Assembly (NCBI GenBank): GCA_973895155.1 | Contig: OZ316893.1 | Location: 4,578,977 to 4,642,976, forward strand | Source: Marsupella aquatica | Lineage: Eukaryota; Plantae; Marchantiophyta | Direction: 5' to 3' | Length of the DNA: 64,000 nt | Part shown: piece after piece, positions 1 to 64,000 of the stretch | How positions within the stretch are numbered: the first letter of the stretch is position 1 | Layout of the letters: every line of letters begins with the position of its first letter | The notes under the pieces: generated by a model | Told to the model about the DNA's origin: nothing | The model's database searches: none | The model's input: only the letters and a program-made list of their open reading frames with translations | Position numbers and translations under genes: made by a program

Positions 1-660
1 TTCCAGACACGTCACAACGGACATTTTGGTCACGGTCCTTTTGGACAAATGACGCTAAAAACATGTGGTCATTTCATACTATCCTAAATGACCGTTTTTA
101 TGATATGGTCATAAATGTTGAACGGTCCAAAATGACGACACAAATCACCATCGACGGTCAATTGCCGTTGACCGTCGATGGTCCCCGTACCCAATCACAC
201 AACGACACGTGGCAATAAAAAAACTAATAACATTGGTCATTTTGGACAGTCCAAAATGACGTACATTATATAACAAATCAAATAGTGACACGTGGTTCAA
301 AGAGGATTCACCATTTGGCAATATATTTGGGTCATTTTGGACGTGTCCAAAATGACTACAGTATAAACAAGTCATATTGAGACACGTGGTTCAATTGGGA
401 GAAGACACGTAAAGATACACATTAGTCATTAATGACATGTCTTGAATGACATAAAGTGAGTCATAGTGGACTTGTTTATAATGACCATGAGAAAGGTCAT
501 TGTATATGTCATTCTTTGAATCATTTAGTCTATGTCTTTAATGACCAGAGTTGAGTCATATTGGTCACAAAGATAGTTGTGAATAATGACCATTACATCA
601 GTCATTCTAGCTAGTCATTTAGTCATTCAAGCCAATCATTCAGACGAAGTATTCAATGAT
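1..660. repeat. Left subterminal repeat region of CACTA element 1
   Basis: Many direct and inverted copies of (g)gtcat(t)/aatgac, the same motif found next to the right TIR. Confidence 0.8.
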
Positions 661-994
661 TTGGAGAAATTCAAATTTAAGTGATCATGATAGATAAAAC
701 TTGATGTCAATCAAAAATCATATATTACAAAGCCATTCAATAGAGTTGCTAAATGAAAACTTAAAGAAACATTCGATATATATCACAAATCCAATTGATA
801 TTCATACAAGATACCTTCATAAGTCTCACGGTAAATATTGAACTCAATGCAAATTTATGAAACAAAATTACATTGACATCAATAATATTAGATTGTCAAT
901 TGTTACAACCTGACATACCAATCACTCTGCATGTTTATAGAAAAACAGAGTTGTCATTCTATCATGTCTATTGTTTCTTGATAGAGTGCTATTT

Positions 995-3830
995 CTATTG
1001 CTTCTTAAGCAATCTAGAGTTCCATAGGGCATTCATCCCTTTCACATCAGATAATTTAGACTGGTTCTCCCCTGAATTGGCAAATGGCAATGCCACATCT
1101 ACAAACACTTCAATCACACGCACTCGCAAGAAAGGGCTTTCAAAATCTGCACAATGAAACTTATCTTCTCCTGGCAGCCCTGTCACCTCACCTTCTGCCA
1201 CTATCATGGAATTGTCCACAACGCTCTTCATCTTCACCAAATCTCCTCTTGCAAACTGTGAACAACACATTTTGTTAAAAATGCAATAAACAGAAATTGA
1301 AAGATAGAAGAACACTCAAATCAAACACACATTTACCTTTGCAACGGGGTTAGGAGACTGCATTGGTTTCTTCTGTGCAGGTGATGCATTTGCTGAGGAT
1401 CCTTTCTTCCTTTTCTTCTTTCCCTTTCTAGTTGATGGAGTGTCATCCTGTTCACTTGGAATGGGAGTTTCTTTTGGCAACTCAGATGATTCTGGGGTTA
1501 CATCTGGTGTCAACTGAGTCGACTTATCCTCTGGCAACTGAAAGACATCTGAAATGGCTTCTTTGGGCAACTTAGATGGCAAAAGGTTCACTTCCAATTC
1601 AGTTTGCTTTAGAGTACTGTTAGCTGTGTCAGTTGGTCTTCCCTGCGACACAGGAGGCTCCCCTAAAGATGCTGTCATAAAACACACACAAAAGAAATGC
1701 ATAAACAAACATGTATACACCAGCAACATATAATCACACTAAAAACATGCAAGAACATTATAAACATGCAATGACATATACACATCACAATAATTACATT
1801 GAATGGACAGTGTATACATGATAGAGAATTTTACCTTCATTATCGCCTGAAAAAGTAAGAGATCGCTTTCTACTACCTTGTTTGGTAGTTGTAGTCAACT
1901 TACTGTGACTAGGCACAACTGTTGGAACTTGTGCATTACTGGGGTGATGTGCCATCCACGTAGTCATCATGTTTGTCAACTCCCTCACAGTGCCTTTCAA
2001 CTCAGCGACATCCAATTTCACAGCCCCAATGGCAGTGATCTCTTCTTTTGAATGTGGGGTCTGTAAATGAACCACAAACCAACACAACAGTCTCACTGTC
2101 AAACTTACAAACGACACAACACTGGCTCTGTCAAATGGAGAATGATGTACAAATCAAATTGGTATGACAATACTCACAGCTGATCCATGTCTGTTTCCTT
2201 GCCCCAGTAAGCTAGCACTTTTACCCTCCCCACTTGCCAATGATGGGCTCACCTTTGCTCCCACAAAACTACCAGTCTGACCTTCTGCACTTGCCAATGA
2301 TGGGCTCATTGTCACCTTTGGCAATGAACCCTGACTACCATGGTTTTCTTTCAGGTCAGATATACCTGGGCTTGATCCTCTCTTCTGCTTCTGTTCAAAC
2401 ACACAATGAATGAGAAATCACAGAGTTTGTTTTCATCAAGATTCACAAACAAGACAGAATTGATAGTGAAAATGATAGACAATTTACCATTCTCTTTGCT
2501 GCTGCAGCATGCCCTCCCCTTCCAAAGTGAGAGGTATCTTGCACTCGTGCTCTTTTATCAGTCATCTGTTTACTCAAAGATATCAATGCTGGACTGGTAA
2601 AATGAGATACCAAAGCTGCCCATTTCTTTGGATCAACACCAGATGGCCCAAGTTTGGTTGGATCCTCATTGCAAACTTTCTTCCAATAAACATGCATTTT
2701 ATGGCGCTCTCTCTTCAATATGCCACGACAATGACTCTGGAATTTGGTGTTAATAAATTCCCCACCCACATACTCCCACTCAGCTGCCATGTTATTCCAC
2801 ACTGTGGTTGTATGAACTTGTGGATGATCAGTCCATTTTGGCTTTGATACATCAAAGACTCTGAGTACGTTGCCACGAAGTTCCTCCAGCCAGTATTGTT
2901 TGTTGCCATCAGAATCATCAATATCATTGTCATAAATCTGCATTTCATAGACAATGTCAGATCATAACTCTGGAATTTATGCAGAGTCCAGGTTTTATAC
3001 ACACAACAACAGAGAGGATCAGATTTGTCTAAATCTACAAACAAGTACAATACTCACTTTAATGTGTTTGGGCACCTCTCCGCAATCCCTTCGTTGTTTG
3101 GCAGTATTATCAAACTGCTTCTTAGCATGCCTTCGTTCCCTGCGCATCTCAGAGGCCCCTCCTGCAATGCACACACATGCATTCAATCAAAAAATATGTA
3201 CATGATTGAAAAGTTGAGCAAATGTACTTGCATATGCAACACGAGCAGATTGTGTATTACCTGAAGATCCTCTGGAATGTAGTACATCAGATTGACCTGA
3301 TCTGCCTTCAGATGCTGATGGAACCACTAAACAAACACACAACACCAAAGCACTTCAATTAATTTCATTTCCAAGTAGAATATCAACTTCCAAACACACC
3401 TGAAAAGTAGAACAGTACAATCCACTCACTTTCATATAAGAGTCCAGTGTCTGGGTCTTTCCAACATCTCACTAGCCCACCTCCACCAGGCCCAGTCTTC
3501 TTAGGACCACGATTTTGTTTCTGTACCTACATCATGGACAACGTAAGCATATCAACATATAATTTGAAAAAGGGACAAGGATCCCTTCCTATTAGGATGA
3601 TGAAGTTCAAGCATTACCTGTTGTGCACTCTCTGGTTCTGACCCTCCAATGTCAGAATCCTCAGTGTCATACTCAGAAGGAGAACCATAGCCATCATCAC
3701 CAAACTCTGCCATGTTCACCTTGGTAACTTCTGATAGTCTAGAGCTCCTCCTCTTTGGCAATGTTTCAGTTGAAGTACCTTTCACCAAAGCAGGCTTTCC
3801 TCTCTCTCGTTGTACATGTGTGGTTGGGCC
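995..3830 (-). CDS. tnpA: TnpA-like multi-exon gene (Ptta/En-Spm Transposase_24-like domain plus C-terminal Tnp1/Transposase_23-like domain); exon limits approximate
   Basis: Exon 2443-2943 reads ...KWAALVSHFTSPALISLSKQMTDKRARVQDTSHFGRGG, matching the W..LV.H..S...S....R....H..G pattern. The last exon 995-1260 reads GDLVKMKS...VAEGEV...FHC...RVRVIEV..DVALP...W. Low-complexity S/P/K exons lie between them, with GT-AG flanks. Confidence 0.75.
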
Positions 3831-4260
3831 TCTAAGGAACAAAGCAATCATCAACATACACCAATGCAGATCAAACATACATGCAAAATGAATCTACAAC
3901 ACCATAACACTAGTACTTATGTACAGGATCCATACTAGTATGAGACCAATCTGGAATATGAAAACAGAACATGAACCTGACAACTCCATCTACTGAATCA
4001 AATTTGCAATAGACATATCAACACACACATCAGCTTGCAGTCTGGCCCCAGTCCTAGATCACGCATAATTCTGACATTATGCTCTATGTTCCGATTTCGG
4101 GCCTCCTCATAAGGATTCACAGAATGTGACAACCCTTGCAATCTTCCTTTCACAGGCTGCATTCACCAACTGCACAAATGGATAAACCATTAGTCTGATT
4201 TCATAAATAGTCCATACATGTAGTCCATCTATGGACTTCACACACCTAGCTAAAACCTAT

Positions 4261-7200
4261 TCACTGCTTAGGCCTGCCCTTTCTTGCAGATCCCTCTGCA
4301 TCTCTGCCTCGTTTGGGACCAGTACTTGGTCCTGGATTTTCTCTGGACCTACAGGCCTTAGCCAATTCGATGTGTAATTTGACATTGTTTTCCATTGTAG
4401 CATGGAAATCAACGTCTGTGTAATCACCTAACACCCTTGTGGACCTGGATTCTTTGTGGAGGATTGTTCTCCATGCTATCCCCTTCTCATTGGGGTGGAA
4501 GAAAACCTGCTCCACTTGCTTTGGGAAAACGTAATCCATTTTCTTGGACACACCCAGTTCTCTATGGAAATTCACCTGCCAAAGACCAGACTTGGTATAC
4601 CTCATACTGGCAGAGGATTTAGGAGTCCATGATGGATCTGCCCATTTCCCTTTGAAAAGAATCACCTCTTTCCTCAAGCTGCCATAATTCAGTACCAAGA
4701 TATCTGTCAAGGCCCCTACATACTGTACAGATTCTTCTATGGTTGCACCAGACCTGTCCACTCGCTTCTCAGTGAATGTAGAAGCCATCCCAGAATCAAA
4801 AGTGCTGAAAGCACCAGAATCACAATCACTCAAACACCCCAAGGATGGAATAGTCCTCCAATGGTGCCCATAGGCTCTACATGCCCTATACAGTCGTGCC
4901 TTCAAACTAGGTGGTGTGGAGTATGCAGATAGTAATGACCGCTCAGACTCTTTCTCAAAATTATGGGTATTGACTAATGTTTGAAACCATTCCCTGAAAG
5001 GTGGCAATTCTTGGCAGTCTACGGGAAATTCCACTGGTTTTCTTCGATTGGCAGGCTTCCTCATCCACTCCTTCCGGAAATCCACTCTTCGTTTGGTAAC
5101 AGTCTCATTGGTAGCATCATATATCCTGCATGGCAACAACAACACTGAAGACATTAGTGCACGATCCACCATGAATATACAAACACAATGGGGAAACATA
5201 ATTATGATCCATATGCCTAAGGATAGGAGAGTTTCTAGGGTTTATGTACCTATACCATGGAGCCACTGTCTCTTCATTCTCTAATATATAATGATGCATG
5301 GCCATCATTTCAGACCAATCCAAAGTTATCGCCTTTGCAGCCCCTTCCAAAACAATGCCTGCAACGCCAGCATCCTCCTCCAACTCCCAGGTTCGTTTTC
5401 CCTCTCCCTTTGCATCAATCATGTATTCAGAAAGAAATCCCAAAGACTCATCTAATACATAGCCTTCAGCCATAGAAGCCTCTGGACGTGCCTTGTTTCG
5501 TACATAACCCTTCAATACCTTCAGGTTCCTCTCTATTGGGTACATCCATCTGCCTGTAACTGGGCCACACAAGTCTAATTCCTCCACTAGGTGAATCATT
5601 AAATGGGTCATGACATCAAAGAAGCTTGGTGGAAAATGGATTTCCAAAATGCAGAGAGTGAATGCAACATCCATCATCAAATTCTCATACATTGAAGGGT
5701 CCCACACCTTCGTACAGATCTGGCGATAGATATTGCTCACCCCAGCTATGGCCAAGCGAACCCCTTCATCAAGTAATCCCATTGTTGCCAGAGGGAGAAT
5801 CTGTTGCATGAGTTGGTGGAAATCATGTGATTTCAACCCAGAGAGTTTCTTGGATTTTGTAACACACTTTGCCAAAGAACTTGAAAAACCAGTGGGCCCT
5901 TTCAAGGTCAATAAAACCTCCAAGAACCTTGTTCTTTCCTTCTTGCTCAGGCAATATGGGGCTGGGGGCATCAACAATTTGTCATCCTTACGCTTGGGAG
6001 CTGGATTGGGTACAAGCCATAGGTGTTGGCGCACCTGTAAGAGCTTCATGTCTTCTCTCACAGAAGGAGTGTCCTTGGTCCCAATGATAGTGTGCACAAT
6101 GTTGTGTGCAAGATTCTTCTCACAGTGCATGGGATCTAGACAATGGTTAATGAGTAGTTTCTGCAGTGGACACACAATTCAGAAATTAGGGCATTGAATA
6201 CAACTTTTGGCATCACTGGGCAGTAGTTTGTGCAGTGGACACAATTCAGAAATTAGTGCATTGAATACAACAATTACAAAATCTGGGCTACAGGAAGTAT
6301 ATGAAGAGAATATATTTCAAAGTCATATGAAGAGATTGCAGAAATTCATTGTAGTAGTATGGAGTCTTACATTCCAATAGGGCAACTTGTACAGACCAGT
6401 AGCCCTCTTCACTCCATGCACCTTTATGGGGCATTTCTCATCCTCAACCTTGGTTCCTCCCTTCTTCAAATATTCTGTTGTCTCGTCTCCCCACTTCTTT
6501 CTATCAGAGCTTGTCATTCTACACGGTGCAGGTCGACTCTCAATTGCACCATCAAAGTATTGTGCACTATCTGGTCTACGAAAAAGATGCCTTGTTGCTA
6601 ACCATCGACGGTGGCCACTGTACTCTAATTTCTGCAAGTGCTTAGAACCACGTGCCACACATTCTGGCCCACAGATGACACATCCTTTGTATCCAGAGTG
6701 TTGTTGTCCAGATATTAAACCATATGCAGGGTAATCATTGATTGTCCACAATAGCACAGCCCTAAGGTTGAAGTGTTGAGACAATCCTGGGCGTGGCAAT
6801 TTGTCAAAGCAGGGCACTCCTTTCTTCCACAACAGCTCCAACTCCTCATAGAATGGGCCCAATATTATGTCTAGCTGTTCCTCTGTTACTGAATCAGGTC
6901 CTGGAATCAGCATAGCTAGCATGACAAAGAACTTCTTGGTGGTAAGCCAAGGAGGTAAATTGTAATTCAACAACAGTATTGGCCAGGTAGACCAAGCTGT
7001 GGAATTATTCCCAAAGGGATTCACCCCATCAAGTGCCAACCCAAATCGCACATTCCTTGGTTCAGCTGCAAATTCCCGATCAATATTTGTATCCACATGC
7101 TTCCAAGCCTTTGAATCTGCTGCGTGCCGAACCATGTTGTCTGTGCTTCTATTCTCATGATGCCAAGTCATGAGTTTAGATGTACCAGCAGTGGCATACA

Positions 7201-8254
7201 ATCTCTTCAACCTGGGAATTATAGGGAAATACCGCACTACCTTCCTTGCCTGTAATGAATTCCCCACTCTCTTCATCTTGGGCTGCTGACACACTGAACA
7301 GTTTTCTAACTTGGCATTCTCACCCCTAAAGAGCATACAACCTTTCTCACAGACAGGGATTCTCTCATAATCCAAGCCAAGCTTTCTCAATAGCTGCTTT
7401 GCAGCATATAAGTTCTTGGGCAGATTATGCTCTGTAGGCATACCATGCTCCCCCATCAAAGACAACAATGCATTCACTCCTTTGTTTGAGAATCCATGGC
7501 CATGACAGATGTTCAGCAGAAGCAACATGAATGACACAACATCTATTTTGCTGCCTGGGAACAAAGGTTGCATTGCTGCATCTAAAGATAACTGTGCAGG
7601 ATCAGTCTCCACAGGAGTTTTGGAGGTTTCAAGGGGGTTTACAGGATGGGCACCTCCTTCACTCTCATCATCCCCAAGTACAAAATCCAAGTCAAAACGG
7701 TCCTGATCATCTAGCTCATGCTCAGGGGATTCTTCACTGGTTCTCAGCAACGTTTCTTCCAGTAGAGCCCTGATATGTTCTTCGACATCTATAGTTGGAT
7801 GTTCTTGAACATCCACAGTTGGATACTCTGGAACATCCACAGTTGGATACTCTGGAACATCTACAAATAAATGTTCTTCAACATCTACAGTTGGCTGTTG
7901 TGCACAGGTTGCCTGCTGAAGGTTTGCTACCCTCAATGCCTCAGGGCCATGTTGTGACATGTAGTCAGCACCCCACTCTTCATCAGAAGAGTCCTGTCCC
8001 TCTCCCACCCACACTCGACATGCAGGGTACCGACCATGTTTAATAAGGTGCAGTCTAGCAGTATTCCGATTAGTCCTATAATTCCCTTTGCAGTTCACAC
8101 AAGGGCAGTACATCTTATGGTCCCCACTCTTGTGGCAGGCCTTCTGTTCTCGAACCCACAAAGCATCATCACGATGTTGTACTCTAGCTGGATGGAAGAG
8201 CGGCAACTTTGGAGTTCTACCCACACCTAACGTATTCTGTGGCAATTGTGCCAT
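4261..8254 (-). CDS. tnpD: CACTA TnpD DDE transposase, 3 exons (~8254-6371, ~6160-5250, ~5125-4261)
   Basis: N-terminal CPCxxC...HL..HG motif. Transposase_21 motifs RYFPIIPRLKRLY, HAADSKAWKH, EPRNVRFGLALDGVNPF, WPILLLNYNLPPW and WTINDYPAYG. DUF4218-type motifs LDPMHCEKN, GLKSHDFH and GPVTGRWMYPIER. DUF4216-type motifs LFKGKW and FPKQVEQVFF. No stops within exons; GT-AG introns at ~6370-6161 and ~5249-5126. Confidence 0.95.
7785..7900 (-). repeat. 24-bp coding tandem repeat (PTVDVPEY-type, ~5 copies) in the TnpD N-terminal linker
   Basis: catccacagttggatactctggaa repeats; translation PTVDVEEH/LFVDVPEY/PTVDVPEY/PTVDVQEH/PTIDVEEH. Confidence 0.85.
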
Positions 8255-8851
8255 GCTAGCTTGATTGAAATTGTATTCAAACTATGATTTTCAAACTGAA
8301 TCAGAGTGACATGCATACAAAATTGGGCCTACCGTCACAGTTGTACAACCGATGCCAACCACAGTCCAATTGCTCAAACCCACAGAGCCCAGTTTCTCAA
8401 ATCCACTGTAGTAGGGCACCTTCTCCTTGCATACAAATAGAGCATCACATACAGTGTCATCAGAATGATACTATGAACGTAAATCTCTGTGCCTTCATCA
8501 TTTCCAGTATTTGTTTGCCTATTAGGAATGTGAGCAGACAGGTCTGGAATAAGTAACGTTTGTGACACCAGTGACAAATTTACAAGTGAAGTTTAGACAT
8601 CAATATGGAGGAAAGTCACACTCAAAGTACATGCTTGAAAATCAGAATCCTACCCTGGAAAAGATAATAAAGTTGATTTCTCAAAATTAATTGCCTCAAT
8701 CCGCAATGCACTGTCGTAGAGTGTGTATACATGAGGAGTTCATCAAACTGCATATAAATAGTCCACATGTTTTAGCACTCTGAAAATTGTTTAAGTCCAC
8801 GTGAAACCATCAAAAAGCTCTATCTCAAGTTTGTGTTCGATCCAGCCTCAA

Positions 8852-9511
8852 TCAAATCCAAGATATGTGGCTCCTAGCAGGAGTGCCTAGTGTAGGGTCA
8901 ATGTCATGGTCAGGACAGTAAAACATCCCCTTCTTGGGCTGCCCATGCGCTGAGTGATCCCAAATTGTTCGATCATGGGCAAATCCCCTCTGCTGGATAA
9001 ACAGCAGGCAGTCTTTGTGCCATGCCTTAGGACACCTCATGCACTGAACCAAAAAGCCATTAGCCCCATCATTGGGCCCCTGTCCACAAGTAAGACAAAT
9101 ATGGAGTCCACATGATGCTGTGCCAGGAACCAAACACTGCCGACAGTAAAACCGGGCACAGAGAGAGTCTGGACATTTTCTTACCTCTTCACCAATTTTT
9201 CCAGACACATGGCACTTAAAGCAAGAATGTTCCTCATTCTTGCAATCAACACAAAGCCATTCTCCAACATGGCCATCAGCGAGGGATATAGTTGGGCATA
9301 GCCATTGCTGACCCAAAGGACAGGAAACATTCTTATGGAAATGTCGGTGGCAAGGCCCATCACAAACAATGAGATCCCCTCCCTCATCACAAATCGCACA
9401 TACATGTGGACTATTCTGGTTAATCTCAATGTCTGAATATAAGGACAATTGAGGTGCTTGAGAGGATTCACCTCTGCAACGATTCATGGCCTTCTGCTTA
9501 TTGCGAGCCAT
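8852..9511 (-). CDS. Stand-alone EDM2/NSD-type composite PHD-finger protein (~219 aa) inside CACTA element 1
   Basis: CAICDEGGDLIVCDGPCHRHFH...WLCVDC...HSCFKC...KC...C.RFYC..C...CGLHICLTC...QCMRCPKAWHKDCL...RTIWD...FYCPDHDIDPTLGTPARSHI. This follows the plant EDM2 PHD cassette, including its C-terminal YC..H.ID..L.TP.R.H motif. Splice acceptor at ~9515 and ATG at 9511. The ORF is uninterrupted. Confidence 0.85.
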   Translation of the reverse strand: MARNKQKAMNRCRGESSQAPQLSLYSDIEINQNSPHVCAICDEGGDLIVCDGPCHRHFHKNVSCPLGQQWLCPTISLADGHVGEWLCVDCKNEEHSCFKCHVSGKIGEEVRKCPDSLCARFYCRQCLVPGTASCGLHICLTCGQGPNDGANGFLVQCMRCPKAWHKDCLLFIQQRGFAHDRTIWDHSAHGQPKKGMFYCPDHDIDPTLGTPARSHISWI

Positions 9512-11849
9512 GGTCCTGCACACTCAGACCCTACATCAGATTGTGAAACAAGAAGGAATAACAGGGTGCAGTATGACACAAAAGAATGAGGGTGCAGCAT
9601 AAAATATGACATGTAACCACAAGGGTGCAACATAAACCAATGCTTTATAGATGGCAAAGCATTTAGGACTGAGCAGCGCAAATAACCTTGGCCTAGATGA
9701 TTGGAAGCAATCACAAATATTGCAACCTGTATGCCTTTGCTTGCTGTACAGCAGTGCTCACTCACCCTGCCTTTTTAAAATCTGTAAGGGCAACACAGAA
9801 AAAATAGCAATTGAGTTTCAGCAAAGCATTCATTTGGCTCTCAAGTTTTAAAATGGACAGAGCAAACACAACAATGTGCACAACAAAGCACAGAGAGCAA
9901 CAAAACTCCAGCAAACTGGGACTCAGGCAAGAGATACGAATTTTAGCAGCGAAATCAAATCAAGATTCGGACCTGTGAGTTCAACATGCAGTGCTCACTC
10001 ACCCTGCCCTTTTTTAAATCTGTAAAAATCAAGTTTTATTGTGTGCCTTCTACATCTTAAGCTGCTGCACACATCTGTTACAGAACCATAAGTTGCTTTA
10101 CTCTCAACAAGCTGCTGGTCCACCCACTTTTTCAAAAGCTGCACCGTACTCTATCTTCGTGCACAAATGACTATACCGGGCTGCTGTCAGAGACCCTTAC
10201 GAAGGATTTAAAATTGACCAAGCTGATTTTAGTTTAGTTTTGTCCAGTTTGCAGACCAAAGGAAATCATGTGGCTGTATTCATGGAGTTGTATTCATTGC
10301 TGTGTATGGATGTTGTGTGAACATCAGACAGTTAGCTGTAAATTACCATAGTTGAAGAGCAAGGCTTGTACAAAAGCCACTAAGGAATTCTCTGAGGTGG
10401 CACAGCAGTTGGCAAACCACACACGAAACTCTGAAACTTTTTGGCGACAAAATTCTACAGAGTCGCTGCTGGAATCAAGTGAGGATTCACCATACATGCT
10501 TGCACTTCTCTTCAGTAAAAAAAAGAGAAAAGAAAAGGGCTATGATACAGAGGGATGTCAAAAGAAGAGTAAGGAAACCAATTCATTGAGGAACATAGAC
10601 AGACTAAGGAAAACATCATACAATGGAAAACTAAGGACTACATTGTAATAATAAGAGATCAAGCTCACCTTGCACCACAAACATTGTCAGACGACAACAA
10701 GACAACAAACTGAATTGAACATAGCAGACAAATCCAACAAGTAGCAATCAGAAATCAACAGCAGACAGACAAAGGACAACTTGGTCAGAACTCGGGCACT
10801 TGATTCAGTTGTGGTAAATAGCTGTTCAGGTTCTGGACAAGCAAGAGCAATACGTGAGCAGACTCCAGAAAAATCATCTCTTGAGATTGAGGAGAAAGGC
10901 ATTTCCCAGCCAGCTTACTTATGTCTTGAAAAATGTATCGGACATCGTGGACGCTGGGCCTCAGCTGCTGGCCGCAAGGGAAGATTTTGCCAAAACAAAC
11001 AATAAAGCTCGAAGATAGTTAAATTTCTTAGGTCTTTCTAAATGGGGACTGAATTAGCAATTAGAACCAGTAAACCCTGATCTTGGGCAGGCAGAGAGAG
11101 AAGAGTCCGCGCCTAATACTTATGTCTACCCGAATTTTACTGGGACATATGAGCATTGGGATGCCATTGCAAAGCAGAATTTTGTAGCAGTGGAAGGAAT
11201 CAACATAGATAGCAGTGGAAGGTCGCAGTGGAGCTAGCATGGTACAGGGAAGGAAATGCAGGCATTGTGCGAGAAAGTGCAATGGCTAGTTCTATGGGAT
11301 TTCCTTCTCCAATCCATGACAGTGCCGACGACACGCACAACTGCTACAATCAGTGCGCGTCCAGGATGCTCCATCGCATCACGTCAGGGAACTCAACATT
11401 CTAGACATTCGAAAACTGCATTCACATTTCTCTGCAAAGGGAACTCAACATTGTAGACATTCAAAAACTGGTGCAAAACTCAGGCACTTAGAGAGAGAGG
11501 GACAGAGAGAGAGCGAGAAAGAGAGAGCAAATAGTCTCTTAGCAATCGGAGCTTCTCTGTCATTGCCATAAGCATACTAGCAGACACTAAGCAACAGAAC
11601 AAGAAGGCAACATTGGATTCATGGACTGACAGCACATTGGTAGCACATTGGCAAAAGCAAAGCAAAAATGCAGAATGAACAAATGGCCAGAAGGGGAAGA
11701 AGCGCAAAATTGCACAACTGACCTTCTCGCACCTCAGCCCAAACTCGCTCCCACAGATATAAGTTCTCGCAGCTCCTTGATGGAACCTCCTGTAGGTTCT
11801 CGCCGATTGCAACTCCTCACCCACAGCTTCTTGCCGATTGTAGCTTGCT

Positions 11850-12030
11850 GCTGATTGCAACTCGTCGCTGATTTGCAGCTCGTCCTCCGCTCCTCACCCG
11901 CAGCTTATCGCCGATTGTAGGTCGTCCTCCGCTCCTCGCCCGCAGCTTATCGCCGATTGCAGCTCATCCTCCGCTCCTCACCCGCAGCTTATCGCCGATT
12001 GCAGCTCATCCTCCGCTCCTCACCCGCAAC
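11850..12030. repeat. ~41-bp GC-rich tandem repeat, probably in the 5' leader of element 1
   Basis: tcctccgctcctcacccgcagcttatcgccgattgcagc occurs about 4 times. Confidence 0.85.
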
Positions 12031-12599
12031 AATGACAAATGTAAAGAAGCTATTGCCTTGACCCTGCAATCGGGCACTCCAAAGCCCGAATGTCCTCCAA
12101 AGCGCAGGGTCCTCCAAAGAAGCTCCCAAGTCCTACCGAGGTGCTCCGCCGACCGCGCGCAACAAGCTCAAAAACAATTGTAGCCTGAATGGCTTCGGGT
12201 CGGAGCTCCTCCTCTAAACCTTGCAAATGGTCACTAAAACAATGCCACGTCCAACGCTTCACTCAAACAATGCCTCACCCAATGCTTGCCCGAACAATGC
12301 CTCGCCCAACGCTTCGAAGGGTGTCGAAGCTTGGTGGAATGGAGCACAACGCTGCGCAACCCTAAGCCCTTGCAATGTGCACACAAAGGCATGCCAAGAA
12401 ATGAGCACATCGAGCGTTGCCCTCTCGATGTTTTTTCAGGAAAAAGGGCTCCTGTTGGTACGCAAGAACACTTAGCGGGAAAAACCTAATGCTAGACCCC
12501 TAAAGCCCGTAAAGGTAAGGTATTCTGTTGGATGGGGATGGTGGATATTGTGGGTCATTAATTAGGGTTATATTCTGACAATATCTCTCACATGTCTGG

Positions 12600-12785
12600 A
12601 CCCCCCATAAGGCCCTAGGGAAGTTGAGACTAGGTTAATAACAATGTAAACCCCCCCCCCCATAAGGCCCTAGGGAAATACCAACTATAGAGGTTAATAA
12701 CAAGGTCCGGACGCCCCCATAAGGCCCTAAGTAGGGAAGGCAAGGTTAATAACTCATAATGTCACGACCCCCCCCATAAGGTCAT
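12600..12785. repeat. Four ~55-60-bp repeats (ccccccataaggcccta...ggttaataac), possible promoter-proximal element
   Basis: Copies at ~12601, 12655, 12714 and 12768. Confidence 0.7.
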
Positions 12786-13149
12786 GGCTGTTTGTGTAGG
12801 TGCCAACAAGAATGTTAAGGACCAATGTTATATATAAAAAATGATGCTAGCGATATAAAAGGTCCGATATATGCCCGCGATATAAACCCATAACCCGCAT
12901 GCATGAACACCATTTTGGACTACCTTATTGTCTCACCATATGATAGTGATACTCATCCAAATATTAGCATTTAATAGCTCTCCACTCCTGACTCAATTGA
13001 GAGAAACCCTCATTCATGACTCAAGCACAATTATAGGGTCCCTTACATGCTACATGACCACTACATATGAGGCTATGTTGTGTAAGAGTTTTTGAGAGCA
13101 TTACACCAAAGCATTAATAAGTGAGCCTTCCCATGACTATATGACCTCC

Positions 13150-16100
13150 AATATGCCAACATTAATGGCTTCCAATATGACAGCGTGAGTGACCCCACGT
13201 TTAGTCCTCAGATTGAAGCACCATTTAATTCACAAATGACCCAATGAACTCCCTTGTACCTCCAAAGAGAACCCCCCAATAGCCTTTGTAAAGACCACAT
13301 TTCCAGTCATTTGGTACTTCTGACCTCTAGTATGACAACCAAGATTACCCTAATTTGAGGTGTTTCCATTAATGACACACCATGAGGGACCTCTCTAATG
13401 ACCACATATGCAGTCAATTGCTCCAAATGACCTCTAACTGACTACCAAAATGACCCTTATTGTAGTCATTGACATTAATGACACACATTATGTGAAAATG
13501 ACCCAATGAAGAGTATACTACCTCTCGGAGTGCCCCTTTACAATTCCTTTGGAATTTAATAGAATATATCCAAAATCCAAATATTGGCACAAACATGACA
13601 TAGTTATATAGAAGGACATAGTCTTCCACTAGTATTGCACTATATACCTCTTGGAGAGACAAAAACAATTTTTGTATGCATGCCTTAGGATGGTATGCAT
13701 GCATGGTGACACTTTTGGCAAATCACTCCAAAGTTGTATGACTTGGGAGTGATTTCCCCAAGGTTGCATCATCCCTTAAGTAATTGCAAAAACATGGCTC
13801 CAAAGTGCTCATGGTGCAACTAGTGGTTGGAGAATAGTACGGTGGGTATAGTACCCCGCACCTTGTGGAGAGGTTGCCACCTTCATGTAGAGCCCCATGG
13901 CACACTAGGGCCACCTTAAGCTCCTAGACCCAAAAGGGTCATTTCTGATGGTACGTAATGACACCATGAGGGACCTCTATAATGACCCCATATGGAGTCA
14001 TTTGGCACAAATGACTTCCAAAAGGACTGCCAAAATGACCCTCACTGCAGTCTTTGGCATTAATGACACACTATTCCTCCAAAATGACCCAATGAAGATT
14101 ACAACACCTACTCACAATGCCTTAAGTCTATTCATATGCAAAATGGAGTATTCCCCATCCAAACACCGGCACAAACATGACACAATTACATCACAAGATG
14201 ACAACCTTCCATTGGTGTTGCGCTACTTCTTGGAGAGACAAAAAATGGCTCCATTTGCGCTTGGATACGGTGGTATGCATCCATGGTGACACTTTTGGCA
14301 AATCACTCCAAAGTTGTATGACTTGGGAGTGATTTCCCCAAGGTGCATCATGCCTTAAGTAAATGCAAAAACATGTGTCCAAAGTGTTCATGGCACAACT
14401 AGTGGTTGGACGATGATGAGTATAGTGTCCCGCACCTAGTGGAGGGGGTTCTCACCTCTATGTGGGGCCCCATGGCACTCTAGGGCCCACCTCCAGCCCC
14501 TAGCCCCAAACTGGTCATTTGTGCTTCTGCTTAATGATTGCACAAGGGACCCCTCAAATGACCACAAATCCAGTCATTTGACTTATGTGACAGCCCATAT
14601 GACAGATTTAATGACCCTACTTGTAGTCATTGGTATTTATGACACCAATTTTTTCAGAAATGACTCAATGAAGATTACACTACCTTCTTGAGTGCCCCAT
14701 CACTATTCATTTGCAAAATAGAATATTCCCCATCCAAACACCGGCACAAACATGACACAATTACATGGAACGACAACAGCCTTGCACTACTTCTTGCAGA
14801 GACCAAAAAAATGGCTTCATTTCCTTTAGATAGGATGGTATGCATCAATGGTGACACTTTTGGCAAATCACTCCAAAGTCGTACGACTTGGGAGTGATTT
14901 CCCCAAGATTATATCATCCCTTAAGTAAACACAAAAACATGGCTCCAAACTGCTAATGGTGCAACTAGTGGTTGGAGAATAGTAATTATAGTATTTGACA
15001 CCTAGTGGAGGGGTTGCGAGCTCTATGTGGTGCCACATGGCACTCTAGGGCCCACCTCCAGCCCTTAGCTCCAAATTGGTCATTCATGCTTGTCTTCAAT
15101 GACTGCACTAGAGACCCCTCAAATGACAACAAGTCCAGTCATTTGAATTATATGACATCCCATATGACCAATTCAATGACCCTACTTGTGGTCATTGACA
15201 CTTATGACATGACTCTGTTAAAAAATGACCCAAAGAAGGTCCTAGCACCGCCAGAGAGAGCCCGCTCTACATTCCTTGCAAAAATGGAATAATCGTATAC
15301 CTTTAAACATCAGACACATCATAGAGGGAAGCACCACTACCACACCCATTCCATTGGTGTTGCGCTACCTCTTGGAGAGACAAAAAAGGGCTTCATTTGC
15401 GTTTGGAATAGTGGTATGCATCCATGGTGACACTTTTGGCAAATCACTCCAAAGTCATACGACTTGGGAGTGATTTCCCCAAAGGTGCATCATGCCTTAA
15501 GTAAACGCAAAAACATGTGTCCAAGGTGTTTATGTCGCAACTAGTGGTTGGACAATGATGAGTATAGTGTCCCGCACGCAATGGAGGGGTTCTCACCTCT
15601 ATGTGGGGTCACATGGCACTCTAGGGCCCACCTCCAGCCCCTAGCCCCAAACTGGTCATTTGTGCTTTTCCTTAATGACTGCATAAGGGACCCCTCAAAT
15701 GACCACAAATCCAGTCATTAGACTGATATGACTTTCCATATGACAGTTTTAATGACCCTGCTTTTAGTCATTGATATTTATGACGGTCCATTGCTCACAT
15801 ATGACCCAATAAAGGCCCTGGTACCTCCAAAGAGAGCCCGCTTTAGATTCCTTGCAAGGTTGGAATATTCCTCTTCCCTAAACCCGCACCCACACCATAC
15901 AGGGAAGCACGACTCCCCTGCCCATTCCATTGGTGCAGCACCACCTCTTGGAGAACCCAAAAACAACTTTTATTTGCCTTTGTATGTGATGGTGTGCATG
16001 CATGGCAACACTTTTGGCAAATCACTCCAAAGTCGTACGACTTGGGAGTGATTTCCCCAAAGGTGCATCATGCCTTAAGGAAACACAAAAACTTGTGTCC

Positions 16101-17955
16101 AAGGTGTTTATGTCGCAACTAGTGGTTGGACAATGATGAGTATAGTGTCCCGCACGCAATGGAGGGGTTCTCACCTCTATGTGGGGCCCATGGCACTCTA
16201 GGGCCCACCTCAAGCCCCTAGCCCCAAAATGGTCATTTGTGCTTTTCCTTAATGACTACATAAGGGACCCCTCAAATGACCACAAATCCAGTCATTAGAC
16301 TGATATGACTCTCCATATGACAATTTTAATGACCCTACTTTTAGTCATTGGCATTTATGACGGGCCATTGCTCACATATGACCCAATAAAGGCCCTAGTA
16401 CCTCCAAAGAGAGCCAGCTTTAGATTCCTTGCAAGGTTGGAATATTCCTCTTCCCTAAATCTGCACCCACACCATACCCTAAAAGCATGACTCCCCTGCC
16501 CATTCCATTTGGGCAGCACTACCTCTTGGAGAACCCAAAAACAACTTTTATTTGCCTTTGTATGTGATGGTGTGCATGCATGGCAACACTTTTGGAAAAT
16601 CACTCCAAAGTCGTACGACTTGGGAGTGATTTCCCCAAAGGTGCATCATGCCTTAAGGAAACACAAAAACATGTGTCCAAAGTGTTTATGTCGCAACTAG
16701 TGGTTGGACAATGATGAGTATAGTGTCCCGCACCTCGTGGAGGGGTTCTCACCTCTATGTGGGGCCCCATGGCACTCTAGGGCGCACCTCCAGCCCCTAG
16801 CCCCAAACTGGTCATTTGTGCTTTTCCTTAATGACTGCATGAGGGACCCCTCAAATGACAATAATTCAGGTCATTCCACTTATATGACATCCAATGTGAC
16901 CATTTTAATGACCTTTCTTGTAGTAATTGGCATTTATGACGGGCCATTGCTCACATATGACCCAATAAAGGCCCTAGTACCTCCAAAGAGAGCCAGCTTT
17001 AGATTCCTTGCAAGGTTGGAATATTCCCAAACCCTAATCCCACAGCCACACCATGCTAAGAAGCACGACTCCCCTGCCCATTCCATTCGTGCAGCACTAC
17101 CTCTTGGAGAACCAAAAAACAGGTTTTATTTGCCTTTGGATGTGATGGTATACATCCATGGTTGCACTTTTGGCAAATCACTCCAAAGTCGTACGACTTG
17201 GGAGTGATTTCCCCAAAGGTGCATCATGCCTTAAGGAAACACAAAAACATGTGCCCAAAGTGTTTATGTCGCAACTAGTGGTTGGACAATGATGAGTATA
17301 GTGTCCCGCACCTAGTGGAGGGGTTCTCACCTCTATGTGGGGCCCATGGCACTCTAGGGCCCACCTCAAGCCCCTAGCCCCAAAATGGTCATTTGTGCTT
17401 TTCCTTAATGACTACATAAGGGACCCCTCAAATGACCACAAATCCAGTCATTAGACTGATATGACTCTCCATATGACAATTTTAATGACCCTACTTTTAG
17501 TCATTGGCATTTATGACGGGCCATTGCTCACATATGACCCAATAAAGGCCCTAGTACCTCCAAAGAGAGCTAGCTTTAGATTCCTTGCAAGGTTGGAATA
17601 TTCCTCTTCCCTAAACCTGCACCCACACCATACTGAGAATGCACCCACACCATACTGAGAAGCATTACTCCCCTGCCCATTCCATTGGGGCAGCACTACC
17701 TCTTGGAGAACCAAAAAACAACTTTTATTTGCCTTTGGATGTGATGGTATGCATGCATTTATTTGCAAATTAAAATATTCCCCGTCCAAACACCGGCACA
17801 AACATGACACAATTACAACAAAGCATGACAACCTTCCATTGGTATTGCCCTACTTCTTGGAGAGACAAAAAGGTTTCATTTGCCCCATGGATACGATAGT
17901 ATGCGCGCATCCATATATGATGACACTTCTGGAAAATCACTCCAAAGGTGTATGA
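13150..17955. repeat. Internal ~578-bp tandem array (~8 units) of CACTA element 1
   Basis: The anchor cacttttggcaaatcactccaaag recurs near 13709, 14289, 14856, 15431, 16009, 16586, 17165 and 17924 (diverged). Confidence 0.92.
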
Positions 17956-18039
17956 CTCTACAATTATGATAGGTGTCTGGAATGACTATTGAGTATTTTA
18001 ATCTTCATATCTCTTGGGTTCTTTAATGACTCTATAAGT

Positions 18040-18911
18040 AGTCATTTATGTAATAAGTCCATAATGACTGTATGTTATTGTAAACATTGATATATCCTGA
18101 TTTTTAGATTGCCCTATATTTAGTCATTTATGCGACAAGTCCATAATGACAGTATGTTGTTGAAAACACCAATATATCCTAATTTCAAGATTGACTGTGG
18201 AGTTAGTCATTTATGAGAAAAGTCCATAATGACGGTATGTTCTTGTAAACACTGATATGTCCTAATTTCAAGATTGACCCTAGAGTTAGTCATTTATGGC
18301 AGAAGTCCATAATGACAATATGTTGTGTAAACACTGATATATTCTCATTTTCAGATTGACCCTAAATTTTGTCATTTATGAGAGAAGTCCATAATGACGG
18401 TATGTTCTTGTAAACACTAATATGTCCTAATTTCAAGATTGACCCTAGAGTTAGTCATTTATGGCAGAAGTCCATAATGACAATATGTTGTTGTAAACAC
18501 TGATATATTCTCATTTTCAGATTGACCCTAAATTTTGTCATTTAACACCGTTGGTTAAAATGACGATAATACATTTTTTGTCATTTATCACCGTTGTCCA
18601 AAATGATGCAAATAGATTTTTGGTCATTTCAGTCATTGTCCAGAGTGACTATAATGTTGCTAAACACTGATTTATCATTGTTGTTATTAATTGTGTCATT
18701 TAAGACATGTGTCTAAATTGACCATTTAGGGAAATTGGGTCATTTTGGTCGCATCAGTCATTATAGACATTATACAAAATGACGAAAAAATTAACATTTT
18801 GTCATTTCAGTCTATTGGTCATTGTGGACAGTCATTCCCCCGTCATTCTTTTTGTGTCATTAAAACTTTTGGTCATTTATTCATCTCTGTCATTGGGTGA
18901 TTGGTCATAAA
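18040..18911. repeat. Right subterminal region: six 82-83-bp units, then GTCAT-rich sequence
   Basis: gtcattta starts at 18041, 18123, 18206, 18289, 18371, 18454 and 18537. Confidence 0.88.
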
Positions 18912-18932
18912 GGGCCCTGTTTTCTTCTAGTG

Positions 18933-20515
18933 GTGTGCCCAACATTTATGGAAGTGTGTCATAAAGTATTTTTTACCTAAGATGTGCTAATCTTGGCCGT
19001 TGACAGTCCTTGGATTAGTGAAAGGACTGGAGACTTTTTTGCCTCTTTCAAAGGTAGTCCTCAATCATGCAATCCACCCTAACTATAATTATATGTTGTA
19101 ACCCTAGACCTTGAGTAAATACCTAACAACCATTTTAATGACCCTACTTTTAGTCATTGGTATTTATGACTGAACTTTGTTTGGAAATGACCCAATGAAG
19201 GCCCTAGCTAGTACCTCAAAGAGAGCCCGCTCTAGATTACTTGCAAAATTGGAATATTCCTATAATTACCCTAAACCCGCACCCACACCATACAAGGAAG
19301 CACGACTCCCCTTCCCATTCCATTGGTGCAGCACTACCTCTTGGAGAACCCAAAAATAAATTTTATTTGCCTTTGGATGTGATGGTATGCATCCATGGTG
19401 ACACTTTTGGCAAATCATTCCAAAGTCGTACGACTTGGGAGTGATTTCCCCAAAGGTGCATCATGCCTTAAGCAAATGCAAAGGCATGTGTTCAAATTGC
19501 TAATGCCGTAACTAGTGGTTGGACAATGATGAGTATAGTGTCCCACACACAGTGGAGGGGTTCTCACCTCTATGTAGGGCCCATGACACACTCGGGCCCA
19601 CCTTAAGCTCGTAGACCAAAAATTGTCATTTATGCTGGTCCATAATGACACCATGAGGGATGTCTTGAATTACAACTTATATAGTCATTTGGTCAAAATT
19701 AATGACCTCTAATATGACTATTGACATTACCCTTATTGCAGTCATTGGCATTCTTCAATGACTCTACAATTATGACCGGTGTCTGGAATGTCTATTGAGC
19801 ATATCTCTTGGGTTCTTTAATGACTCTATAAGTAGTCATTTATGCAATGATTTCATAATGACTGTATGTTATTGTAAACATTGATATATCGTGATTTTTA
19901 GATTGACCCTATATTTAGTCATTTATGCGACAAGTCCATAATGACAGTATGTTATTGTAAACACTGATATATGCTAATTTCAAGATTGACCCTAGAGTTA
20001 GTCATTTATGAGAGAAGTCCATAATGACGGTATGTTGTTGTAAACACTGATATATTCTTATTTTGAGAGTGACCCTAGATTTTGTCATTTAACACCGTTG
20101 GTTAAAATGACGAAAAAATATTTTTGTCATTTATCACCGTTGTCCAAAATGACCCAAATAGATTTTTGGTCATTTCAATCATTGTCCAAAGTGACTATAA
20201 TGGTGCTAAACACTGATTTATCATGGTTGTTATTTATTGGGTCATTTAGGACATGTGTTTAAATTGACCATTTAGGAAAATTGGGTCATTTTGGTCGCAT
20301 CAGTCATTATAGACAAATGACCCAATTTTGGTCGCATCAGTCATTACAAACATTATACAAAATGACGCAAACGTTATCATTTTGTCATTTCAGTCTATTG
20401 GTCATTGTGGACAGTCATTCTCTCGTCATTCTTTTTGTGTCATTAGAAATTTTGGTCATTGATTTATTTTTGTCATTGGATGATTGGTCATAAAGGGCCC
20501 TGTTTTCTTCTAGTG
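18933..20515 (-). mobile_element. Right end of a second, same-family CACTA copy (probable outer element)
   Basis: One array unit (19130-19750), the same subterminal block with fewer 82-bp units, and an identical TIR ending at 20515. Confidence 0.85.
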
Positions 20516-20992
20516 GACTTAGTTCTAGTCTACTCTCTTATAAAGAGGGAAAAATCAGTTTGGTTTTTCTTTCCAGAACTTCTCGTTGAGCAATCATATT
20601 GGTAGCAGTCTTTACCCTCCCCTAGACCAGAGTCAAGGGGGAGATTGTTAAGATTTACTATTAGGTCTAGAGTTACGATTGTATCGTAGTTAAGGCTAAT
20701 CTTAGTTACAGACTTGGTTAGGTTAGTCATGCTGTGCACACTCTATAACCAAGCGGTGTTTGCTTGGAGAGTGGGAACCAGGCTCATTGTTACGAAGCTA
20801 GTTGAGAGATAAAGAGAGCTTGTACTGTGGATGCTTGGTATGGCCGGTCAGCCTAGAGTGCAGTAAAGCTCTTGTGTGTTCCCAATGTGGACGTAGCCCC
20901 ATGTGGAGGTGAACCACGTATCTCTCTGTGTTGACTCTTATGCGTTGGATGGTTCATGAGCTTGCCGTTGCGATTGTCGTCTATGCTCAACA
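20516..20992 (+). mobile_element. Ty1/copia 3' remnant: PPT plus ~347-bp LTR (20646-20992)
   Basis: tcaagggggagat-TGTTA is a typical copia PPT/LTR junction. The LTR-type motif ggacgtagcc...gaaccacgta is present and the LTR ends ...ctcaaCA. Confidence 0.75.
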
Positions 20993-21216
20993 CATACCCT
21001 CCCGGCCCCTTGCCCCCCTTCCCCCCTTCCCCCCATCCCCCCCACCCCCTTCTTTTTCCTTCTTTTTCTTTTCTTTTCTTTTCTTGTCTTTGTCTCACTG
21101 ATAAGACTGAGTGTGCACTAATTTTATTGATAATGATTGTAATATTTGCAATTAGACTCCTCTCATGATGTAGCACTTCCTATGCATGGATGATATGGCA
21201 TGGAGCATAATATAAC

Positions 21217-21373
21217 ATGGATGGTAGAGGGAGGAGCACTTTGTATGCATGAATAGCATTGATGGATGGTAGAGGGAGGAGCACTTTGTATGCATGAATA
21301 GCATTGATGGATGGTAGAGGGAGGAGCACTTTGTATGCATGAATAGCATTGATGGATGGTAGAGGGAGGAGCA
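21217..21373. repeat. 45-bp tandem repeat, 3.5 copies
   Basis: atggatggtagagggaggagca at 21217, 21262, 21307 and 21352. Confidence 0.9.
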
Positions 21374-21849
21374 TGGTGTGACATGGAAGGTAATTATAAA
21401 GGGGAAGACTTTGTACTTTTCTTGCTTGGAGAAGCGTGTTCACACCAAACATAATTAAAGGCATTCACCTTTTATTATACATAATTCACCCTTTATTATA
21501 CTTTATGATTATGCAATTTATTTTTCACTGTTAAACAGTGACACTATTTTTGGTGAAATAAATTATGTGTTCCAATCCAAATTTGGGAATGAATTTTTAT
21601 CTTTGCTGAAATTACAATTGTAACTAAGTCATAATTTCCTTCTTTGTATTTTAAGTTTTTGTACATCCTGTTTTGAGGGCATAGCGTCCCATTTTTAAGG
21701 ATAGAATTAGCTGGCTATAGGATCACAAGCGAGGAAAGATAGTGTTAGTAATGTGTTACTGGCTATTGGAACTGGGCTCAGGCGTAACAATGCCGATGAT
21801 GTGGTACTGACTATTGGCTCACGAGCAAAAGTAACTGTGAGTCATTTGT

Positions 21850-22007
21850 GAGGGATTTACTTGGTGGGACCCCAAATGGAAATGTTTTACTTGATAGGAC
21901 CCCTGAGTGATCCAGGCTGTTGATTTACCTTGAATAGACGGACCCAAACTTTCAAGGGTCCTATCAAGTAAAACATTTCCGTTTGGGGTCCCACCAAGCA
22001 AATCTCT
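21850..22007. repeat. Inverted repeat/hairpin (~46-57-bp stem, ~45-nt loop)
   Basis: 21861-21906 is the reverse complement of 21952-21997 with 2 mismatches. Confidence 0.9.
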
Positions 22008-24977
22008 TGTCATTTGTTGTTTTGCCCCCACACTCCTATTGTATACCAAGTCTTAGATTGTACTCGGGGTACATCGCGTGTGTAAGACATGGTAGTTAAA
22101 CTCAAATTGCATGTCTGTCATTGTAAATTCCCTTGCAAACGATTCCACGTATCCTTTGTCCCCGACCGTCCCACATAAACCAAACTCCATTTTTTTCTAG
22201 CTAAGCCTGAAACTGAACCAAGACTGATTGCCATGACAATATGATAAACTATCCATATATTGCACTTTTCTTGGCAGTCATAAAATACACCCTTGGAAAT
22301 AGCAGAACTGACACAACTAAAGGTAAAACTGACTCACATCTCCCATGTGGGACAATCACCCATTTTATAGAGGCTTTCCCTTTCATCTGAACAAAGATGT
22401 GGGAAAAAACGCGAAGTGTGTAAAGTGGACACTTCCCTAGCTCTGAATGTAAGGGGATGTGCCCCCTTGCATCGTTGATGGGTAATAGTAGACATTTACT
22501 TATGTTGCGAAGTTTGCCAGAAGGAAATTGTGTAACTCCCACACTTGGGTACTGCTGGGATTTTTCCACATCCCTAGCGTTGAAGGAAGGTTACCATAAT
22601 TTTATAAGCGGGTTATGCTTACCGGTGGTTTTTGGAAGCCCTATGTTGAAAGCTGGGATTTTGAGAAAATTTTGGAAAACACAAACTCTCCTCTTTACAC
22701 TTCACAGGCAACGGGCCTGGGGCAAATCATATTCTGAATCGATACATGAGTGGGGCAAATACTCTGAATCAATACTTGACTTTCAGTGCACTTTATCTGG
22801 CAGGTCATGCTGATGGGGATCAGCTTCCGAATTCATAATGAGCATCTAATGCGTGTACGTCTACTAATCCAACCAGCCAGGATCCGAATTTCGCAGAATA
22901 GTCGTTCTACAAGCGCAAGCAAAAAGTAAGAAACCTGGGTGGCACATGCACAGGTGATACAACAGCCTCAATTCGTTGACTACAGTAGAAAAATAATGTT
23001 TATCAATTGTGAATTCTGCTCGGGTTTTGAAAGACAATGGGAGATCCAGTCTTTGCTTTGACGATTCTAGCTCTATCTGCATGTATGTTCCTTTGTTCAA
23101 ACTGGGCTAGCTAGCCTGTCCTGCAGTATGTCATGTACTTCCCTTCTCTTCCTACCTCTAGCTCTTCCTGCTTCCCTCCTCTAGATCTATCTTGCTAATG
23201 ATTTTTGTGTCTGAATGCTTTTGCGCTAGTTTAGGTACGTGGCCTGGTTGGTGGAGGCTGGGTCTACGGCCCTCCCTTTCGGTGGCTTGGGCTGCTTGGT
23301 GGATATATCTAGCTTGGGCCCTGCATCCATCCATCCCCCGATCCATCCCTGCCTCCCCTCCTCTCTCGATCCCATTCTGACTAGCCCTAGTTGTGCTTCT
23401 GTACATAACTGGCCTGGTTGGTCCAGCCTGATAGACCCACCCTCCGCTTTTGTGGCTAAGGCCGGATATATGGTTGGTGGTCCAGTTTGGTCTCTCTCTC
23501 TCTGCCCTGCTGACTAACCATAGTCTTAGATAGCATGTCTGGGTATCTTGGTGGCTTGGTTCCTTCCATCGGTCCAGCTGGCCTGACCCCTCCCACAGGG
23601 AAAAACTGTCACATGCCCCTGTCGGAAATCAAATTTTTCCTACCTTATGTGTGACTTTTACCTAGTTTGATATTGGTGTTCTTAAATCCTACTTACAAAA
23701 AAGACAATAAATTAATAGAGCTTTGTATTTTCTTTTGGTAATAAGTGGATTTTTGCCATTCTCTTGTGTTCAGACAGGAATTTGTATACTTACCTACAAA
23801 CACTAAAACTGCTCATAAATCTTCAACCAGAGCATCAATTTGGGCTATAAAAATTGTGTCAATGAATTCTAAATGGGTAATCATGCATGAATCCTTACTT
23901 AACAGTCTACATAAACAATACACGTGCCTTGTTCCACTTAAAAGTATTAAAAGTACCCAACCTGGGGTAAAAGTATTAAAATTCCAACCTGGGGTCCCAC
24001 TTTAAATCAGAACTAGGAAAGCTCCTATTTTCAGAAGTGTGAATGTGTGCAATTCTACCACTTAGTGCGTTCTCCTACTTATTTGTTAAAATGATAGGAG
24101 AAACCTCAACAAAATGGGAGTATGTCCCACATGGGAAGGGGATAGATCTGCCTTGTGTAAGAGAATGCCAGTGCTCTTTAAAGTAACAGTCTGGCTCTGC
24201 AAGGAATATCCCTGGACCCGTCTTTAATCATTTGCGTGGTACGTGTAAATCACAAATTGCACTATCCGCTTAAATTATATACGCTTATATAGGACTGTTA
24301 AAAATTCAACCTCATGATCAAATATCTACAAATATTGCATGGTTTTAGTTCTAGGTTTCTGTGCCGTTCATTTTAGTTTTTTAAACTGTTGTACCTCTCA
24401 ACTCAAACGCTAGATTTCTACCTTTGTCCTACAGTAGCAGCTACTACTTGTTTCCAAGAAACATACACGATCTGTCGATTACACATAAGATTATTTATTA
24501 ATTTCCTAGCTATACATGCTACCGCCCATTGGTTTCTCAGTTGATGGGCTCTGTAGCAAAGTAGCTAGGCATTTTCATTCCCGTTTTCATTCTAGGTATA
24601 TAGCACTCGATCTTGCAATTCAACATTGCTGAACTCTTTCTCATGAAGAAATCCATTGAGTCCACTTCTAGCATCTGCCTCAATTATTGGGACACATCCA
24701 TATGTGGCAGGTTTATATGATTCATGCATTGAGTTCGACGATGTGGATATTTTTGCCTTCTTCGCTGCTCTTAAGTGTTTGCAAGGGTCAGCTTCATATG
24801 TATGAAACGATCCACAGTAAGAAGAAATTTTGGATGGAAGCCAACGGATATTTATTTTCAGCTCGTTCAAGCGAAGTAACACTCTTAGGGCATTCCCATG
24901 AGAGCTGAGGCGTAACAGAGAACCGTTGATCCTAGTCCGTACATGCTGGAAACTATCCTTAAAACTGAGTCACGTAC

Positions 24978-25554
24978 CTAAGGCGTACACGGAAGGATGC
25001 AACAGTCGTTCACCTTAACGAACAACTGGAGGTTGATGTTGAACAGATACAGTCCATCCTCCAGTGCTTTAAATACGCAGTCCACACAATAGAAAGGCAT
25101 TTTGGCTCGGTAGCTATCATCTGCCCACACTACTCTCTTTACTCTCGCCTGAGCATTGTAAAATGGTGTGGTAAATGTACATTCATAGAGCACATGCTGA
25201 TTGTTTGGATCTATTTGCTCGAGGAACCAAGTACTGCGTGTCATTTGGGGAACAAACTCCTTGACAACAATTGGGGTGTTAGGGGTCGATGCTGTTAACG
25301 CACTGGACGTCCACTTGGTTTTCCAAAACGTTCAGTAGGTCAAACCCAGGTGGATAACCGAGTTTGACACCCGCGCCTTCGTCATTCTCCTCTGCAGATT
25401 TATTGTCCAGTGGCACCTCGAAAGGTTGCCCCACAGATTTTCGGTCAGGTTCTAACTCTGCAACCACACGGGCATCCACAGACAAGTCCGGGCCAGTAGT
25501 GGCTAACGCAAGAAGCAGCACACAGGCTAGAAGACTGCGACGAAAGTTGCCCAT
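24978..25554 (-). pseudogene. Secreted cysteine-containing protein, S-protein homologue (SPH/Self-incomp_S1)-like, with a +1 frameshift
   Basis: Signal peptide MGNFRRSLLACVLLLALA, then N.L...V.VQC...W...LYECTF...VVW...CVDCVF....DGLYLFN. The two ORFs join if one base is removed from the C-run at 25282-25285. Confidence 0.5.
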
Positions 25555-28046
25555 GTTCAAGTCTGCAGAAGGTAAGTCTTGTCAGATGCAATCGATAAGT
25601 TGATTGATCATGAGTATCAAGTGTTAAAAAGCTTTACTCAACTATTGGAAGGAAGCAATTCATGGAAACCAAGGTATTCGATTTGCTATTGTTATAAGGC
25701 AATGAGGATCCCAACTGCACTAATCCGACGGTATCGCTTAATTACTTCTTAGTGCTGTACTCTTCTGGGCGTCACTCTAACTCAAGGGTCGATGACCTAC
25801 GCGCAACCTCACAAACTTGGTGCTGTTTCAGATGGACCGCTCGGTCGCTCTTTCAAAACCGAATGCAAAGATCTCCTCCCGTCTTTCCTCAAATAGGGCA
25901 CGCTCAAACAGCTGGGTCAGTTGTCAGCTAGAGACATGTTTCACAGAGTGGTTCAACAAGCGCAAACACTAAAGGTGCGACTTAGGTTTATCTGACGGGG
26001 AACGTGGATAGGAAGGAGACCCTGGTTTGTGAGCTTGATAATTATTTTGTCATATGTATATGCTCATATGCTATGTAGTCACACTTAAGCTTGCATGTGG
26101 TACGTCTCTCCTGAATCGCACATCCAAACATTATGCCTTATTCCATAATTTAGTTATGTAGTCAGACCTAAGTTTGGAGGCACTTCGTCAGCCTCACATC
26201 CAAATTAACATTATGCATGCCTTATCACATATGGTATCTATTACCATGGTATTTGTTTCCCTCCGTCACCAGGTATTAATTTCAAGAACGGACCAAAGAA
26301 GGGGAAAGAACGATTGTAGAGAATGAACGGGAAGGTCAGAGCACAATAGACTTACACGTACTGCTAAAACCATACGTAACTGCCCATGGACTGTCACAAG
26401 ATGGTAAATGGCAAGTTACATGGGAAAGCTAACTCATAGTCCAGGGATGCGATTAATGCTTCGTAGCGGGCGCGCCTACATATAGAATCTACCCCGGGGT
26501 CTACACCTCACCAAGCCTACCTTGCTCTAACCATAGGTAATTAAATCAGGTAGATCAGTTAGGAGTCTTATAAAGCTATGTAAAAACGATATGGAAAGCT
26601 GTAAGGCGAAGCAACACCATTTGTACAATTACGCGGCTCAATTTTGGTTGGCATTGCATCAGGCTTCTGTAAAGGATATATCCAGCCATGGGCCTACACC
26701 TCGATCACCTGTCACATTTCGCTCTAACCGTAGGTAAACTGATTGAGCCACATGGATGGCGAGTCTCCTCTACTGCAGATCTTAGTATCTCCTCGATCCA
26801 ATAAGGAGAGACTGATCCATTACTCTGGACTATGGCTTGCATTCTAGCTTTGAAGATCCCGTGTAGATCGAATTCACGTACTACTCCAATGCTGCCCTAT
26901 TCCCGGGGGTACAGTTGTTAGTCAATTTCCTTCCTGTGGTTGGTTAGTATTTGATTCAACTACGTACCTTGTCCAGGGAAGGATGTTAGGAGATGCATTT
27001 TTAGTCAATTTCATCTCAGTCGTTGGTTAGGGTATATTTGCTTTAATACGTGGTCCAGGTAAGGAGGGCACTTGCTTTTTTAATTGGCCATTGATCACTT
27101 CGGATCAGTTCTCCTCTCCATACGCCCGAGCAGAGTATATAAGTAGGGCCGCTTGTCATTCTCTCTCATTCTCCACTTCTCTCTCTTCGCGCCTGGCTCA
27201 CTCACCCAGAGCATCGATCACGTTGGTGCCCATCAACTTAACTCCTCACCTTATTCTCACCAAGAGCTGCAGTAGTGTGATCGATCGAGCTTGAGCTTTA
27301 GTTTGTGCTTACCTCCTAGCTGGAACTAGCTAGTACATGCAGGGAAAAGTCCGAGACTAGTGCACTAGCAAAGGTGGGCTTTTGGACCAGATTGGAGGAC
27401 CAGTACGAATTTTAGTCTCCTCTTCACGCCCTTTCAATTAATTGATTCAGGTGCAGTCTCTACTCACGGGTGATGCAGTTTTGCAACTCTCCTCCATGCA
27501 TGACCTCGAAGATTTTGCAGGATTGACTGTCGATCGGTAAAAGTTGAGAATTAATACATAATCTAATGGCAACCATGCATGCTTTTGTTGTGGGCCAATG
27601 CTATTTACTTCCTCTCTGGAGTGATTCTCCTTCTAGAACATCCCAACTGATTTCATTTGCTTAGGAGACCCATAACCCAGATTCTTATTCCATTATCTTT
27701 CATTCTAGCAGGTTTGGAATTTTTTGTTGTTGTTAACTACTGCATTCAGCTTGCACTAGCTTTATTCGTCGTTTCCTCCATATATATATCATATGTATCT
27801 TGCTCCATATGTTACTCTACCCAAGAAGCTCTTCAATTCTCCATGTCGATCTTTGAAGTTTGCGTGGCAGAACTCTCATACCTACGTGCTTCAGGGCTAC
27901 GGAAGATAATATTGATGTACAGCTATGGCACTTAATGTCCAATGAGCTATATATGTACTTTCTCTAATCTGATTGAATGTGGTAACATATGTCCATAGGT
28001 TTTCCGATCAAAGACGTACATTAATTCTCCAAGGAAGTCACAAGAA

Positions 28047-29165
28047 ATGTCTTCACGCATGGAAGAGCTGCTTCCAGGGATACCAGACGACGTGACCTTG
28101 ACCCACATTATCACGAAGTTGCAGTGGACAGACTTTCATGAACTGCATTCAGTGAGCCCGAATTGGCAACAAGCAATTCAAAGTCGAGAGGTCTACAATG
28201 AGAGGATTCGGTCCCAATCAACAGAGGAGTTTCTGGCCGTGAAACACAGCTATGAGGTGAAGTGTAACGATATCCTCCACCGTGACTGTACATACAGAAA
28301 CGCGATTTCTCTTTATTCGATGAGGGACAAACAATTCTACAAACTTCCTCCAGTCCCACATCTTACTGGTGACAAGGAAAGGTTTTGCCAGTTAGTTGCA
28401 TCCAGTGGTAGCTTGTATGTTTGTTCTCACAAACAGAAAAATTTACTACACAGCACAGAAAAGAACGGCAATAACCAAAGACAGATGCTGGATGAGGAAG
28501 AGGAAAACGTTTATGTGCTAGATCTGACTGGGCCAGGGCTCTGGGAAGAATGCAAAAGGATTCAAGGACCAGAACGGGACAGCCCGCGTTGCTTGATCAA
28601 TTGCCATTTCCGAGCAGAAGGTCAAGCATGTCATGAATTTCGATGGAAAGGGCCCGGGGACTGGTGCCCAGATCGCTTCAAGTCTTTCTGGAGCGTAGTT
28701 GATTCAATGACACTAGAAGAGACTTCTGAGATGGTTTCTTTGAAGGAAGTTCCAGAAATGTGCTTCACAGGTGACCCAAGAAGGGTCAAAGTAGAGCTTA
28801 AACAGTACGTGATGACAAGCCCTACCAGTGGATACCCGAAGGTTTATGTCCACGATACCAATACCAACTCATGGACACACCAGCATTCCGTTTCATGTAA
28901 TGAAATTGCTGGTGAACTTGGAGACGATCCCCATAGCCAGCTCAGAATTCACCCGACTTTTGCAGTGCCTGTTGGAGGCGAGGTTCTGACAATAGCTCGC
29001 TGGACAAGAGGGGGACAGAATAGCTACGAGCTTCTGCAAAGCAAGGGAATGGATGCGACAGAAATTGTCTGGGAGAGAATCCCACACACTTTTCCCATCG
29101 AACCAAGCCTTTTTTTTTGGCATATGCCCCATTTTGCTTTGAGCAATATGAAGCAGCTGGTCTAG
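28047..29165 (+). CDS. F-box protein with a degenerate kelch-like C-terminus (intronless CDS, host gene)
   Basis: N-terminal LLPGIPDDVTLTHIITKLQW...L.SVS.NW..AI.S..VY..R F-box. Kelch-like strands KLPPVP...LYV and VYV.DT.TNSW. Upstream TATA-like tatataa at ~27136 and 5' UTR introns. Confidence 0.85.
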   Translation: MSSRMEELLPGIPDDVTLTHIITKLQWTDFHELHSVSPNWQQAIQSREVYNERIRSQSTEEFLAVKHSYEVKCNDILHRDCTYRNAISLYSMRDKQFYKLPPVPHLTGDKERFCQLVASSGSLYVCSHKQKNLLHSTEKNGNNQRQMLDEEEENVYVLDLTGPGLWEECKRIQGPERDSPRCLINCHFRAEGQACHEFRWKGPGDWCPDRFKSFWSVVDSMTLEETSEMVSLKEVPEMCFTGDPRRVKVELKQYVMTSPTSGYPKVYVHDTNTNSWTHQHSVSCNEIAGELGDDPHSQLRIHPTFAVPVGGEVLTIARWTRGGQNSYELLQSKGMDATEIVWERIPHTFPIEPSLFFWHMPHFALSNMKQLV

Positions 29166-32100
29166 ATGCAACCTTTTGCCCCGGCCTGTCTTGAGTTGCA
29201 TTGGAGATTTGGCCAAGAGCAAGTGATATAAGGGAACAATATATTCGTGCATAGCAAACTTTCGATAGCAGTTTTCCTGTTAGTATTCATAGTAGTAGCT
29301 TTCCAGATATCCTTTGCTCGGATTGGCGGGATTTAGAACTGGCAAAGTAACTGTTACTATTGAATACCTACCCAAGATAAGTAAATACATGCTGTAATTT
29401 TGGAAGTTGAGATATTATTTTTGTTTCAGAGTGTTATGGAGATTTCAATCGACACGTACTAAACAATTCCATTTGGATGTTGGATTTCCATGTTGATCAA
29501 AGCAGAAACTTTTCACATGTATACCATATTGTAATATTTATGCCCATAAGCTGTAGCAATTGTAGAGTGGTATCCACAAGAATGAAATTAAATGTTTATG
29601 CATACACTGAGTAGATGTCTGGGAAAAGGCTGACAGCATATTAATATATAATTATCCTGCATTTGCTATAGCACACAACACAATCATGGAACAAGTCACG
29701 CAGTAGTTGAAGTCTAGTAATGCCTTAATTTCCAAATAGTAACAAAAGTTTCTCGCAAATTAAAGTCTTCGATGCAAATTTCTGTGCTCTAAAAGTTTCA
29801 CTTACTATATATACTATTTAATGGATGTCATTGGCAACCAATGCCACAATTGTGCAGTCAATTTCACAAGGCTGTGTACTGTAGTAAAAGCATTGTAGTT
29901 ACAACTTTCCAAATAGTTGAAAACATGACTCCCCAAAACTTCACCAAAACTCAGTCAACAAGGTGTGACTAACATGACACCAACAACCTTGGAGTCACTT
30001 ATTTCTGAAGGTCTTGTACGTACAAGCGGGTGTACAAGTCATGTAGAAAGGCAAGGTCTCACAATGGGTGGTTTTCTTCTAGTGACATGATATTAGGAGA
30101 TTAATAAAACTTGGTTACTTAGATTATAGACTTTTGTCCTAGATGGTGCACTCACCTTAAATACAGGGTAATTCCAAAATCATCTAGCGCCACAGAATTC
30201 AGGAGAGTGAAGACCCATATATGAAGACTCCCACAAATGACTCAGTTAAGGTCATCACGTTGAAGTTATACAAGTGACTCTACAATACAGCATTATGTAT
30301 GAGAGCACAACATTTGAACCCTTCACCCTAAACTATGGAATCTATGGGATCCGACCCAATACATATGATTTTGGATACACCTATATCACTAGTACATTTT
30401 TGGCCCTTTTTCCGATCCTAACAACATCGGACCCCTTCAAAAATTCTGACACGGAAAAATGACACGTCCGGTGTCATTTACTTTGCACTTTCCCATACTT
30501 TACACATTGGATATTGACAATCAGACACCCATCGGACTTTCCATTGCTGAAACCATCGATAAATCCGTTATTGGATGTTTTGGATAATTTGTGTCCGTTT
30601 CTCATTTCATCGGATACTAAGATGCTCCGGCAAGGTAAATATCAGGGGTCCGGTGTATTTTATATGGGATAATCTGACGTAAAATATATCGGAGTTTGCG
30701 TACAAGCATTCAGTATTGGAACATCCGTAATTGTTTCCCAAATTGTTTGTAACACCAATTGCAATGCTGAAAAATATCGAACATTGTGAGGAGGGGTCCA
30801 AAATATTTTACATTGGAAGTTCTGTAGCGTGTGGTATTGGATATGAGCTGGGTCACTGGCTCGACTAATAATGGATATTTAGGGTTTGTAGGGGGTTTAA
30901 TACCGGATTCATGGGAATCATTTGGGGGTTTAGGTTTAGGGTTCAGGCTCATTGACAAAATAGGGTCCAAAGAGCATGCTCAAAGCAAGGTAGTGGTTTA
31001 ATTAAATATCAGTTTTCACAATGGGGAACACTCCAATATGTACAAAATGAAATGGGCCTAGATAGGCAGTAGACCCCCGGGGTCCTCACTTTTTAACTTC
31101 CGACCCATCACGCGCGAATAAGTGTATGGTTTTTTAATTCAATTTTTTGGAATACTTAAGAATTTTTGTAGAAGAACTTTAGGGGTTGCGAAATACATAT
31201 TGCAACTTAGAAGTCTAATAGGGGTGCAAAAAACCCCACTTCTTCAATGTAAGCTGTTAGTTTAAGATAGGGCATGTTTGGCATGGACATATATGGGGAA
31301 CACATGTCCATTAATAACTGGTCCACGTGGCACATCCATATCTAAAGAGGTTACTTAGTGTTATAGGGTTTCATGGTGGCATTGAGGGACATATTAATTT
31401 GAATTATCTGGGCAAGAGGTGGATGATCCGAGAGGGGGGAAGGGGAAAGGAGAAGGCTTAGGGTGCAAAGTGTCAAACCCATTCTCCCACATAGACGTTG
31501 GCCTGATATTGGATTGATCGCAATTCCATCCATCCGTCCATTTTTGGGGATCTAATGGTTTACATTGCCTGGCCAGTTTTAGGGAAAATGTGATTGGGAC
31601 CGTTGGACGAAAGACTCCTGTTTTGCAAAGGGAGTGCACAAGGGAGCCGCGAAGTAGGTGCTTTGTGCTCGCTGCCTCGTGGTTTTTTTGAAGGAACTGC
31701 ATGCGCATACGTATGGTGAGGGTGCTGTCTCATTTTTTTCGAAGGAAATCAAGCTACGCAAAGCTTGGGACGGTGCTGCCTTGTTTTTTTCATAAGGAAA
31801 TGCATGCGCAAAGTGCCTTTGCAATGTTTGAGCTGTAGCTAGATGTTCCCTATATGAGCTGAAGGGTGCTGCGGCCATTTTTTAGCAATCTCAGGGGTGC
31901 TGCGGCTGTATTCTGTTTGTCTGAAGGTTGTGGACCTCAAGCAATCTAGGTGCTGCGCTCGTGTTCGGGCTGGGTGCTGGGTGCTGCGGCCGTGATCGAT
32001 GTGGGCTTGGGTCAGGTCTAGACATTGCTTCAATCAACTTTTTTGAAGGAATGCTTACACATAGGCTGGGCGCTACGGCTCTATTGATCGAAGGTGGCAA

Positions 32101-32224
32101 CTGCAAGTGTGAGTGAGGTGCAGCTGAAGTCCTGGCTGAAGTCGATCGGGAGTGAAAGTGATCGGGCAAGTGACACTATGGGCGAGACTGTCGGCGCTGC
32201 GGGTGTGAGCTGTGGGTGCTGGTG

Positions 32225-32480
32225 GGATCAAGCTGGAAGGGCTAAGCGCAAGCTTGAAGGTGAGCTTGAAGGCTGGGGCGAGCTTCAAGGGCAAACCGCA
32301 AGCTGGAAGGGCTAAGCGCGAGCAGCTTGAAGAGCAAGCTTGAAGGCGAAGGGCGAGCTGCTTGAAGGTGAAGGGCGACATTGAAGGCTGGGGCGAGCTG
32401 GAAGGGCTAAAGCGCGAGCAGCTTGAAGGGCAAGATTGAAGGCTGGGGCAAAGGGCGTGCTTGAAGCTAGGCTGGGGCGA
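32225..32480 (+). repeat. GC-rich short tandem repeats (gcttgaagg / ggctggggcgagct) upstream of the second PHD gene
   Basis: Multiple degenerate copies are visible. Confidence 0.75.
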
Positions 32481-33839
32481 AGGGCAGAAGCACAGATCGT
32501 CTTTGCAATTCCAACTCAAGAGGTATTTGAAATCTTGGAGCCAAAATGCTGTCGGCCCATTCTATTTTGCTCAGTTTCTCCCTGCTATTCTTCTTCTATA
32601 GACTTTGCTTGCAGTCAAATGATTTCTGCTCTCTCCAATTGCTGAGTATGAATTGATTTTTCTCCTTTCGTTTGAGCCCCGGTTTGAGCTCTTTCCTTCT
32701 TCTCGAGCTCCTCCCGGCTTCAATTGAGCTGCCCATCAAGCTGCTTCCTCCAATCGTGAAGCTTCAATTGAGCTCCTCTCTTTGTTTGCGCTCCTTGCTT
32801 CCATCAAGCACAGTCTTGATCAGGGGGCGATTTTGTATCAGGCTGTTGTGATTGGCCTGCTGTGATCGAGGGTGATTACAAGATCTAGAGAGTGAAGCAT
32901 AGGAATATTGTCATAGTGTAGACAATCAGTACACAGACCTTAATAATCTCTTCCAGAAGGTCCTCCAGATGCATAATGTGAAGCATTCATAGTGCCCTCG
33001 ATTAGCAACAGCTGCCGTGGCTCTCTCTATATAGGCTGTCGAAGTCACTTGTCTGAGGCTCTCACTACTTAACTCATTCAAATACAATGTTGAGCATTGG
33101 AAACTTTGTAATGACTAATCTGCCTTATGAATGGTGATTGAAATGATTTATACTCAAAAAGCAAAGGCTTTGATTGACATTCATATGGCATTGGGTTGCA
33201 CGGTGTTGTGCAGCTGTCCAATAAGAGGAAAGTGCAGCTTGTTTTGATTTGTTTAAAGTCTATAATCTAGAACGTACCAGTAGTTGCCAAGGTATGTTAA
33301 ATTTTGACTCAGTTACTTGAATGGCTAGTTTGATTCCCTGCTTAACTTTATATCCAGATTTCCATGCATGACTGGAATTGTGTACTGTCTGTAAAAGTTA
33401 GCTACTGTTCCTTCTTCTTCTTGTGTATTTTGTTTTATTGGATGGTTTATTGTAGATCTTCATGTGCCTGTGTCTTCCTTTTTCTATTTAAACTCCTTCA
33501 AGCAATCATTTTCCAGCAGGAATGAACCTGGCTTCAGTTTATTTCCTTCAGATCAAATAGTCAGCTCTTCATAAATTAATATGCTAACTCAACTCTTCTT
33601 GCAGGATGGATTTGTTGCGGGTGTAGTGGAAGCATTTCAGAAGCTTCAGCAATATACAGTCAGGGTTCACATTCAAAAATTGTGGAAGGAGCAGACCTCA
33701 GTCAACTATCACCAGTAAGTTGTTGCATCTCTTATTACATCAGAGATTAAAGGTATGCTTATGTTCAGGATGCTATCAATGTAGAATGGATGTTGAGGGG
33801 ATGTAAAATGGATGCTGAGTGAATGCATCTGTTTTGCAG

Positions 33840-34338
33840 AGGTAAATCACTATCCAGCAAGTTGAGATGGCTTCTGATGTGCAAGTTGAGATGGCTTCTG
33901 ATGTGCCAAGGATTGACATATTTTCCCATACGGAGCACCCCTTGCTGTTTCTTTTGTGATGAGACAGATGATGTCGTCCTTTGTGATGGGCCTTGTAGTA
34001 GACATTTTCACTTTGTTGGTGGAAAAGGTATGCAAGGACCTGCTTGCACTCCTGTCACATTGCCTAAAAACAATGATTGGAGGGCACCATGGGTTTGTGA
34101 ATTGTGTGCTGTCAACAGAGCTAGATGCTTTGCTTGTGGACTCATTGGCAGATTTGAACATCCCACAGCACAGGAATCCCTTGTGCTCCATTGTGCCCAC
34201 CCTCATTGCTTTTCTCATTACCATCTTGGCTGCCTTAGGGTGCTACTTCAGGTTGGGGCACTGCCTCATAGGTCTCATCCAGCAAGTCCAAACAACCTAA
34301 TGTGCCCAAGGCATCACAAGGAAGATCTGCAAGGTTAG
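33840..34338 (+). CDS. Second EDM2-type composite PHD protein (last exon, ends after the CPxH motif; possibly frameshifted near 33940)
   Basis: CFFCDETDDVVLCDGPCSRHFH...C...WVCELC....RCFACGLIG...VLHC.HPHC..HYHLGCL...MCPRH. Shares CDGPC.RHFH with the 8852-9511 protein. Confidence 0.75.
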
Positions 34339-35233
34339 GAGTTTGAAAGAGGGGAATATAGGGGGTAAGTAGGGAAATTAACCCCAACGTACCTCATGCT
34401 CCCCGCCCCCTTACTATTGGGGGTAATTTCCAGAAGATGAGTTGGGAATTCATTCCCCTCTTATCAAAGCGATTCATGGTAAGGTATTTGTCCCATATTT
34501 AGTAGGGAACCAAATCTCCTTGTAGTGGACGGGCTGCTATGCTTGTAAATTACCTATGTCCCTAGGGTAATCATTCGGTGTGTCTTGCAAGTGCATAACC
34601 TAAACCCTAAACACACACAAAAGAACACAAGAAAGAATACCAAAGAAACAGTGGACATGAGAAACAGTGGACATGATTCAAAGATGAAGTGTTCAATTCA
34701 TAATGCTCCCGGAGGAGGCTCGAACAGGTACATATGTGGCAAGGAAAGACCCACTCAGGCTCTGTCCTCCTAGTCTCATCGTTGTCCTGCTGCACTAAAA
34801 TCACAACGGGAGGAAACGAGAGTGGCACTGACAAGTAAACGAACAGTAAGAGTGTCACTGCCTAACTGACTCAAGCACCGAAGAGAACCTTAGCTAAAAC
34901 TCATCTAGCTACTCTGATGCATTGAACCTCTGTTGCCGATTCTCTCCCAGTATGAACTCCAGATTTTGTTCCATGTTATCTTTTTTCCCGGTTGCACAGC
35001 CATACATGATGTCCCTGATCATCACTCGTTTTTTGTTCTGCACAAAACATGCAACATGCGTACAATTAGAGACCACATATATGGAATTCGTAATTCATCA
35101 TTACTAGTGAGTGCGTGCAGGAATTGTTAGGCAAAGCACGCGAACTGAAATACCCCAATAATACCCCAATAATACCCCATACATAGAGTGACTTTATTCA
35201 CCTTGTAGTCCACGCAAGCACTTCTAATCTTAC

Positions 35234-38200
35234 CTGCAGCTCCAAAATCTTCAACTCAATCGAATCTTTGGCGATAAACCTGACGACTTTCACCGGCCTT
35301 GTTTGCCCTATACGATGTGACCGATCGACGGCCTGGTCCTCTACCGTGGGATCCCACCACCCGTCTACCATAAGAACATGTGTAGCCTCAGTGATGTTGA
35401 GTCCTGTGTTCGTTGCCATCAAGGACAAGAGGATAATGCTGATCTGCATGAAATGAGTAGAAACAATTTAGTTAGAATATATATAAAGAGTTTACCCTTT
35501 GAACAAATACAGACACCGATCTGCACGGATAATGACGGTTGTACCTCTGGGGTCGTCTTGAAATCATTCAAGGCTTCTTCTCTGACATTGGAATTCATTC
35601 CTCCATCAATCCTTGTGAACTTTAGACCAGCCTTCAGAATGTGTGGCTCAAGCATGTCGAGACACGAAGTCCATTGTGAGAAAACAAGAGCCTTCTGCCT
35701 GGGCACAAAGCTTTTGCAGCTGCCTTGTCTTGTAGTGTCCAGCGGAATCGACTTCAGGTATTCCAAGACTGCATCAAATTTTGGAGAAGGTGGGTGTCGG
35801 ACATCATATTCTCTTCGCGCCTTCCCTTTTGACTCCGCACCACCATTCACTAGCCTCAAATCAGCTGGCCTGTATAGGACCTGGGCTGTCACGTATTTTG
35901 AACATTTTGCCGATTTGCAAGTTCCAGCTTCCCGGTCTATTGCACAAATGCCACAGTATACATGGCCACAGCCAGAAATTTGAAATGGACTTCCAATCAA
36001 GCCCCCCTGCACAATCCAACCGTTAAAGTGAGTGCGTGCAGAAATTGTTAGGCAAAGCACGTTAACTGAAATACCTCAATCATACCCCAATCATACCCCA
36101 ATCATACCCCATACACAGAGTGACTGTACTCACCTTGCAGTCCACGCAAGCACTTCCAATCTTCAATTGCTGAAACTCTGACACGAGTCGGGCTCGTTGA
36201 GGCTCACTAAGGGGCGTTCTTTGCACTTTGTTCCCGATCCCCTCTTCGCAAATTTTACATAAGGAAGGAAGTTTCAGGTGCACTGCAAATTGTCCCAACC
36301 GGAGCAGAACGCTCAACACATTCGATAAGGCACCTCTTTCGGCGTCACAGAATTCCTACAACATTATAGGCACATTAATTGCCACCGAACATACACCTTC
36401 AAGGGATCCAATTGAACTCTCATACGCCTTCAACATTGGGGATTATTAAGAGCCTTATGTACCTTGTATAACTGAGCCTTACTCTTTTCCTCCTGATCAA
36501 AATAAGCGTTTCGTTCTTGCTGTGTTCTCCATTCAACAATTTGCACCTCGATCGTCTTAGGGGGCAGTGGGAGTATGCCTGCATGTAAGCACAATGGCAG
36601 GGTAAATGCACAATTGATAAAGAAATCAGGCTTGGGATTAAAAAAAGTGAACTCTACCATGATATATGCATGCACGCTTACTTTTGTCTCTCCTGAGCGC
36701 AATCGCAACCAAGTGTTTCGAGAGGATGCCATTCGCTATCTTTGGCCTTGTCTTCAGCAGCTTCTTTAACTGCGAGAATTCCTTCCATTCTCCTAGAGGA
36801 TAATACCTCAGAAAACTGAAGTAAGGAAACAGATCAGAAGCCTCATTCTATATGGGTGTACCGCTTAGGCACCACCTCCTCTCTGCCTTGAGACAACACG
36901 AGGCCTTGAAATTTTGATTAGTTTTATTTTTCATGACATGACACTCATCCAGGACTACTCTAAGCCAATTAATCTTAAATAGTGGACCTGCAAGTCTAGG
37001 TTTTTACAGGTCTCATCATACTCCCTTTTGGCACGCTGGACGTCTTTGGAGCAATGGGAGACTCCCCTGTCATGATTGAGTACGTAGTGACAACCACGTC
37101 ATGGCTTGAAATAAAGTTGATGTCTTTATTCCTCTTGTTGTGGTAGAGGAGGACCTTCACTTTTGCTATCTTGGAGGTCCTTGTAGCTATTTCTTGGCCC
37201 CATTGAATCACCACGCTGGCTGGACAAACAACTAGAGTTGGCCCACACTTATGAGGGCGATTCGCGAGAAATAGCGCCATGACATGCATGGTTTTCCCCA
37301 TTCCCTAAAAAAATCCAAGCCAAGAAAACGGTCAGGGACCCACTCACTTGCAGACAAGGTGCGTGCGTACCCCTAACATACTCCAAAAATACCCCCAAAG
37401 TATCCCGTTGAATGAAAATAATGAGTGTGACTTTGGCTTAATTTGGGGGCTTTTGTACCTGGTCATCCGCCAACATCCCACCAATTGGAGAGCTTTTTCC
37501 GGATTCGCGTTCCAACATCCATGCAAGACCAATTCGTTGGTGTGGATATAGAGCTGTAGTCATTGTACCAGGTGGAGGGCATGCCTCCTCTGTCAAGTGA
37601 GACCCTTGGATATCAATCTGCGGATCCCGCTCACAGCCAAGTTAGATATGCTTGAACATTGTTTATGAAAAAACAGTAATCACACAACAAAGGAAAAAAA
37701 ATCGCTAACCTTTCCACTCTCTGTGGCACACTCTTCCCAGTGAATGTCTTGTTCTGAATGCTTGTCATCCTCCACTTCATCTTCTTCTTCTTCTTCCTCT
37801 ACCTCTTCCTCTTCCTCCACTTCGATAGCCCTCCTCTTCGCTGGTGAGTGACTGCCACTCGGAATAGAGTCCTCTTGCCCTCTCTTTGAAGCACAAGGCA
37901 AATTTGGTTGTCATGAAATGTGACTCGTCCTAGCCTACCATCCCGGACTCTTAGTTGGAACATGAAATAGAACAGAAATCGGAGGTGACCGTGGTACTTC
38001 TGATGCAATTGCACCCGATGATTTGTCCTCCTCTGTAGCTGAGACCTCTACTTTTGATGTTGGTGCAGCATTTGGTGCCTCTCCTTCTAAAAGTGACATC
38101 TCTTCTTCTGATGCCGGTACCTCTGCCAGTACTAGTGGTGCGGCTGCCTGTAACTCTACCAAAACTAGTGAGTCACCTCCACTCGACATAGACTCCTCTC

Positions 38201-39695
38201 GCTGTATCTTTGAAGTAGGATAATGAATTGGGAAAGTACCTGCTTCTGCTGGTACTGCTACTGGTACCTCTACTATAGCTGGAACACCAGGATAATAAAT
38301 TGGGAAAGTACCTGCTTCTGCTGGTGCTGCTACTGGTACCTCTACTATAGCTGGAACACCAGAAACTGGCGGTAACTCTGAAATTGGGCTACGTTGTGAT
38401 GCCTCTGCATCATAACCTGCATGTACCCTGGCACCAAGACCTACCAGAACCTCACAACATCTCTCGTCACCTCCACTCTCACCTTCTCCACTCGATGTCT
38501 CACTGCCAACTTGTTCTGAATGCAACCCAACCTGCCTTTCCAATTCTAGTATGCGGACTCTCTGTCTGTCGTTTTCTTTCATCAAATCGAGGACCAATTT
38601 TTTATGATTCTCCACTGCTTCTCGTAGCATGTCCGATTTTTCTGCAAGATCAACCTCTAGCGCACGTATGTGCTGTGATAGAACACGCATGCACTCTGGC
38701 ACAGAGGGCGGCGATTTGTGCTCACCCTGAGGACATTTATGTTCATCCTTGGAGAATTGGGGTGCAACCTTCGATGGCTGCCCCTCACCGTCAGATGCAC
38801 CATCCCCTTCCTCATCCTCTCGTGAGCCATCTTCTCCTTCCTCGTCCTCTCGTGATCCGTCATCCCCTTCCTTGTCCTCCTGTGAGCCACTGTCCCCGTC
38901 CTTGTCCTCTTCTGAGCCAGCCTCCCCTTCCTCATCCTCTTGTGAGCCATTGTCCCCTTCCTCCTTGTCGTCCTCCTCATGATCATCTTCGTGTTGTTTG
39001 ACCATAAGCTCCTCCAGCGAATACCCGTAGTGTACAAGAATCTGCGTTATAGCAGTGCCACAGTAGCAAGGAAGTCGTTCGTCTACGACACCATTCTTCG
39101 ATAGGTGTGACTTTAACGTGAGGATCTCACTAGTCAGATTATCGTACACCAAATGTGCCCAATCGGGCTTCACCACGGGAGTTTCAACTCCTCTAAAATG
39201 ATCACGTACCCTAATCGTATCCCACCAATACGCCTAGTATACCCACATGTCTTTTGAGGTGACTTGAGTGGGTTTGCTCTTGCCTAAGAGCAATTCATAA
39301 ATCGCCCTGATTATCCCACACCACTGCATATATGGCGCTGTGATTTTGTCTAGACTGTATGGGTTGCCTTTCATCTTGGCAGAAAACATGGAATTTAGTT
39401 GACCTTGGACCAACCCAGGTTTAAATCGGGCCCATTCTCCAGACGAAAAAGCAAATGCAGCTCGCAATACCTCTCTATTGAATGTGTGAGTTGCACCCCG
39501 GAATGACACACAGTTTTGACCTTGATCATACCCTACTGCAAACTCCTTTACAGCAGGAATTGCAACTATGGGCCAGTTGAGTTCAAAACATGGAACCAAA
39601 CCAGCTTTTCTAGCTAAATTATGGTCTGTAGGGGCCATCCCTAGATAATGTCGTATTACCATCCCCGAGCATGACTTCCAAATCATCTCCGTCAC
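35234..39695 (-). pseudogene. Fusion pseudogene: retroelement-accessory (Transposase_32/PMD-like) domain, acidic and coiled-coil linker, then SNF2-RING-HelicC ATPase (Ris1/FRG-CHR27/28-like)
   Basis: One reading frame from 39695 to 37710, broken only by TAG/TGA stops (39234, 37935, ~37911). Phase-0 intron 37709-37618, then EEACPPPG...LYPHQRIGLAWMLERE...GGMLADDQ|GMGKT, TLVVCPASVVIQW, VVVTTYS, WLRVVLDECH and WCLSGTPI*N. RING motif CxxC...CGHVYCxxC...C..C. HelicC motifs KALVFSQWT, RIDGGM, GLNITEA and DQAVDRSHRIGQTRPV. Frameshift near 37000. Confidence 0.85.
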
Positions 39696-40444
39696 GACTG
39701 TACAAACAAAGCAGGCCTTAGTTGCGCCATTCTAACAATCGATCAATATACTTCATGCGGAATTAAGAACCAAAGGAGTTGAGTGAAAGAGGGGTACATA
39801 TGATCTGTGATATCCTCGTCGCTCTGCATCAACAATGCGACCGGCGCTGGACGATCATGTCGATGAACCATACTTTCACCAATCCTCCAACATCACCCCA
39901 CGCTCGTCGATACTTACTTCCATCGCTAACACCCCAAGTGTTATCCAATGGCAGACTTGTCAGCCACAAAGATTTACGAAACCTACACAATCAAAGACTG
40001 GAGCTCAGGAGCTCGCACCATTGCCCAAAGCTTATAAGGAATTCCTCATAGGGCGTTCATGTGCGCAGTGGCATGCATCATTTAGTCACTGTAGTTTTAG
40101 TAGTAGATCTCACAACAAAGATTCTGTCTCCGATCGGTGGCACCACCCTTTCACTCCCCCAACGTACATTTTATCACGTTCCCAAGTAACCTGGTAATAC
40201 CCATCCATTATGTCACGTCCGACCCAGAATCCAACGATATTCGTGACCCGTGCCGTCCCCGATCATACCCCGTGCGAAGCACCATAGTGTCACCATCACA
40301 TGCTCACGTCTGACTTGCATCTCACACATCCTACGGTCTGCATCCTGGTCAGTATTCAGTTATTGACAAAACGGCGCCTCTCAAGTGTTGTCATATCCCA
40401 TAGTATCTTTCTTTTTGTCGTACTTGGGACTTTCCATGGTATTA

Positions 40445-43400
40445 CTATACGGTATTCCACCGTACAGGGATACCATGGTGAAGTTCAATTGCACGAAAAT
40501 CAAGCCTCAACGCACCTAATCTTTGAAAGGTGATGTGTTCATCAATTTGTGATGCTGCCTTGTAGATTGGGCAACTTGACCGAGAACCCTGTACAGACAA
40601 CCAGCTCACACCAACCTTCCCGAGGTCCTTCTCAGTATCATTTGCATTGTGCGATTCTGCCATGTCATCCCCTCCCTCCTCCTCCTCCTCCTCCTCCCCG
40701 TCAGAAGCACCGTCCACTCCTACATCCCCCGCTTTCATTTCCGTTGCCGCATCGCGCCTGGGAAGGAGGACTTCCCTTACAACACACAGGTCAGGGACGG
40801 AAAGTGAGTCCGATATTGCAATCATTATGTCCCCTACCTCTGGGAAAGGAGGGCAGTTTGCAATTGTGGTAGGGAGTTCCCGTACTAAAGTATCTCCAAT
40901 CTCCAAGGCTACAACCTCCCTCCCGCCTCTTCGAATTGGGAAGAACTTGTGTAGAATTCTTGACATAGGCCTACAGTTGTTGCCATGTGCGTGATATACT
41001 TTTGGTTCCAAAAGAGTAAACAGGGAATACTCATCTCGTTCCCAAGACAGTAAATTTTGCCGAGGATCCTGTGTATACTGTTGTTTATACCAATCTGCCT
41101 CAAAGAATATGTCCATGTGGCCATCGAATTCGTGCATGAAAATCTTTTGGAGTACTACTTTCCAGTTTTGAGGATGTGAAGCATCTGTACTCCCATCTAC
41201 CAGTACAACAACGTGATCGCCAGGCCTGTACACTTCAGCTCTCCACACAGTTGATCGCAATGGAGTGCAAGATTCACTAATTTTGTGGTCCTCACTGATG
41301 TTGAATACTCCAACATCTGTCCAATGCTGCTTCAATGACATCCTGGCGGACAGCCCCAGTTTCTTTGTCAGCTTCCTGTTTGAGCCTATGCCAACCCCTT
41401 TGCTCAACAACATGTGCTTGCAACCATATGACTCCACAGAGGATATCATACTATCCCACAATTCCATCGCTAGAATTTGACTTGAAACTATTGGCACCGA
41501 ATTCCCGTGCCAGTGTGGGCATTCAGATGGTGGTATAGTGACTCTGCACCTGTGCTCCTTACGATGCTCCGCAGGGACACGCAGGGACGCATGAACTTTC
41601 TCCAAAGCCCTCTGATGAGGGAAAAGTCCATCATCATCTTCCCAAATGTACGACGATATTTCTGTGAAAAAGCGTCGTGCAAAATGAAGAGAATAAGTGA
41701 CTTCCTGGTCCTTCTGATTTGTTCTAGTGCGTCCATAGTCTGATACCATCCTCTCAAAGCGGTAGCACCAATAAACATAGTGTGGGCCATGTCGTTCTAT
41801 CCCATCAAATATCTCTCCGCTCCCTAAAAATTGGGATCAAAACACATTGGGATTAGAACATCACCTCAGTGCAATGATGGATCGACCAACAATGAATACC
41901 CACTGTCATCATGGTCATGTAGCAAGTGTAAACAAAATGACTCACCAGCAACATGCTCTAGAATTGCTCCATTTGGGCCCCAAGCTCGGGGGTCTCACTA
42001 TATGGGGACCTCCCCATCACCTGCGACGTTTTTAGGCCTCGAACCCCCTCAAATATAAGAAAAAAAAATTCCAAAATTTGGATTAAAAAGACCCTAATAT
42101 TCTTATAAGTCTCCAAATTGAATTTAAAAGACCCTATTGTTCTTCTGCAAAAAATTTTAAGTCTTCCCTTAGAACCAATAAAATGACCCTATCCTTCGTC
42201 GCACGTGATATGCCATTTTTGTGGAAGTGAAACCCCCGAGGGCCCAAGCCTCTTCTGAGCGAACTCTCCAAGAAGCCAATAGAGACCTGCCTTTTTTCAA
42301 TGTGGCTGTAGTCCAACCCTCTTGTCTACTTCTGATATAAAAGAGGCGTGCAATCTCTACCAAAAGAATCCCAAGCGTCCCAAGGTCAGAGTGGACACTA
42401 ATGTCCATCTGTTGGAGGATATGAGGCAGACAATACAATATGAATCGCGTGAACTCTTCAGCCTTGAAGTATCCCAATCTTTCAAAAGGTTGTTTAGGCC
42501 ACCTTCCATCAAAACCTCTCGGTTTCCTAGCAGTAACCTCCTCCAGAGCATCTTCAAACTGTTTTTGATGTTGACGGGGAACACTCGAAACTAGAAGCTC
42601 GCAGTATTTCTTGAAAAGGCACAAGGCAAGGATATGCATTGTATCATACACCAGATCCTTGCTCAAACAAAATCCAGTAAGCTCATGTAGTTGCCAAGCC
42701 CTGGTCATGTTTGAAATCCCGCACTCCCTGCTTATCTTCATCCTCTCTGCAATTGTTCCTGCCCTGGTCATGTTCCTGGCCACCTCCCTCACCTCTTCAA
42801 TATTCCGTGTAGGTTGTGGATATCTCATCTGCATCCTATTGTTGTCATACACAGCCCTTCCCAGAAAACCTCGGGGTTGTGATTGGTCAGTCTCCTTTCG
42901 AGGATGATCAAACTTGCACTTCATCCATCGAGTGCTCATTTTACAATTCCTACAAGCGAAATAACCTGTAACATTCCAGCCCCCAAATTTACATTGTGCG
43001 GGATGATCTCCAGTGAAAACTGCTAACAGTGCTCGTAGCACACACCTGGAGTCATTCGGTACATTATCCTCTTCAGCCAATAATTCCATAGGGTAATTGT
43101 AATCCACCTCTATCCCATCCACAAACAACTCCTCCAGTTCTCTTATGAATGGTTCTAAGCATCCAAGCATTTCAGCTTTTTTTTTCCTACGTCGTCATCA
43201 TCACATGGCGGGATAAAAAGAACAGGGATAGGTGGAATTTTGGTTTGAGACCCGGCGCTTAAAACTTGGACCTCTACAGTCCAGGTGCTTTTGTGGGCAG
43301 TCTTGGTAGACTGAAATCCATCCCAGTGTGCCATGAGTGCAATATTTCGGGGATCACCCTGCATGCGGTGGGTCACACTAGTTAGACAAAAGTTACTCTA

Positions 43401-44616
43401 TCATAACCCATAAATACCCTAAAAATACCCATACCATACCCTGGTCATACAAAAGTGCGCAACAACAGTAACACAAGAAGAAATCACTAACCTTTGCAAA
43501 TTGTTTCGGGGCCGTGACTCGAGATCTGCAATCTGAGCATTGGAAGTCGTATTGTTTGCTGACATTATCCCAATTGGCAGTATCCAACAACTCAGGACAT
43601 TTATTTGGTGTTGTTGAATAGCAAGCATAACAGTTTCGGCATAACACGGGAATCTTAAACTGTGTGCTAGTGTCCCAAAAGTAGGATAGCTCGGAAGCAC
43701 GGTAGCCGTCCCACCATTCCTTGTACACAGGTCTGGGCATGGAATCCTTCTTAAACCACTTATCTTTGTCCCTCCACATTGCCTGGAACTCATGACAAAC
43801 AGATCGACTGCTACATAACTTCCGCAACATGGGACCAATGGGAAAATATTCAAACCGGAGCATCTCCTTGCGAGCCGTGCTGCAACCATCCAATGGGCAA
43901 CGTTCCAAACAATGCAAACAATCCCTGGCTAGATGCCACTTCGTCCCTGCAATTGAACAACTGCACTTCAATCCAGTTTGGACATTGTAGTCATCTTGGT
44001 GCAACGGCGGTAGGACTACGGGAGCATGCCAGTTTGGCTTCTGTCCAATACACATTCTCCACCACTGCGTTTTTGGCATACCATATGCCTCAAACGTGCC
44101 ACACAAACCCTTGAATGATGACAATGCATCAATTCCATGGCGTCCTCCGTCCCACGTCACACCAGCGTGCCTCAGGAGTGCGCCCAGTCCTACATTTGCC
44201 ATGTCGGATGGAGGGTCGGGTGAAGGTGTCAAATTTGTAGATGGGGGAATCTGAATCTTCCCGAATAGCATTTTCAAAATGCTATCCTGCAATGCCTGAG
44301 GCATTTTAGCCTCGTCAAGCATTGATTGTAATCTCCAAGTCTGTCGATAAATTGCTTCGTCCATGGTCAGTATTCTTCAAGGCATTATGTGGATACCATA
44401 CTGCATGGGAAGCGTCTGACCAATCCCATCAACATCCAGGTCCTGCAAATCGTTTCTTCCAACGTCATCATTCCTATCTCCTCCTGTAAGTGCCCTGTAC
44501 AACAAAGTTGGGGCCGTATATCTGTGTTTTTGTCGGGACATTTGAACACCTAAGAAGCTGGCAGAATGACCGTCTTGATGCGATAGGCCATGGCCATCCG
44601 GATGCCCACAGTCCAC
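40445..44616 (-). pseudogene. Divergent CMC/EnSpm-like DDE transposase with a BAH-like C-terminal region; disrupted
   Basis: Motifs YFPIGPMLRKL, EWWDG, DPRNIALMAHWDGF, LEPFIRELEELFVDG, GDHPAQCK.GG...ACRNC, DTMHIL, FKAEEF and HGPHYVYWCYRFER. The C-terminal part reads YRPGDHVVV...W...LQKIF...FFEADWY. Lesions are a frameshift in the A-run at ~43177-43185, a stop at 44377 and the MITE insertion. Confidence 0.85.
41985..42240. mobile_element. 256-bp MITE with 15-bp TIR and 8-bp TSD, inserted in the transposase exon
   Basis: TIRs ctcgggggtctcact / agtgaaacccccgag. Flanks gccccaag (41977-41984) and ggcccaag (42241-42248). Removing it restores RSEEAWGPNGAILEHVAG. Confidence 0.9.
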
Positions 44617-46632
44617 TAAAAACTTTGCAGGAATGACCCTGCCTGTCTTGTCATAGTTTATGTTGTCTTCGATTCCTTGGGCTCACAAAATCATACCCAT
44701 CCTGTAAGCGCAAACATTTGTACTGACAGGTGCATTGTTCCTTCGGTTCTGGCGTCATGGTGCACACTGCCATTCCTGTGTACAAAATATTCCAACGAAG
44801 TCGATTCAGAATTCCTCAGGAGGTGGATGTGTGCGGTGGGATTGTCGGAAGGACGATTGGAGAAGTTCATTATTATGTTGAATACTGTGCATAATTAGGT
44901 GGGGCCCACGACATTCATGACTCCGGGAAAGCATTCAAACGTCCTTGTTGCATGTGAGCGAATGTGCTAGGTGGGAAACCTTATCATTGACCCTGCAAGC
45001 CCGGGGCCACTGCCTCTAATCCCTCTAAGGCAGTCACTCACCATGTTGAATTCATGCTTATGCTATTCAAATTTGAAGTTCATGTGTATGGTTTTCTTTC
45101 TTGGGCAGCTTACTCCGGGAGTTTATTGACATATTTGGTTCAAAGTGCATGTTTATTATTATTGTTGGGACATTGAAATTGTTGTTGGGCCCTGTCTAGG
45201 TCTTTATTTATTTTGTATCCGACCCATCCTTTCTTACAATATGGTCTATGTAAATAGAATTGTCATCCAAACTTTTTAATGGCATTCCAGTTCACCAAAT
45301 GCATACCAGCTGGTTATAGGGGCTGGCCACGACATCAGCCATCTCAAATGTCACAAGATTAGTGTCACACATACTAATTATTGTGTGACCCTGAAATACC
45401 CTGCTGCCTCAATCTTACGTGCTCATGTCAATTTGTTTTGGGGTTAAGGACCCCCAATGTACCATTTGAAAATAGGTCATTGGTTGATACCCCCTTCTTA
45501 AATGAAGATAGAGTAATGGCGCAATATATTGAAGTTTAAATAAGTAATGTAGACTATGGAATATTCCTCTAGGGATATAGTGTAGCCTAATATTCCCTTT
45601 GTTAATTCATTTTAGTACTAGTTTGTTTACCTTCATGAAGTCTATAAGCTACCAGAGTTTTAGACAAATTAACACACGAAGAACAATAATTTTCTAGTAC
45701 TAATTTACAAAAGGATCTAATGTGATAGGATAAGTAATGTTTTTACATGCATAACAAGGCATTTTTAATGCATCAAACGATATACATGGGGGGGGTTTGT
45801 TCTCAGGGGGGTTCACTTAATGTAGCAAAAGAGGGAGGGCCGAGGGATTCTACTTTGATTTTGATTTTATAATTACGTACATAATCCGCTTTTCAATTCG
45901 TCAAACTTTAATAAAGTTTGAAATGTAATTGAGCTTCATTGTAAAATGTTAAGTTACACACATCAATTCAGAGTCTATCGGCTTGTCACCAAAAGTAATC
46001 TAACTTACTTGAATATAGAATGGCATGTATTTACTCTCGATCACTTCTTATATAGTGTCACACTTGTTAATGATGGTCAACCTTCAAAATCCTTAGATTA
46101 CGGATTATTAATCCTTAAATTACCCTTCCATTGACATATCATACTAGCTAGCCTTCACTACCTGTTCTTTGCACAAACATGAATAGAGGATAGTACGTAT
46201 AAATCATGACAAATGGCATACATGCTTATTATTTGACATACTGGTCATGAGTTTTCTCATCCACATGATGAGCCATGGAGTTCCAGTTTAATTAAGAGGT
46301 TTCACTCGATCTACCTTGTAGTTGGCGCTTTATAAGTTCTATTGTTAAGGGACTTAGACAATTGGTACCTACCTAGCTACCTCCCAAGTTCACCTTAGGA
46401 TCACGGAACTTGTTATACATGCATCTGCGAACATGCATGTTTGATTTAATCACTCTCTCAAAAAGGAATAGGAAGGTCACAAAACCCACCAATCATTTAT
46501 TGACATGTGGCAACCAATGAATTGTGTGATGAAAAGTGGGACTTTTTGAATTGTTACCCCCTTACTTCATCCCTACTTCTAAGCACTTCCTTACAAATTA
46601 ATAATGACTGAAACGCCCCATACTTTGCATGG

Positions 46633-46910
46633 TGCACATGATGTGAACATTTAATTTGTGGAAGTGACCCGCACCCCCACCCACCCTGAGCTACCTCCAT
46701 ACTTCATCCTTAAATTAATTAACCTTCCACATATGCATGCATGCATATATGTGCGCAAGTCTTAGGGTTTAGGGTTTAGGGTTAGGGTAATGAATAAAAG
46801 GCCCCTTACTTCGATCATTTGCACATGATGTGAACATTTAATGGGTGGAAGTGACCCGCACCCCCACCCACCCTGAGCTACCTCCATGTTTCATCCTTAA
46901 ATTAATTAAT
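46633..46910. repeat. ~90-bp direct repeat pair flanking a short telomere-like (TTTAGGG/TTAGGG) tract
   Basis: tgcacatgatgtgaacatttaa...cacccccacccaccctgagctacctccat...aaattaattaa at ~46633 and ~46820. ttagggtttagggtttagggttaggg at 46762-46787. Confidence 0.8.
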
Positions 46911-47904
46911 ACGCCTGCCTAGCTGTATGTTTGGTCGCGTTTCACAGGACTTGGCAAGGAAATGATAATCATTTCCAATCTTATTTTTATGTTTCTCATA
47001 TTTATGTAATAATATATACTAAGTGCGTGATGACCCCCCCCCCCCCCCCTAAAGAAAAGAAAATAGAGTTTTAAAAAGCAAAATGACCCCTGCCTCACCC
47101 AATGCTTTTGTGTCCCTCCTCTTCAAAAACCCTTATAACTTCACCTTAAAAGCAGGAAAATGTGTTAAAAACTCTCCCCTTGTAAGTCATCATGATGTGA
47201 CATAAAGTGTGCCAATGGTCCATATAACCGGCAATATAAGGCAATATAAGGGCCTAGATCCAACATTTGAAACATGTGGCACATGGCACTGACAAAGTAT
47301 TGTAGACATTATTATGGGCCCTGTTTTAGGCCCCTCATCACAAGTTCAGCCATATAGCAACCTCTATAAGATTCAATGTATGTAAGGAAAGCTCCCACAA
47401 GTTCAGCCAATGCCTTCAGAAAATGAAAACTCAGATTTATGTTAGGGGAAGGGTGAGAAATTTAGAACGGAAGGAGACAAAGTCTTTTTTTATTTGATTT
47501 ATTTTTCCGCATATTTACTCCATTAAAACGTGCCCAAGTACACGAAGTGTCCGCCATGTCTCCCAAGAGAAAAACTCCGCGTCTCTCTAAAATGAACGTC
47601 TCCAAAGCTCCGCTTCTGTAAAGTCAACGTCCCCGCAAAATCAACGTCTCCCAAAACTCGGCCCTAAACTCCGGGTCTCCCTTCTGGATCCTCTACTTGC
47701 ATTCACTTTGCGCCCCACGATAATATACTTATCTAGTGACAACTCTGCACAATTTGTCGAGTGTTCTGCAGTCAGGCTTGTCATTTGATTCGCAACCATT
47801 GTAGATCGGTATTCGTCCCTTCCTGAGTAGTGCTTGCGCCCGGCTGAGTGCCTGCCCTTTGCCACTATTGTTTGGATTTCTGCTGGGCGGCTCTTTTCAG
47901 AGAC

Positions 47905-48609
47905 ATGGCCACACTCAAAGATGTCGTTGGCTGCTGCAATGCTGGAGAAACGAGGACCTTCCCATCGATGAGGGTTTTTGTGGTCAATTTTGATGCTCCA
48001 ATCAATTTTCCACGGAAGTTTCTATACCATGGATGCACTTGCTTTGTGACACTTGGGTGGATGTGTAATCACACTGTTGAAGGGTCAAGTCGATGTCCCC
48101 ATAATTCGGTTGCTGCTGGGACCTGGACAGAAAGGTATCATTTTGAGGTGTTCCTGGTTGACTCTACTATCGGGCCACACTTCCCTCTAGTGCGAGCTAA
48201 GATTTTTGATGCAGTGACTGATCTCATAGGGATGCCTCCGCAGGATTTTAGCGAGAAGGAAGACTTTGTCCAGTTTGCTACTGTCCATAGAGCTACAGCA
48301 AAGATGGAATGTGTGGACGTAGTGATCCGCTGCAAAGACGGTGAGGCCATTATTAATTCCTTGTCACCTGTAAGCGATGACGACTGTGAGATCTTGCATT
48401 CTGTGGTGCCTACTTCTGTCACTCCACGGAAGACGAAGTTGAAGATGGACAGTGTACCTTCAAGTTATCATATTGCACGAGGGAGGCATACAGCAGAATC
48501 TTCAAGATCATCTATTAATGCTTCAGACCCGGCCACGGCGTCGCAGCTTAGTTCTGTTAGATGTAGATTGCAGGACCTGCTTGATAGTTTGGATGCAACT
48601 CATATTTGA
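47905..48609 (+). CDS. RPA1 DBD-C-like (Rep_fac-A_C) zinc-binding OB-fold protein
   Basis: FLYHGC...C.H.V....RCPH...ERYHFEVFLVDST...AKIFDAVTDLIGM follows the F.Y..C..C...C..RY.....D.T...FD....LIG pattern. Acceptor at 47900 and ATG at 47905. The ORF is open. Confidence 0.7.
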   Translation: MATLKDVVGCCNAGETRTFPSMRVFVVNFDAPINFPRKFLYHGCTCFVTLGWMCNHTVEGSSRCPHNSVAAGTWTERYHFEVFLVDSTIGPHFPLVRAKIFDAVTDLIGMPPQDFSEKEDFVQFATVHRATAKMECVDVVIRCKDGEAIINSLSPVSDDDCEILHSVVPTSVTPRKTKLKMDSVPSSYHIARGRHTAESSRSSINASDPATASQLSSVRCRLQDLLDSLDATHI

Positions 48610-51233
48610 TGTGACCAGATGCAAGCACAACGTACGACGGTTTGGCATTTTGGGCAGGAGTCTTTTAGTTTGTAAGGTTCCTACAGGCCATACAATGACC
48701 TGCCATTTTGGTTTGATATGGCATAACGTGTATGCTTGGTTTGTGGGGCAAGTGGGACCAGAATGTATGTATGTGAATGGTCGACTTATTTTCAATGTGC
48801 AATAAAGGGGGGCTCAGACCTGCATCTGTTAAATGAAGGTTGTGATGTCCACGATGCGTTTGTTAAAACGTACCAGAAAGTAATTGGGTGTTAATCGGCT
48901 GGTGTTTAATCGATGAATGGGTCTCGGCTAGTGTTTAATCGATGAATGGGTCTCGGCAATTTTTCATTTTGCAATTTGTGCGCAATTTCTTAAGGAAAAC
49001 TTCCAACTTCAAACTCTGATACAGGACAGCAAATAGAACTCAGCCACTATAGCGCTTTTGCGGATCGCAGCGACATCATGTAGTGGGTCATCATAGTTCA
49101 CGGAGAATTGGGTAAGGGCCCCTCCCCAATCTCTGGACATCAACAGACCAAAAAAATAGAGAAACACCTGAAACTCATTGGGCGGATCTGCGGCTCCATC
49201 GATCCCAACGACCAGGAAGGGAAAAAAAACACAAGCATACAGACAACTGTAAAAACAACGTGACCCCAAACAATACATTTATGGCAGATGTGTTCTTGTT
49301 CCAGTAGGTGTTCATTATATTTATGGAGAATTGATGGGTAATGTATGTAAATGAATAATGGAGTTTGCACTTTGAAGGCCGGGGCAACGCCTGCAACTCA
49401 ATGAAGAAGTAAGTAATCATGAAAAAATAGACGACAACTTCCATATGCGTAAAATAGGTCATAAAATTATCTTTTGCGACAACTTACCACTGCATACCGG
49501 TTGGCAAGGGGGGGTGGACAGCATATTGGCAACCCGGGCGGTTGCCACAAAACAGGCATCAGCCTTGGACGATGCCACAACACCTTTGTCAGCATGGCGC
49601 TCATGATGTATATTGCTTCAACTGTAATCTCAAAGACTCAAAAAGTGTGGTCTGTTCTAAATATCCGAGTTCATTCTCATACTAACCTTGTAACATTAGT
49701 GTTGGAACGAGCATAACCACAAATACCCCAAACATACCCCTCACATACCTCGCACATACCTTGCAACGGCAGAACAAACTACGTCACATCCGCTTCTTCA
49801 CTTCCTCTGATATTAATGCTCTACCTGTTTCATATGACCTGCGTAGCCTGCAAAATATTCCACATACCATATATAATTAATGATGCATGTTGCATGAAAA
49901 TAGATCACGGAGTCTGTATCATTGAACATCCAAATTCATACCTGTTCCATCGATCAGAGCGCACCAGACACGAAGAAGATATATGGTTTAGTTGGTTTCT
50001 AAGGATCGGTGTACAGGGGGTGGCTGGCCAGCCTTGGGATCGGTGAAATCGATGACGAGTTTCAAGGATGCGTAAATGGTACTGTAGGATATTTACTAGT
50101 AAGCCCGGGCTAAGGAAGAAGTGGGTGGTAAAGGGTTAGGTAAGATCTGCTTTCGCTTTGAAGTATACGAGAACCCTATATTTGACCTGCGAGCATATTT
50201 CAAACTCAAATCATAAGCAAAAACTATCGCAATCAAAAGAATTGACTCCGAGTGCTGCCAATAATTTCTACCAAATCCAAAACACATTACAGGATATCGC
50301 ACAAGGTGGCATGGGATTTGACAGAGAATTCTCCCACGTAGTACAAAGATCCACAGGTGGCCTGTGGACTTCCACGTTTTGGATGATGTTATCGGGCGCG
50401 AACGTGTAAAACTTATTCTGAAGTTGTCTGAGCTCGCATAGAGGAGAATCGAACACTTAGAGTGGGAGGTGTGAGCTATGGTCAATCACCTCCACTCTTT
50501 AGTACCTTTGGAATCGTTCCCGCGGAAACGATCCCTCTAAAACTGGAGGGAAACTGAGGCCAGCCTTATCTTCTTGGTATCCTATGTAGGGTATTTGCCA
50601 CATAGGCTTCTGATTGATCAGAAGGTCATCGCAGCTGGCGGCTTTACTTTCCCGAAGTGCAGGCTGCGCTAGTCTCCATGGGAATAGTTTGTATCTTGTC
50701 CTAACTTGTCATAGTAATCCAAACTGCGTGGACTTTTGAGTTAGGCCTAGAATAGTAGAGTGAGGGAAAATTTCCCAGTTGTATAATCATGACCGCAACT
50801 CCTAAATCCCCGGCCTAAATCGGCTGGATAGAAACAAAATCAGCGATGCGGTTGACGCAATGGACTGCGGATATATCGCATTTTGAAGAGTGACATTATT
50901 AATTTGGACCAGGGCGGTCAGTTCAAAACTGATGAGGACCAGCTTTGAGGCGGGCAACGCATGCACTACTTGCCTTGCAACCTTTACCTTGAACATGCAC
51001 GGGCGGGCGATTCAAATGGACGATGAACCCGCAACCTTTACCTTCAACACGCGCGGGCGGGCAATTCAAACGAACAATGAACGAGAGAGGCAGTGAGTGC
51101 GCTTGGTGTAATACTCCCTTTTCGTTTTAAGTCCCCCTCTGTATTTCACTATTTCTGCTACGCGTACGCCTGGAGTGAAGTCGATCTTCAAAGTTTCCTA
51201 CACTTGATCGACGTTGATTGAAACAGAGTTGCA

Positions 51234-54200
51234 ATGCATGAATGGAGCAGGCTTACGTGTAAGGAATTGTGTGAAAACATTGATCGATGTTTAGAATCGA
51301 CAATGTACACTCCCAAAATTGAGGAGTTGGATCTTACTGGGGAAAGCTTCTTCTGTATGGATGGGGATGATTGGCAACTTTTCTTTGACAGTGTGGGGAT
51401 GAAGACATGGATGCACAAAAAGAAGTTGAGGAGATGGGTGAATGAATGCAACGGGAGCAGCAATACCGGAGTCACACAGCCATCATAGCTACAGCCATCA
51501 CCGCTGCAGCCATCACCGTTGCCGCCAATGAAGACACTATCTGAACGTGATACGAATCGAAAGGAGAGCTCTGGTGAAGAAGAGCACAAGTCTATCAGAC
51601 CTGCTGAAAATACCCGCACTCCTGATGCACCGGAGAGAGAGACGTCTATGATTGGTTCTACCAAGCATCATCAAGTAAGTTGTTTGTCTCCCGTGACATT
51701 AAATTAGCCTATTGAAATCCATTGCGACCACGGCAAGGACCTCTTCTGATAATCACGCGAAGGCATCTAATGCAGTGCACAATGGTAGTTTCTTTGTTTG
51801 ATTGAATACACGCTGATGTGTGTTTCGACGCTGTTGTGCACAGTTCTATCCTTCGGCAGAGGACATCTTCAATGTGACCAACAAATCTGGAGGACGGTCC
51901 ATTCTGGCTTCTAAGCATGTAGAAGCGCACCAAGCTCACAAGGCAAATTACAGAACGGTGAGGAATTGGTTTGCGAATTCGCCGCCGACAAGGAGATATA
52001 CGAATACCTCAGTGCAGATTTCAAGTCTGACACAAAGACAAAAGAGAATTGTTGATTGTATGTTCAGAGTAGAATGCACGAACTTTCACCTCTCAAATTT
52101 GAGTGTCCAGAAACCGGATCTAAACATGAGATGCCTTGGCCAAAAAGCTTCTTGTTTGAGGTCGTCAAGAACAGAAAGCATGAATGGAGGAAAGCAAATG
52201 CAAAAATCAAGGAAGGTACGTACTGACAGATTCCCATTCATTAGTTAGCGTAGTGCCATTGATTTTGGCAATGAACTGTGTTCTATCTTTCGCAACTTGG
52301 AAATAACCTGGAAATACCCTGGAATTAACCTCAAGTACTTGCACTAAATTTCATTGCAGGTGCCATCCCTACGGCCCGAAAAAAGGAGCCGACTGATTTT
52401 GCAGATATGAAGGTAGAACCAAATGCAGATGAAGCGATTGCCATTGGACATGGACAATCATACCCAGAGATTTTTGTGGAACTTCGTGCGTATGCATTCA
52501 AGGTGACCTTGGTAGAACTGCAAATGAGAGACGCCAATAAGTCTGTAAGGTATAAGGGGCAGTACAGTGGAGAGGTCGTTGGTCGTGGAATACCAAAGAG
52601 TGTCCATGTTATTAAGAAAGTGAGATGGTGGAAGATTAAGTTCATGAAGGCCTAGTCTAATGGTAATCCGTCATTGCTGGCGCCTTACTGGGTGCCATTA
52701 ATGACACCTTCAAAGGGTCTGCAGATGGTACAGTTTGGGCACTTAAAACCAGTAAGTATGGTGCCATATACATATATATATATATATATGCATTTACCAA
52801 CCCTAGGTTCATTGCATCGGAATGAATCTGCTTCTCTGGGTTCTGCAGGTTTTTTCATGTTGCCCAGTCAATATGTATCGAGAGGTAGAGATGTTAAATG
52901 AATGTGGTTTTCTACAATATATTTATATTGCAAGATTCCCTGGCACTCATGCACCGTCACTATTGATGTGCATGTACATATTGCAGGACATGTCCATTTT
53001 TGTTCCGAGAGCATATTGTTCCATGAGTCCCAATCTGGCTCATAAAGTATGCCAATCGTATTCAGGTCCCTCTCCTCAGGGTTCTGCTGTCTCAGGAAAG
53101 ACCTCCAAGAGAGCGGGGTTACCGGAGATAGGTCCCTCTCCTGAGGGTTCTGCTATCTCAGGAAAGGCCTCCAATGGAGTGGGGTTACCGGAGATGCCTA
53201 ACGTTGAGGAAAACCCTCTTTCAAAACCGAAGAAGCGAGTGTTGGCATTAGCTGGCCATGAAGAAGATGCAGAGGGAGGGGCGAAAGTAGAGCATAGAGA
53301 GGAAAGCAAAGCAGATGATGCAGTCAGGTCCAGCGATGGAGAGCCAAGCGAGGATACTGAAGTACTGGATACCACTACATACAGCCAGGAGAAAACATCG
53401 TCAACATCAACTATCAACTTGCAAGTTGATTGCTTCACTACATCCACCCAACTTTACATTGAATCTGACGAGGATGATGAAGACACTAATATAAGGCCTA
53501 ACGATCAACCGGAACCGGAGGTACGAGTATTTTGCCATGCTAGTTGCATTCTTATATATCATACGTATGTAATTAAAATTAAGACATCGAGTTTGCTTTA
53601 TACTTATTTTTCAGGTAAAAAGACAAAAGATTGAGAGCAGTCCTGCAGGGGGAAACAACCCGCTACTGTCCAAGGTATATATCATATATCATTGTATGTA
53701 TAAGTTTTGTATATTGCAATTATTATAATGGCCTAAAAGTTCTATTGTACAAGTGATGTATATGACTTTGCAATTCATTCTACTTTGAGCCTAGGTTCAC
53801 CAATATATACAATGATTTGCACATCCACATATGCATGGCAGGTTAAGACCGAGAACAAGGTGGAGTCCTTGCAAGCATTCGGGACCTAAATCAACCAAGG
53901 AGTAGAGCACAAAGAGGCAAGGGTCCGAACCCAGGCAAAGAAAACGTACCTTCATTTAGAGCTATTTCAACAAAGGTACAGGAGGATGCAAGGGAACGGT
54001 TGTTGACCGGCAAAAACATGGTATGATTTCTTATTTCCATCCATTGTAAGCCAGCAGTCTTTATTAGGTTGCAGCAATCATTGTGTACAATGTGTAGACA
54101 GAAATTGTATGTGTGGAACGTACTCTTGTGGTCTCATTATGTGGTCATTATATATGTACAGGCAAACCAGGAAGAAGTTTTGTGTGCTCAAGGAACCCGG

Positions 54201-54664
54201 TCGACGAGAAGTAACAAGTCCCAGGCTTCTGGAGACTCCAATATAGTAAGCATATACTGAGAAGTTTTGCACGATTCTGTAAATAATCATTTATAGCTTG
54301 TCATTGGTGTACTACCATATTTTAAAAAGCTCACCAAAGATTGTAACTTTTGCAGAATTTTGAAAAGCTCACCAAAGACGCCAAACTAGTATTGTGCATG
54401 AGAGCCATGGGTTTGATGAAGACCTGCAAAGTGGAGGCCAAATTGCGCACGTTTGTAGCAGATACGAACAAGCGGTCAAAGACTACCCCCAAGCCATTCA
54501 CCAAACACGCTCAGAAGAATGCATCAGAGTTATTGGACATGGTGGCCAGGTGGATTGTAGAGCAGAATGTAGTGATCGTTACACATCTTCCGGCTTTAAA
54601 TGCCGATGGCCAACAAAGGATCTTCCCTGAAAATGCTATGAAGAAAGCCGGGGAAGAGGTATAG
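51234..54664 (+). pseudogene. Multi-exon gene with an N-terminal SAM-like domain, otherwise unknown; premature stops
   Basis: W...T..EL...I......Y...IEELDLTGESFF.MD.DDW.....VG....HKKKLRRWV fits the SAM consensus. In-frame TAG at 51486 and 52652, with GT-AG-bounded downstream exons. Confidence 0.55.
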
Positions 54665-55059
54665 TACTCACTACATAGATAGCATACCTGCATCGCTCTA
54701 TGAACGGCACAAGCTAGACAAGTTATGAATATGATTGCATTATATATTGACCAAGGGCCACCACTACTTGCTTCGTGTTTCACATATATATACATATATA
54801 TATAGAGAGAGAGAGATGGGAGTTGCTAACGTACTTAGTTTCTAATGTACAAATGAATGCTACTTAACTCACTGTGATCTTATTTACAACGCTATGAGGA
54901 AATGATTCAAAACCATATTAGAAATTTGATTTGCGTAAGCTGGGCCCAATAAAGAACCTTACATTCATGATACCCATCGACATTTCATGGTATTCATTGG
55001 CAATATGACTGGATGGTTTTCGATGCAATTCATTTGGGGACGCCAGACATTTTTAATAC

Positions 55060-55890
55060 CCCATTGGTAATACGTGAGGATCCCCCAATACCCCACAATA
55101 CATAGGCGTTACATCGTGAATCCCCACTTCATCGTAGGCAATTTGGATGATGCAGATGCACATTATCCTGGAATTTGACGATGCGGATGCAATTTGACGT
55201 AGCAAGAAGCCTGGAATCAAAAATACCCTACAAATACCCCACGGTATGCAGGTAAAATGCACAAGTAATCCCCGCTTCGGCATAGGAAATCTAGACGGTG
55301 AAGATGCATATCATCCTGCAAACCTCCAGGGCTGTTAGCAAAGCCACCTGGAGAGTGGCAATTGGAAGTGGCATACCAAATACCCCAACGATACCCCAGG
55401 GTATGCGGGTAATATGCACACAGAACCCCTACTTTGCAATAGGAAATTTGGATGGTGGAGATGCATATCATCCTGCACACCTCCAGGGCTGCCAGCGAGG
55501 CCACCTGGAGAGCGGCCATTGGACGCTGACAACCCAAATACCCTAGAGATACACTAATGTATGCGGGTAATATGCACACGGAATCCCCACTTAGCCACAA
55601 CAAAATTGGACGGTGGAGATGCATATCATCCTACGCACCTCCAGGGCTGCCAGCGAAGCCACTTGGAGAGCGGCAATTGGACGCTGACAACCCAAATACC
55701 CCAGAGATACCCCACGGTATGCGGGTAATATGCACATGGAATCCCCACTTTACCACAGCAAAATTGGATGGTGGAGATGAATATCATCCTGCACACCTCA
55801 GCGAAGCCACTTGGAGAGTGGCAATTGGACGTTGACATCCCAAATACCCCAGCGATACCCCACGGTATGCGAGTAATATGCACACAAATG
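55060..55890. repeat. ~157-bp tandem array (~5 units) rich in ATACCCC
   Basis: aaatacc anchors near 55222, 55378, 55536, 55694 and 55843, with conserved gcatatcatcctgcacacctccagggctg. Confidence 0.88.
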
Positions 55891-56829
55891 TTGCGGAGAG
55901 CGCGACCATCCAAGGACCTGGATTATGCCAACTGCCTCCGGCTTATACAAATAAACACGCAAATGTGGGGAAATGTGGAGGCGCTAAACCCTTCTGTAGT
56001 TGGGTATGTTACAGGAAACACCCCAAATGTCATGCCTGTGGGACACATAGGCAAATTACCCAAGGGAAACGTCGAACTGCTAGAAGTATCAAATCCCTCG
56101 TTATGTATGGGAAAGCATGGGTATTTTCAACCAAATTCCCTAAGATGTCCGGAATCCCCACTTCTTTGTTATGGTACACTGATTCACCAAGTCAGGTGGG
56201 GAAATCCCCAACTCCTCGACCATGCATATCCTCCTTGTGCATTTTTGTGAGTACTGTAAAGTGTACAAGGATGTCATTAAAGACTTTGTACAGTGTCGGA
56301 GGTGCCCTCGCAGTTGGTGTCATGATGAGACACCTGGGGGGTGAAACACCTTAGGAGGTGTGTGAAGGGCAGGGACCACTGGGATGTGGAAGGGTGGCGT
56401 TTCATTTATTGTCATAGGCATCCAATACCTGAGGGGGAATTGGTTCCTGCACAGCCACATACCTCTTAGAGTTTCTGAGTTTGGTAGAAATGCTTTGGTA
56501 GAGCAAACTTATTCACTGGACTAATTATATGTGAAGTATGTTCAACAAGCTAGTATTTTGGAGTAATGTCTAATATGCTTCATATTGTTTTGTTTATTGT
56601 GCTGTATGGCAGGTTCATTGTGTGACTGTGATTGTTTTTAGAACCCCTTCATACTTTAACTTTAACAAATTGATTGAAATGGCTACCCAGTTTGTAAAAC
56701 TATTGCACAAGAAAAGGGATGTGGTGACTGATGGGAAAGATGAAGAACCTATAGCTATGTTGGCCTTCAAACTTACTTCCTGTTGGCCTTCAAAGAAGGA
56801 CAAACCCGGATCAAAGTTGAATTCCTGAT

Positions 56830-58264
56830 TTGGTTTATTTTGATTTTGATTTCTGGGATTATAGGCTTCCTGGTCGCATGAAGGTCAAGAGTGAGAAAAT
56901 GACTGAGTTGTCTGAATTGGATGGGAAAGTTGTTGTCATTGAACAAATTGGATCCTTGCATACTGGCAGGACAGAGTTTCCATCAGTTTCTACTCCTATC
57001 ACCCAATCGGTTGGAGTGGACTCTTCCCAGGGTGAACAACTGCAAGAAGCTCCCCCTATGAGAGCTTCTTTTGAGTCTCTTCTCATGTCTCAGGCGGCTG
57101 TCAAAGTCTGGAATGATGAATATATAAGACTAGAGAAGTGGATTCACAAGAATGGTTATAAAGCTCATAATTGGAGAATTCAAACTTGGGATGAAGGACA
57201 GGATGTGAGAGGCCATTTGGAGTGTCTTGAGTGCAGAGTGGTCTATGGGAGGGCAGACAATTCCCAAGATAAGAAGTCAATTGCTAATTTTTTTAGCAAT
57301 TTTAAGACCAAGCACCTTGTCTTTGCTAAACACAAAGACAATTATTGCAGGAGAAGGGGCATTGCTATGATTGGGGTCAAGCCTGCAGATCTTGCACAGA
57401 AGCCTGAGTTTGATTATGAGGGGGCCATAACAACTGGCCTAGAGATAGTCCAGACTCTGAATGCTGAGTGTGGAGGTGATGATGAGCTGTTTTATGTGCC
57501 CCCTATGCCAGGTCTAGCCAATAATGCAAATAAGTGGTTCCTTTATAAGGTTCGTTGTAAAGTCTGTGGGGCAATCATGGATTTGGTTTGTAAGAAAGGA
57601 ACTTTGGACCACAACCTGAGGACACATTTGGTCAGTCGGGGTCACCTGGATGTAGTTGAAGCCAGAGAGAATACTACTGAACTTGCATTGAGATCTGGAA
57701 AGAGGGGCAGACCAAGGAAGCCAGATGAGAGGGATCAACATCCTTCACAGAATTCAACTTTAAAATTCTTCAAGGAGGATGCTTCCAATGCAAGCAGTAG
57801 CTCTGGTACAGGTGGGTCTATAGACATTGATGTGGGCTTAAGTTTGCTCTGTTGGGGAATATGGGATGAATATGTAGAGCGGAAGAATGTGAAGTATGCT
57901 GTGAAGGGTATCTTGCATGATCAGCGTGGTGGACATGTATGGGATTTAGATGCTGCAGTCTTTGTTGATGTCTACAATCCTAACACAAGTTCTATTGTAC
58001 ATATAAAAGGACTATTTAGGCATAGAGATTGCTCTAGGCTGTCCTTGTATGGTGGGGGGTTTCTGAACCTAACTTGCAGTAGATGTCATGTTATAACACT
58101 AGAAGATGACTTTCGTGGGCGGGTGCACAGGGAAGCAGAGGCTTTAGCAAAGAGAGGGGAAAGAAGCACAGAGGGTGGTTTGAATGCACGTTATTTGACA
58201 CGTCCAAAGTTGACCACACAGTTGCATGGTCTGAATGTCAAGAGAAGAAAGGAGAGATGGTTGT
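56830..58264 (+). pseudogene. Zinc-finger plus AT-hook protein, probably the N-terminus of a TE protein, truncated by the insertion at 58265
   Basis: CLEC...KHL...KH and CKVCG...NLRTHLVSRGH (C2H2/BED-like), KRGRPRK AT-hook and a further C-rich block. Composition changes abruptly at 58265. Confidence 0.6.
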
Positions 58265-61200
58265 TGTGGTGCGTCCCATGGCTCCCTAAACCCCAGAAAC
58301 CCCCCTTCACAAGCCGATTCCCGCAGGTTTTGCGCTTGGCGAGGCCGTTTTGGTGGCTTAGTGGCATGGGATGCTGCTAACCTCCTTCTACTACTACTAT
58401 TAACATTTTACACACATATACTGGACAGATCCTTCATCGGGTCATGAGATACGTAGCCGGCCTAATCTATGCCTTCCCTTGTCTTCCCCTCCTTCTTGTT
58501 AGGTATATTTGGATTCCGCCGCCGGAATGATCCCCAATAGGCTTGGTTAAGCCGCTAAGACCTCTCTTAGCTCGACACATCCAACTCTCACTCCCTTGCT
58601 TACTTTCCTTCATCTATTAGTTGATGTGGGCACTCTTCACACAAGTTAATGCGACACACAAATAGCAAAATGACTCCTTCTGACTGAGTCATACCATGCA
58701 CTTGCCATACAAACAGTACATCTCATACACAAGCTCTGCGAACTAAGCCGTGAGGCCAACTCTATTCAGCTCTTAGGCATGAGGAAACATGAATATACAC
58801 AAGGGTCACTGTATTACTAACCGAGAGCTTCTCTTACTACTTGATCCCAGCCCGGCTGGTGCAACTAAAAACTTGCTAAAGAAGAGGCCCTGAGCTCCCC
58901 GCTGCCCAGGTACTTATCCTGGTAGTGGATCCGCCTAATTCTTTGCAGCGTAAGCCTAATCTACCTAACTGAATCTACCTAACTGAATCTACCTATGTAC
59001 AGCGAGGCAGGAGTACAAGTGTTGCTCTTACCAGTGGAACCGCCATCCCACTAAGCTAAGTGTCAGGGCCGCCTCCTGGTCCTGATCCTAATCCTAAACT
59101 TAGAGATCTGAGCCCGCCCTGCCCACTCACGCCTTCTCCCTCCACGTCCGCCCTCCTTGAAAGGAGCGGCCCTCCACCACCGTCATGGCAGCGGTGTCTG
59201 TTCCTTAGTGGACGCCCCCAACGCTTCCTCCTCAGCCACTGCCATAGGTTCGTTCTCTGACAGATTACCTGCCCTTGACTGAGTCAACTCTCCATCGGCC
59301 TGACTGGGTCCACCCCCGGCATCGGCATCGGCTTCAACATCAGCCTCGGCTACGGCCTCAGCCTCGGCTTCATTACCGAGTATCCTGGCCTCGGCTTTGT
59401 CATTCCCTTTCTTCTACGGTAGTTGGATCCTCTGCCGTAACCCTGCCTGAGGTCGGTGCTGGGTTTACCTCCTTGGTGCCCATGGCCTGTGGAGCCATAT
59501 TAGTCCTTGACCCTGAAGGTTTCCGCTTCTTCTTCTTTTCTGGTTCGGCAGCTGGCCCCTTCCCCTTCCCACTTACTTCTGGCACTGGTGCAAATGGCGC
59601 GGCTTGTCCTTCGGCCAGTACTACTCCTGGTAACTTAGTGGCCTCAATTTGAGTTGGCCCTGATGAAGCCAAACACTTAAATACTGCGGCTTGTTTCTTC
59701 AGCCGCTCCGTTTGGTTGTCGGCTCGTCGTTGTAAGTTCTCTAGCTTCCGCGTGCTTTCCTCCAACTCTTCCTGCACTTCGTCCAGGTCCTTGCGCGCCT
59801 CCTCCAGCTCCTTCTGGGCTTCCTCCAATTCCTTTTTAAACGCAGCTCTCTCCTCCAGGGTCGCTCTTAACTCCTTGTCGAGCTCTGCAATGATGACAGA
59901 CTCCATCTGGTTCATCTTGGTGTAAGTCTGATCGAGCATATTGTCCTTCTCACGTAGGTCGGCTTTGAAGCTGGCCGTCAGGGACGCAAGCTCCTGCTGC
60001 AGCGCAATAATCCCTTGATAGGATTTCCCTAACTCGGCCTCCTTCTGCTCAAGGGCTCCGCGGATAACCTCGAGCTCCCCTTTCAATGCCCTTTCCCTTC
60101 TCTGGGTCTCCGCCATGGCCCGGTTGTTGGCTGTTATGTGGGCCTCCTCTGCATCCCTTAGCTCTCGCTTCCACTTCTCCCGCTCCTTGATCGTATCGGC
60201 CAACTCTCCTTGGGTTCGAGTCAGTTTATTCTCGATAATCTGATTATCAGACTGTGCGGTATCCAATTGGCCCTGCATGATATTTAGCTCATGCCGCTTA
60301 ATCCGCAGCTCATCTTGGGCTTTCTTGGCCGCCCTCAGGTCTTTGATTTCGGCTTCCCTTGCCCTAAGCCGACGGATGACCTCGTCCTTCTTGCTTCTTT
60401 CCAAAGCCACCGCTTCTTCTAATTGGCGCTTCTCCAACATCTCCCTCTGAAAAAGGGTCCTTGCTCCAACTCCTCCCCAAAGATGTTGAGCGCCAGCTCT
60501 CCACACATTTCCCCGTACTCCATGGCTCTATTTTTAGCATAGGTGGAGGAAGTAGAAGTCATCGGCATCATCCATCGCGGCCTTTGTTCCCAAGCCGCCT
60601 TGCGGATCTCTTCTATTGTGGCTAGAGGGATGCTTCGTTTTTCTGCAAGCCGCCTGATGTCCTCTGGCCATTCTCCTCCTGGTAAATCCTTTTCCCTAGC
60701 CAGGGCTGCCTCCTCCTCCTCCCTGATTCGCTCCTGAAATTCCTGTGCTGTCTGTTTTATGCCGTTAAAGCTCGGGGGAGCGACATCTGGTGGGGGAGAC
60801 TCGGGGCTGCTCTGCTGGCTCGGGTCTCCTCGAACTACTCTTGGGAGCGTGGGGATGAACCGGCCACAGGTCCTTACTCTTGGAACATGATGATCTGACC
60901 CATAGCCGGAGTCATCATTGCTGTAGTCCTCTACCGCCTCCTCCTCGGCTTGGACTACCGGCTTCTCCCGCTGTTCTCCTGGTTTTGTCGTGAACATGGC
61001 TTCACCTCTCACCGATCTTGGTTCCTCCTCCGGCTTCCGTGTTGATCTCTTGTTCTCCTTGTCGTGGCCGGGAGCTACGGCCTGCTTCTCCTCGGCTTCG
61101 GGACTTGAGGCCCTACATATATCCGGACTCCCGGCTCGTGTTCTGGCCTCCTTCTCTCCTTGACACCAGTAAAGGGGTTTTCCCTTGTAAGCCGGCTTAG

Positions 61201-61367
61201 GCCTACCTCTGGAGCAGTGTCCTGCATTGGTGCCGTTGCCGTTGCCGTTCTCTTTTCCTTCTCCAACAATTTCAGCAGATTCTGCATGCCTGGTTGCTGC
61301 ATCGGCAAGTCCTCCGTCCTTGGCCTAAACACCTGCTCGATTGTAGGACTGTCGGGCGGGTTGGGTT
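58265..61367 (-). mobile_element. Retroelement-like unit A (reverse orientation) with a frameshifted acidic/coiled-coil ORF
   Basis: The terminus TGTGGTGCGTCCC interrupts the upstream ORF. ORF pieces 61332-61075, 61012-60419 and 60506-59400 are homologous to unit B. Confidence 0.7.
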
Positions 61368-64000
61368 TGTGATGCCCAGCCAGGAATCACTCGGCCAGTT
61401 AAGTGGGTAAAGCAAGAGTGCACCCTAGAAACACCTTAGTATAGGGACAAAACAAGGAAAATATAAACAATTAGGGGCGACTATGGAACCCGGGCCGAGG
61501 CCTGAGGTAAGGACGTTGGGGGTGAAAACAAGATTAGGGTTAGGGCGCGCTAAGCATCGGTGGCTAGGAAGGATCAACGGGAGAAAGGACCGGAAGAGGA
61601 GAGGGGTAAGGAGCGCTTGCAGGAGATGGTGGCTCATTTGCAAGCACGAACTAGGCAGACAACTACGGGAGGCCAACTACTGTCAGCTGCTTAGGCAAGC
61701 ACTCGGGGAGAGAGTAGATACCGACAATTGACCTAAGGAGGGTATGAGCAACGTCAATCAAGCGGCACATTTCTGGGGATGCCTGTTCGAACGGGCAATT
61801 GAGTACATCAAGACTTACGAGGACGAAGAATCAGAAAGGGCAGCTCGAGAACGACAGGAGCTTGCTCGATTGTGGGAGCTGCAGAAGACGGCTTTCTTAG
61901 GAGGCGAACTCATCAAGGCCGAGTTCTTGTGGACTCCTACTTCCAATCAGCTCGACGATCTTCTGTTTTGCAAAGACAGAATCATCGGCATTCGAGAGGC
62001 CATCAAGAACTACAACGACATACACTGGGAATTGAAGGGTAGCACGGAAAGGTGGACCCAGGCAACGGTGCTAGGAGAAACCTCCACGGTAGCCGAGATG
62101 AAGAGGAAGGGAGCCATCAACGATGAAGCCACCCCGGCAAAAAGAACAAGGTCGGCGGCACCAAAGAGGCCAGCCGAGCAGCAGAGCAGGAGGCAGGGAG
62201 AAGCCAAAGAGGAGGAGGTCGATCCCATCAATGCCATTCCAACCAGGGATGACACCTGGAAGGGCTGGGCGGCAACCCTACCAGCAGAGGTGCAACTACA
62301 TTTTGCACGGGAGGAGGATGCATGCTTTACGGCCATGCAGACCAAGAAGTACCAAGGCTTCATGGCCGGATCCGGCTTAGAGGCCTTTGTAAGATTACCA
62401 TGGCTGAAGCCGGAGGTACCGGATTCAGACCTATTAGAATTCGTGGGGTCATGGGAACCCGAGACCAATTGCACGAGGATATATGGGAAGGATTTCTATC
62501 TTACTTCCAAGGTGATTTCCGAAGTGTTTGGCTTGCCGATAGGCAATAAGACCAAAGTTGATACCAGGAAGACCTTGCCTGACAAGGAGTTCCGGTCGTT
62601 CCCCGGGCCATCAACAAAGAATGGCTTCTTCCGGAACACCTGCACCAACCCGCACATAGGAGAGATGATCGACTTCTTGCGGGTGACCATGCATTGTAAC
62701 TTGCCGAGGTCAGAGATCGGCAAGGCACAGGTCTATCTGGCAGAGAGGCCAGACCCAAGCCGGGACTACAATGGGTACCTCCTCAACCAATTGAAGAAGA
62801 TCTTAAAGGAGGAGCAGCAGGTAATCGGCATGGGGAGCGTGTCGCGGCTTGGCTATCACATGCCGCTGTTGTGCCGGTATGCCAGAGGTCAGACCTTTGC
62901 CCCAGTACTTCCCCTGCAGGTAAGGGCACCCGAGGAAGCCCCAGCACCAAGGCCGGTAGCAGAGAAGCCTCAACCACCTGTTAGCCCTATGATCAAGCAG
63001 GTGTTTAGGCCAAGGACGGAGGACTTGCTGATGCAGCAACCAGGCATGCAGAATCTGCTGAAACTACTGGAGAAAGAGAAGAGATCGGCATTGGCAACGA
63101 CAACGGCAACGGCAACAATGCAGGACACTGCCCCAGAGGTCAACCTAAGCAGAATCAGGCCAGAATCCAAGCTGGGTGTTCGAATGTACGTGGGAGTCTC
63201 AAGCTCTGAATCTGAGGCAGAATTGCCTGAAGCTCCTACCGACGAAGAAGAGAGGGAGAAGCCGGAAGTCCAAGAAGTAGAGGAGGCAGACTTGGAGGAC
63301 TACAGCCATGATAACTCCGGCTATGGGTCAGACCATCACGTTCCAGGAGTAAGGACCTGTGGCCGGTTTATCCCCACACTTCCAAGGGTAGTACGAGGGG
63401 ACCCCAACCAGCAGAGTAGCCCTGAGTCTCCCCCACCAGATGTTGCTCCCCCGAGCTTTGACGGCATAAAACAGACGGCGCAGGAATTTTAGGAGCGAAT
63501 CAGGCAGGAAGAGAAGGCAGCCCTGGCCAGGGAAAAGGATTTGCCAGGAGGAGATTGGCCGGAGGACATCAGGCGGCTAGCCGAAAAAGGAAGCAAACCT
63601 CTAGCCACGATTGAAGAGATCCGCAAGACGGCTTGGGAGCAGAGGCCACGATGGGCGATGCCGATCACTTCTACTTACTCCACCTACACTAAGAATAGAG
63701 CCATGGAGTATGGTGAGATGTGTGGGGAACTTGCGCTCGACATCTTTGGGGAGGAGTTGGAGGTAGGACCCTTTTTCCATAAGGAGCAGTTGGAGAAGAA
63801 CCAATTAGAAGAAGTGGTGGCTTTAGAGAGAAGCAAGAAGGACGAGGTCATCTGGCGGCTTAGGAGGATGGAAGCCGAGATTGAAGATCTAAAGGCGGCC
63901 AAGAAAGCCCAAGATGAACTGAGGATTAAGCGGCATGAGTTGAACATCATGCAGGGGCAGTTGGACACAGCGCAGGCTGATAATCAGATTATCAAGGATA
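61368..64000 (+). mobile_element. Retroelement-like unit B inserted into unit A in the opposite orientation
   Basis: Starts TGTGATGCCC (gypsy-LTR-like terminus) exactly where unit A's homology to B stops. Confidence 0.72.
61744..64000 (+). pseudogene. Retroelement accessory protein (Transposase_32/PMD-like domain, acidic region, long coiled coil); premature TAG at 63490
   Basis: GLEAFVRLPW...LLEFVGSW....NC..IYGKDFYLTSKVISEVFGLPIG. Unit A has CAG (EFQERIR) where B has TAG, and the frame continues to the window end. Confidence 0.7.

Follow-up and report, generated by a model that had tools for sequence, protein, structure and literature searches.

Predicted EDM2-related PHD genes lie just upstream of the transposase in two unrelated transposons of Marsupella aquatica

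The stretch of Marsupella aquatica DNA analysed here (64,000 nucleotides; the window) contains, as read from its sequence, a small stand-alone EDM2-related PHD gene just upstream of the transposase in each of two unrelated transposons (Table 1). The gene is intact in element A, a CACTA element, and broken in element B, a P-element-like carrier. The two carriers are laid out alike. From the terminus inward come a CpG-rich block with its donor-like site, a leader and an intronless PHD gene, whose ATG follows a splice-acceptor-like site by 4 nt in A and 28 nt in B; the transposase lies 3' on the same strand after a gap of 200-600 bp. An earlier note had described much of this layout. A GC-rich short-repeat block does precede each PHD gene (GC 0.56 in A, 0.54 in B; CpG o/e 0.92 and 0.72) and both genes are oriented away from the terminus closest to them and into the element, but the leaders, described as long and AT-rich, are only slightly richer in AT than the window (GC 0.38-0.43 versus 0.44). 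The block of element A is likely a non-coding first exon.

Table 1. Features of the two carrier elements and of the nested element
Feature	Position	Strand	Details
Element A left subterminal ATGAC/GTCAT repeats	1..640	.	35.9 motifs per kb vs 2.5 background; left TIR outside window
Element A downstream exons, putatively TnpA-like by position only	995..3893	-	ORFs; contig depth 750, run X1
Element A TnpD, three long open frames	4261..8254	-	Transposase_21 E 4.6e-66, DUF4218 E 8.7e-36
PHD-A, EDM2-type PHD cassette of 219 aa, stand-alone, intronless and intact	8852..9511	-	no stops; ATG end 9511
Element A CpG-rich short-repeat block	11720..12400	-	GC 0.557, CpG o/e 0.92, tandem repeats; donor-like site 11722
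Element A internal ~578-bp tandem array	13400..17900	.	repeat spacing
Right end of element A, reading CACTAGAAGAAAACAGGGCCC inward	18912..18932	-	another copy ending at 20515
Element B candidate left terminus CACTAGTACATTTTTGGCCC and TCCG/CGGA repeats	30387..30920	+	no partner in window
Element B CpG-rich short-repeat block	31580..32523	+	GC 0.538, CpG o/e 0.72; donor-like site at 32523
PHD-B 5' part, fingers 1-2	33868..34314	+	frameshifted near 33933; P0054 tblastn
Nested element C inside PHD-B	34315..56239	.	CACAAGGA termini (CACAA), 17/20 match; 3-bp CAT duplication; 21.9 kb
Element C SNF2/RING helicase gene	about 35400-37304	-	Pfam SNF2-rel_dom, Helicase_C
Element C CACTA-like divergent transposase	40445-44376	-	Transposase_21 E 7.9e-6, below cut-off
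PHD-B 3' part, third finger	56240..56469	+	second frameshift near 56340; P0054 residues 153-222, tblastn E 6.7e-14
P-element-like transposase, N-terminal third	56680..58263	+	frameshifted at start; cut at ~58262 by further insertion

Element A carries hallmarks of CACTA/EnSpm transposons: a TnpD gene, a CACTA right end and motif-rich ends on both sides, with ATGAC/GTCAT at 32-37 per kb at these ends versus 2.5 per kb in 21001-64000. Matches of its TnpD to DUF4216 and Transpos_assoc fell below the Pfam cut-off, and a Pfam search of the downstream exons returned no match. PHD-A lies 600 bp upstream of TnpD and 9.4 kb from the terminus, with the tandem array between. As previously claimed, the two carriers differ in TIR core (CACTAGAAGAAAAC at 18932 and 20515 versus CACTAGTACATTTT at 30387) and in subterminal motif, ATGAC/GTCAT being enriched at the A ends and TCCG/CGGA in 30387-30920, where it occurs 13 times; 238 sliding windows of the whole window, this stretch included, top at 12, 11 and 8. 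The description of the elements as TIR-bounded did not survive: neither the A nor the B terminus has a partner inside the window, so TIR-defined limits are not established for either. On the right of the 30387 terminus, 35 TAGTG ends were compared with it; the best matched at 11/20, and the true right end may be situated outside the window.

PHD-B is a pseudogene, with two frameshifts and a split caused by the 21.9-kb element C. Residues 1-27 and 22-154 of P0054 align by tblastn to its 5' part in different frames at 57% identity. The ORF originally drawn at 33840-34338 is no real frame: the natural start lies in another frame and the ORF end falls inside the inserted element; a homologue search with that ORF as first given confirmed 0/13 candidates, and the PHD-B relatives used here were obtained by profile search. 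Element C itself has EnSpm-like CAC..GTG termini, a 3-bp TSD and a Tnp2-like transposase (weak Transposase_21 match); of the CAC..GTG pairs listed with 15/20 matches or better, its termini alone carry an exact TSD. Two CACTA elements had been proposed, but the TnpD-like gene nearest PHD-B (40445-44376) sits in this insertion, the PHD-B carrier has no TnpD-type transposase in the window and the gene that follows PHD-B, with the insertion set aside, is P-element-like. The transposases of the two carriers do differ, as the earlier note held, although the second is P-like rather than CACTA, so the layout and its recurrence span two superfamilies. A reading in which PHD-B belongs to the SNF2/transposase block was ruled out, since that block interrupts it.

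The P-like gene in the window is 31% identical to P0168 from Calypogeia fissa (1529 aa; E 6e-57), and its assignment to the P superfamily, whose transposase is of the RNase H type with a GTP-binding insertion, rests on full-length P0168, the window copy having no catalytic part. Positions 600-1180 of P0168 matched P/THAP9-type clusters in the Atlas at 0.95-0.96; its PF21788 match (E 0.058-0.13) was below cut-off, a PDB sequence search with it gave nothing significant and the transposase fragment of the window itself yielded only Atlas leads under 0.9. P elements are characterised by a TIR pair and an 8-bp TSD, as outlined in PMC7776569; PHD-B is tied to the 30387 terminus and the P-like gene by continuity, not by a TIR pair or TSD.

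Both PHD genes encode the CDGPC.RHFH motif reported earlier, in ORF A (9511-8852) and in PHD-B (33934-34314), and both exceed the Pfam PHD_NSD cut-off of 23.9 bits (PHD-A 33.5, PHD-B 29.7); PHD-A is also above the cut-off for PHDvar_NSD. The cassette matches NSD2/NSD3, and the AlphaFold model of PHD-A (pLDDT 75.9) retrieved PZP and NSD tandem PHD domains in Foldseek, several of them H3-bound, so that profile and fold bear out tandem atypical PHD fingers of the NSD/EDM2 type. PHD-A is a 219-aa ORF with PHD matches only, whereas long host EDM2-like proteins carry DNMT1-RFD; EDM2's N-terminal RFD and C-terminal domains are absent. A stop codon of its own closes the PHD frame, at a point where the relatives stop too. 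No DNA-binding domain is recognisable in the PHD protein, so nothing observed would restrict its benefit to the element that encodes it.

In a tree of 66 rows, hand-picked from about 156 proteins and with group labels guessed and name-checked for 11 host-type clusters only, families A and B (PHD-A and PHD-B with their relatives) lie inside a clade with land-plant EDM2-like proteins (support 99/98). A C-terminal motif, YC..H...TP.R.HI, is found in 8/12 family-A rows, 35/40 plant EDM2-like rows and 0/11 outgroup rows, and in full in 0/3 family-B rows. Clade and family-A motif favour the EDM2-type label, but the alternative, A and B with NSD-like outgroup rows, survived an AU test (p 0.243). The two families group together at 88/83, and B with liverwort paralogues was likewise not rejected (p 0.373), which is compatible with one capture or two. 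The families resemble plant EDM2, a member of the ASI1-AIPP1-EDM2 complex that binds H3K9me2-marked chromatin, in tree nesting, in an atypical PHD cassette whose first His is followed by a long loop and, for family A, in the C-terminal motif. Unlike plant EDM2, the TE-borne cassette is ~220 aa, intronless and devoid of the RFD and C-terminal domains, and finger 2 of family A has Cys in place of a His and a shortened loop. Ahead of the first Cys, the acidic run of host EDM2s is also reduced (1-3 D/E in 16 residues versus 6-9 in RFD-type and algal rows), and two residues upstream of that Cys a His stands where AIRE has an Asp, a position involved in H3K4 reading; the ligand may thus differ from that of EDM2.

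Passive carriage of an EDM2 fragment (Pack-type cargo), or relatives that are ordinary small host genes, would fit the decay of PHD-B and the truncated or frameshifted look of several relatives. TE linkage is seen for the window copies, the relatives being known from protein sequences; metagenome scans for their DNA context gave one locus only, L001, which was dropped as a PHD locus in a TE (a 23-aa match, no TnpD or P-like match), and viral and prokaryote scans confirmed 0/47 and 0/16 candidates. Nonetheless, we regard this reading as highly improbable. PHD-A is intact, shares 30-37% identity with the host EDM2-like proteins set against it, all from other species, and has family-wide derived features, and an organism name or accession was found for 0/19 family A/B clusters looked up versus 10/11 host-type clusters. 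CpG depletion of the PHD frames (ratio 0.25 in A, 0.08 and 0.24 in B) matches that of their own transposases (0.23 and 0.17), unlike element C and an F-box-like gene (0.54, 0.56).

Signs of constraint come from family A, in which 39/168 ungapped columns are invariant among nine proteins that are 35-85% identical to PHD-A; 22/39 are Cys or His. The intact frame and a divergent family with zinc ligands kept at 30-37% identity to host EDM2 of other species argue against a decaying Pack-TE fragment, and a captured Pack-CACTA fragment was rejected for PHD-A on the same grounds and on the long open TnpD frames of its carrier. One contig of run X1 covers 8414-9614 at a depth of 701, with four differing letters and three gaps, compared with 800 for a TnpD contig and 750 for a downstream-exon contig; depth of these public contigs is no measure of copy number, and the sample behind X1 may be that of the window itself. 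Coverage was 30/30 bins in all four runs mapped (three organisms), and in run X3 the PHD bins stayed level with the transposase (78-93k summed), against 3-4k for the leader. The seven runs listed included no RNA run, which does not bear on expression. Both variants listed inside PHD-A are synonymous, too few for a selection test. The recurrent, retained module of the earlier note is hence half upheld, A being intact with transposase-level, multi-copy-like depth and B a dead copy, and the near-identical, single-copy, decaying host fragment that would have spoken against it is not what A looks like.

Anti-silencing would be the likeliest role of the PHD gene. We tentatively propose, at close to an even chance, that the EDM2-related cassette is a TE accessory gene whose protein engages H3 tails or their host readers and keeps the element transcribed. 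One promoter in the CpG-rich block would feed both PHD gene and transposase via alternative splicing, and the PHD protein, without the RFD and C-terminal domains of EDM2, might compete with or redirect host H3K9me-linked readers, such that element transcription would persist despite host silencing. The unrelated transposases of the two carriers would favour a transposase-independent role. Spm TnpA is a TE-encoded trans-acting regulator of its own element's silencing. VANC of VANDAL (PMC5735166) is another, whereas for the PHD gene such a role is only proposed; both are sequence-specific DNA binders, unlike the PHD protein with no detected DNA-binding domain. Also comparable are the fungal TET/JBP dioxygenase genes outlined in PMC12730594, separate chromatin-related accessory genes that move between unrelated DNA-transposon superfamilies and are likely anti-silencers, although they encode enzymes acting on DNA methylation in fungi rather than a non-catalytic putative histone-reader module in a plant. 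No paper was found describing transposon-borne EDM2-type PHD genes.

According to PMC3632883 and PMC7529245, both H3K9me2 at TEs and TE transcript levels respond to EDM2, which speaks for the anti-silencing role. The former has EDM2 repressing some TEs (such as Mu1) and promoting others. With the PHD gene upstream of the transposase, this would also suit a self-limiting regulator that recruits host silencing or cuts transposase output as an upstream cistron; it is very doubtful, as an upstream cistron has no need of conserved zinc ligands and the other EDM2 domains are missing from the cassette. The same position, immediately upstream and on the same strand in both carriers, could instead mark a transposase cofactor that tethers TnpD/TnpA or the P-like transposase to marked nucleosomes, for insertion-site choice or as a cutting licence. 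RAG2 offers a precedent, its PHD being the histone reader of a transposase-derived recombinase and acting in like manner for RAG1. An own-element partner would explain element-level selection of a protein with no DNA-binding domain, and the 30% identity of PHD-A and PHD-B leaves room for separate interfaces. TE proteins are often fused to PHD/chromo readers in the account of bioRxiv 10.1101/2021.11.30.470311, which likewise illustrates recruitment of histone readers by transposons; those are fusions whereas the genes here are stand-alone and EDM2-type, and the main text makes no mention of CACTA or EnSpm. A cofactor is nevertheless unlikely, given two transposases from different superfamilies, and the PHD frame, closed by its own stop as in its relatives, is no in-frame transposase domain.

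A further feature concerns family A, several members of which, PHD-A included, begin with an H3-like tail, AR[TNP]K. The H3 N-terminal motif was used for scoring, counted as matches to H3's first five residues after the start Met. At least 4/5 matches occur in PHD-A, P0001/P0154, P0015 and P0099, and 3/5 in P0007, P0051 and P0113; none of 147 other proteins, and none of 2520 Met positions, reaches 4, and in the window's six frames 1/2396 Met positions does, PHD-A's own start scoring 4. Family A might work mainly through this N-terminus as an H3 mimic, the tail baiting host H3K4/K9 writers or readers or docking on the protein's own PHD as a switch. This is quite unlikely: the tail was noticed post hoc among related members, 14/23 family-A rows, fragments among them, reach no more than 2, full-length P0002, P0003 and P0156 have no tail, family B lacks it, and a MART start occurs in three other EDM2-like proteins, one from Riccia. 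The tail may simply serve as a nuclear-localisation signal; searching PDB sequences with it found nothing, and residues 1-20 of the AlphaFold model have pLDDT below 50. The anti-silencing reading in its broadest form, an old mobile EDM2-derived mini-reader that counters silencing in at least two plant DNA-transposon superfamilies and to which the CACTA-borne family adds an H3-mimic tail, is put forward as an unlikely extension.

Known plant TE counter-defences (VANC, TnpA) work through DNA sequence. If true, the role proposed here would make the EDM2-related PHD genes a candidate counter-defence via histone marks and the machinery that passes transcription through heterochromatin. Furthermore, PHD-A would offer a natural minimal EDM2 PHD module (220 aa) for finding what the EDM2 reader binds.

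Element A, a CACTA element with a TnpD transposase, carries an intact PHD gene (PHD-A), whereas the second PHD gene, PHD-B of element B, is dead in the window copy because of three lesions. An earlier note on this DNA had proposed two dissimilar CACTA elements, each with an EDM2-type PHD gene in an equivalent position. Both PHD sequences are present with their common CDGPC.RHFH motif and lie above the Pfam PHD_NSD cut-off, and the window also holds the termini that it described, with their subterminal motifs, and its GC-rich blocks, although the leaders, described as long and AT-rich, are both just mildly AT-rich. No partner for the terminus of A or B was detected within the 64-kb window. A lone right terminus of A's type lies 300 bp before B's terminus, and no matching left end was found among four candidates checked.

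Positions of the features of elements A, B and C and of their surroundings
Feature	Position	Strand	Remarks
Element A, right terminus, two copies	18912-18932 and 20495-20515		outer ends 18932, repeated at 20515; minus-strand order starts here; spacing 1.6 kb; separate subterminal repeats and a separate 83-bp array for each copy
Element A, tandem array	13400-17900		~578-bp units, each with a ~50-bp imperfect palindrome
Element A, CpG-rich repeat block	11722 (end)	minus	donor-like site at its end
Element A, leader		minus	2.2 kb, between CpG-rich block and PHD-A
Acceptor-like site		minus	4 nt before PHD-A ATG
PHD-A	9511-8852	minus	intact 219-aa frame
Element A, TnpD		minus	starts ~600 bp past PHD-A, then downstream exons
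Probable host genes between the elements	24978-25581 and 27999-29165
Lone terminus of A's type	30066-30084		CACTAGAAGAAAAC read inward
Element B, terminus	30387		CACTAGTAC
Element C	34315-56239		21.9-kb, EnSpm-like; CACAAGGA termini, 17/20 match; CAT duplicated at both flanks
Element C, ATACCCC-type repeats	35149, 36071		near left end
Element C, tandem array	55221-55885		158-bp, close to right end
P-like transposase gene	56680-58263	as PHD-B	~210 bp past PHD-B stop; window copy cut at ~58262
TG-starting insertion	58262-64000		interrupts P-like gene; then coiled-coil ORFs and inverted duplication (60227-60977 vs 63246-64000, 87%)

Contigs from four public sequencing runs (three coded organisms) cover all 30 of the 30 bins of 600-13400. 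In run X1 the PHD gene lies within one contig at a depth of 701, with contigs over TnpD at 800 and over the downstream exons at 750. Contig depth does not count copies, however, and X1 itself may stem from the window's source sample. In run X3 the PHD bins stand at the transposase level and the leader is more than 10-fold lower. Taken fairly, these data suggest that most related copies keep the PHD gene together with the transposase, and that it is conserved better than the leader. The variants listed inside PHD-A are two, both synonymous and too few for a selection test. The predicted fold of PHD-A (pLDDT 75.9) has its matches among tandem PHD structures of PZP and NSD type.

A word-based search returned three relatives of 213-225 aa and 53-83% identity. 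A profile search gave 585 proteins at E ≤ 0.001, and among the 150 of these listed the best five are short (166-245 aa) and rank above the long EDM2-like proteins. For family A, the stand-alone PHD proteins grouping with PHD-A, an alignment of nine members has 168 ungapped columns; 39 of these do not vary, and Cys/His make up 22 of the 39. PHD-A itself is 30-37% identical to ten cassettes of host-type proteins, the ordinary plant EDM2-like proteins, and 30% identical to PHD-B. None of the 19 clusters looked up for family A and its PHD-B counterpart, family B, has an organism name or accession (longest contigs 0.9-13.4 kb), while of the 11 host-type clusters all but one correspond to a named gene, e.g. 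from Marchantia and Riccia, or the EDM2 of Physcomitrium and of Cryptomeria. The nameless clusters fit repeat-borne genes overlooked by annotation, but are not proof of them, as scans of metagenome, viral and prokaryote DNA gave no usable genomic context for these relatives.

In a tree of 66 rows, A (99/93) and B (100/100) both fall within a clade of land-plant EDM2-like proteins (99/98), and the green-algal and NSD-like rows fall outside it. The grouping of A with B reaches 88/83 only, and two alternatives survived the AU test: B with liverwort paralogues (p 0.373) and A+B joined to the NSD-like rows (p 0.243). A C-terminal motif, an independent character found in 8/12 A rows, 35/40 plant EDM2-like rows, 0/11 outgroup rows and 0/3 B rows, supports the proposed descent of family A from EDM2. 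Liverworts have a shorter EDM2-like paralogue (P0010, P0011, P0012; about 700-770 aa, e.g. Marchantia Mp1g03210), which stops soon past the PHD cassette and has a DPP motif before finger 1 in common with family B; it is a candidate donor.

PHD-B is split by the nested element C: the full-length relative P0054 matches the window at 33891-33956, at 33940-34317 in a different frame and at 56240-56448, and C fills the gap before the last match. Element C is the sole pair with an exact duplication among the CAC..GTG pairs listed window-wide. Its gene blocks are divergent and occupy both strands. It contains a weak CACTA-like transposase and a helicase gene of SNF2/RING type, the second cargo related to chromatin; its plus-strand ORFs at 47848-54664 have no convincing match in Pfam. 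The claim that both carriers are CACTA elements therefore lacks support, since the CACTA-like transposase near PHD-B sits in C and PHD-B's own neighbour is the P-like gene. With C discounted, A's layout recurs in B. Part of what the earlier note described is confirmed, and B's anatomy is revised. By continuity, and by that only, B's terminus, PHD-B and the P-like gene are taken to be one element; CpG o/e is 0.08-0.24 in PHD-B, 0.17 in the P-like gene and 0.54 in C's transposase.

Over the first third of P0168, a 1529-aa protein of Calypogeia fissa, the P-like gene shows 31% identity. The core of P0168 matches P-element/THAP9 transposase clusters of the Atlas at 0.95-0.96, below two unnamed clusters at 0.96-0.97, and has a sub-threshold match to the P-type GTP-binding insertion. 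A P-element-like transposase family is present in the window plant and in C. fissa, and the nearest Atlas clusters of this family are unnamed and, where the phylum is known, mostly basidiomycete. The named relatives suggest, weakly, that the host is a land plant and perhaps a liverwort. The insertion that interrupts the gene is, at a guess, of retrotransposon origin. Of the two probable host genes between the elements, one encodes a secreted-type protein of small size whose S1 self-incompatibility match is weak (E 0.025); the other is an F-box-like ORF, judged by eye, with no Pfam match.

Host EDM2 alters H3K9me2 and transcripts at TEs (PMC3632883, PMC7529245); together with ASI1 and AIPP1 it also affects polyadenylation (PMC9292364, PMC10241880). 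For the transposon-borne gene, the element's own CpG-rich promoter would drive a reader-only PHD protein, which would engage H3 tails or the host proteins reading them and so keep the element transcribed, a tentative model, the likeliest of those considered, with close to an even chance of being right. A role independent of the transposase is favoured because the PHD gene adjoins unrelated transposases. That the protein instead serves as a transposase cofactor is rather unlikely, but this role stays alive because no DNA-binding domain was seen in the PHD protein, which also makes element specificity the weak point of anti-silencing. Under the reader-only model, the mark read may differ from that of EDM2, because the acidic run of finger 1 is largely lost and His stands where AIRE has Asp.

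The family-A N-terminus may itself be an H3-like tail, a lead drawn from the residues after the start Met (ARNKQKA in PHD-A, ARTKQKAYK in its database relative P0001). Scored against the first five residues of H3, at least four of five agree in 5 of 23 family-A rows (including PHD-A and two near-identical proteins), against 0/147 background proteins and 0/2520 Met positions, and three further family-A rows match at three of five. However, the resemblance was noticed post hoc, is missing in several full-length family-A members and all of family B, and could reflect a nuclear-localisation signal; a MART start also occurs in three other EDM2-like proteins.

Full-text searches found no description of a transposon-encoded EDM2-type PHD gene in titles or abstracts, although Repbase and subscription papers could contain such elements. 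The main text of two recent TE papers (PMC13547354, PMC13317346) mentions neither PHD nor EDM2, and the available portions of PMC11982613 hold nothing relevant to such genes. The closest precedents are the TET/JBP genes common to 11 fungal DNA-transposon lineages (PMC12730594) and the documented PHD/chromo-TE fusions (bioRxiv 10.1101/2021.11.30.470311), whose fusion table could include such elements. The EDM2-type PHD gene joins the transposon-borne chromatin accessory genes, a kind already known, with one intact copy in view.

Follow-up and report, generated by a model that had tools for sequence, protein, structure and literature searches.

As far as their published descriptions go, En/Spm elements of 16-20 kb with several genes, in some cases including one for an SNF2 protein, are already known from fungi and red algae. 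The fungal Entons are described as En/Spm-derived DNA transposons with 5-6 conserved proteins, including an SNF2 helicase (PMC3520738, PMC3627910); the accounts from red algae concern giant En/Spm and Plavaka elements, of 16-20 kb with 4-5 ORFs in Chondrus (PMC6431247) and of 17.4-19.1 kb with three accessory genes in Bostrychia (bioRxiv 10.1101/2025.02.11.637652). Termini of the form 5'-CAC..GTG-3' are a mark of EnSpm/CACTA (CMC/CMCT) elements (PMC12730594). In the Mutator superfamily, the VANC motifs of VANDAL elements are reported, in the portions available, from introns, spacers, and tandem repeats (PMC5735166).

Within the 64-kb stretch of DNA analysed here (the window), 34315-56239 is in its structure, and with high confidence, a single 21.9-kb EnSpm/CACTA-type DNA transposon nested in the PHD gene of an outer element (Table 1). 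Its termini are 33-bp inverted repeats of the form CAC..GTG, both of which lie inside the window. When 71,380 CA..TG end pairs were scanned, this pair ranked first (14/16 bases match) and was the only one of the best 30 to be flanked by a 3-bp duplication; among 81,351 CAC..GTG pairs in a broader scan it scored 18.5, the runner-up 12.5. In-silico excision of 34315-56239 together with one copy of the duplication yields an uninterrupted, stop-free frame of 173 aa for the PHD gene that a preliminary description of this DNA had already recognised and that is of NSD type (Pfam PF22908, E 7.9e-7). The restored frame aligns across the junction to the PHD protein of a neighbouring CACTA with 64.7 bits, as against 51.6 for the filled allele, and the right-hand piece alone matches PHDvar_NSD. 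The inner element was inserted into the PHD gene of a different, unrelated transposon.

Table 1. Features of the inner element and of the outer element around it.
Feature	Position	Strand	Remarks
Outer-element CACTAG end	30387..30409	+	end of the outer, not of the 21.9-kb element
Outer element, PHD gene 5' part (NSD-type)	33895..34314	+	
Left TSD copy, CAT	34312..34314	+	3 bp
Inner EnSpm/CACTA-type element	34315..56239	.	21,925 bp; TIR pair, TSD, restored empty site, motif, CpG
Left TIR, starts CACAAGG	34315..34346	+	26/33 aligned columns identical to right TIR
Fusion gene: Transposase_32/ATHILA-ORF1-like N-terminal domain (ESM Atlas lead), acidic linker, SNF2-RING-Helicase_C	34909..39686	-	
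Eight short 11-nt-period ATACCC arrays	35147..52326	+	mostly introns, spacers
Starts of ATACCC arrays	35147, 36077, 37366, 39204, 40241, 43407, 49732, 52294	+	
Divergent EnSpm/CACTA-type DDE transposase	40445..44758	-	stops 44653, 44377; frameshift in A-run near 43185
MITE inside transposase	41985..42240	.	256 bp; 15-bp inverted ends; 8-bp TSD, 1 mismatch
234-aa ORF, probable RPA-C-like OB fold	47905..48609	+	ESM Atlas lead only
Companion gene, 5' exons	51303..52655	+	stop at 51486 and frameshift
Further spliced coding pieces: companion continuation or one more gene	52807..54664	+	no family match
Subterminal array of 4.3 tandem 158-bp units	55221..55885	+	paired ATACCC motif per unit
Right TIR, minus-strand start CACAAGG	56207..56239	-	
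Right TSD copy, CAT	56240..56242	+	3 bp
Outer element, PHD gene 3' part	56243..56344	+	PHDvar_NSD E 0.0065; restored frame
P-element-like transposase, N-terminal half; zinc fingers, AT-hook	56678..58262	+	outer element (likely)

Both the end at 30387 and the PHD gene are parts of the outer element, to which the gene earlier labelled ZnF/AT-hook likely belongs as well. The CACTA-like TIR that the preliminary description placed at 30387 is built like the end (about 20514, minus strand) of the adjoining canonical CACTA, which occupies 1-20.5 kb of the window. As had been said, its partner is absent: neither an ungapped nor a gapped search of the 64 kb found one; what the window does contain is another TIR pair, flanked by a target duplication. 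A candidate partner at 56295 was rejected (background-level score, no duplication). The ZnF/AT-hook gene is actually half of a second, P-element-like transposase; it has a frameshift near 56820, a frame without internal stop at 56821-58262, and is truncated near 58263 by another insertion. The P-type RNase H DDE core is absent from the window, and relatives of the gene extend further, through the motifs D, D, D(2)H and E, which we take to be the P-type transposase pattern. TNP-like_RNaseH_N was matched in 1/12 relatives (E 0.0022, below cut-off), and a P-like profile gave nothing significant against PDB sequences. That this gene is cargo of the inner element is ruled out by its position outside the right TIR, by its CpG level, and by the locus tags of Riccia sorocarpa, where 0/5 P-like genes adjoin any of 11 inner-type transposase genes and the two closest lie 22 locus tags from each other.

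The CpG observed/expected ratio is 0.55-0.61 in four inner genes versus 0.14-0.17 in two outer genes. However, LTR-like ORFs at 59-64 kb, outside the inner element, also retain CpG (0.60), as do related transposases at other loci (0.29-0.48), so that CpG retention is not specific to the inner element. Because the PHD and ZnF genes lie outside it, the cargo list is shorter than the one first drawn up. The single large multi-gene CACTA stands for the stretch that runs from the SNF2 gene as far as the tandem array and takes in the inner genes beyond 45 kb, but not the ZnF gene beyond the right TIR. The view that these are transposon rather than host genes is borne out.

The transposase had been identified correctly, even if Pfam Transposase_21 matches it at E 7.9e-6, below cut-off. 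Relatives occur in Riccia and Adiantum. Over 334 aligned residues it is 26% identical to the TnpD of the neighbouring CACTA, with which both Asp residues and the C(2)C after the second Asp align; the final Glu was placed by eye, MAFFT having misaligned that part. The element thus has the CAC..GTG termini, 2-3-bp duplication and TnpD-homologous DDE transposase with C(2)C of EnSpm/CACTA (CMC/CMCT clade) elements, and it shares the D-D-E arrangement, the length of the duplication and a subterminal array with canonical plant CACTAs. Unlike those, which start with CACTA or CACTG and carry a TnpA gene, it starts with CACAA, and no Pfam match to TnpA, DUF4218 or DUF4216 was obtained for it (249 frames scanned for TnpA-type sequence). 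Furthermore, the canonical H(3-4)H before the last Glu, both His of which the neighbour's TnpD retains, is reduced to a single His in the inner transposase and in the 15 relatives, out of 16, that reach the site, which makes this a divergent EnSpm/CACTA sub-lineage rather than a canonical member. An assignment to Plavaka was dropped: the window pieces and seven transposase relatives gave no match to the Plavaka Pfam family, and the termini are CAC, where Plavaka A/B have TGT or CATCA. A transposase profile found nothing significant among PDB sequences, and the BAH-like region once seen in this gene was confirmed by no tool and has no Pfam match.

Next to the transposase lies the SNF2-RING helicase fusion, which was also described correctly. 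It has eight exons, all seven introns are GT-AG, and its SNF2, RING (weak, E 0.016) and Helicase_C exons are in frame with an N-terminal domain for which ESM Atlas offers the Transposase_32/ATHILA-ORF1-like assignment as a lead. No homolog of this domain was found among 600 candidates of 407-2000 aa, and a pairwise comparison with an ORF at 61.7-63.5 kb reached only E 0.19. The gene is broken by in-frame stops and a frameshift near 36990. One stop, at 36847, sits at what we take to be a Gln position of the SNF2 motif, and a C-to-T change would fit it for that reason. The C-to-T-type stops noted earlier are indeed present as in-frame TAG/TGA codons in the transposase, the SNF2 fusion and the companion gene, but the PHD, OB-like and 56821-58262 frames have none. 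The inner element has complete ends, but this copy is dead.

The RPA-like OB fold is a lead: ESM Atlas gave 0.90 to Rep_fac-A_C, with 10/10 named matches in one family group (recognition score 1696, under the 2300 mark), and no Pfam OB family matched at E<=5. The ORF, open and without internal stop, had no match among PDB sequences, and a single-sequence structure model was unusable (pLDDT 31). As regards a Helitron origin, no RepHel match was found in the scanned window frames, and the flanks contain weak hairpins only (-4 to -7 kcal/mol), with no inverted repeat >12 bp and no strong Helitron-type end. The SAM-like gene also proposed was confirmed by no tool and has no Pfam match. Rfam gave no match for 30-60 kb, and 0/46 pattern matches in viral contigs were confirmed.

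A further gene, the companion, is linked to the inner-type transposase lineage, as fern gene models and a metagenome contig both show. Its exon at 51844-52000 encodes the linked domain. A profile of two fern proteins matched a single one of the 2081 window pieces (51817, E 5.9e-5). Among 1226 locus pieces it had one strong match (locus L007, E 4.4e-8), which lies some 6 kb upstream of the transposase in divergent orientation, the same arrangement as in the window. In the fern gene models, unlike the window, the domain lies downstream of the transposase. Transposase sequence is present within the same gene model in 11/14 companion-domain proteins, a count biased towards fusions because the search was seeded with two fused fern models and restricted to longer proteins. 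The pieces at 52807-54664 reached only E 3.2 against the fern C-terminal profile, and the identification of the exon at 54356 with that domain was rejected as not significant. A model of the companion protein (P0173) has residues of about 30-110 at pLDDT 85-94; Foldseek found no match for it at E<=0.001, and the best VIA-align Z was 5.9. Its likeness to the DUX4 homeodomain (Z 4.8, rmsd 3.2, 64 aligned) is background. Since there is no significant fold match, DNA binding by this domain stays putative. The inner element has about 4-5 genes: the transposase, the SNF2-RING fusion, the probable OB gene, the companion, and perhaps one more.

The ATACCCC clusters of the preliminary description are there, but only inside the inner element, with 20 copies on the plus strand and none on the minus, all at 35150-55855 (20 within 21.9 kb, none across the 42.1 kb outside). 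A motif-blind scan of the 64 kb found six period-11 arrays, all with the ATACCC motif and all in the inner element. A matrix built from four arrays (35-43 kb) recovered those at 49721 (32.7) and 52301 (17.8), the maximum in shuffled sequence being 16.7 (n=100). No plus-strand arrays occur at 30387-35000 or beyond 55900. Three introns of the SNF2 gene contain such arrays; the largest array, the tandem array noted before, here with a 158-bp unit, occupies a subterminal position some 350 bp from the right TIR, and near both ends of the element the motif core reverses orientation. As far as the VANDAL/VANC reports describe it (PMC5735166, PMC13547354), a family-specific short motif heaped in introns, spacers, and tandem repeats is shared with that system, which differs in belonging to another superfamily; no VANC homology was found, and array binding and demethylation in the inner element are putative.

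Taken together, these results are probably best explained as a whole by a 21.9-kb nested transposon in which the extra genes likely worked to maintain its own copies in a readable and mobile state. In the proposed mechanism, the transposase would cut at the CAC..GTG ends and paste with a 3-bp stagger, and the 11-nt arrays would be bound, as VANDAL motifs are by VANC, by an element-encoded protein, either the companion or the N-terminal domain of the fusion. The bound protein would bring the SNF2 motor onto the element's chromatin and so oppose silencing, and the OB protein would bind single-stranded DNA at excision or repair. An anti-silencing role of the extra genes is a tentative reading.

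Rather unlikely is a role of the extra genes of this same 21.9-kb element in the transposition reaction and not against silencing, such that SNF2 would clear donor or target nucleosomes, the OB protein would handle single strands, and the arrays would be TnpA-type synapsis sites. The SNF2 protein of Entons is described, in the text available, as potentially involved in transposition (PMC3627910). The subterminal position of the largest array and the turning of the motif core near both ends would also suit such a role. Canonical CACTAs carry TnpA just downstream of the transposase, the very position of the fusion gene here. However, most of the arrays lie in the interior, spread through introns and spacers over 17 kb and confined to one strand, a pattern closer to VANDAL than to TnpA sites restricted to the ends.

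It is less likely still that SNF2 and OB are functionless passengers of one family, acquired by Pack-type capture or as old nested inserts, around a core of transposase and companion. Neither SNF2 nor OB genes were found among 179 fetched proteins. Ten loci surrounding related transposases were searched for SNF2, N-terminal and OB-like sequence without success (best E 0.14); in the four longest of them the search reached just 0-2.1 kb downstream and 2-8.4 kb upstream. Against this, the element's own arrays sit in three SNF2 introns, the SNF2 gene is complete in length, spliced, and joined in frame to a transposon-type domain, the CpG level of SNF2 and OB equals that of the transposase, and the OB gene has no inverted repeat >12 bp and no strong Helitron-type end at its flanks. 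Finally, the single element of at least 28 kb from 30387 first proposed, PHD and ZnF genes included, is highly improbable: the 30387 end looks real and the outer element now physically contains the inner one, but the inner TIR pair and duplication, the split PHD frame, the array-free flanks, the differing CpG levels and the Riccia genes all speak against it.

Plant CACTAs have usually been regarded as two-gene elements, and the large multi-gene build of fungi and red algae is now shown in a land-plant-type genome. The toolkit is multi-gene, as the preliminary description held, but with a shorter cargo and of a kind known elsewhere. With Entons, as they are described, the nested transposon shares an En/Spm-type cut-and-paste design and several extra proteins, and it has their combination of an En/Spm-derived transposase with an SNF2 helicase; in a likeness drawn from descriptions, it differs from these fungal elements in being land-plant-type and intron-rich and in the fusion of its SNF2 to a transposon-type domain. 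With the red-algal giants, to the extent reported, it shares size, chromatin-type accessory genes, and tandem arrays proposed as self-binding sites, whereas what those carry is a methylase-SET protein and an oxygenase. A transposase lineage barely detectable by Pfam is now named, and a companion domain without family or fold match is brought to notice. Since its exact ends are known, the inner element can be used directly for collecting copies. Alongside the transposase it carried a gene for a chromatin remodeller together with two or more further genes, a set likely to have helped it remain active in the plant that hosts it. Should an element protein bind the arrays, the element would provide a second case in which transposon self-protection can be tested, and possibly a chromatin tool targeted through the motif. 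A more specific reading, which we consider doubtful, is that of an EnSpm sub-lineage of seed-free land plants with a single-His transposase, CACAA ends, its own companion and a VANC-like, sequence-specific form of anti-silencing, with a motif-binding protein and the SNF2-RING motor working on the 11-nt arrays found throughout the element. If so, self-targeted anti-silencing would have arisen independently outside Mutator, with a captured remodeller aboard the element.

The multi-gene element is real and its boundaries are firm, but they are not those first proposed. The preliminary description suggested a possible single cargo-carrying CACTA of at least 28 kb starting at 30387, an end that was doubted because ATACCC arrays are missing from 30.4-35 kb. 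In a scan of every CA..TG pair (29.2-35.2 kb x 54.7-56.7 kb, ranges picked after the motif map was known), 34315/56239 was the top of 71,380 pairs, with 14 of 16 bases identical and CAT flanking both ends. It again led a wider scan of 81,351 CAC..GTG pairs (21-45 kb x 45-59 kb), scoring 18.5 vs 12.5 for the runner-up. These terminal inverted repeats (TIRs) are identical in 26 of 33 aligned columns and bound a 21.9-kb inner element. The PHD gene that it interrupts provides an independent check: when the insert and one CAT are deleted in silico, the PHD frame extends by 33 residues, and the restored 173-aa product aligns across the junction with the PHD protein of the neighbouring CACTA at 64.7 bits, vs 51.6 for the filled allele. 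The 34-aa piece to the right of the insert alone matches PHDvar_NSD (E 0.0065, below the cut-off). CpG o/e groups the genes into the same inner and outer sets (inner genes, 0.55, 0.56, 0.58 and 0.61; outer PHD and ZnF genes, 0.14 and 0.17; neighbour, 0.24-0.25). An element carrying a DDE enzyme has inserted here with a 3-bp duplication.

Coordinates of features in the window and in L007, a metagenome contig around a related transposase
Feature	Position	Strand
Neighbouring canonical CACTA	1-20514	minus
NSD-type PHD gene of the neighbour	8855-9523	minus
Element with imperfect inverted ends	22312-24157	
Open frame, 388 aa	27999-29165	
Further CACTAG end, neighbour's type	30054-30084	minus
Outer element	30387-34314, 56243-58262	
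PHD gene split by the inner element	33895-56344	
Inner element	34315-56239	
SNF2 introns sharing an array	35106-35231, 36027-36163	
Transposase start	44758	minus
Companion gene, fern match	51850-51978	
GC-rich insertion	58263-64000	
Its inverted arms (87%)	60227-60977, 63246-64000	
L007 companion-domain match	L007:1907-2335	
L007 possible companion 5' exon and apparent insertion	L007:3454-3771, 2575-3407	minus

The DNA is eukaryotic and its genes are spliced; among named relatives, those nearest to its proteins come from liverworts and ferns. The neighbour, which served as an internal control, has Pfam matches to Transposase_21 (E 4.6e-66), DUF4218 and DUF4216, an NSD-type PHD gene, and a CACTAG end near 20514. 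Its subterminal arrays span ~7 kb (units of ~578 bp and ~83 bp), and its end is duplicated (~18931 and ~20514). The parts first named were present where they had been placed, label caveats aside. Among 134 frames, Pfam bore out PHD, SNF2 and Helicase_C and matched RING and transposase weakly; the RPA-like OB fold is an ESM Atlas lead without a Pfam match, and no Pfam support was found for BAH-like or SAM-like labels. There were no Pfam matches in 111 frames from 45.5-59.3 kb.

When 4351 candidates of 546-2000 aa were searched with the transposase core, 15 proved to be relatives, in Riccia sorocarpa (n=11, 42-48%) and Adiantum nelumboides (n=4, 38-39%). Ten of 143 metagenome pattern hits were confirmed (36-70%), and none of 46 on viral contigs. 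The two catalytic Asp residues and the C(2)C have aligned counterparts in TnpD of the neighbour (26% identity, 334 residues). The H(3-4)H motif is common to EnSpm and kin, according to the accessible part of PMC12730594; at this site, each of the 15 of 16 relatives extending to it has a single His. The copy is disrupted by two stops, one frameshift and a 256-bp MITE.

The companion gene matches one fern gene model (E 2.5e-4). A profile of its domain from two fern models had a single match in the 2081 window pieces, at the companion exon (E 5.9e-5); in the 1226 locus pieces it matched L007 (E 4.4e-8; next 1.1). A six-sequence profile improved the window match to 1.9e-7 and weakly matched the domain's second half in the next frame (E 0.16). 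The gene lies upstream of the transposase and divergent from it, at ~6 kb in L007 and ~7 kb in the window. A database search biased towards fused models returned 14 proteins, all Adiantum, 11 of which include transposase sequence in the same gene model, with the companion domain downstream. The domain is a predicted helical unit, confidently modelled, and a fold search with the model gave no match. The possible 5' exon in L007 is unlike the window's, and an apparent insertion lies between it and the conserved exon.

ATACCCC occurs 20 times within the inner element, on one strand, and nowhere else in the window. Because the motif had already been named in the preliminary description, a motif-blind scan of the 64 kb was added; it found six period-11 arrays, every one of them ATACCC and within the inner element. 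A matrix built on four arrays recovered four more. The hexamer count in 45-55 kb alone is borderline (8 observed vs 2.4 expected, shuffle maximum 8); the signal is carried by the arrays, not by a simple hexamer count. Two SNF2 introns have ~130 bp in common at 85% identity, motif array included, and this likeness suggests that the array spread between them by copying. L007 has a cluster of another one-strand word near the transposase start; this is one case, and it went undetected in the blind scan.

The ORF beyond the right TIR, first taken for a "ZnF/AT-hook gene" carried as cargo, has 167 relatives (E<=0.001). Sixteen were looked up from the 150 of 167 matches listed, and nine have species names (Riccia 6, Calypogeia 2, Adiantum 1). 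One of 12 relatives weakly matches TNP-like_RNaseH_N. Since longer relatives run on into a DDE-type core, the ORF (56.7-58.3 kb) is, judged by sequence, probably the N-terminal half of a P-element-like transposase, truncated near 58263 by the GC-rich insertion. It begins ~330 bp past the PHD stop on the same strand. From position and CpG level, we infer that this ORF, the CACTAG end and the PHD gene make up one outer element, in which a P-element-like transposase seems to be combined with a CACTA-style end and an NSD-type PHD gene. Such a combination would represent either a P-like family of seed-free plants or a transposase swap; a literature search for P elements in bryophytes found nothing specific. 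An NSD-type triple-PHD gene lies upstream of the transposase in two different transposons; the two proteins are 28% identical, with PDB matches to NSD2/NSD3, and their layout presumably resembles that of Arabidopsis EDM2.

Elsewhere in the window, a ~1.8-kb element with inverted ends of ~130 bp, one opening like the inner TIR, is possibly a non-autonomous relative of the inner element; it has no clean target duplication. The GC-rich insertion begins with TG, contains inverted duplicated coiled-coil ORFs, has no Pfam match above the cut-off, and is putatively LTR-retrotransposon-like. No partner was found for the further CACTAG end. The 388-aa frame, F-box/kelch-like by eye and without a Pfam match, is likely a host gene.

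The eight exons of the SNF2 gene encode an N-terminal domain of putative transposon type (Atlas, 0.90-0.91 to clusters with 14-47% Transposase_32 and 65% ATHILA) followed by SNF2-RING-Helicase_C, a layout we take to be that of the RAD5/RAD16 group. In the proposed mechanism, the element would be excised at its TIRs, an element-encoded protein would bind the ATACCC arrays, and the SNF2 protein would work on the element's own chromatin. An anti-silencing role for the extra genes is tentatively ranked first, at somewhat under an even chance, because the arrays, like the motifs of VANDAL (accessible part of PMC5735166), lie inside the element in non-coding DNA and are private to the family, and because VANC is structurally linked with a plant mobile domain protein of transposon type (PMC13547354, in part). 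CpG retention in the inner genes is compatible with this role but non-specific, LTR-like ORFs having 0.60. That the extra genes serve transposition purely appears somewhat less likely, and that the SNF2 and OB genes are passengers slightly less likely still. Neither of these two genes was found in the 10 relatives' loci (short flanks, up to 2.1 kb on the downstream side and 8.4 kb on the upstream side) or among 179 fetched proteins, and a homolog search with the N-terminal domain returned none, all of which counts against conservation of these genes.

The EnSpm tree in bioRxiv 10.1101/2025.02.11.637652, as far as its accessible part goes, could bear on placement of the transposase. No comparable land-plant element was found in the literature covered, outside which lie Repbase Reports and most subscription papers, and an earlier entry is quite possible. 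En/Spm and SNF2 are already combined in the Entons of fungi (PMC3627910 and PMC3520738, in part); what appears to be new here is the land-plant form of this pairing.

Follow-up and report, generated by a model that had tools for sequence, protein, structure and literature searches.

A VANC-fold domain predicted to be fused to a CHR27/28-like SNF2-RING ATPase in a decayed EnSpm/CACTA-type transposon, a candidate self-targeted anti-silencing remodeller

Our preferred reading of the gene described here, to which we give about even chances, is that it belongs to a repeated EnSpm/CACTA-type transposon, here in a decayed copy, and that its fusion of a VANC-fold domain with a SNF2-RING ATPase acts as a self-targeted anti-silencing remodeller. 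The window, meaning the whole stretch of 64,000 nucleotides that was analysed, carries the gene on its minus strand.

Exon structure of the fusion gene

The following parts of the gene are referred to throughout.

39802..39871, minus strand: probable coding exon 1 (MVHRHDRPAP...EDITD), its donor GT mutated in the window copy
37710..39697, minus strand: long exon with the VANC-fold domain, an acidic linker, a probable coiled coil and a low-complexity region, from translation
39006..39686, minus strand: VANC-fold (VANC/MAIN-PMD/Transposase_32-like) domain of about 227 aa, from homologues and predicted structure
37618..37709, minus strand: predicted fusion intron, 92 nt, GT-AG, phase 0, GGAAAG/GT..CAG/ATT
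34907..37617, minus strand: ATPase part in seven exons (CHR27/28-like SNF2 with an internal C3HC4 RING), from translation and similarity
37617-37459, 37304-36682, 36578-36463 and 36355-36134, minus strand: ATPase exons 1-4 of seven
36006-35545, 35443-35234 and 35037-34907, minus strand: ATPase exons 5-7 of seven

The gene model, with exons read from the sequence, has nine exons encoding 1326 aa. An earlier note on this DNA had given the gene as 35234..39695; that interval is its core, to which a probable short first exon (39871-39802) and, beyond 35234, a terminal exon (35037-34907) must be added. The same note's exon of some 660 codons broken by three stops is matched by translation, which gives 662 codons from 39695 to 37710 and places stops at 39236-34, 37937-35 and 37913-11 and nowhere else. 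Its in-phase splice into the ATPase exons also fits at the sequence level, and the long exon is predicted to be joined to them in frame. The exons after the fusion intron encode EEACPPPGTMTTALYPHQRIGLAWMLERE...GGMLADDQ/GMGKT, an inter-lobe RING and the helicase C lobe. Upstream, a phase-1 intron precedes the N-terminal domain both in this gene and in a distant relative (L001), and a G at 39801 in sequencing runs X1, X2 and X4 restores the exon 1 donor to GT.

It is very unlikely, in our view, that the VANC-like part and the ATPase are made as two separate proteins and seldom or never as a fusion. The canonical phase-0 intron puts only 92 nt between the upstream exon and the ATPase exon, where a polyadenylation site plus promoter would not fit, and the ATPase exon opens in conserved, CHR27/28-homologous sequence upstream of its first Met. 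What speaks for separate products is that homologues of the N-terminal domain lack an ATPase in their annotations or gene calls and that a distant intronless stand-alone version of the domain lies at about 62.4 kb in the window.

The N-terminal domain

The predicted structure of the window domain (pLDDT 88) was compared with 48,161 PDB chains, and only VANC21, a DNA-binding protein with which VANDAL transposons counter silencing, reached Z>=2 (Z 7.1, 199 aligned, rmsd 4.6); the homologue P0005 gave Z 8.1 with the same protein (220 aligned, rmsd 5.0), values of 7-8 being borderline and in the range that the comparison tool calls common. Identity of the window domain and the homologue to VANC21 is 4-6%. 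Foldseek found no match for the domain in PDB or BFVD at E<=0.001, and alone gave E values of 2.0 and 3.4. Among profiles, Transposase_32 matched 2 of 27 domain members with a best E of 0.0046, below the cut-off, and the atlas leads were Transposase_32 (0.89) and ATHILA (0.88), both under 0.9.

The analysis gave no clear support to the previous identification of this region as a retrotransposon accessory domain, or to its membership of the PMD family. The Pfam PMD model (PF10536) matched none of the 27 members at E<=10, nor P0001 at E<=1, and PMD family membership by sequence was rejected. No LTR-like repeat was found around the long exon, and an intron precedes the domain; insertion of the exon as an LTR-bounded unit was likewise rejected, as one contig also continues into the transposase. 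The domain fits better as a distant relative within the VANC/MAIN(PMD)/Transposase_32 fold group. Its only solved match is an anti-silencing protein of a DNA transposon, which points to anti-silencing over a re-aimed silencer; a shared VANC fold by itself proves no function.

The fusion was seen in this family only, because none of the 21 homologues found for the domain carries a SNF2 domain (the longest has 479 aa, and several resemble single-exon gene calls). Word-based searches for longer proteins, with either the N-terminal domain or the RING/helicase-C exon, gave no match, which is weak evidence. Scans for related loci returned one locus from metagenomes, ending within the domain, and none from viral contigs or prokaryote genomes.

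The SNF2-RING ATPase

The best matches of the ATPase are CHR27/28, and most of the named proteins among the best 120 are CHR27/28-like, with LADDQGLGKT present in 107 of these 120. Single-domain matches of this kind reach 155 bits, against 59 bits for Rad5. These results uphold the earlier assignment to an FRG (CHR27/28)-like ATPase with a RING. The C3HC4 RING lies between the helicase lobes with its ligands aligned, Pfam zf-RING_5 reaching only E 0.016 on one exon; Walker A/B and motif VI are preserved. Identity to angiosperm homologues is about 35% over 600 aa, and the branch leading to the ATPase is very long; a quick SNF2 tree of 33 rows gave an end branch of 5.0 and, with plant RAD5/RAD16 rows absent, is uninformative on nesting.

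Three intron positions are apparently common to the element ATPase and host CHR27/28 genes. They support the capture with introns that had been suggested, and the ATPase was probably acquired as genomic DNA, introns included, from the host's CHR27/28 lineage. There is no liverwort host gene among the ATPase matches, and a close host donor is possible. A tblastn search of plasmids gave generic SNF2 matches only.

The transposon and its neighbours

Four features around the fusion gene bear on the element in which it sits.

40445..44364, minus strand: divergent EnSpm/CACTA-type transposase gene, upstream of the fusion gene
43414..43441, minus strand: part of a transposase intron with GGGTAT three times, spaced 11 bp apart
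33823..34338, plus strand: NSD-type PHD-finger exon, convergent, Pfam PHD_NSD E 7.9e-7
30387..30693, plus strand: CACTA-like end with TCGGA/TCCGA subterminal motifs, from sequence

The transposase matches Pfam Transposase_21 at E 7.9e-6, which falls below Pfam's curated cut-off. Compared with a canonical CACTA in the window, it shows in order the three catalytic motifs and the CxxC of a Tnp2 transposase (RNIAL..WDG, DHPA..CRNC and WCYRFER), the first and third motifs individually non-significant, and its frame is broken in an A-run near 43180. A contig from X2 (38333-40500) runs from the long exon into the 3' end of the transposase gene. This link, together with deep, fragmented contigs that span exons as well as introns, led us to reject the idea of a host gene that only happens to lie beside a transposon. 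The placement of the gene inside a DNA transposon holds insofar as it adjoins a same-strand EnSpm/CACTA-type transposase, but the element termini were not found, searches for TIR pairs and TSDs giving only chance-level pairs. The CACTA-like end is of uncertain membership because its partner was not found; the PHD-finger exon may represent a third gene that the element carries.

Decay of the window copy and the state of the family

The window copy of the fusion gene is dead, as had been stated: it carries four stops and one frameshift in total, of which the fourth stop (36850-48) and the 2-nt frameshift (at about 37000) fall in the ATPase part, besides the mutated exon 1 donor. Other copies were sampled through the deepest contigs of runs X1 and X2, which come from two studies. 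All 37 listed differences from the window are identical between X1 and X2, and they remove the stops at 37937 and 37913 and the frameshift; the comparison covered these three breaks, the absence of the stop at 39236 being by inference only. At the three tested breaks the family frame is intact in the deepest contigs. Recurrent stops in other copies or an LTR, named earlier as evidence against the fusion, were thus largely not found, two of the three exon stops and the frameshift being absent there.

The deepest contigs restore LRLRQ, WWNP and an Ile, which are kept in 102, 102 and 106 of 111 host homologues, respectively; one majority change, C876R, departs from the host consensus (C in 92 of 111). 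The ATPase could be a neutral passenger of no benefit to the element, in the manner of a Pack-CACTA capture, since CACTA elements do capture host fragments (PMC13317346). We consider this the least likely of the readings: at about 35% identity and on so long a branch, the ATPase has yet kept all its motifs, its RING and its frame at the tested breaks, an argument limited by the possibility of a close host donor and the lack of liverwort genes among the matches.

The element is repeated. Of the 61 changes specific to this copy, 38 are C>T at CG/CHG, which marks the transposon family as a methylation target. In the read contigs the family is young and homogeneous.

Family-specific motif arrays and the proposed mechanism

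Two further arrays of GGGTAT lie in introns of the fusion gene.

36071..36111, minus strand: intronic GGGTAT array with an 11-bp period, candidate binding sites
35106..35231, minus strand, last intron: duplicate of 36027-36163, 85% identical, with a second GGGTAT array

Minor contigs skip the duplicated segment. In the non-coding DNA of the element (2615 nt) GGGTAT occurs 13 times against 1.1 expected, and with the duplicated intron removed none of 200 simulated sequences was as extreme; the segments were picked after the motif had been seen, and tandem copies inflate the statistic. In L001, GGGTAT is absent and TTCATG occurs 8 times against 0.8 expected (0 of 200 simulations), so that each family has its own tandem motif in non-coding DNA. 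VANC motifs are described as tandemly arrayed within introns and between genes, and as differing from family to family (PMC5735166). A similar motif was also observed outside the element, at 49.7 kb and 55-56 kb.

On the anti-silencing reading, the VANC-fold domain would bind GGGTAT arrays that the element itself carries, both within introns and between genes, and the coiled coil would oligomerise the protein. The tethered ATPase might then shift or evict nucleosomes or silencing proteins, which the RING may ubiquitinate. Methylation would be lost over its own family only, allowing the transposase to be expressed.

A self-targeted fusion could instead serve the mechanics of transposition and not silencing, as a TnpA-type helper that binds the element and whose RAD5/16-class motor and RING open chromatin during excision or integration, or guide how the excision gap is repaired. 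CACTA elements are described as depending on an accessory protein that binds DNA, TnpA (10.64898/2026.08.24.746577), nothing resembling a TnpA gene was recognised in the element, and Rad5 is a relative of this class of ATPase. We nevertheless hold this role unlikely, given the fold match to VANC21 and arrays that sit in internal introns and not just near the ends, which is the VANC pattern.

The re-addressed host silencing remodeller proposed earlier stands in its in-frame fusion and CHR27/28-like ATPase; the fold match favours anti-silencing over a re-aimed silencer. FRG1/2 are described as required for RdDM, that is, as promoting methylation rather than removing it, and MAIN/MAIL1 as acting in TE silencing (PMC5418596) as well as against Polycomb. 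An FRG-like protein might accordingly dampen its own family, or act as a decoy that poisons the host FRG/RdDM complex genome-wide. We think either improbable: self-silencing is hard to reconcile with a young, homogeneous family, and a pure decoy with intact Walker A/B and motif VI.

Comparison with known systems

The anti-silencing reading is closest to the VANC proteins of VANDAL elements, with which the fusion shares the VANC21 fold match, its place as a transposon accessory gene, a probable coiled coil and a family-specific short motif in tandem intronic arrays. The transposase there is Mutator-like, whereas here it is of EnSpm/CACTA type, with only the 4-6% identity given above. VANC-Ulp1 of KAONASHI/KIU is a precedent for VANC joined to a captured host enzyme (PMC13317346); here the partner is a SNF2-RING ATPase, and binding and hypomethylation are only candidate activities. 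VANC is described as dicot-specific (PMC13547354), whereas the host here is probably a non-dicot.

The ATPase resembles FRG1/FRG2 (CHR27/CHR28) and Ris1-like proteins in its best matches, LADDQG, inter-lobe RING and three apparent intron positions. It differs in its divergence, in a VANC-fold domain that replaces the host N-terminus and in belonging to a repeated element. VANC and MAIN are reported as structural homologues (PMC13547354), and MAIL proteins as occupying specific DNA motifs (10.1101/2024.09.27.615353). In contrast to MAIN/MAIL1/MAIL2, the domain has no Pfam PMD match, and the PMD fusions described are with MULE transposases or a phosphatase (PMC5418596); its likeness to TE-borne Transposase_32/ATHILA proteins is limited to the atlas leads and sub-threshold profile matches. 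Plavaka PAG2/PAG3, TET/JBP elements and HarbingerS SET are likewise DNA transposons with chromatin cargo, and EnSpm-superfamily elements with chromatin-modifying accessory genes are described (10.1101/2025.02.11.637652; PMC12730594), although the parts of these sources consulted name no SNF2 cargo or VANC-fold fusion.

How VANC binding erases silencing has been named an open question (PMC5735166). The fusion names a candidate effector, of CHR27/28 type, and makes two questions directly testable: does the action of this protein require ATP hydrolysis or its RING, and is FRG1/2 or a relative needed by VANC21? It further suggests that VANC-like systems exist beyond dicots and beyond Mutators, and offers an epigenome editor encoded by one gene and addressed by a motif. 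More tentatively, this may be a single-protein, sequence-addressed remodeller and E3 in a non-flowering-plant CACTA, whose reader co-evolves with an intronic motif and whose RdDM-type motor opposes silencing, extending VANC-like anti-silencing beyond dicot Mutators and hinting, in the manner of a Rosetta stone, that VANC and PMD proteins act through SNF2-RING remodellers; we find this possible but somewhat doubtful.

No description of a VANC-fold/SNF2 fusion was found in the literature searched, a scope that left aside Repbase, subscription journals and bioRxiv supplements. A survey of TIR elements in 1007 genomes (PMC12973397 supplements) has domain tables in which SNF2 had no matches and Helicase_C had one, in a Carex CACTA.

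Structure and setting of the predicted fusion gene

The gene and its neighbours are as follows:
~44364-40445, minus strand: transposase gene directly upstream of the fusion gene and on the same strand, weak Transposase_21 match
39871-34907, minus strand: predicted fusion gene, corrected model of 1326 aa in nine exons
33.8-34.3 kb: PHD_NSD exon, convergent to the fusion gene
995-9523, minus strand: second, canonical CACTA element (Transposase_21 E 5e-66, DUF4218, DUF4216)

Translation of 39695-37710 on the minus strand gives 662 codons with three stops, and this long exon closes at a GT donor followed by a 92-nt phase-0 intron and then by exons that code for an SNF2 N lobe (Pfam E 1.2e-13), a RING and Helicase_C. 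The earlier note had described an exon of ~660 codons with three stops, spliced in phase to the ATPase exons, and the 662 codons and the phase-0 GT-AG intron, as read from the sequence, agree with it. Of the eight introns, seven have GT-AG borders and the remaining one, the first, starts with AT in the window copy. Along the predicted protein, the conserved domain (about aa 28-254) is followed by an acidic linker, then by a probable coiled coil (assigned by eye; the model of a homologue has a long helix there) and a low-complexity region, with the ATPase starting at aa 687. That the domain and the ATPase are instead separate products, each without the other, is very unlikely in our view of this gene model. 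Four stops (39236, 37937, 37913 and 36850) and a 2-nt frameshift near 37000 leave the window copy dead, as had been claimed.

Set against the canonical CACTA at 2-9 kb, the upstream transposase shows the three EnSpm/CACTA catalytic motifs in order, of which the middle one alone is significant by itself (E 7e-5). The frame of this upstream gene is broken near 43180. A contig from sequencing run X2 (38333-40500) runs from the long exon into the transposase ORF, of which it takes in the last 56 nt. A partner for the CACTA-like end at 30387 was looked for within the window and was not found. An NSD-type PHD-finger gene (8852-9523) adjoins the canonical CACTA and is related to the PHD exon at 33.8 kb; two divergent CACTA lineages in the window apparently carry the same PHD cargo.

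The SNF2-RING ATPase

The read-through N lobe matched 1885 proteins. Among the best 120 of these, the named ones are mostly CHR27/28-like (34-45% identity), and the CHR27/28-like matches score far above Rad5 (59 bits). The motif LADDQGLGKT is common to 107 of the 120 top matches, and the ATPase has Walker A, DECH, motif III, motif VI and the C3HC4 ligands. Host introns, exposed by read-through gene calls, lie after LADDQ (homologues P0048, P0064 and P0093), after RRTK in six of ten proteins fetched and after DPD in P0137; all three sites coincide with window introns, the source being gene-call artefacts and not genomic alignments. These apparently common positions favour the earlier proposal that the ATPase was captured with its introns. 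Because a quick tree, in which proper outgroups were absent, placed the window protein on a long branch, its placement in the CHR27/28 (Ris1-like) subfamily rests on best matches, motif and introns, and on these the proposed FRG/CHR27-28 likeness seems sound. The FRG proteins reportedly act in RNA-directed DNA methylation, according to the title of one study. A fusion protein acting as a re-aimed silencer or a decoy is distinctly unlikely.

The N-terminal domain

A phmmer search of 1.84 billion representatives yielded 21 homologues of the domain, the longest of 479 aa and the top ones 35-44% identical over the domain; the sole named one among ten checked comes from the liverwort Calypogeia fissa, which makes a bryophyte host probable. 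SNF2 matched none of the 21, and Pfam PMD (PF10536) matched 0 of 27 aligned members. The retrotransposon origin suggested earlier stays hypothetical: Transposase_32 matched weakly in 2 of the 27, the atlas leads (Transposase_32 and ATHILA) were both below 0.9, and an intron precedes the domain both here and in L001, a distantly related locus from metagenomes.

AlphaFold models were confident for the homologue P0005 (pLDDT 82) and for the window domain (pLDDT 88, pTM 0.86). Foldseek returned no significant match with the domain models; VANC21, the DNA-binding anti-silencing protein of VANDAL transposons, had TM-scores of 0.33-0.34 versus at most 0.17 for the others among the matches listed. In VIA-align, VANC21 matched the P0005 model with Z 8.1 over 220 residues, and for the window domain it was the sole chain with Z of at least 2 among 48,161 (Z 7.1, rmsd 4.6, 199 aligned, 4% identity). 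This match is whole-domain and unique, though its Z is borderline by the tool's own note. Structural homology between VANC and the PMD protein MAIN has been reported, and a coiled coil is predicted to mediate oligomerisation of VANC21 (PMC13547354). Therefore, the earlier PMD idea holds at the level of fold only, the sequence-level search having gone against it.

The domain of L001 comes after a short exon and a phase-1 intron, the same layout as in the window gene, and a distant, intronless version without the ATPase is found at ~62.4 kb of the window (E 1.3e-7); the domain is thus a mobile module. The ATPase-free version is held by a 586-codon intronless ORF (61732-63492) within an inverted duplication (59400-64000, 84-88%).

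State of the family and of the window copy

Six sequencing runs, none recorded as RNA, carry part of the gene stretch, and four of them were examined. The contigs span exons and introns alike and are fragmented into numerous short pieces that branch (264 in X1, 395 in X4), as would be expected of a repeated family; depth does not equal copy number. Across 36840-39250, all 37 listed differences from the window copy are identical in X1 and X2, which come from two studies; they place sense codons at stops 37937 and 37913 and restore the two missing bases at 37000. The contigs across 39236 each have one unlisted difference (7 versus 6 listed in X1, 18 versus 17 in X2) and close homologues have Trp at this position, so this stop is probably copy-specific. 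The check proposed in the earlier note, an intact ORF in other copies, was thus borne out directly for two stops and the frameshift, and indirectly for stop 39236. In addition, G at 39801 in X1, X2 and X4 gives the first intron a GT donor.

Among 13 listed differences in the ATPase exons, four are silent, four neutral, three give residues kept by 102-106 of 111 host homologues, one gives the HP motif (by eye) and one departs from the consensus. We consider an ATPase carried as a neutral passenger highly improbable. After removal of 10 minor-share rows from 71 distinct listed difference rows, the remaining 61, which cover listed rows only out of a set with 228 more, include C>T changes at CG (23), CHG (15) and CHH (2). 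Together with the breaks repaired in X1 and X2, this indicates that methylation-driven deamination accounts for most of the decay of the window copy, whose family is intact at the positions tested. Low-depth contigs at 35056-35240, 35571-35617 and 39668-39972, ~10% diverged and without the intron duplication, suggest that the element has a second subfamily.

Proposed function and candidate target motifs

We regard the fusion finding as real. Its nearest precedent is the VANC family, VANC-Ulp1 fusions included (PMC13317346), and EnSpm-type elements with chromatin cargo are already known (10.1101/2025.02.11.637652; PMC12730594). In the literature searched, we found no CACTA-type element in which a VANC-fold domain is joined to an SNF2-RING ATPase (further related literature: 10.64898/2026.08.24.746577, 10.1101/2024.09.27.615353, PMC7865151, PMC12973397, PMC5418596, PMC10398659). 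The most likely mechanism, to which we give an even chance, is one in which the protein would bind the motif arrays of its own element and the tethered motor, perhaps aided by the RING, would strip silent chromatin from cognate copies; we infer the binding, the splicing and the direction of effect. The protein might instead be a transposition or repair helper, which we consider unlikely.

For binding to the element's own arrays, candidate motifs exist. VANC proteins reportedly recognise arrays of short motifs in introns and intergenic DNA, and these motifs vary by family (PMC5735166). GGGTAT ranks first among the 6-mers at 33-45 kb (17 versus 5.2 expected), with every copy on the G-rich gene strand; non-coding segments totalling 2615 nt contain 13 copies versus 1.1 expected, and 10 versus 1.0 with the duplicated intron removed (0 of 200 simulations as extreme), the segments having been picked after the motif was seen and tandem copies not being independent. 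The arrays have an 11-bp period; one was born of a duplicated exon end plus intron, and X2 lacks one array unit. L001 is enriched in TTCATG and has no GGGTAT. In the homologue P0003, the C-terminal read-through tail has an 11-residue periodicity (VHVWFTYGSRM), a hint that another family member carries an L001-type motif array in an intron.

A similar motif, which tempers the enrichment above, is also present outside the element, at 49.7 and 55-56 kb of the window: GGGGTAT recurs at 11-bp spacing at 49717-49765 and 55118-55886 (minus strand), with 158-bp tandem repeats carrying the motif, near a long ORF (56.8-58.4 kb). These sites may belong to a related element or serve as targets in trans.

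Elsewhere in the window, 13200-20500 holds a tandem array of ~578-bp units that contain a palindrome (CACTCCAAAGTCGTACGACTTGGGAGTG), and 83-bp repeats come after it. A 388-codon intronless F-box/kelch-like ORF (27999-29165, plus strand; by eye, with weak Pfam matches only) is probably a host gene, and two 123-bp direct repeats (89%) flank a short telomere-like TTTAGGG run at 46602-46909.
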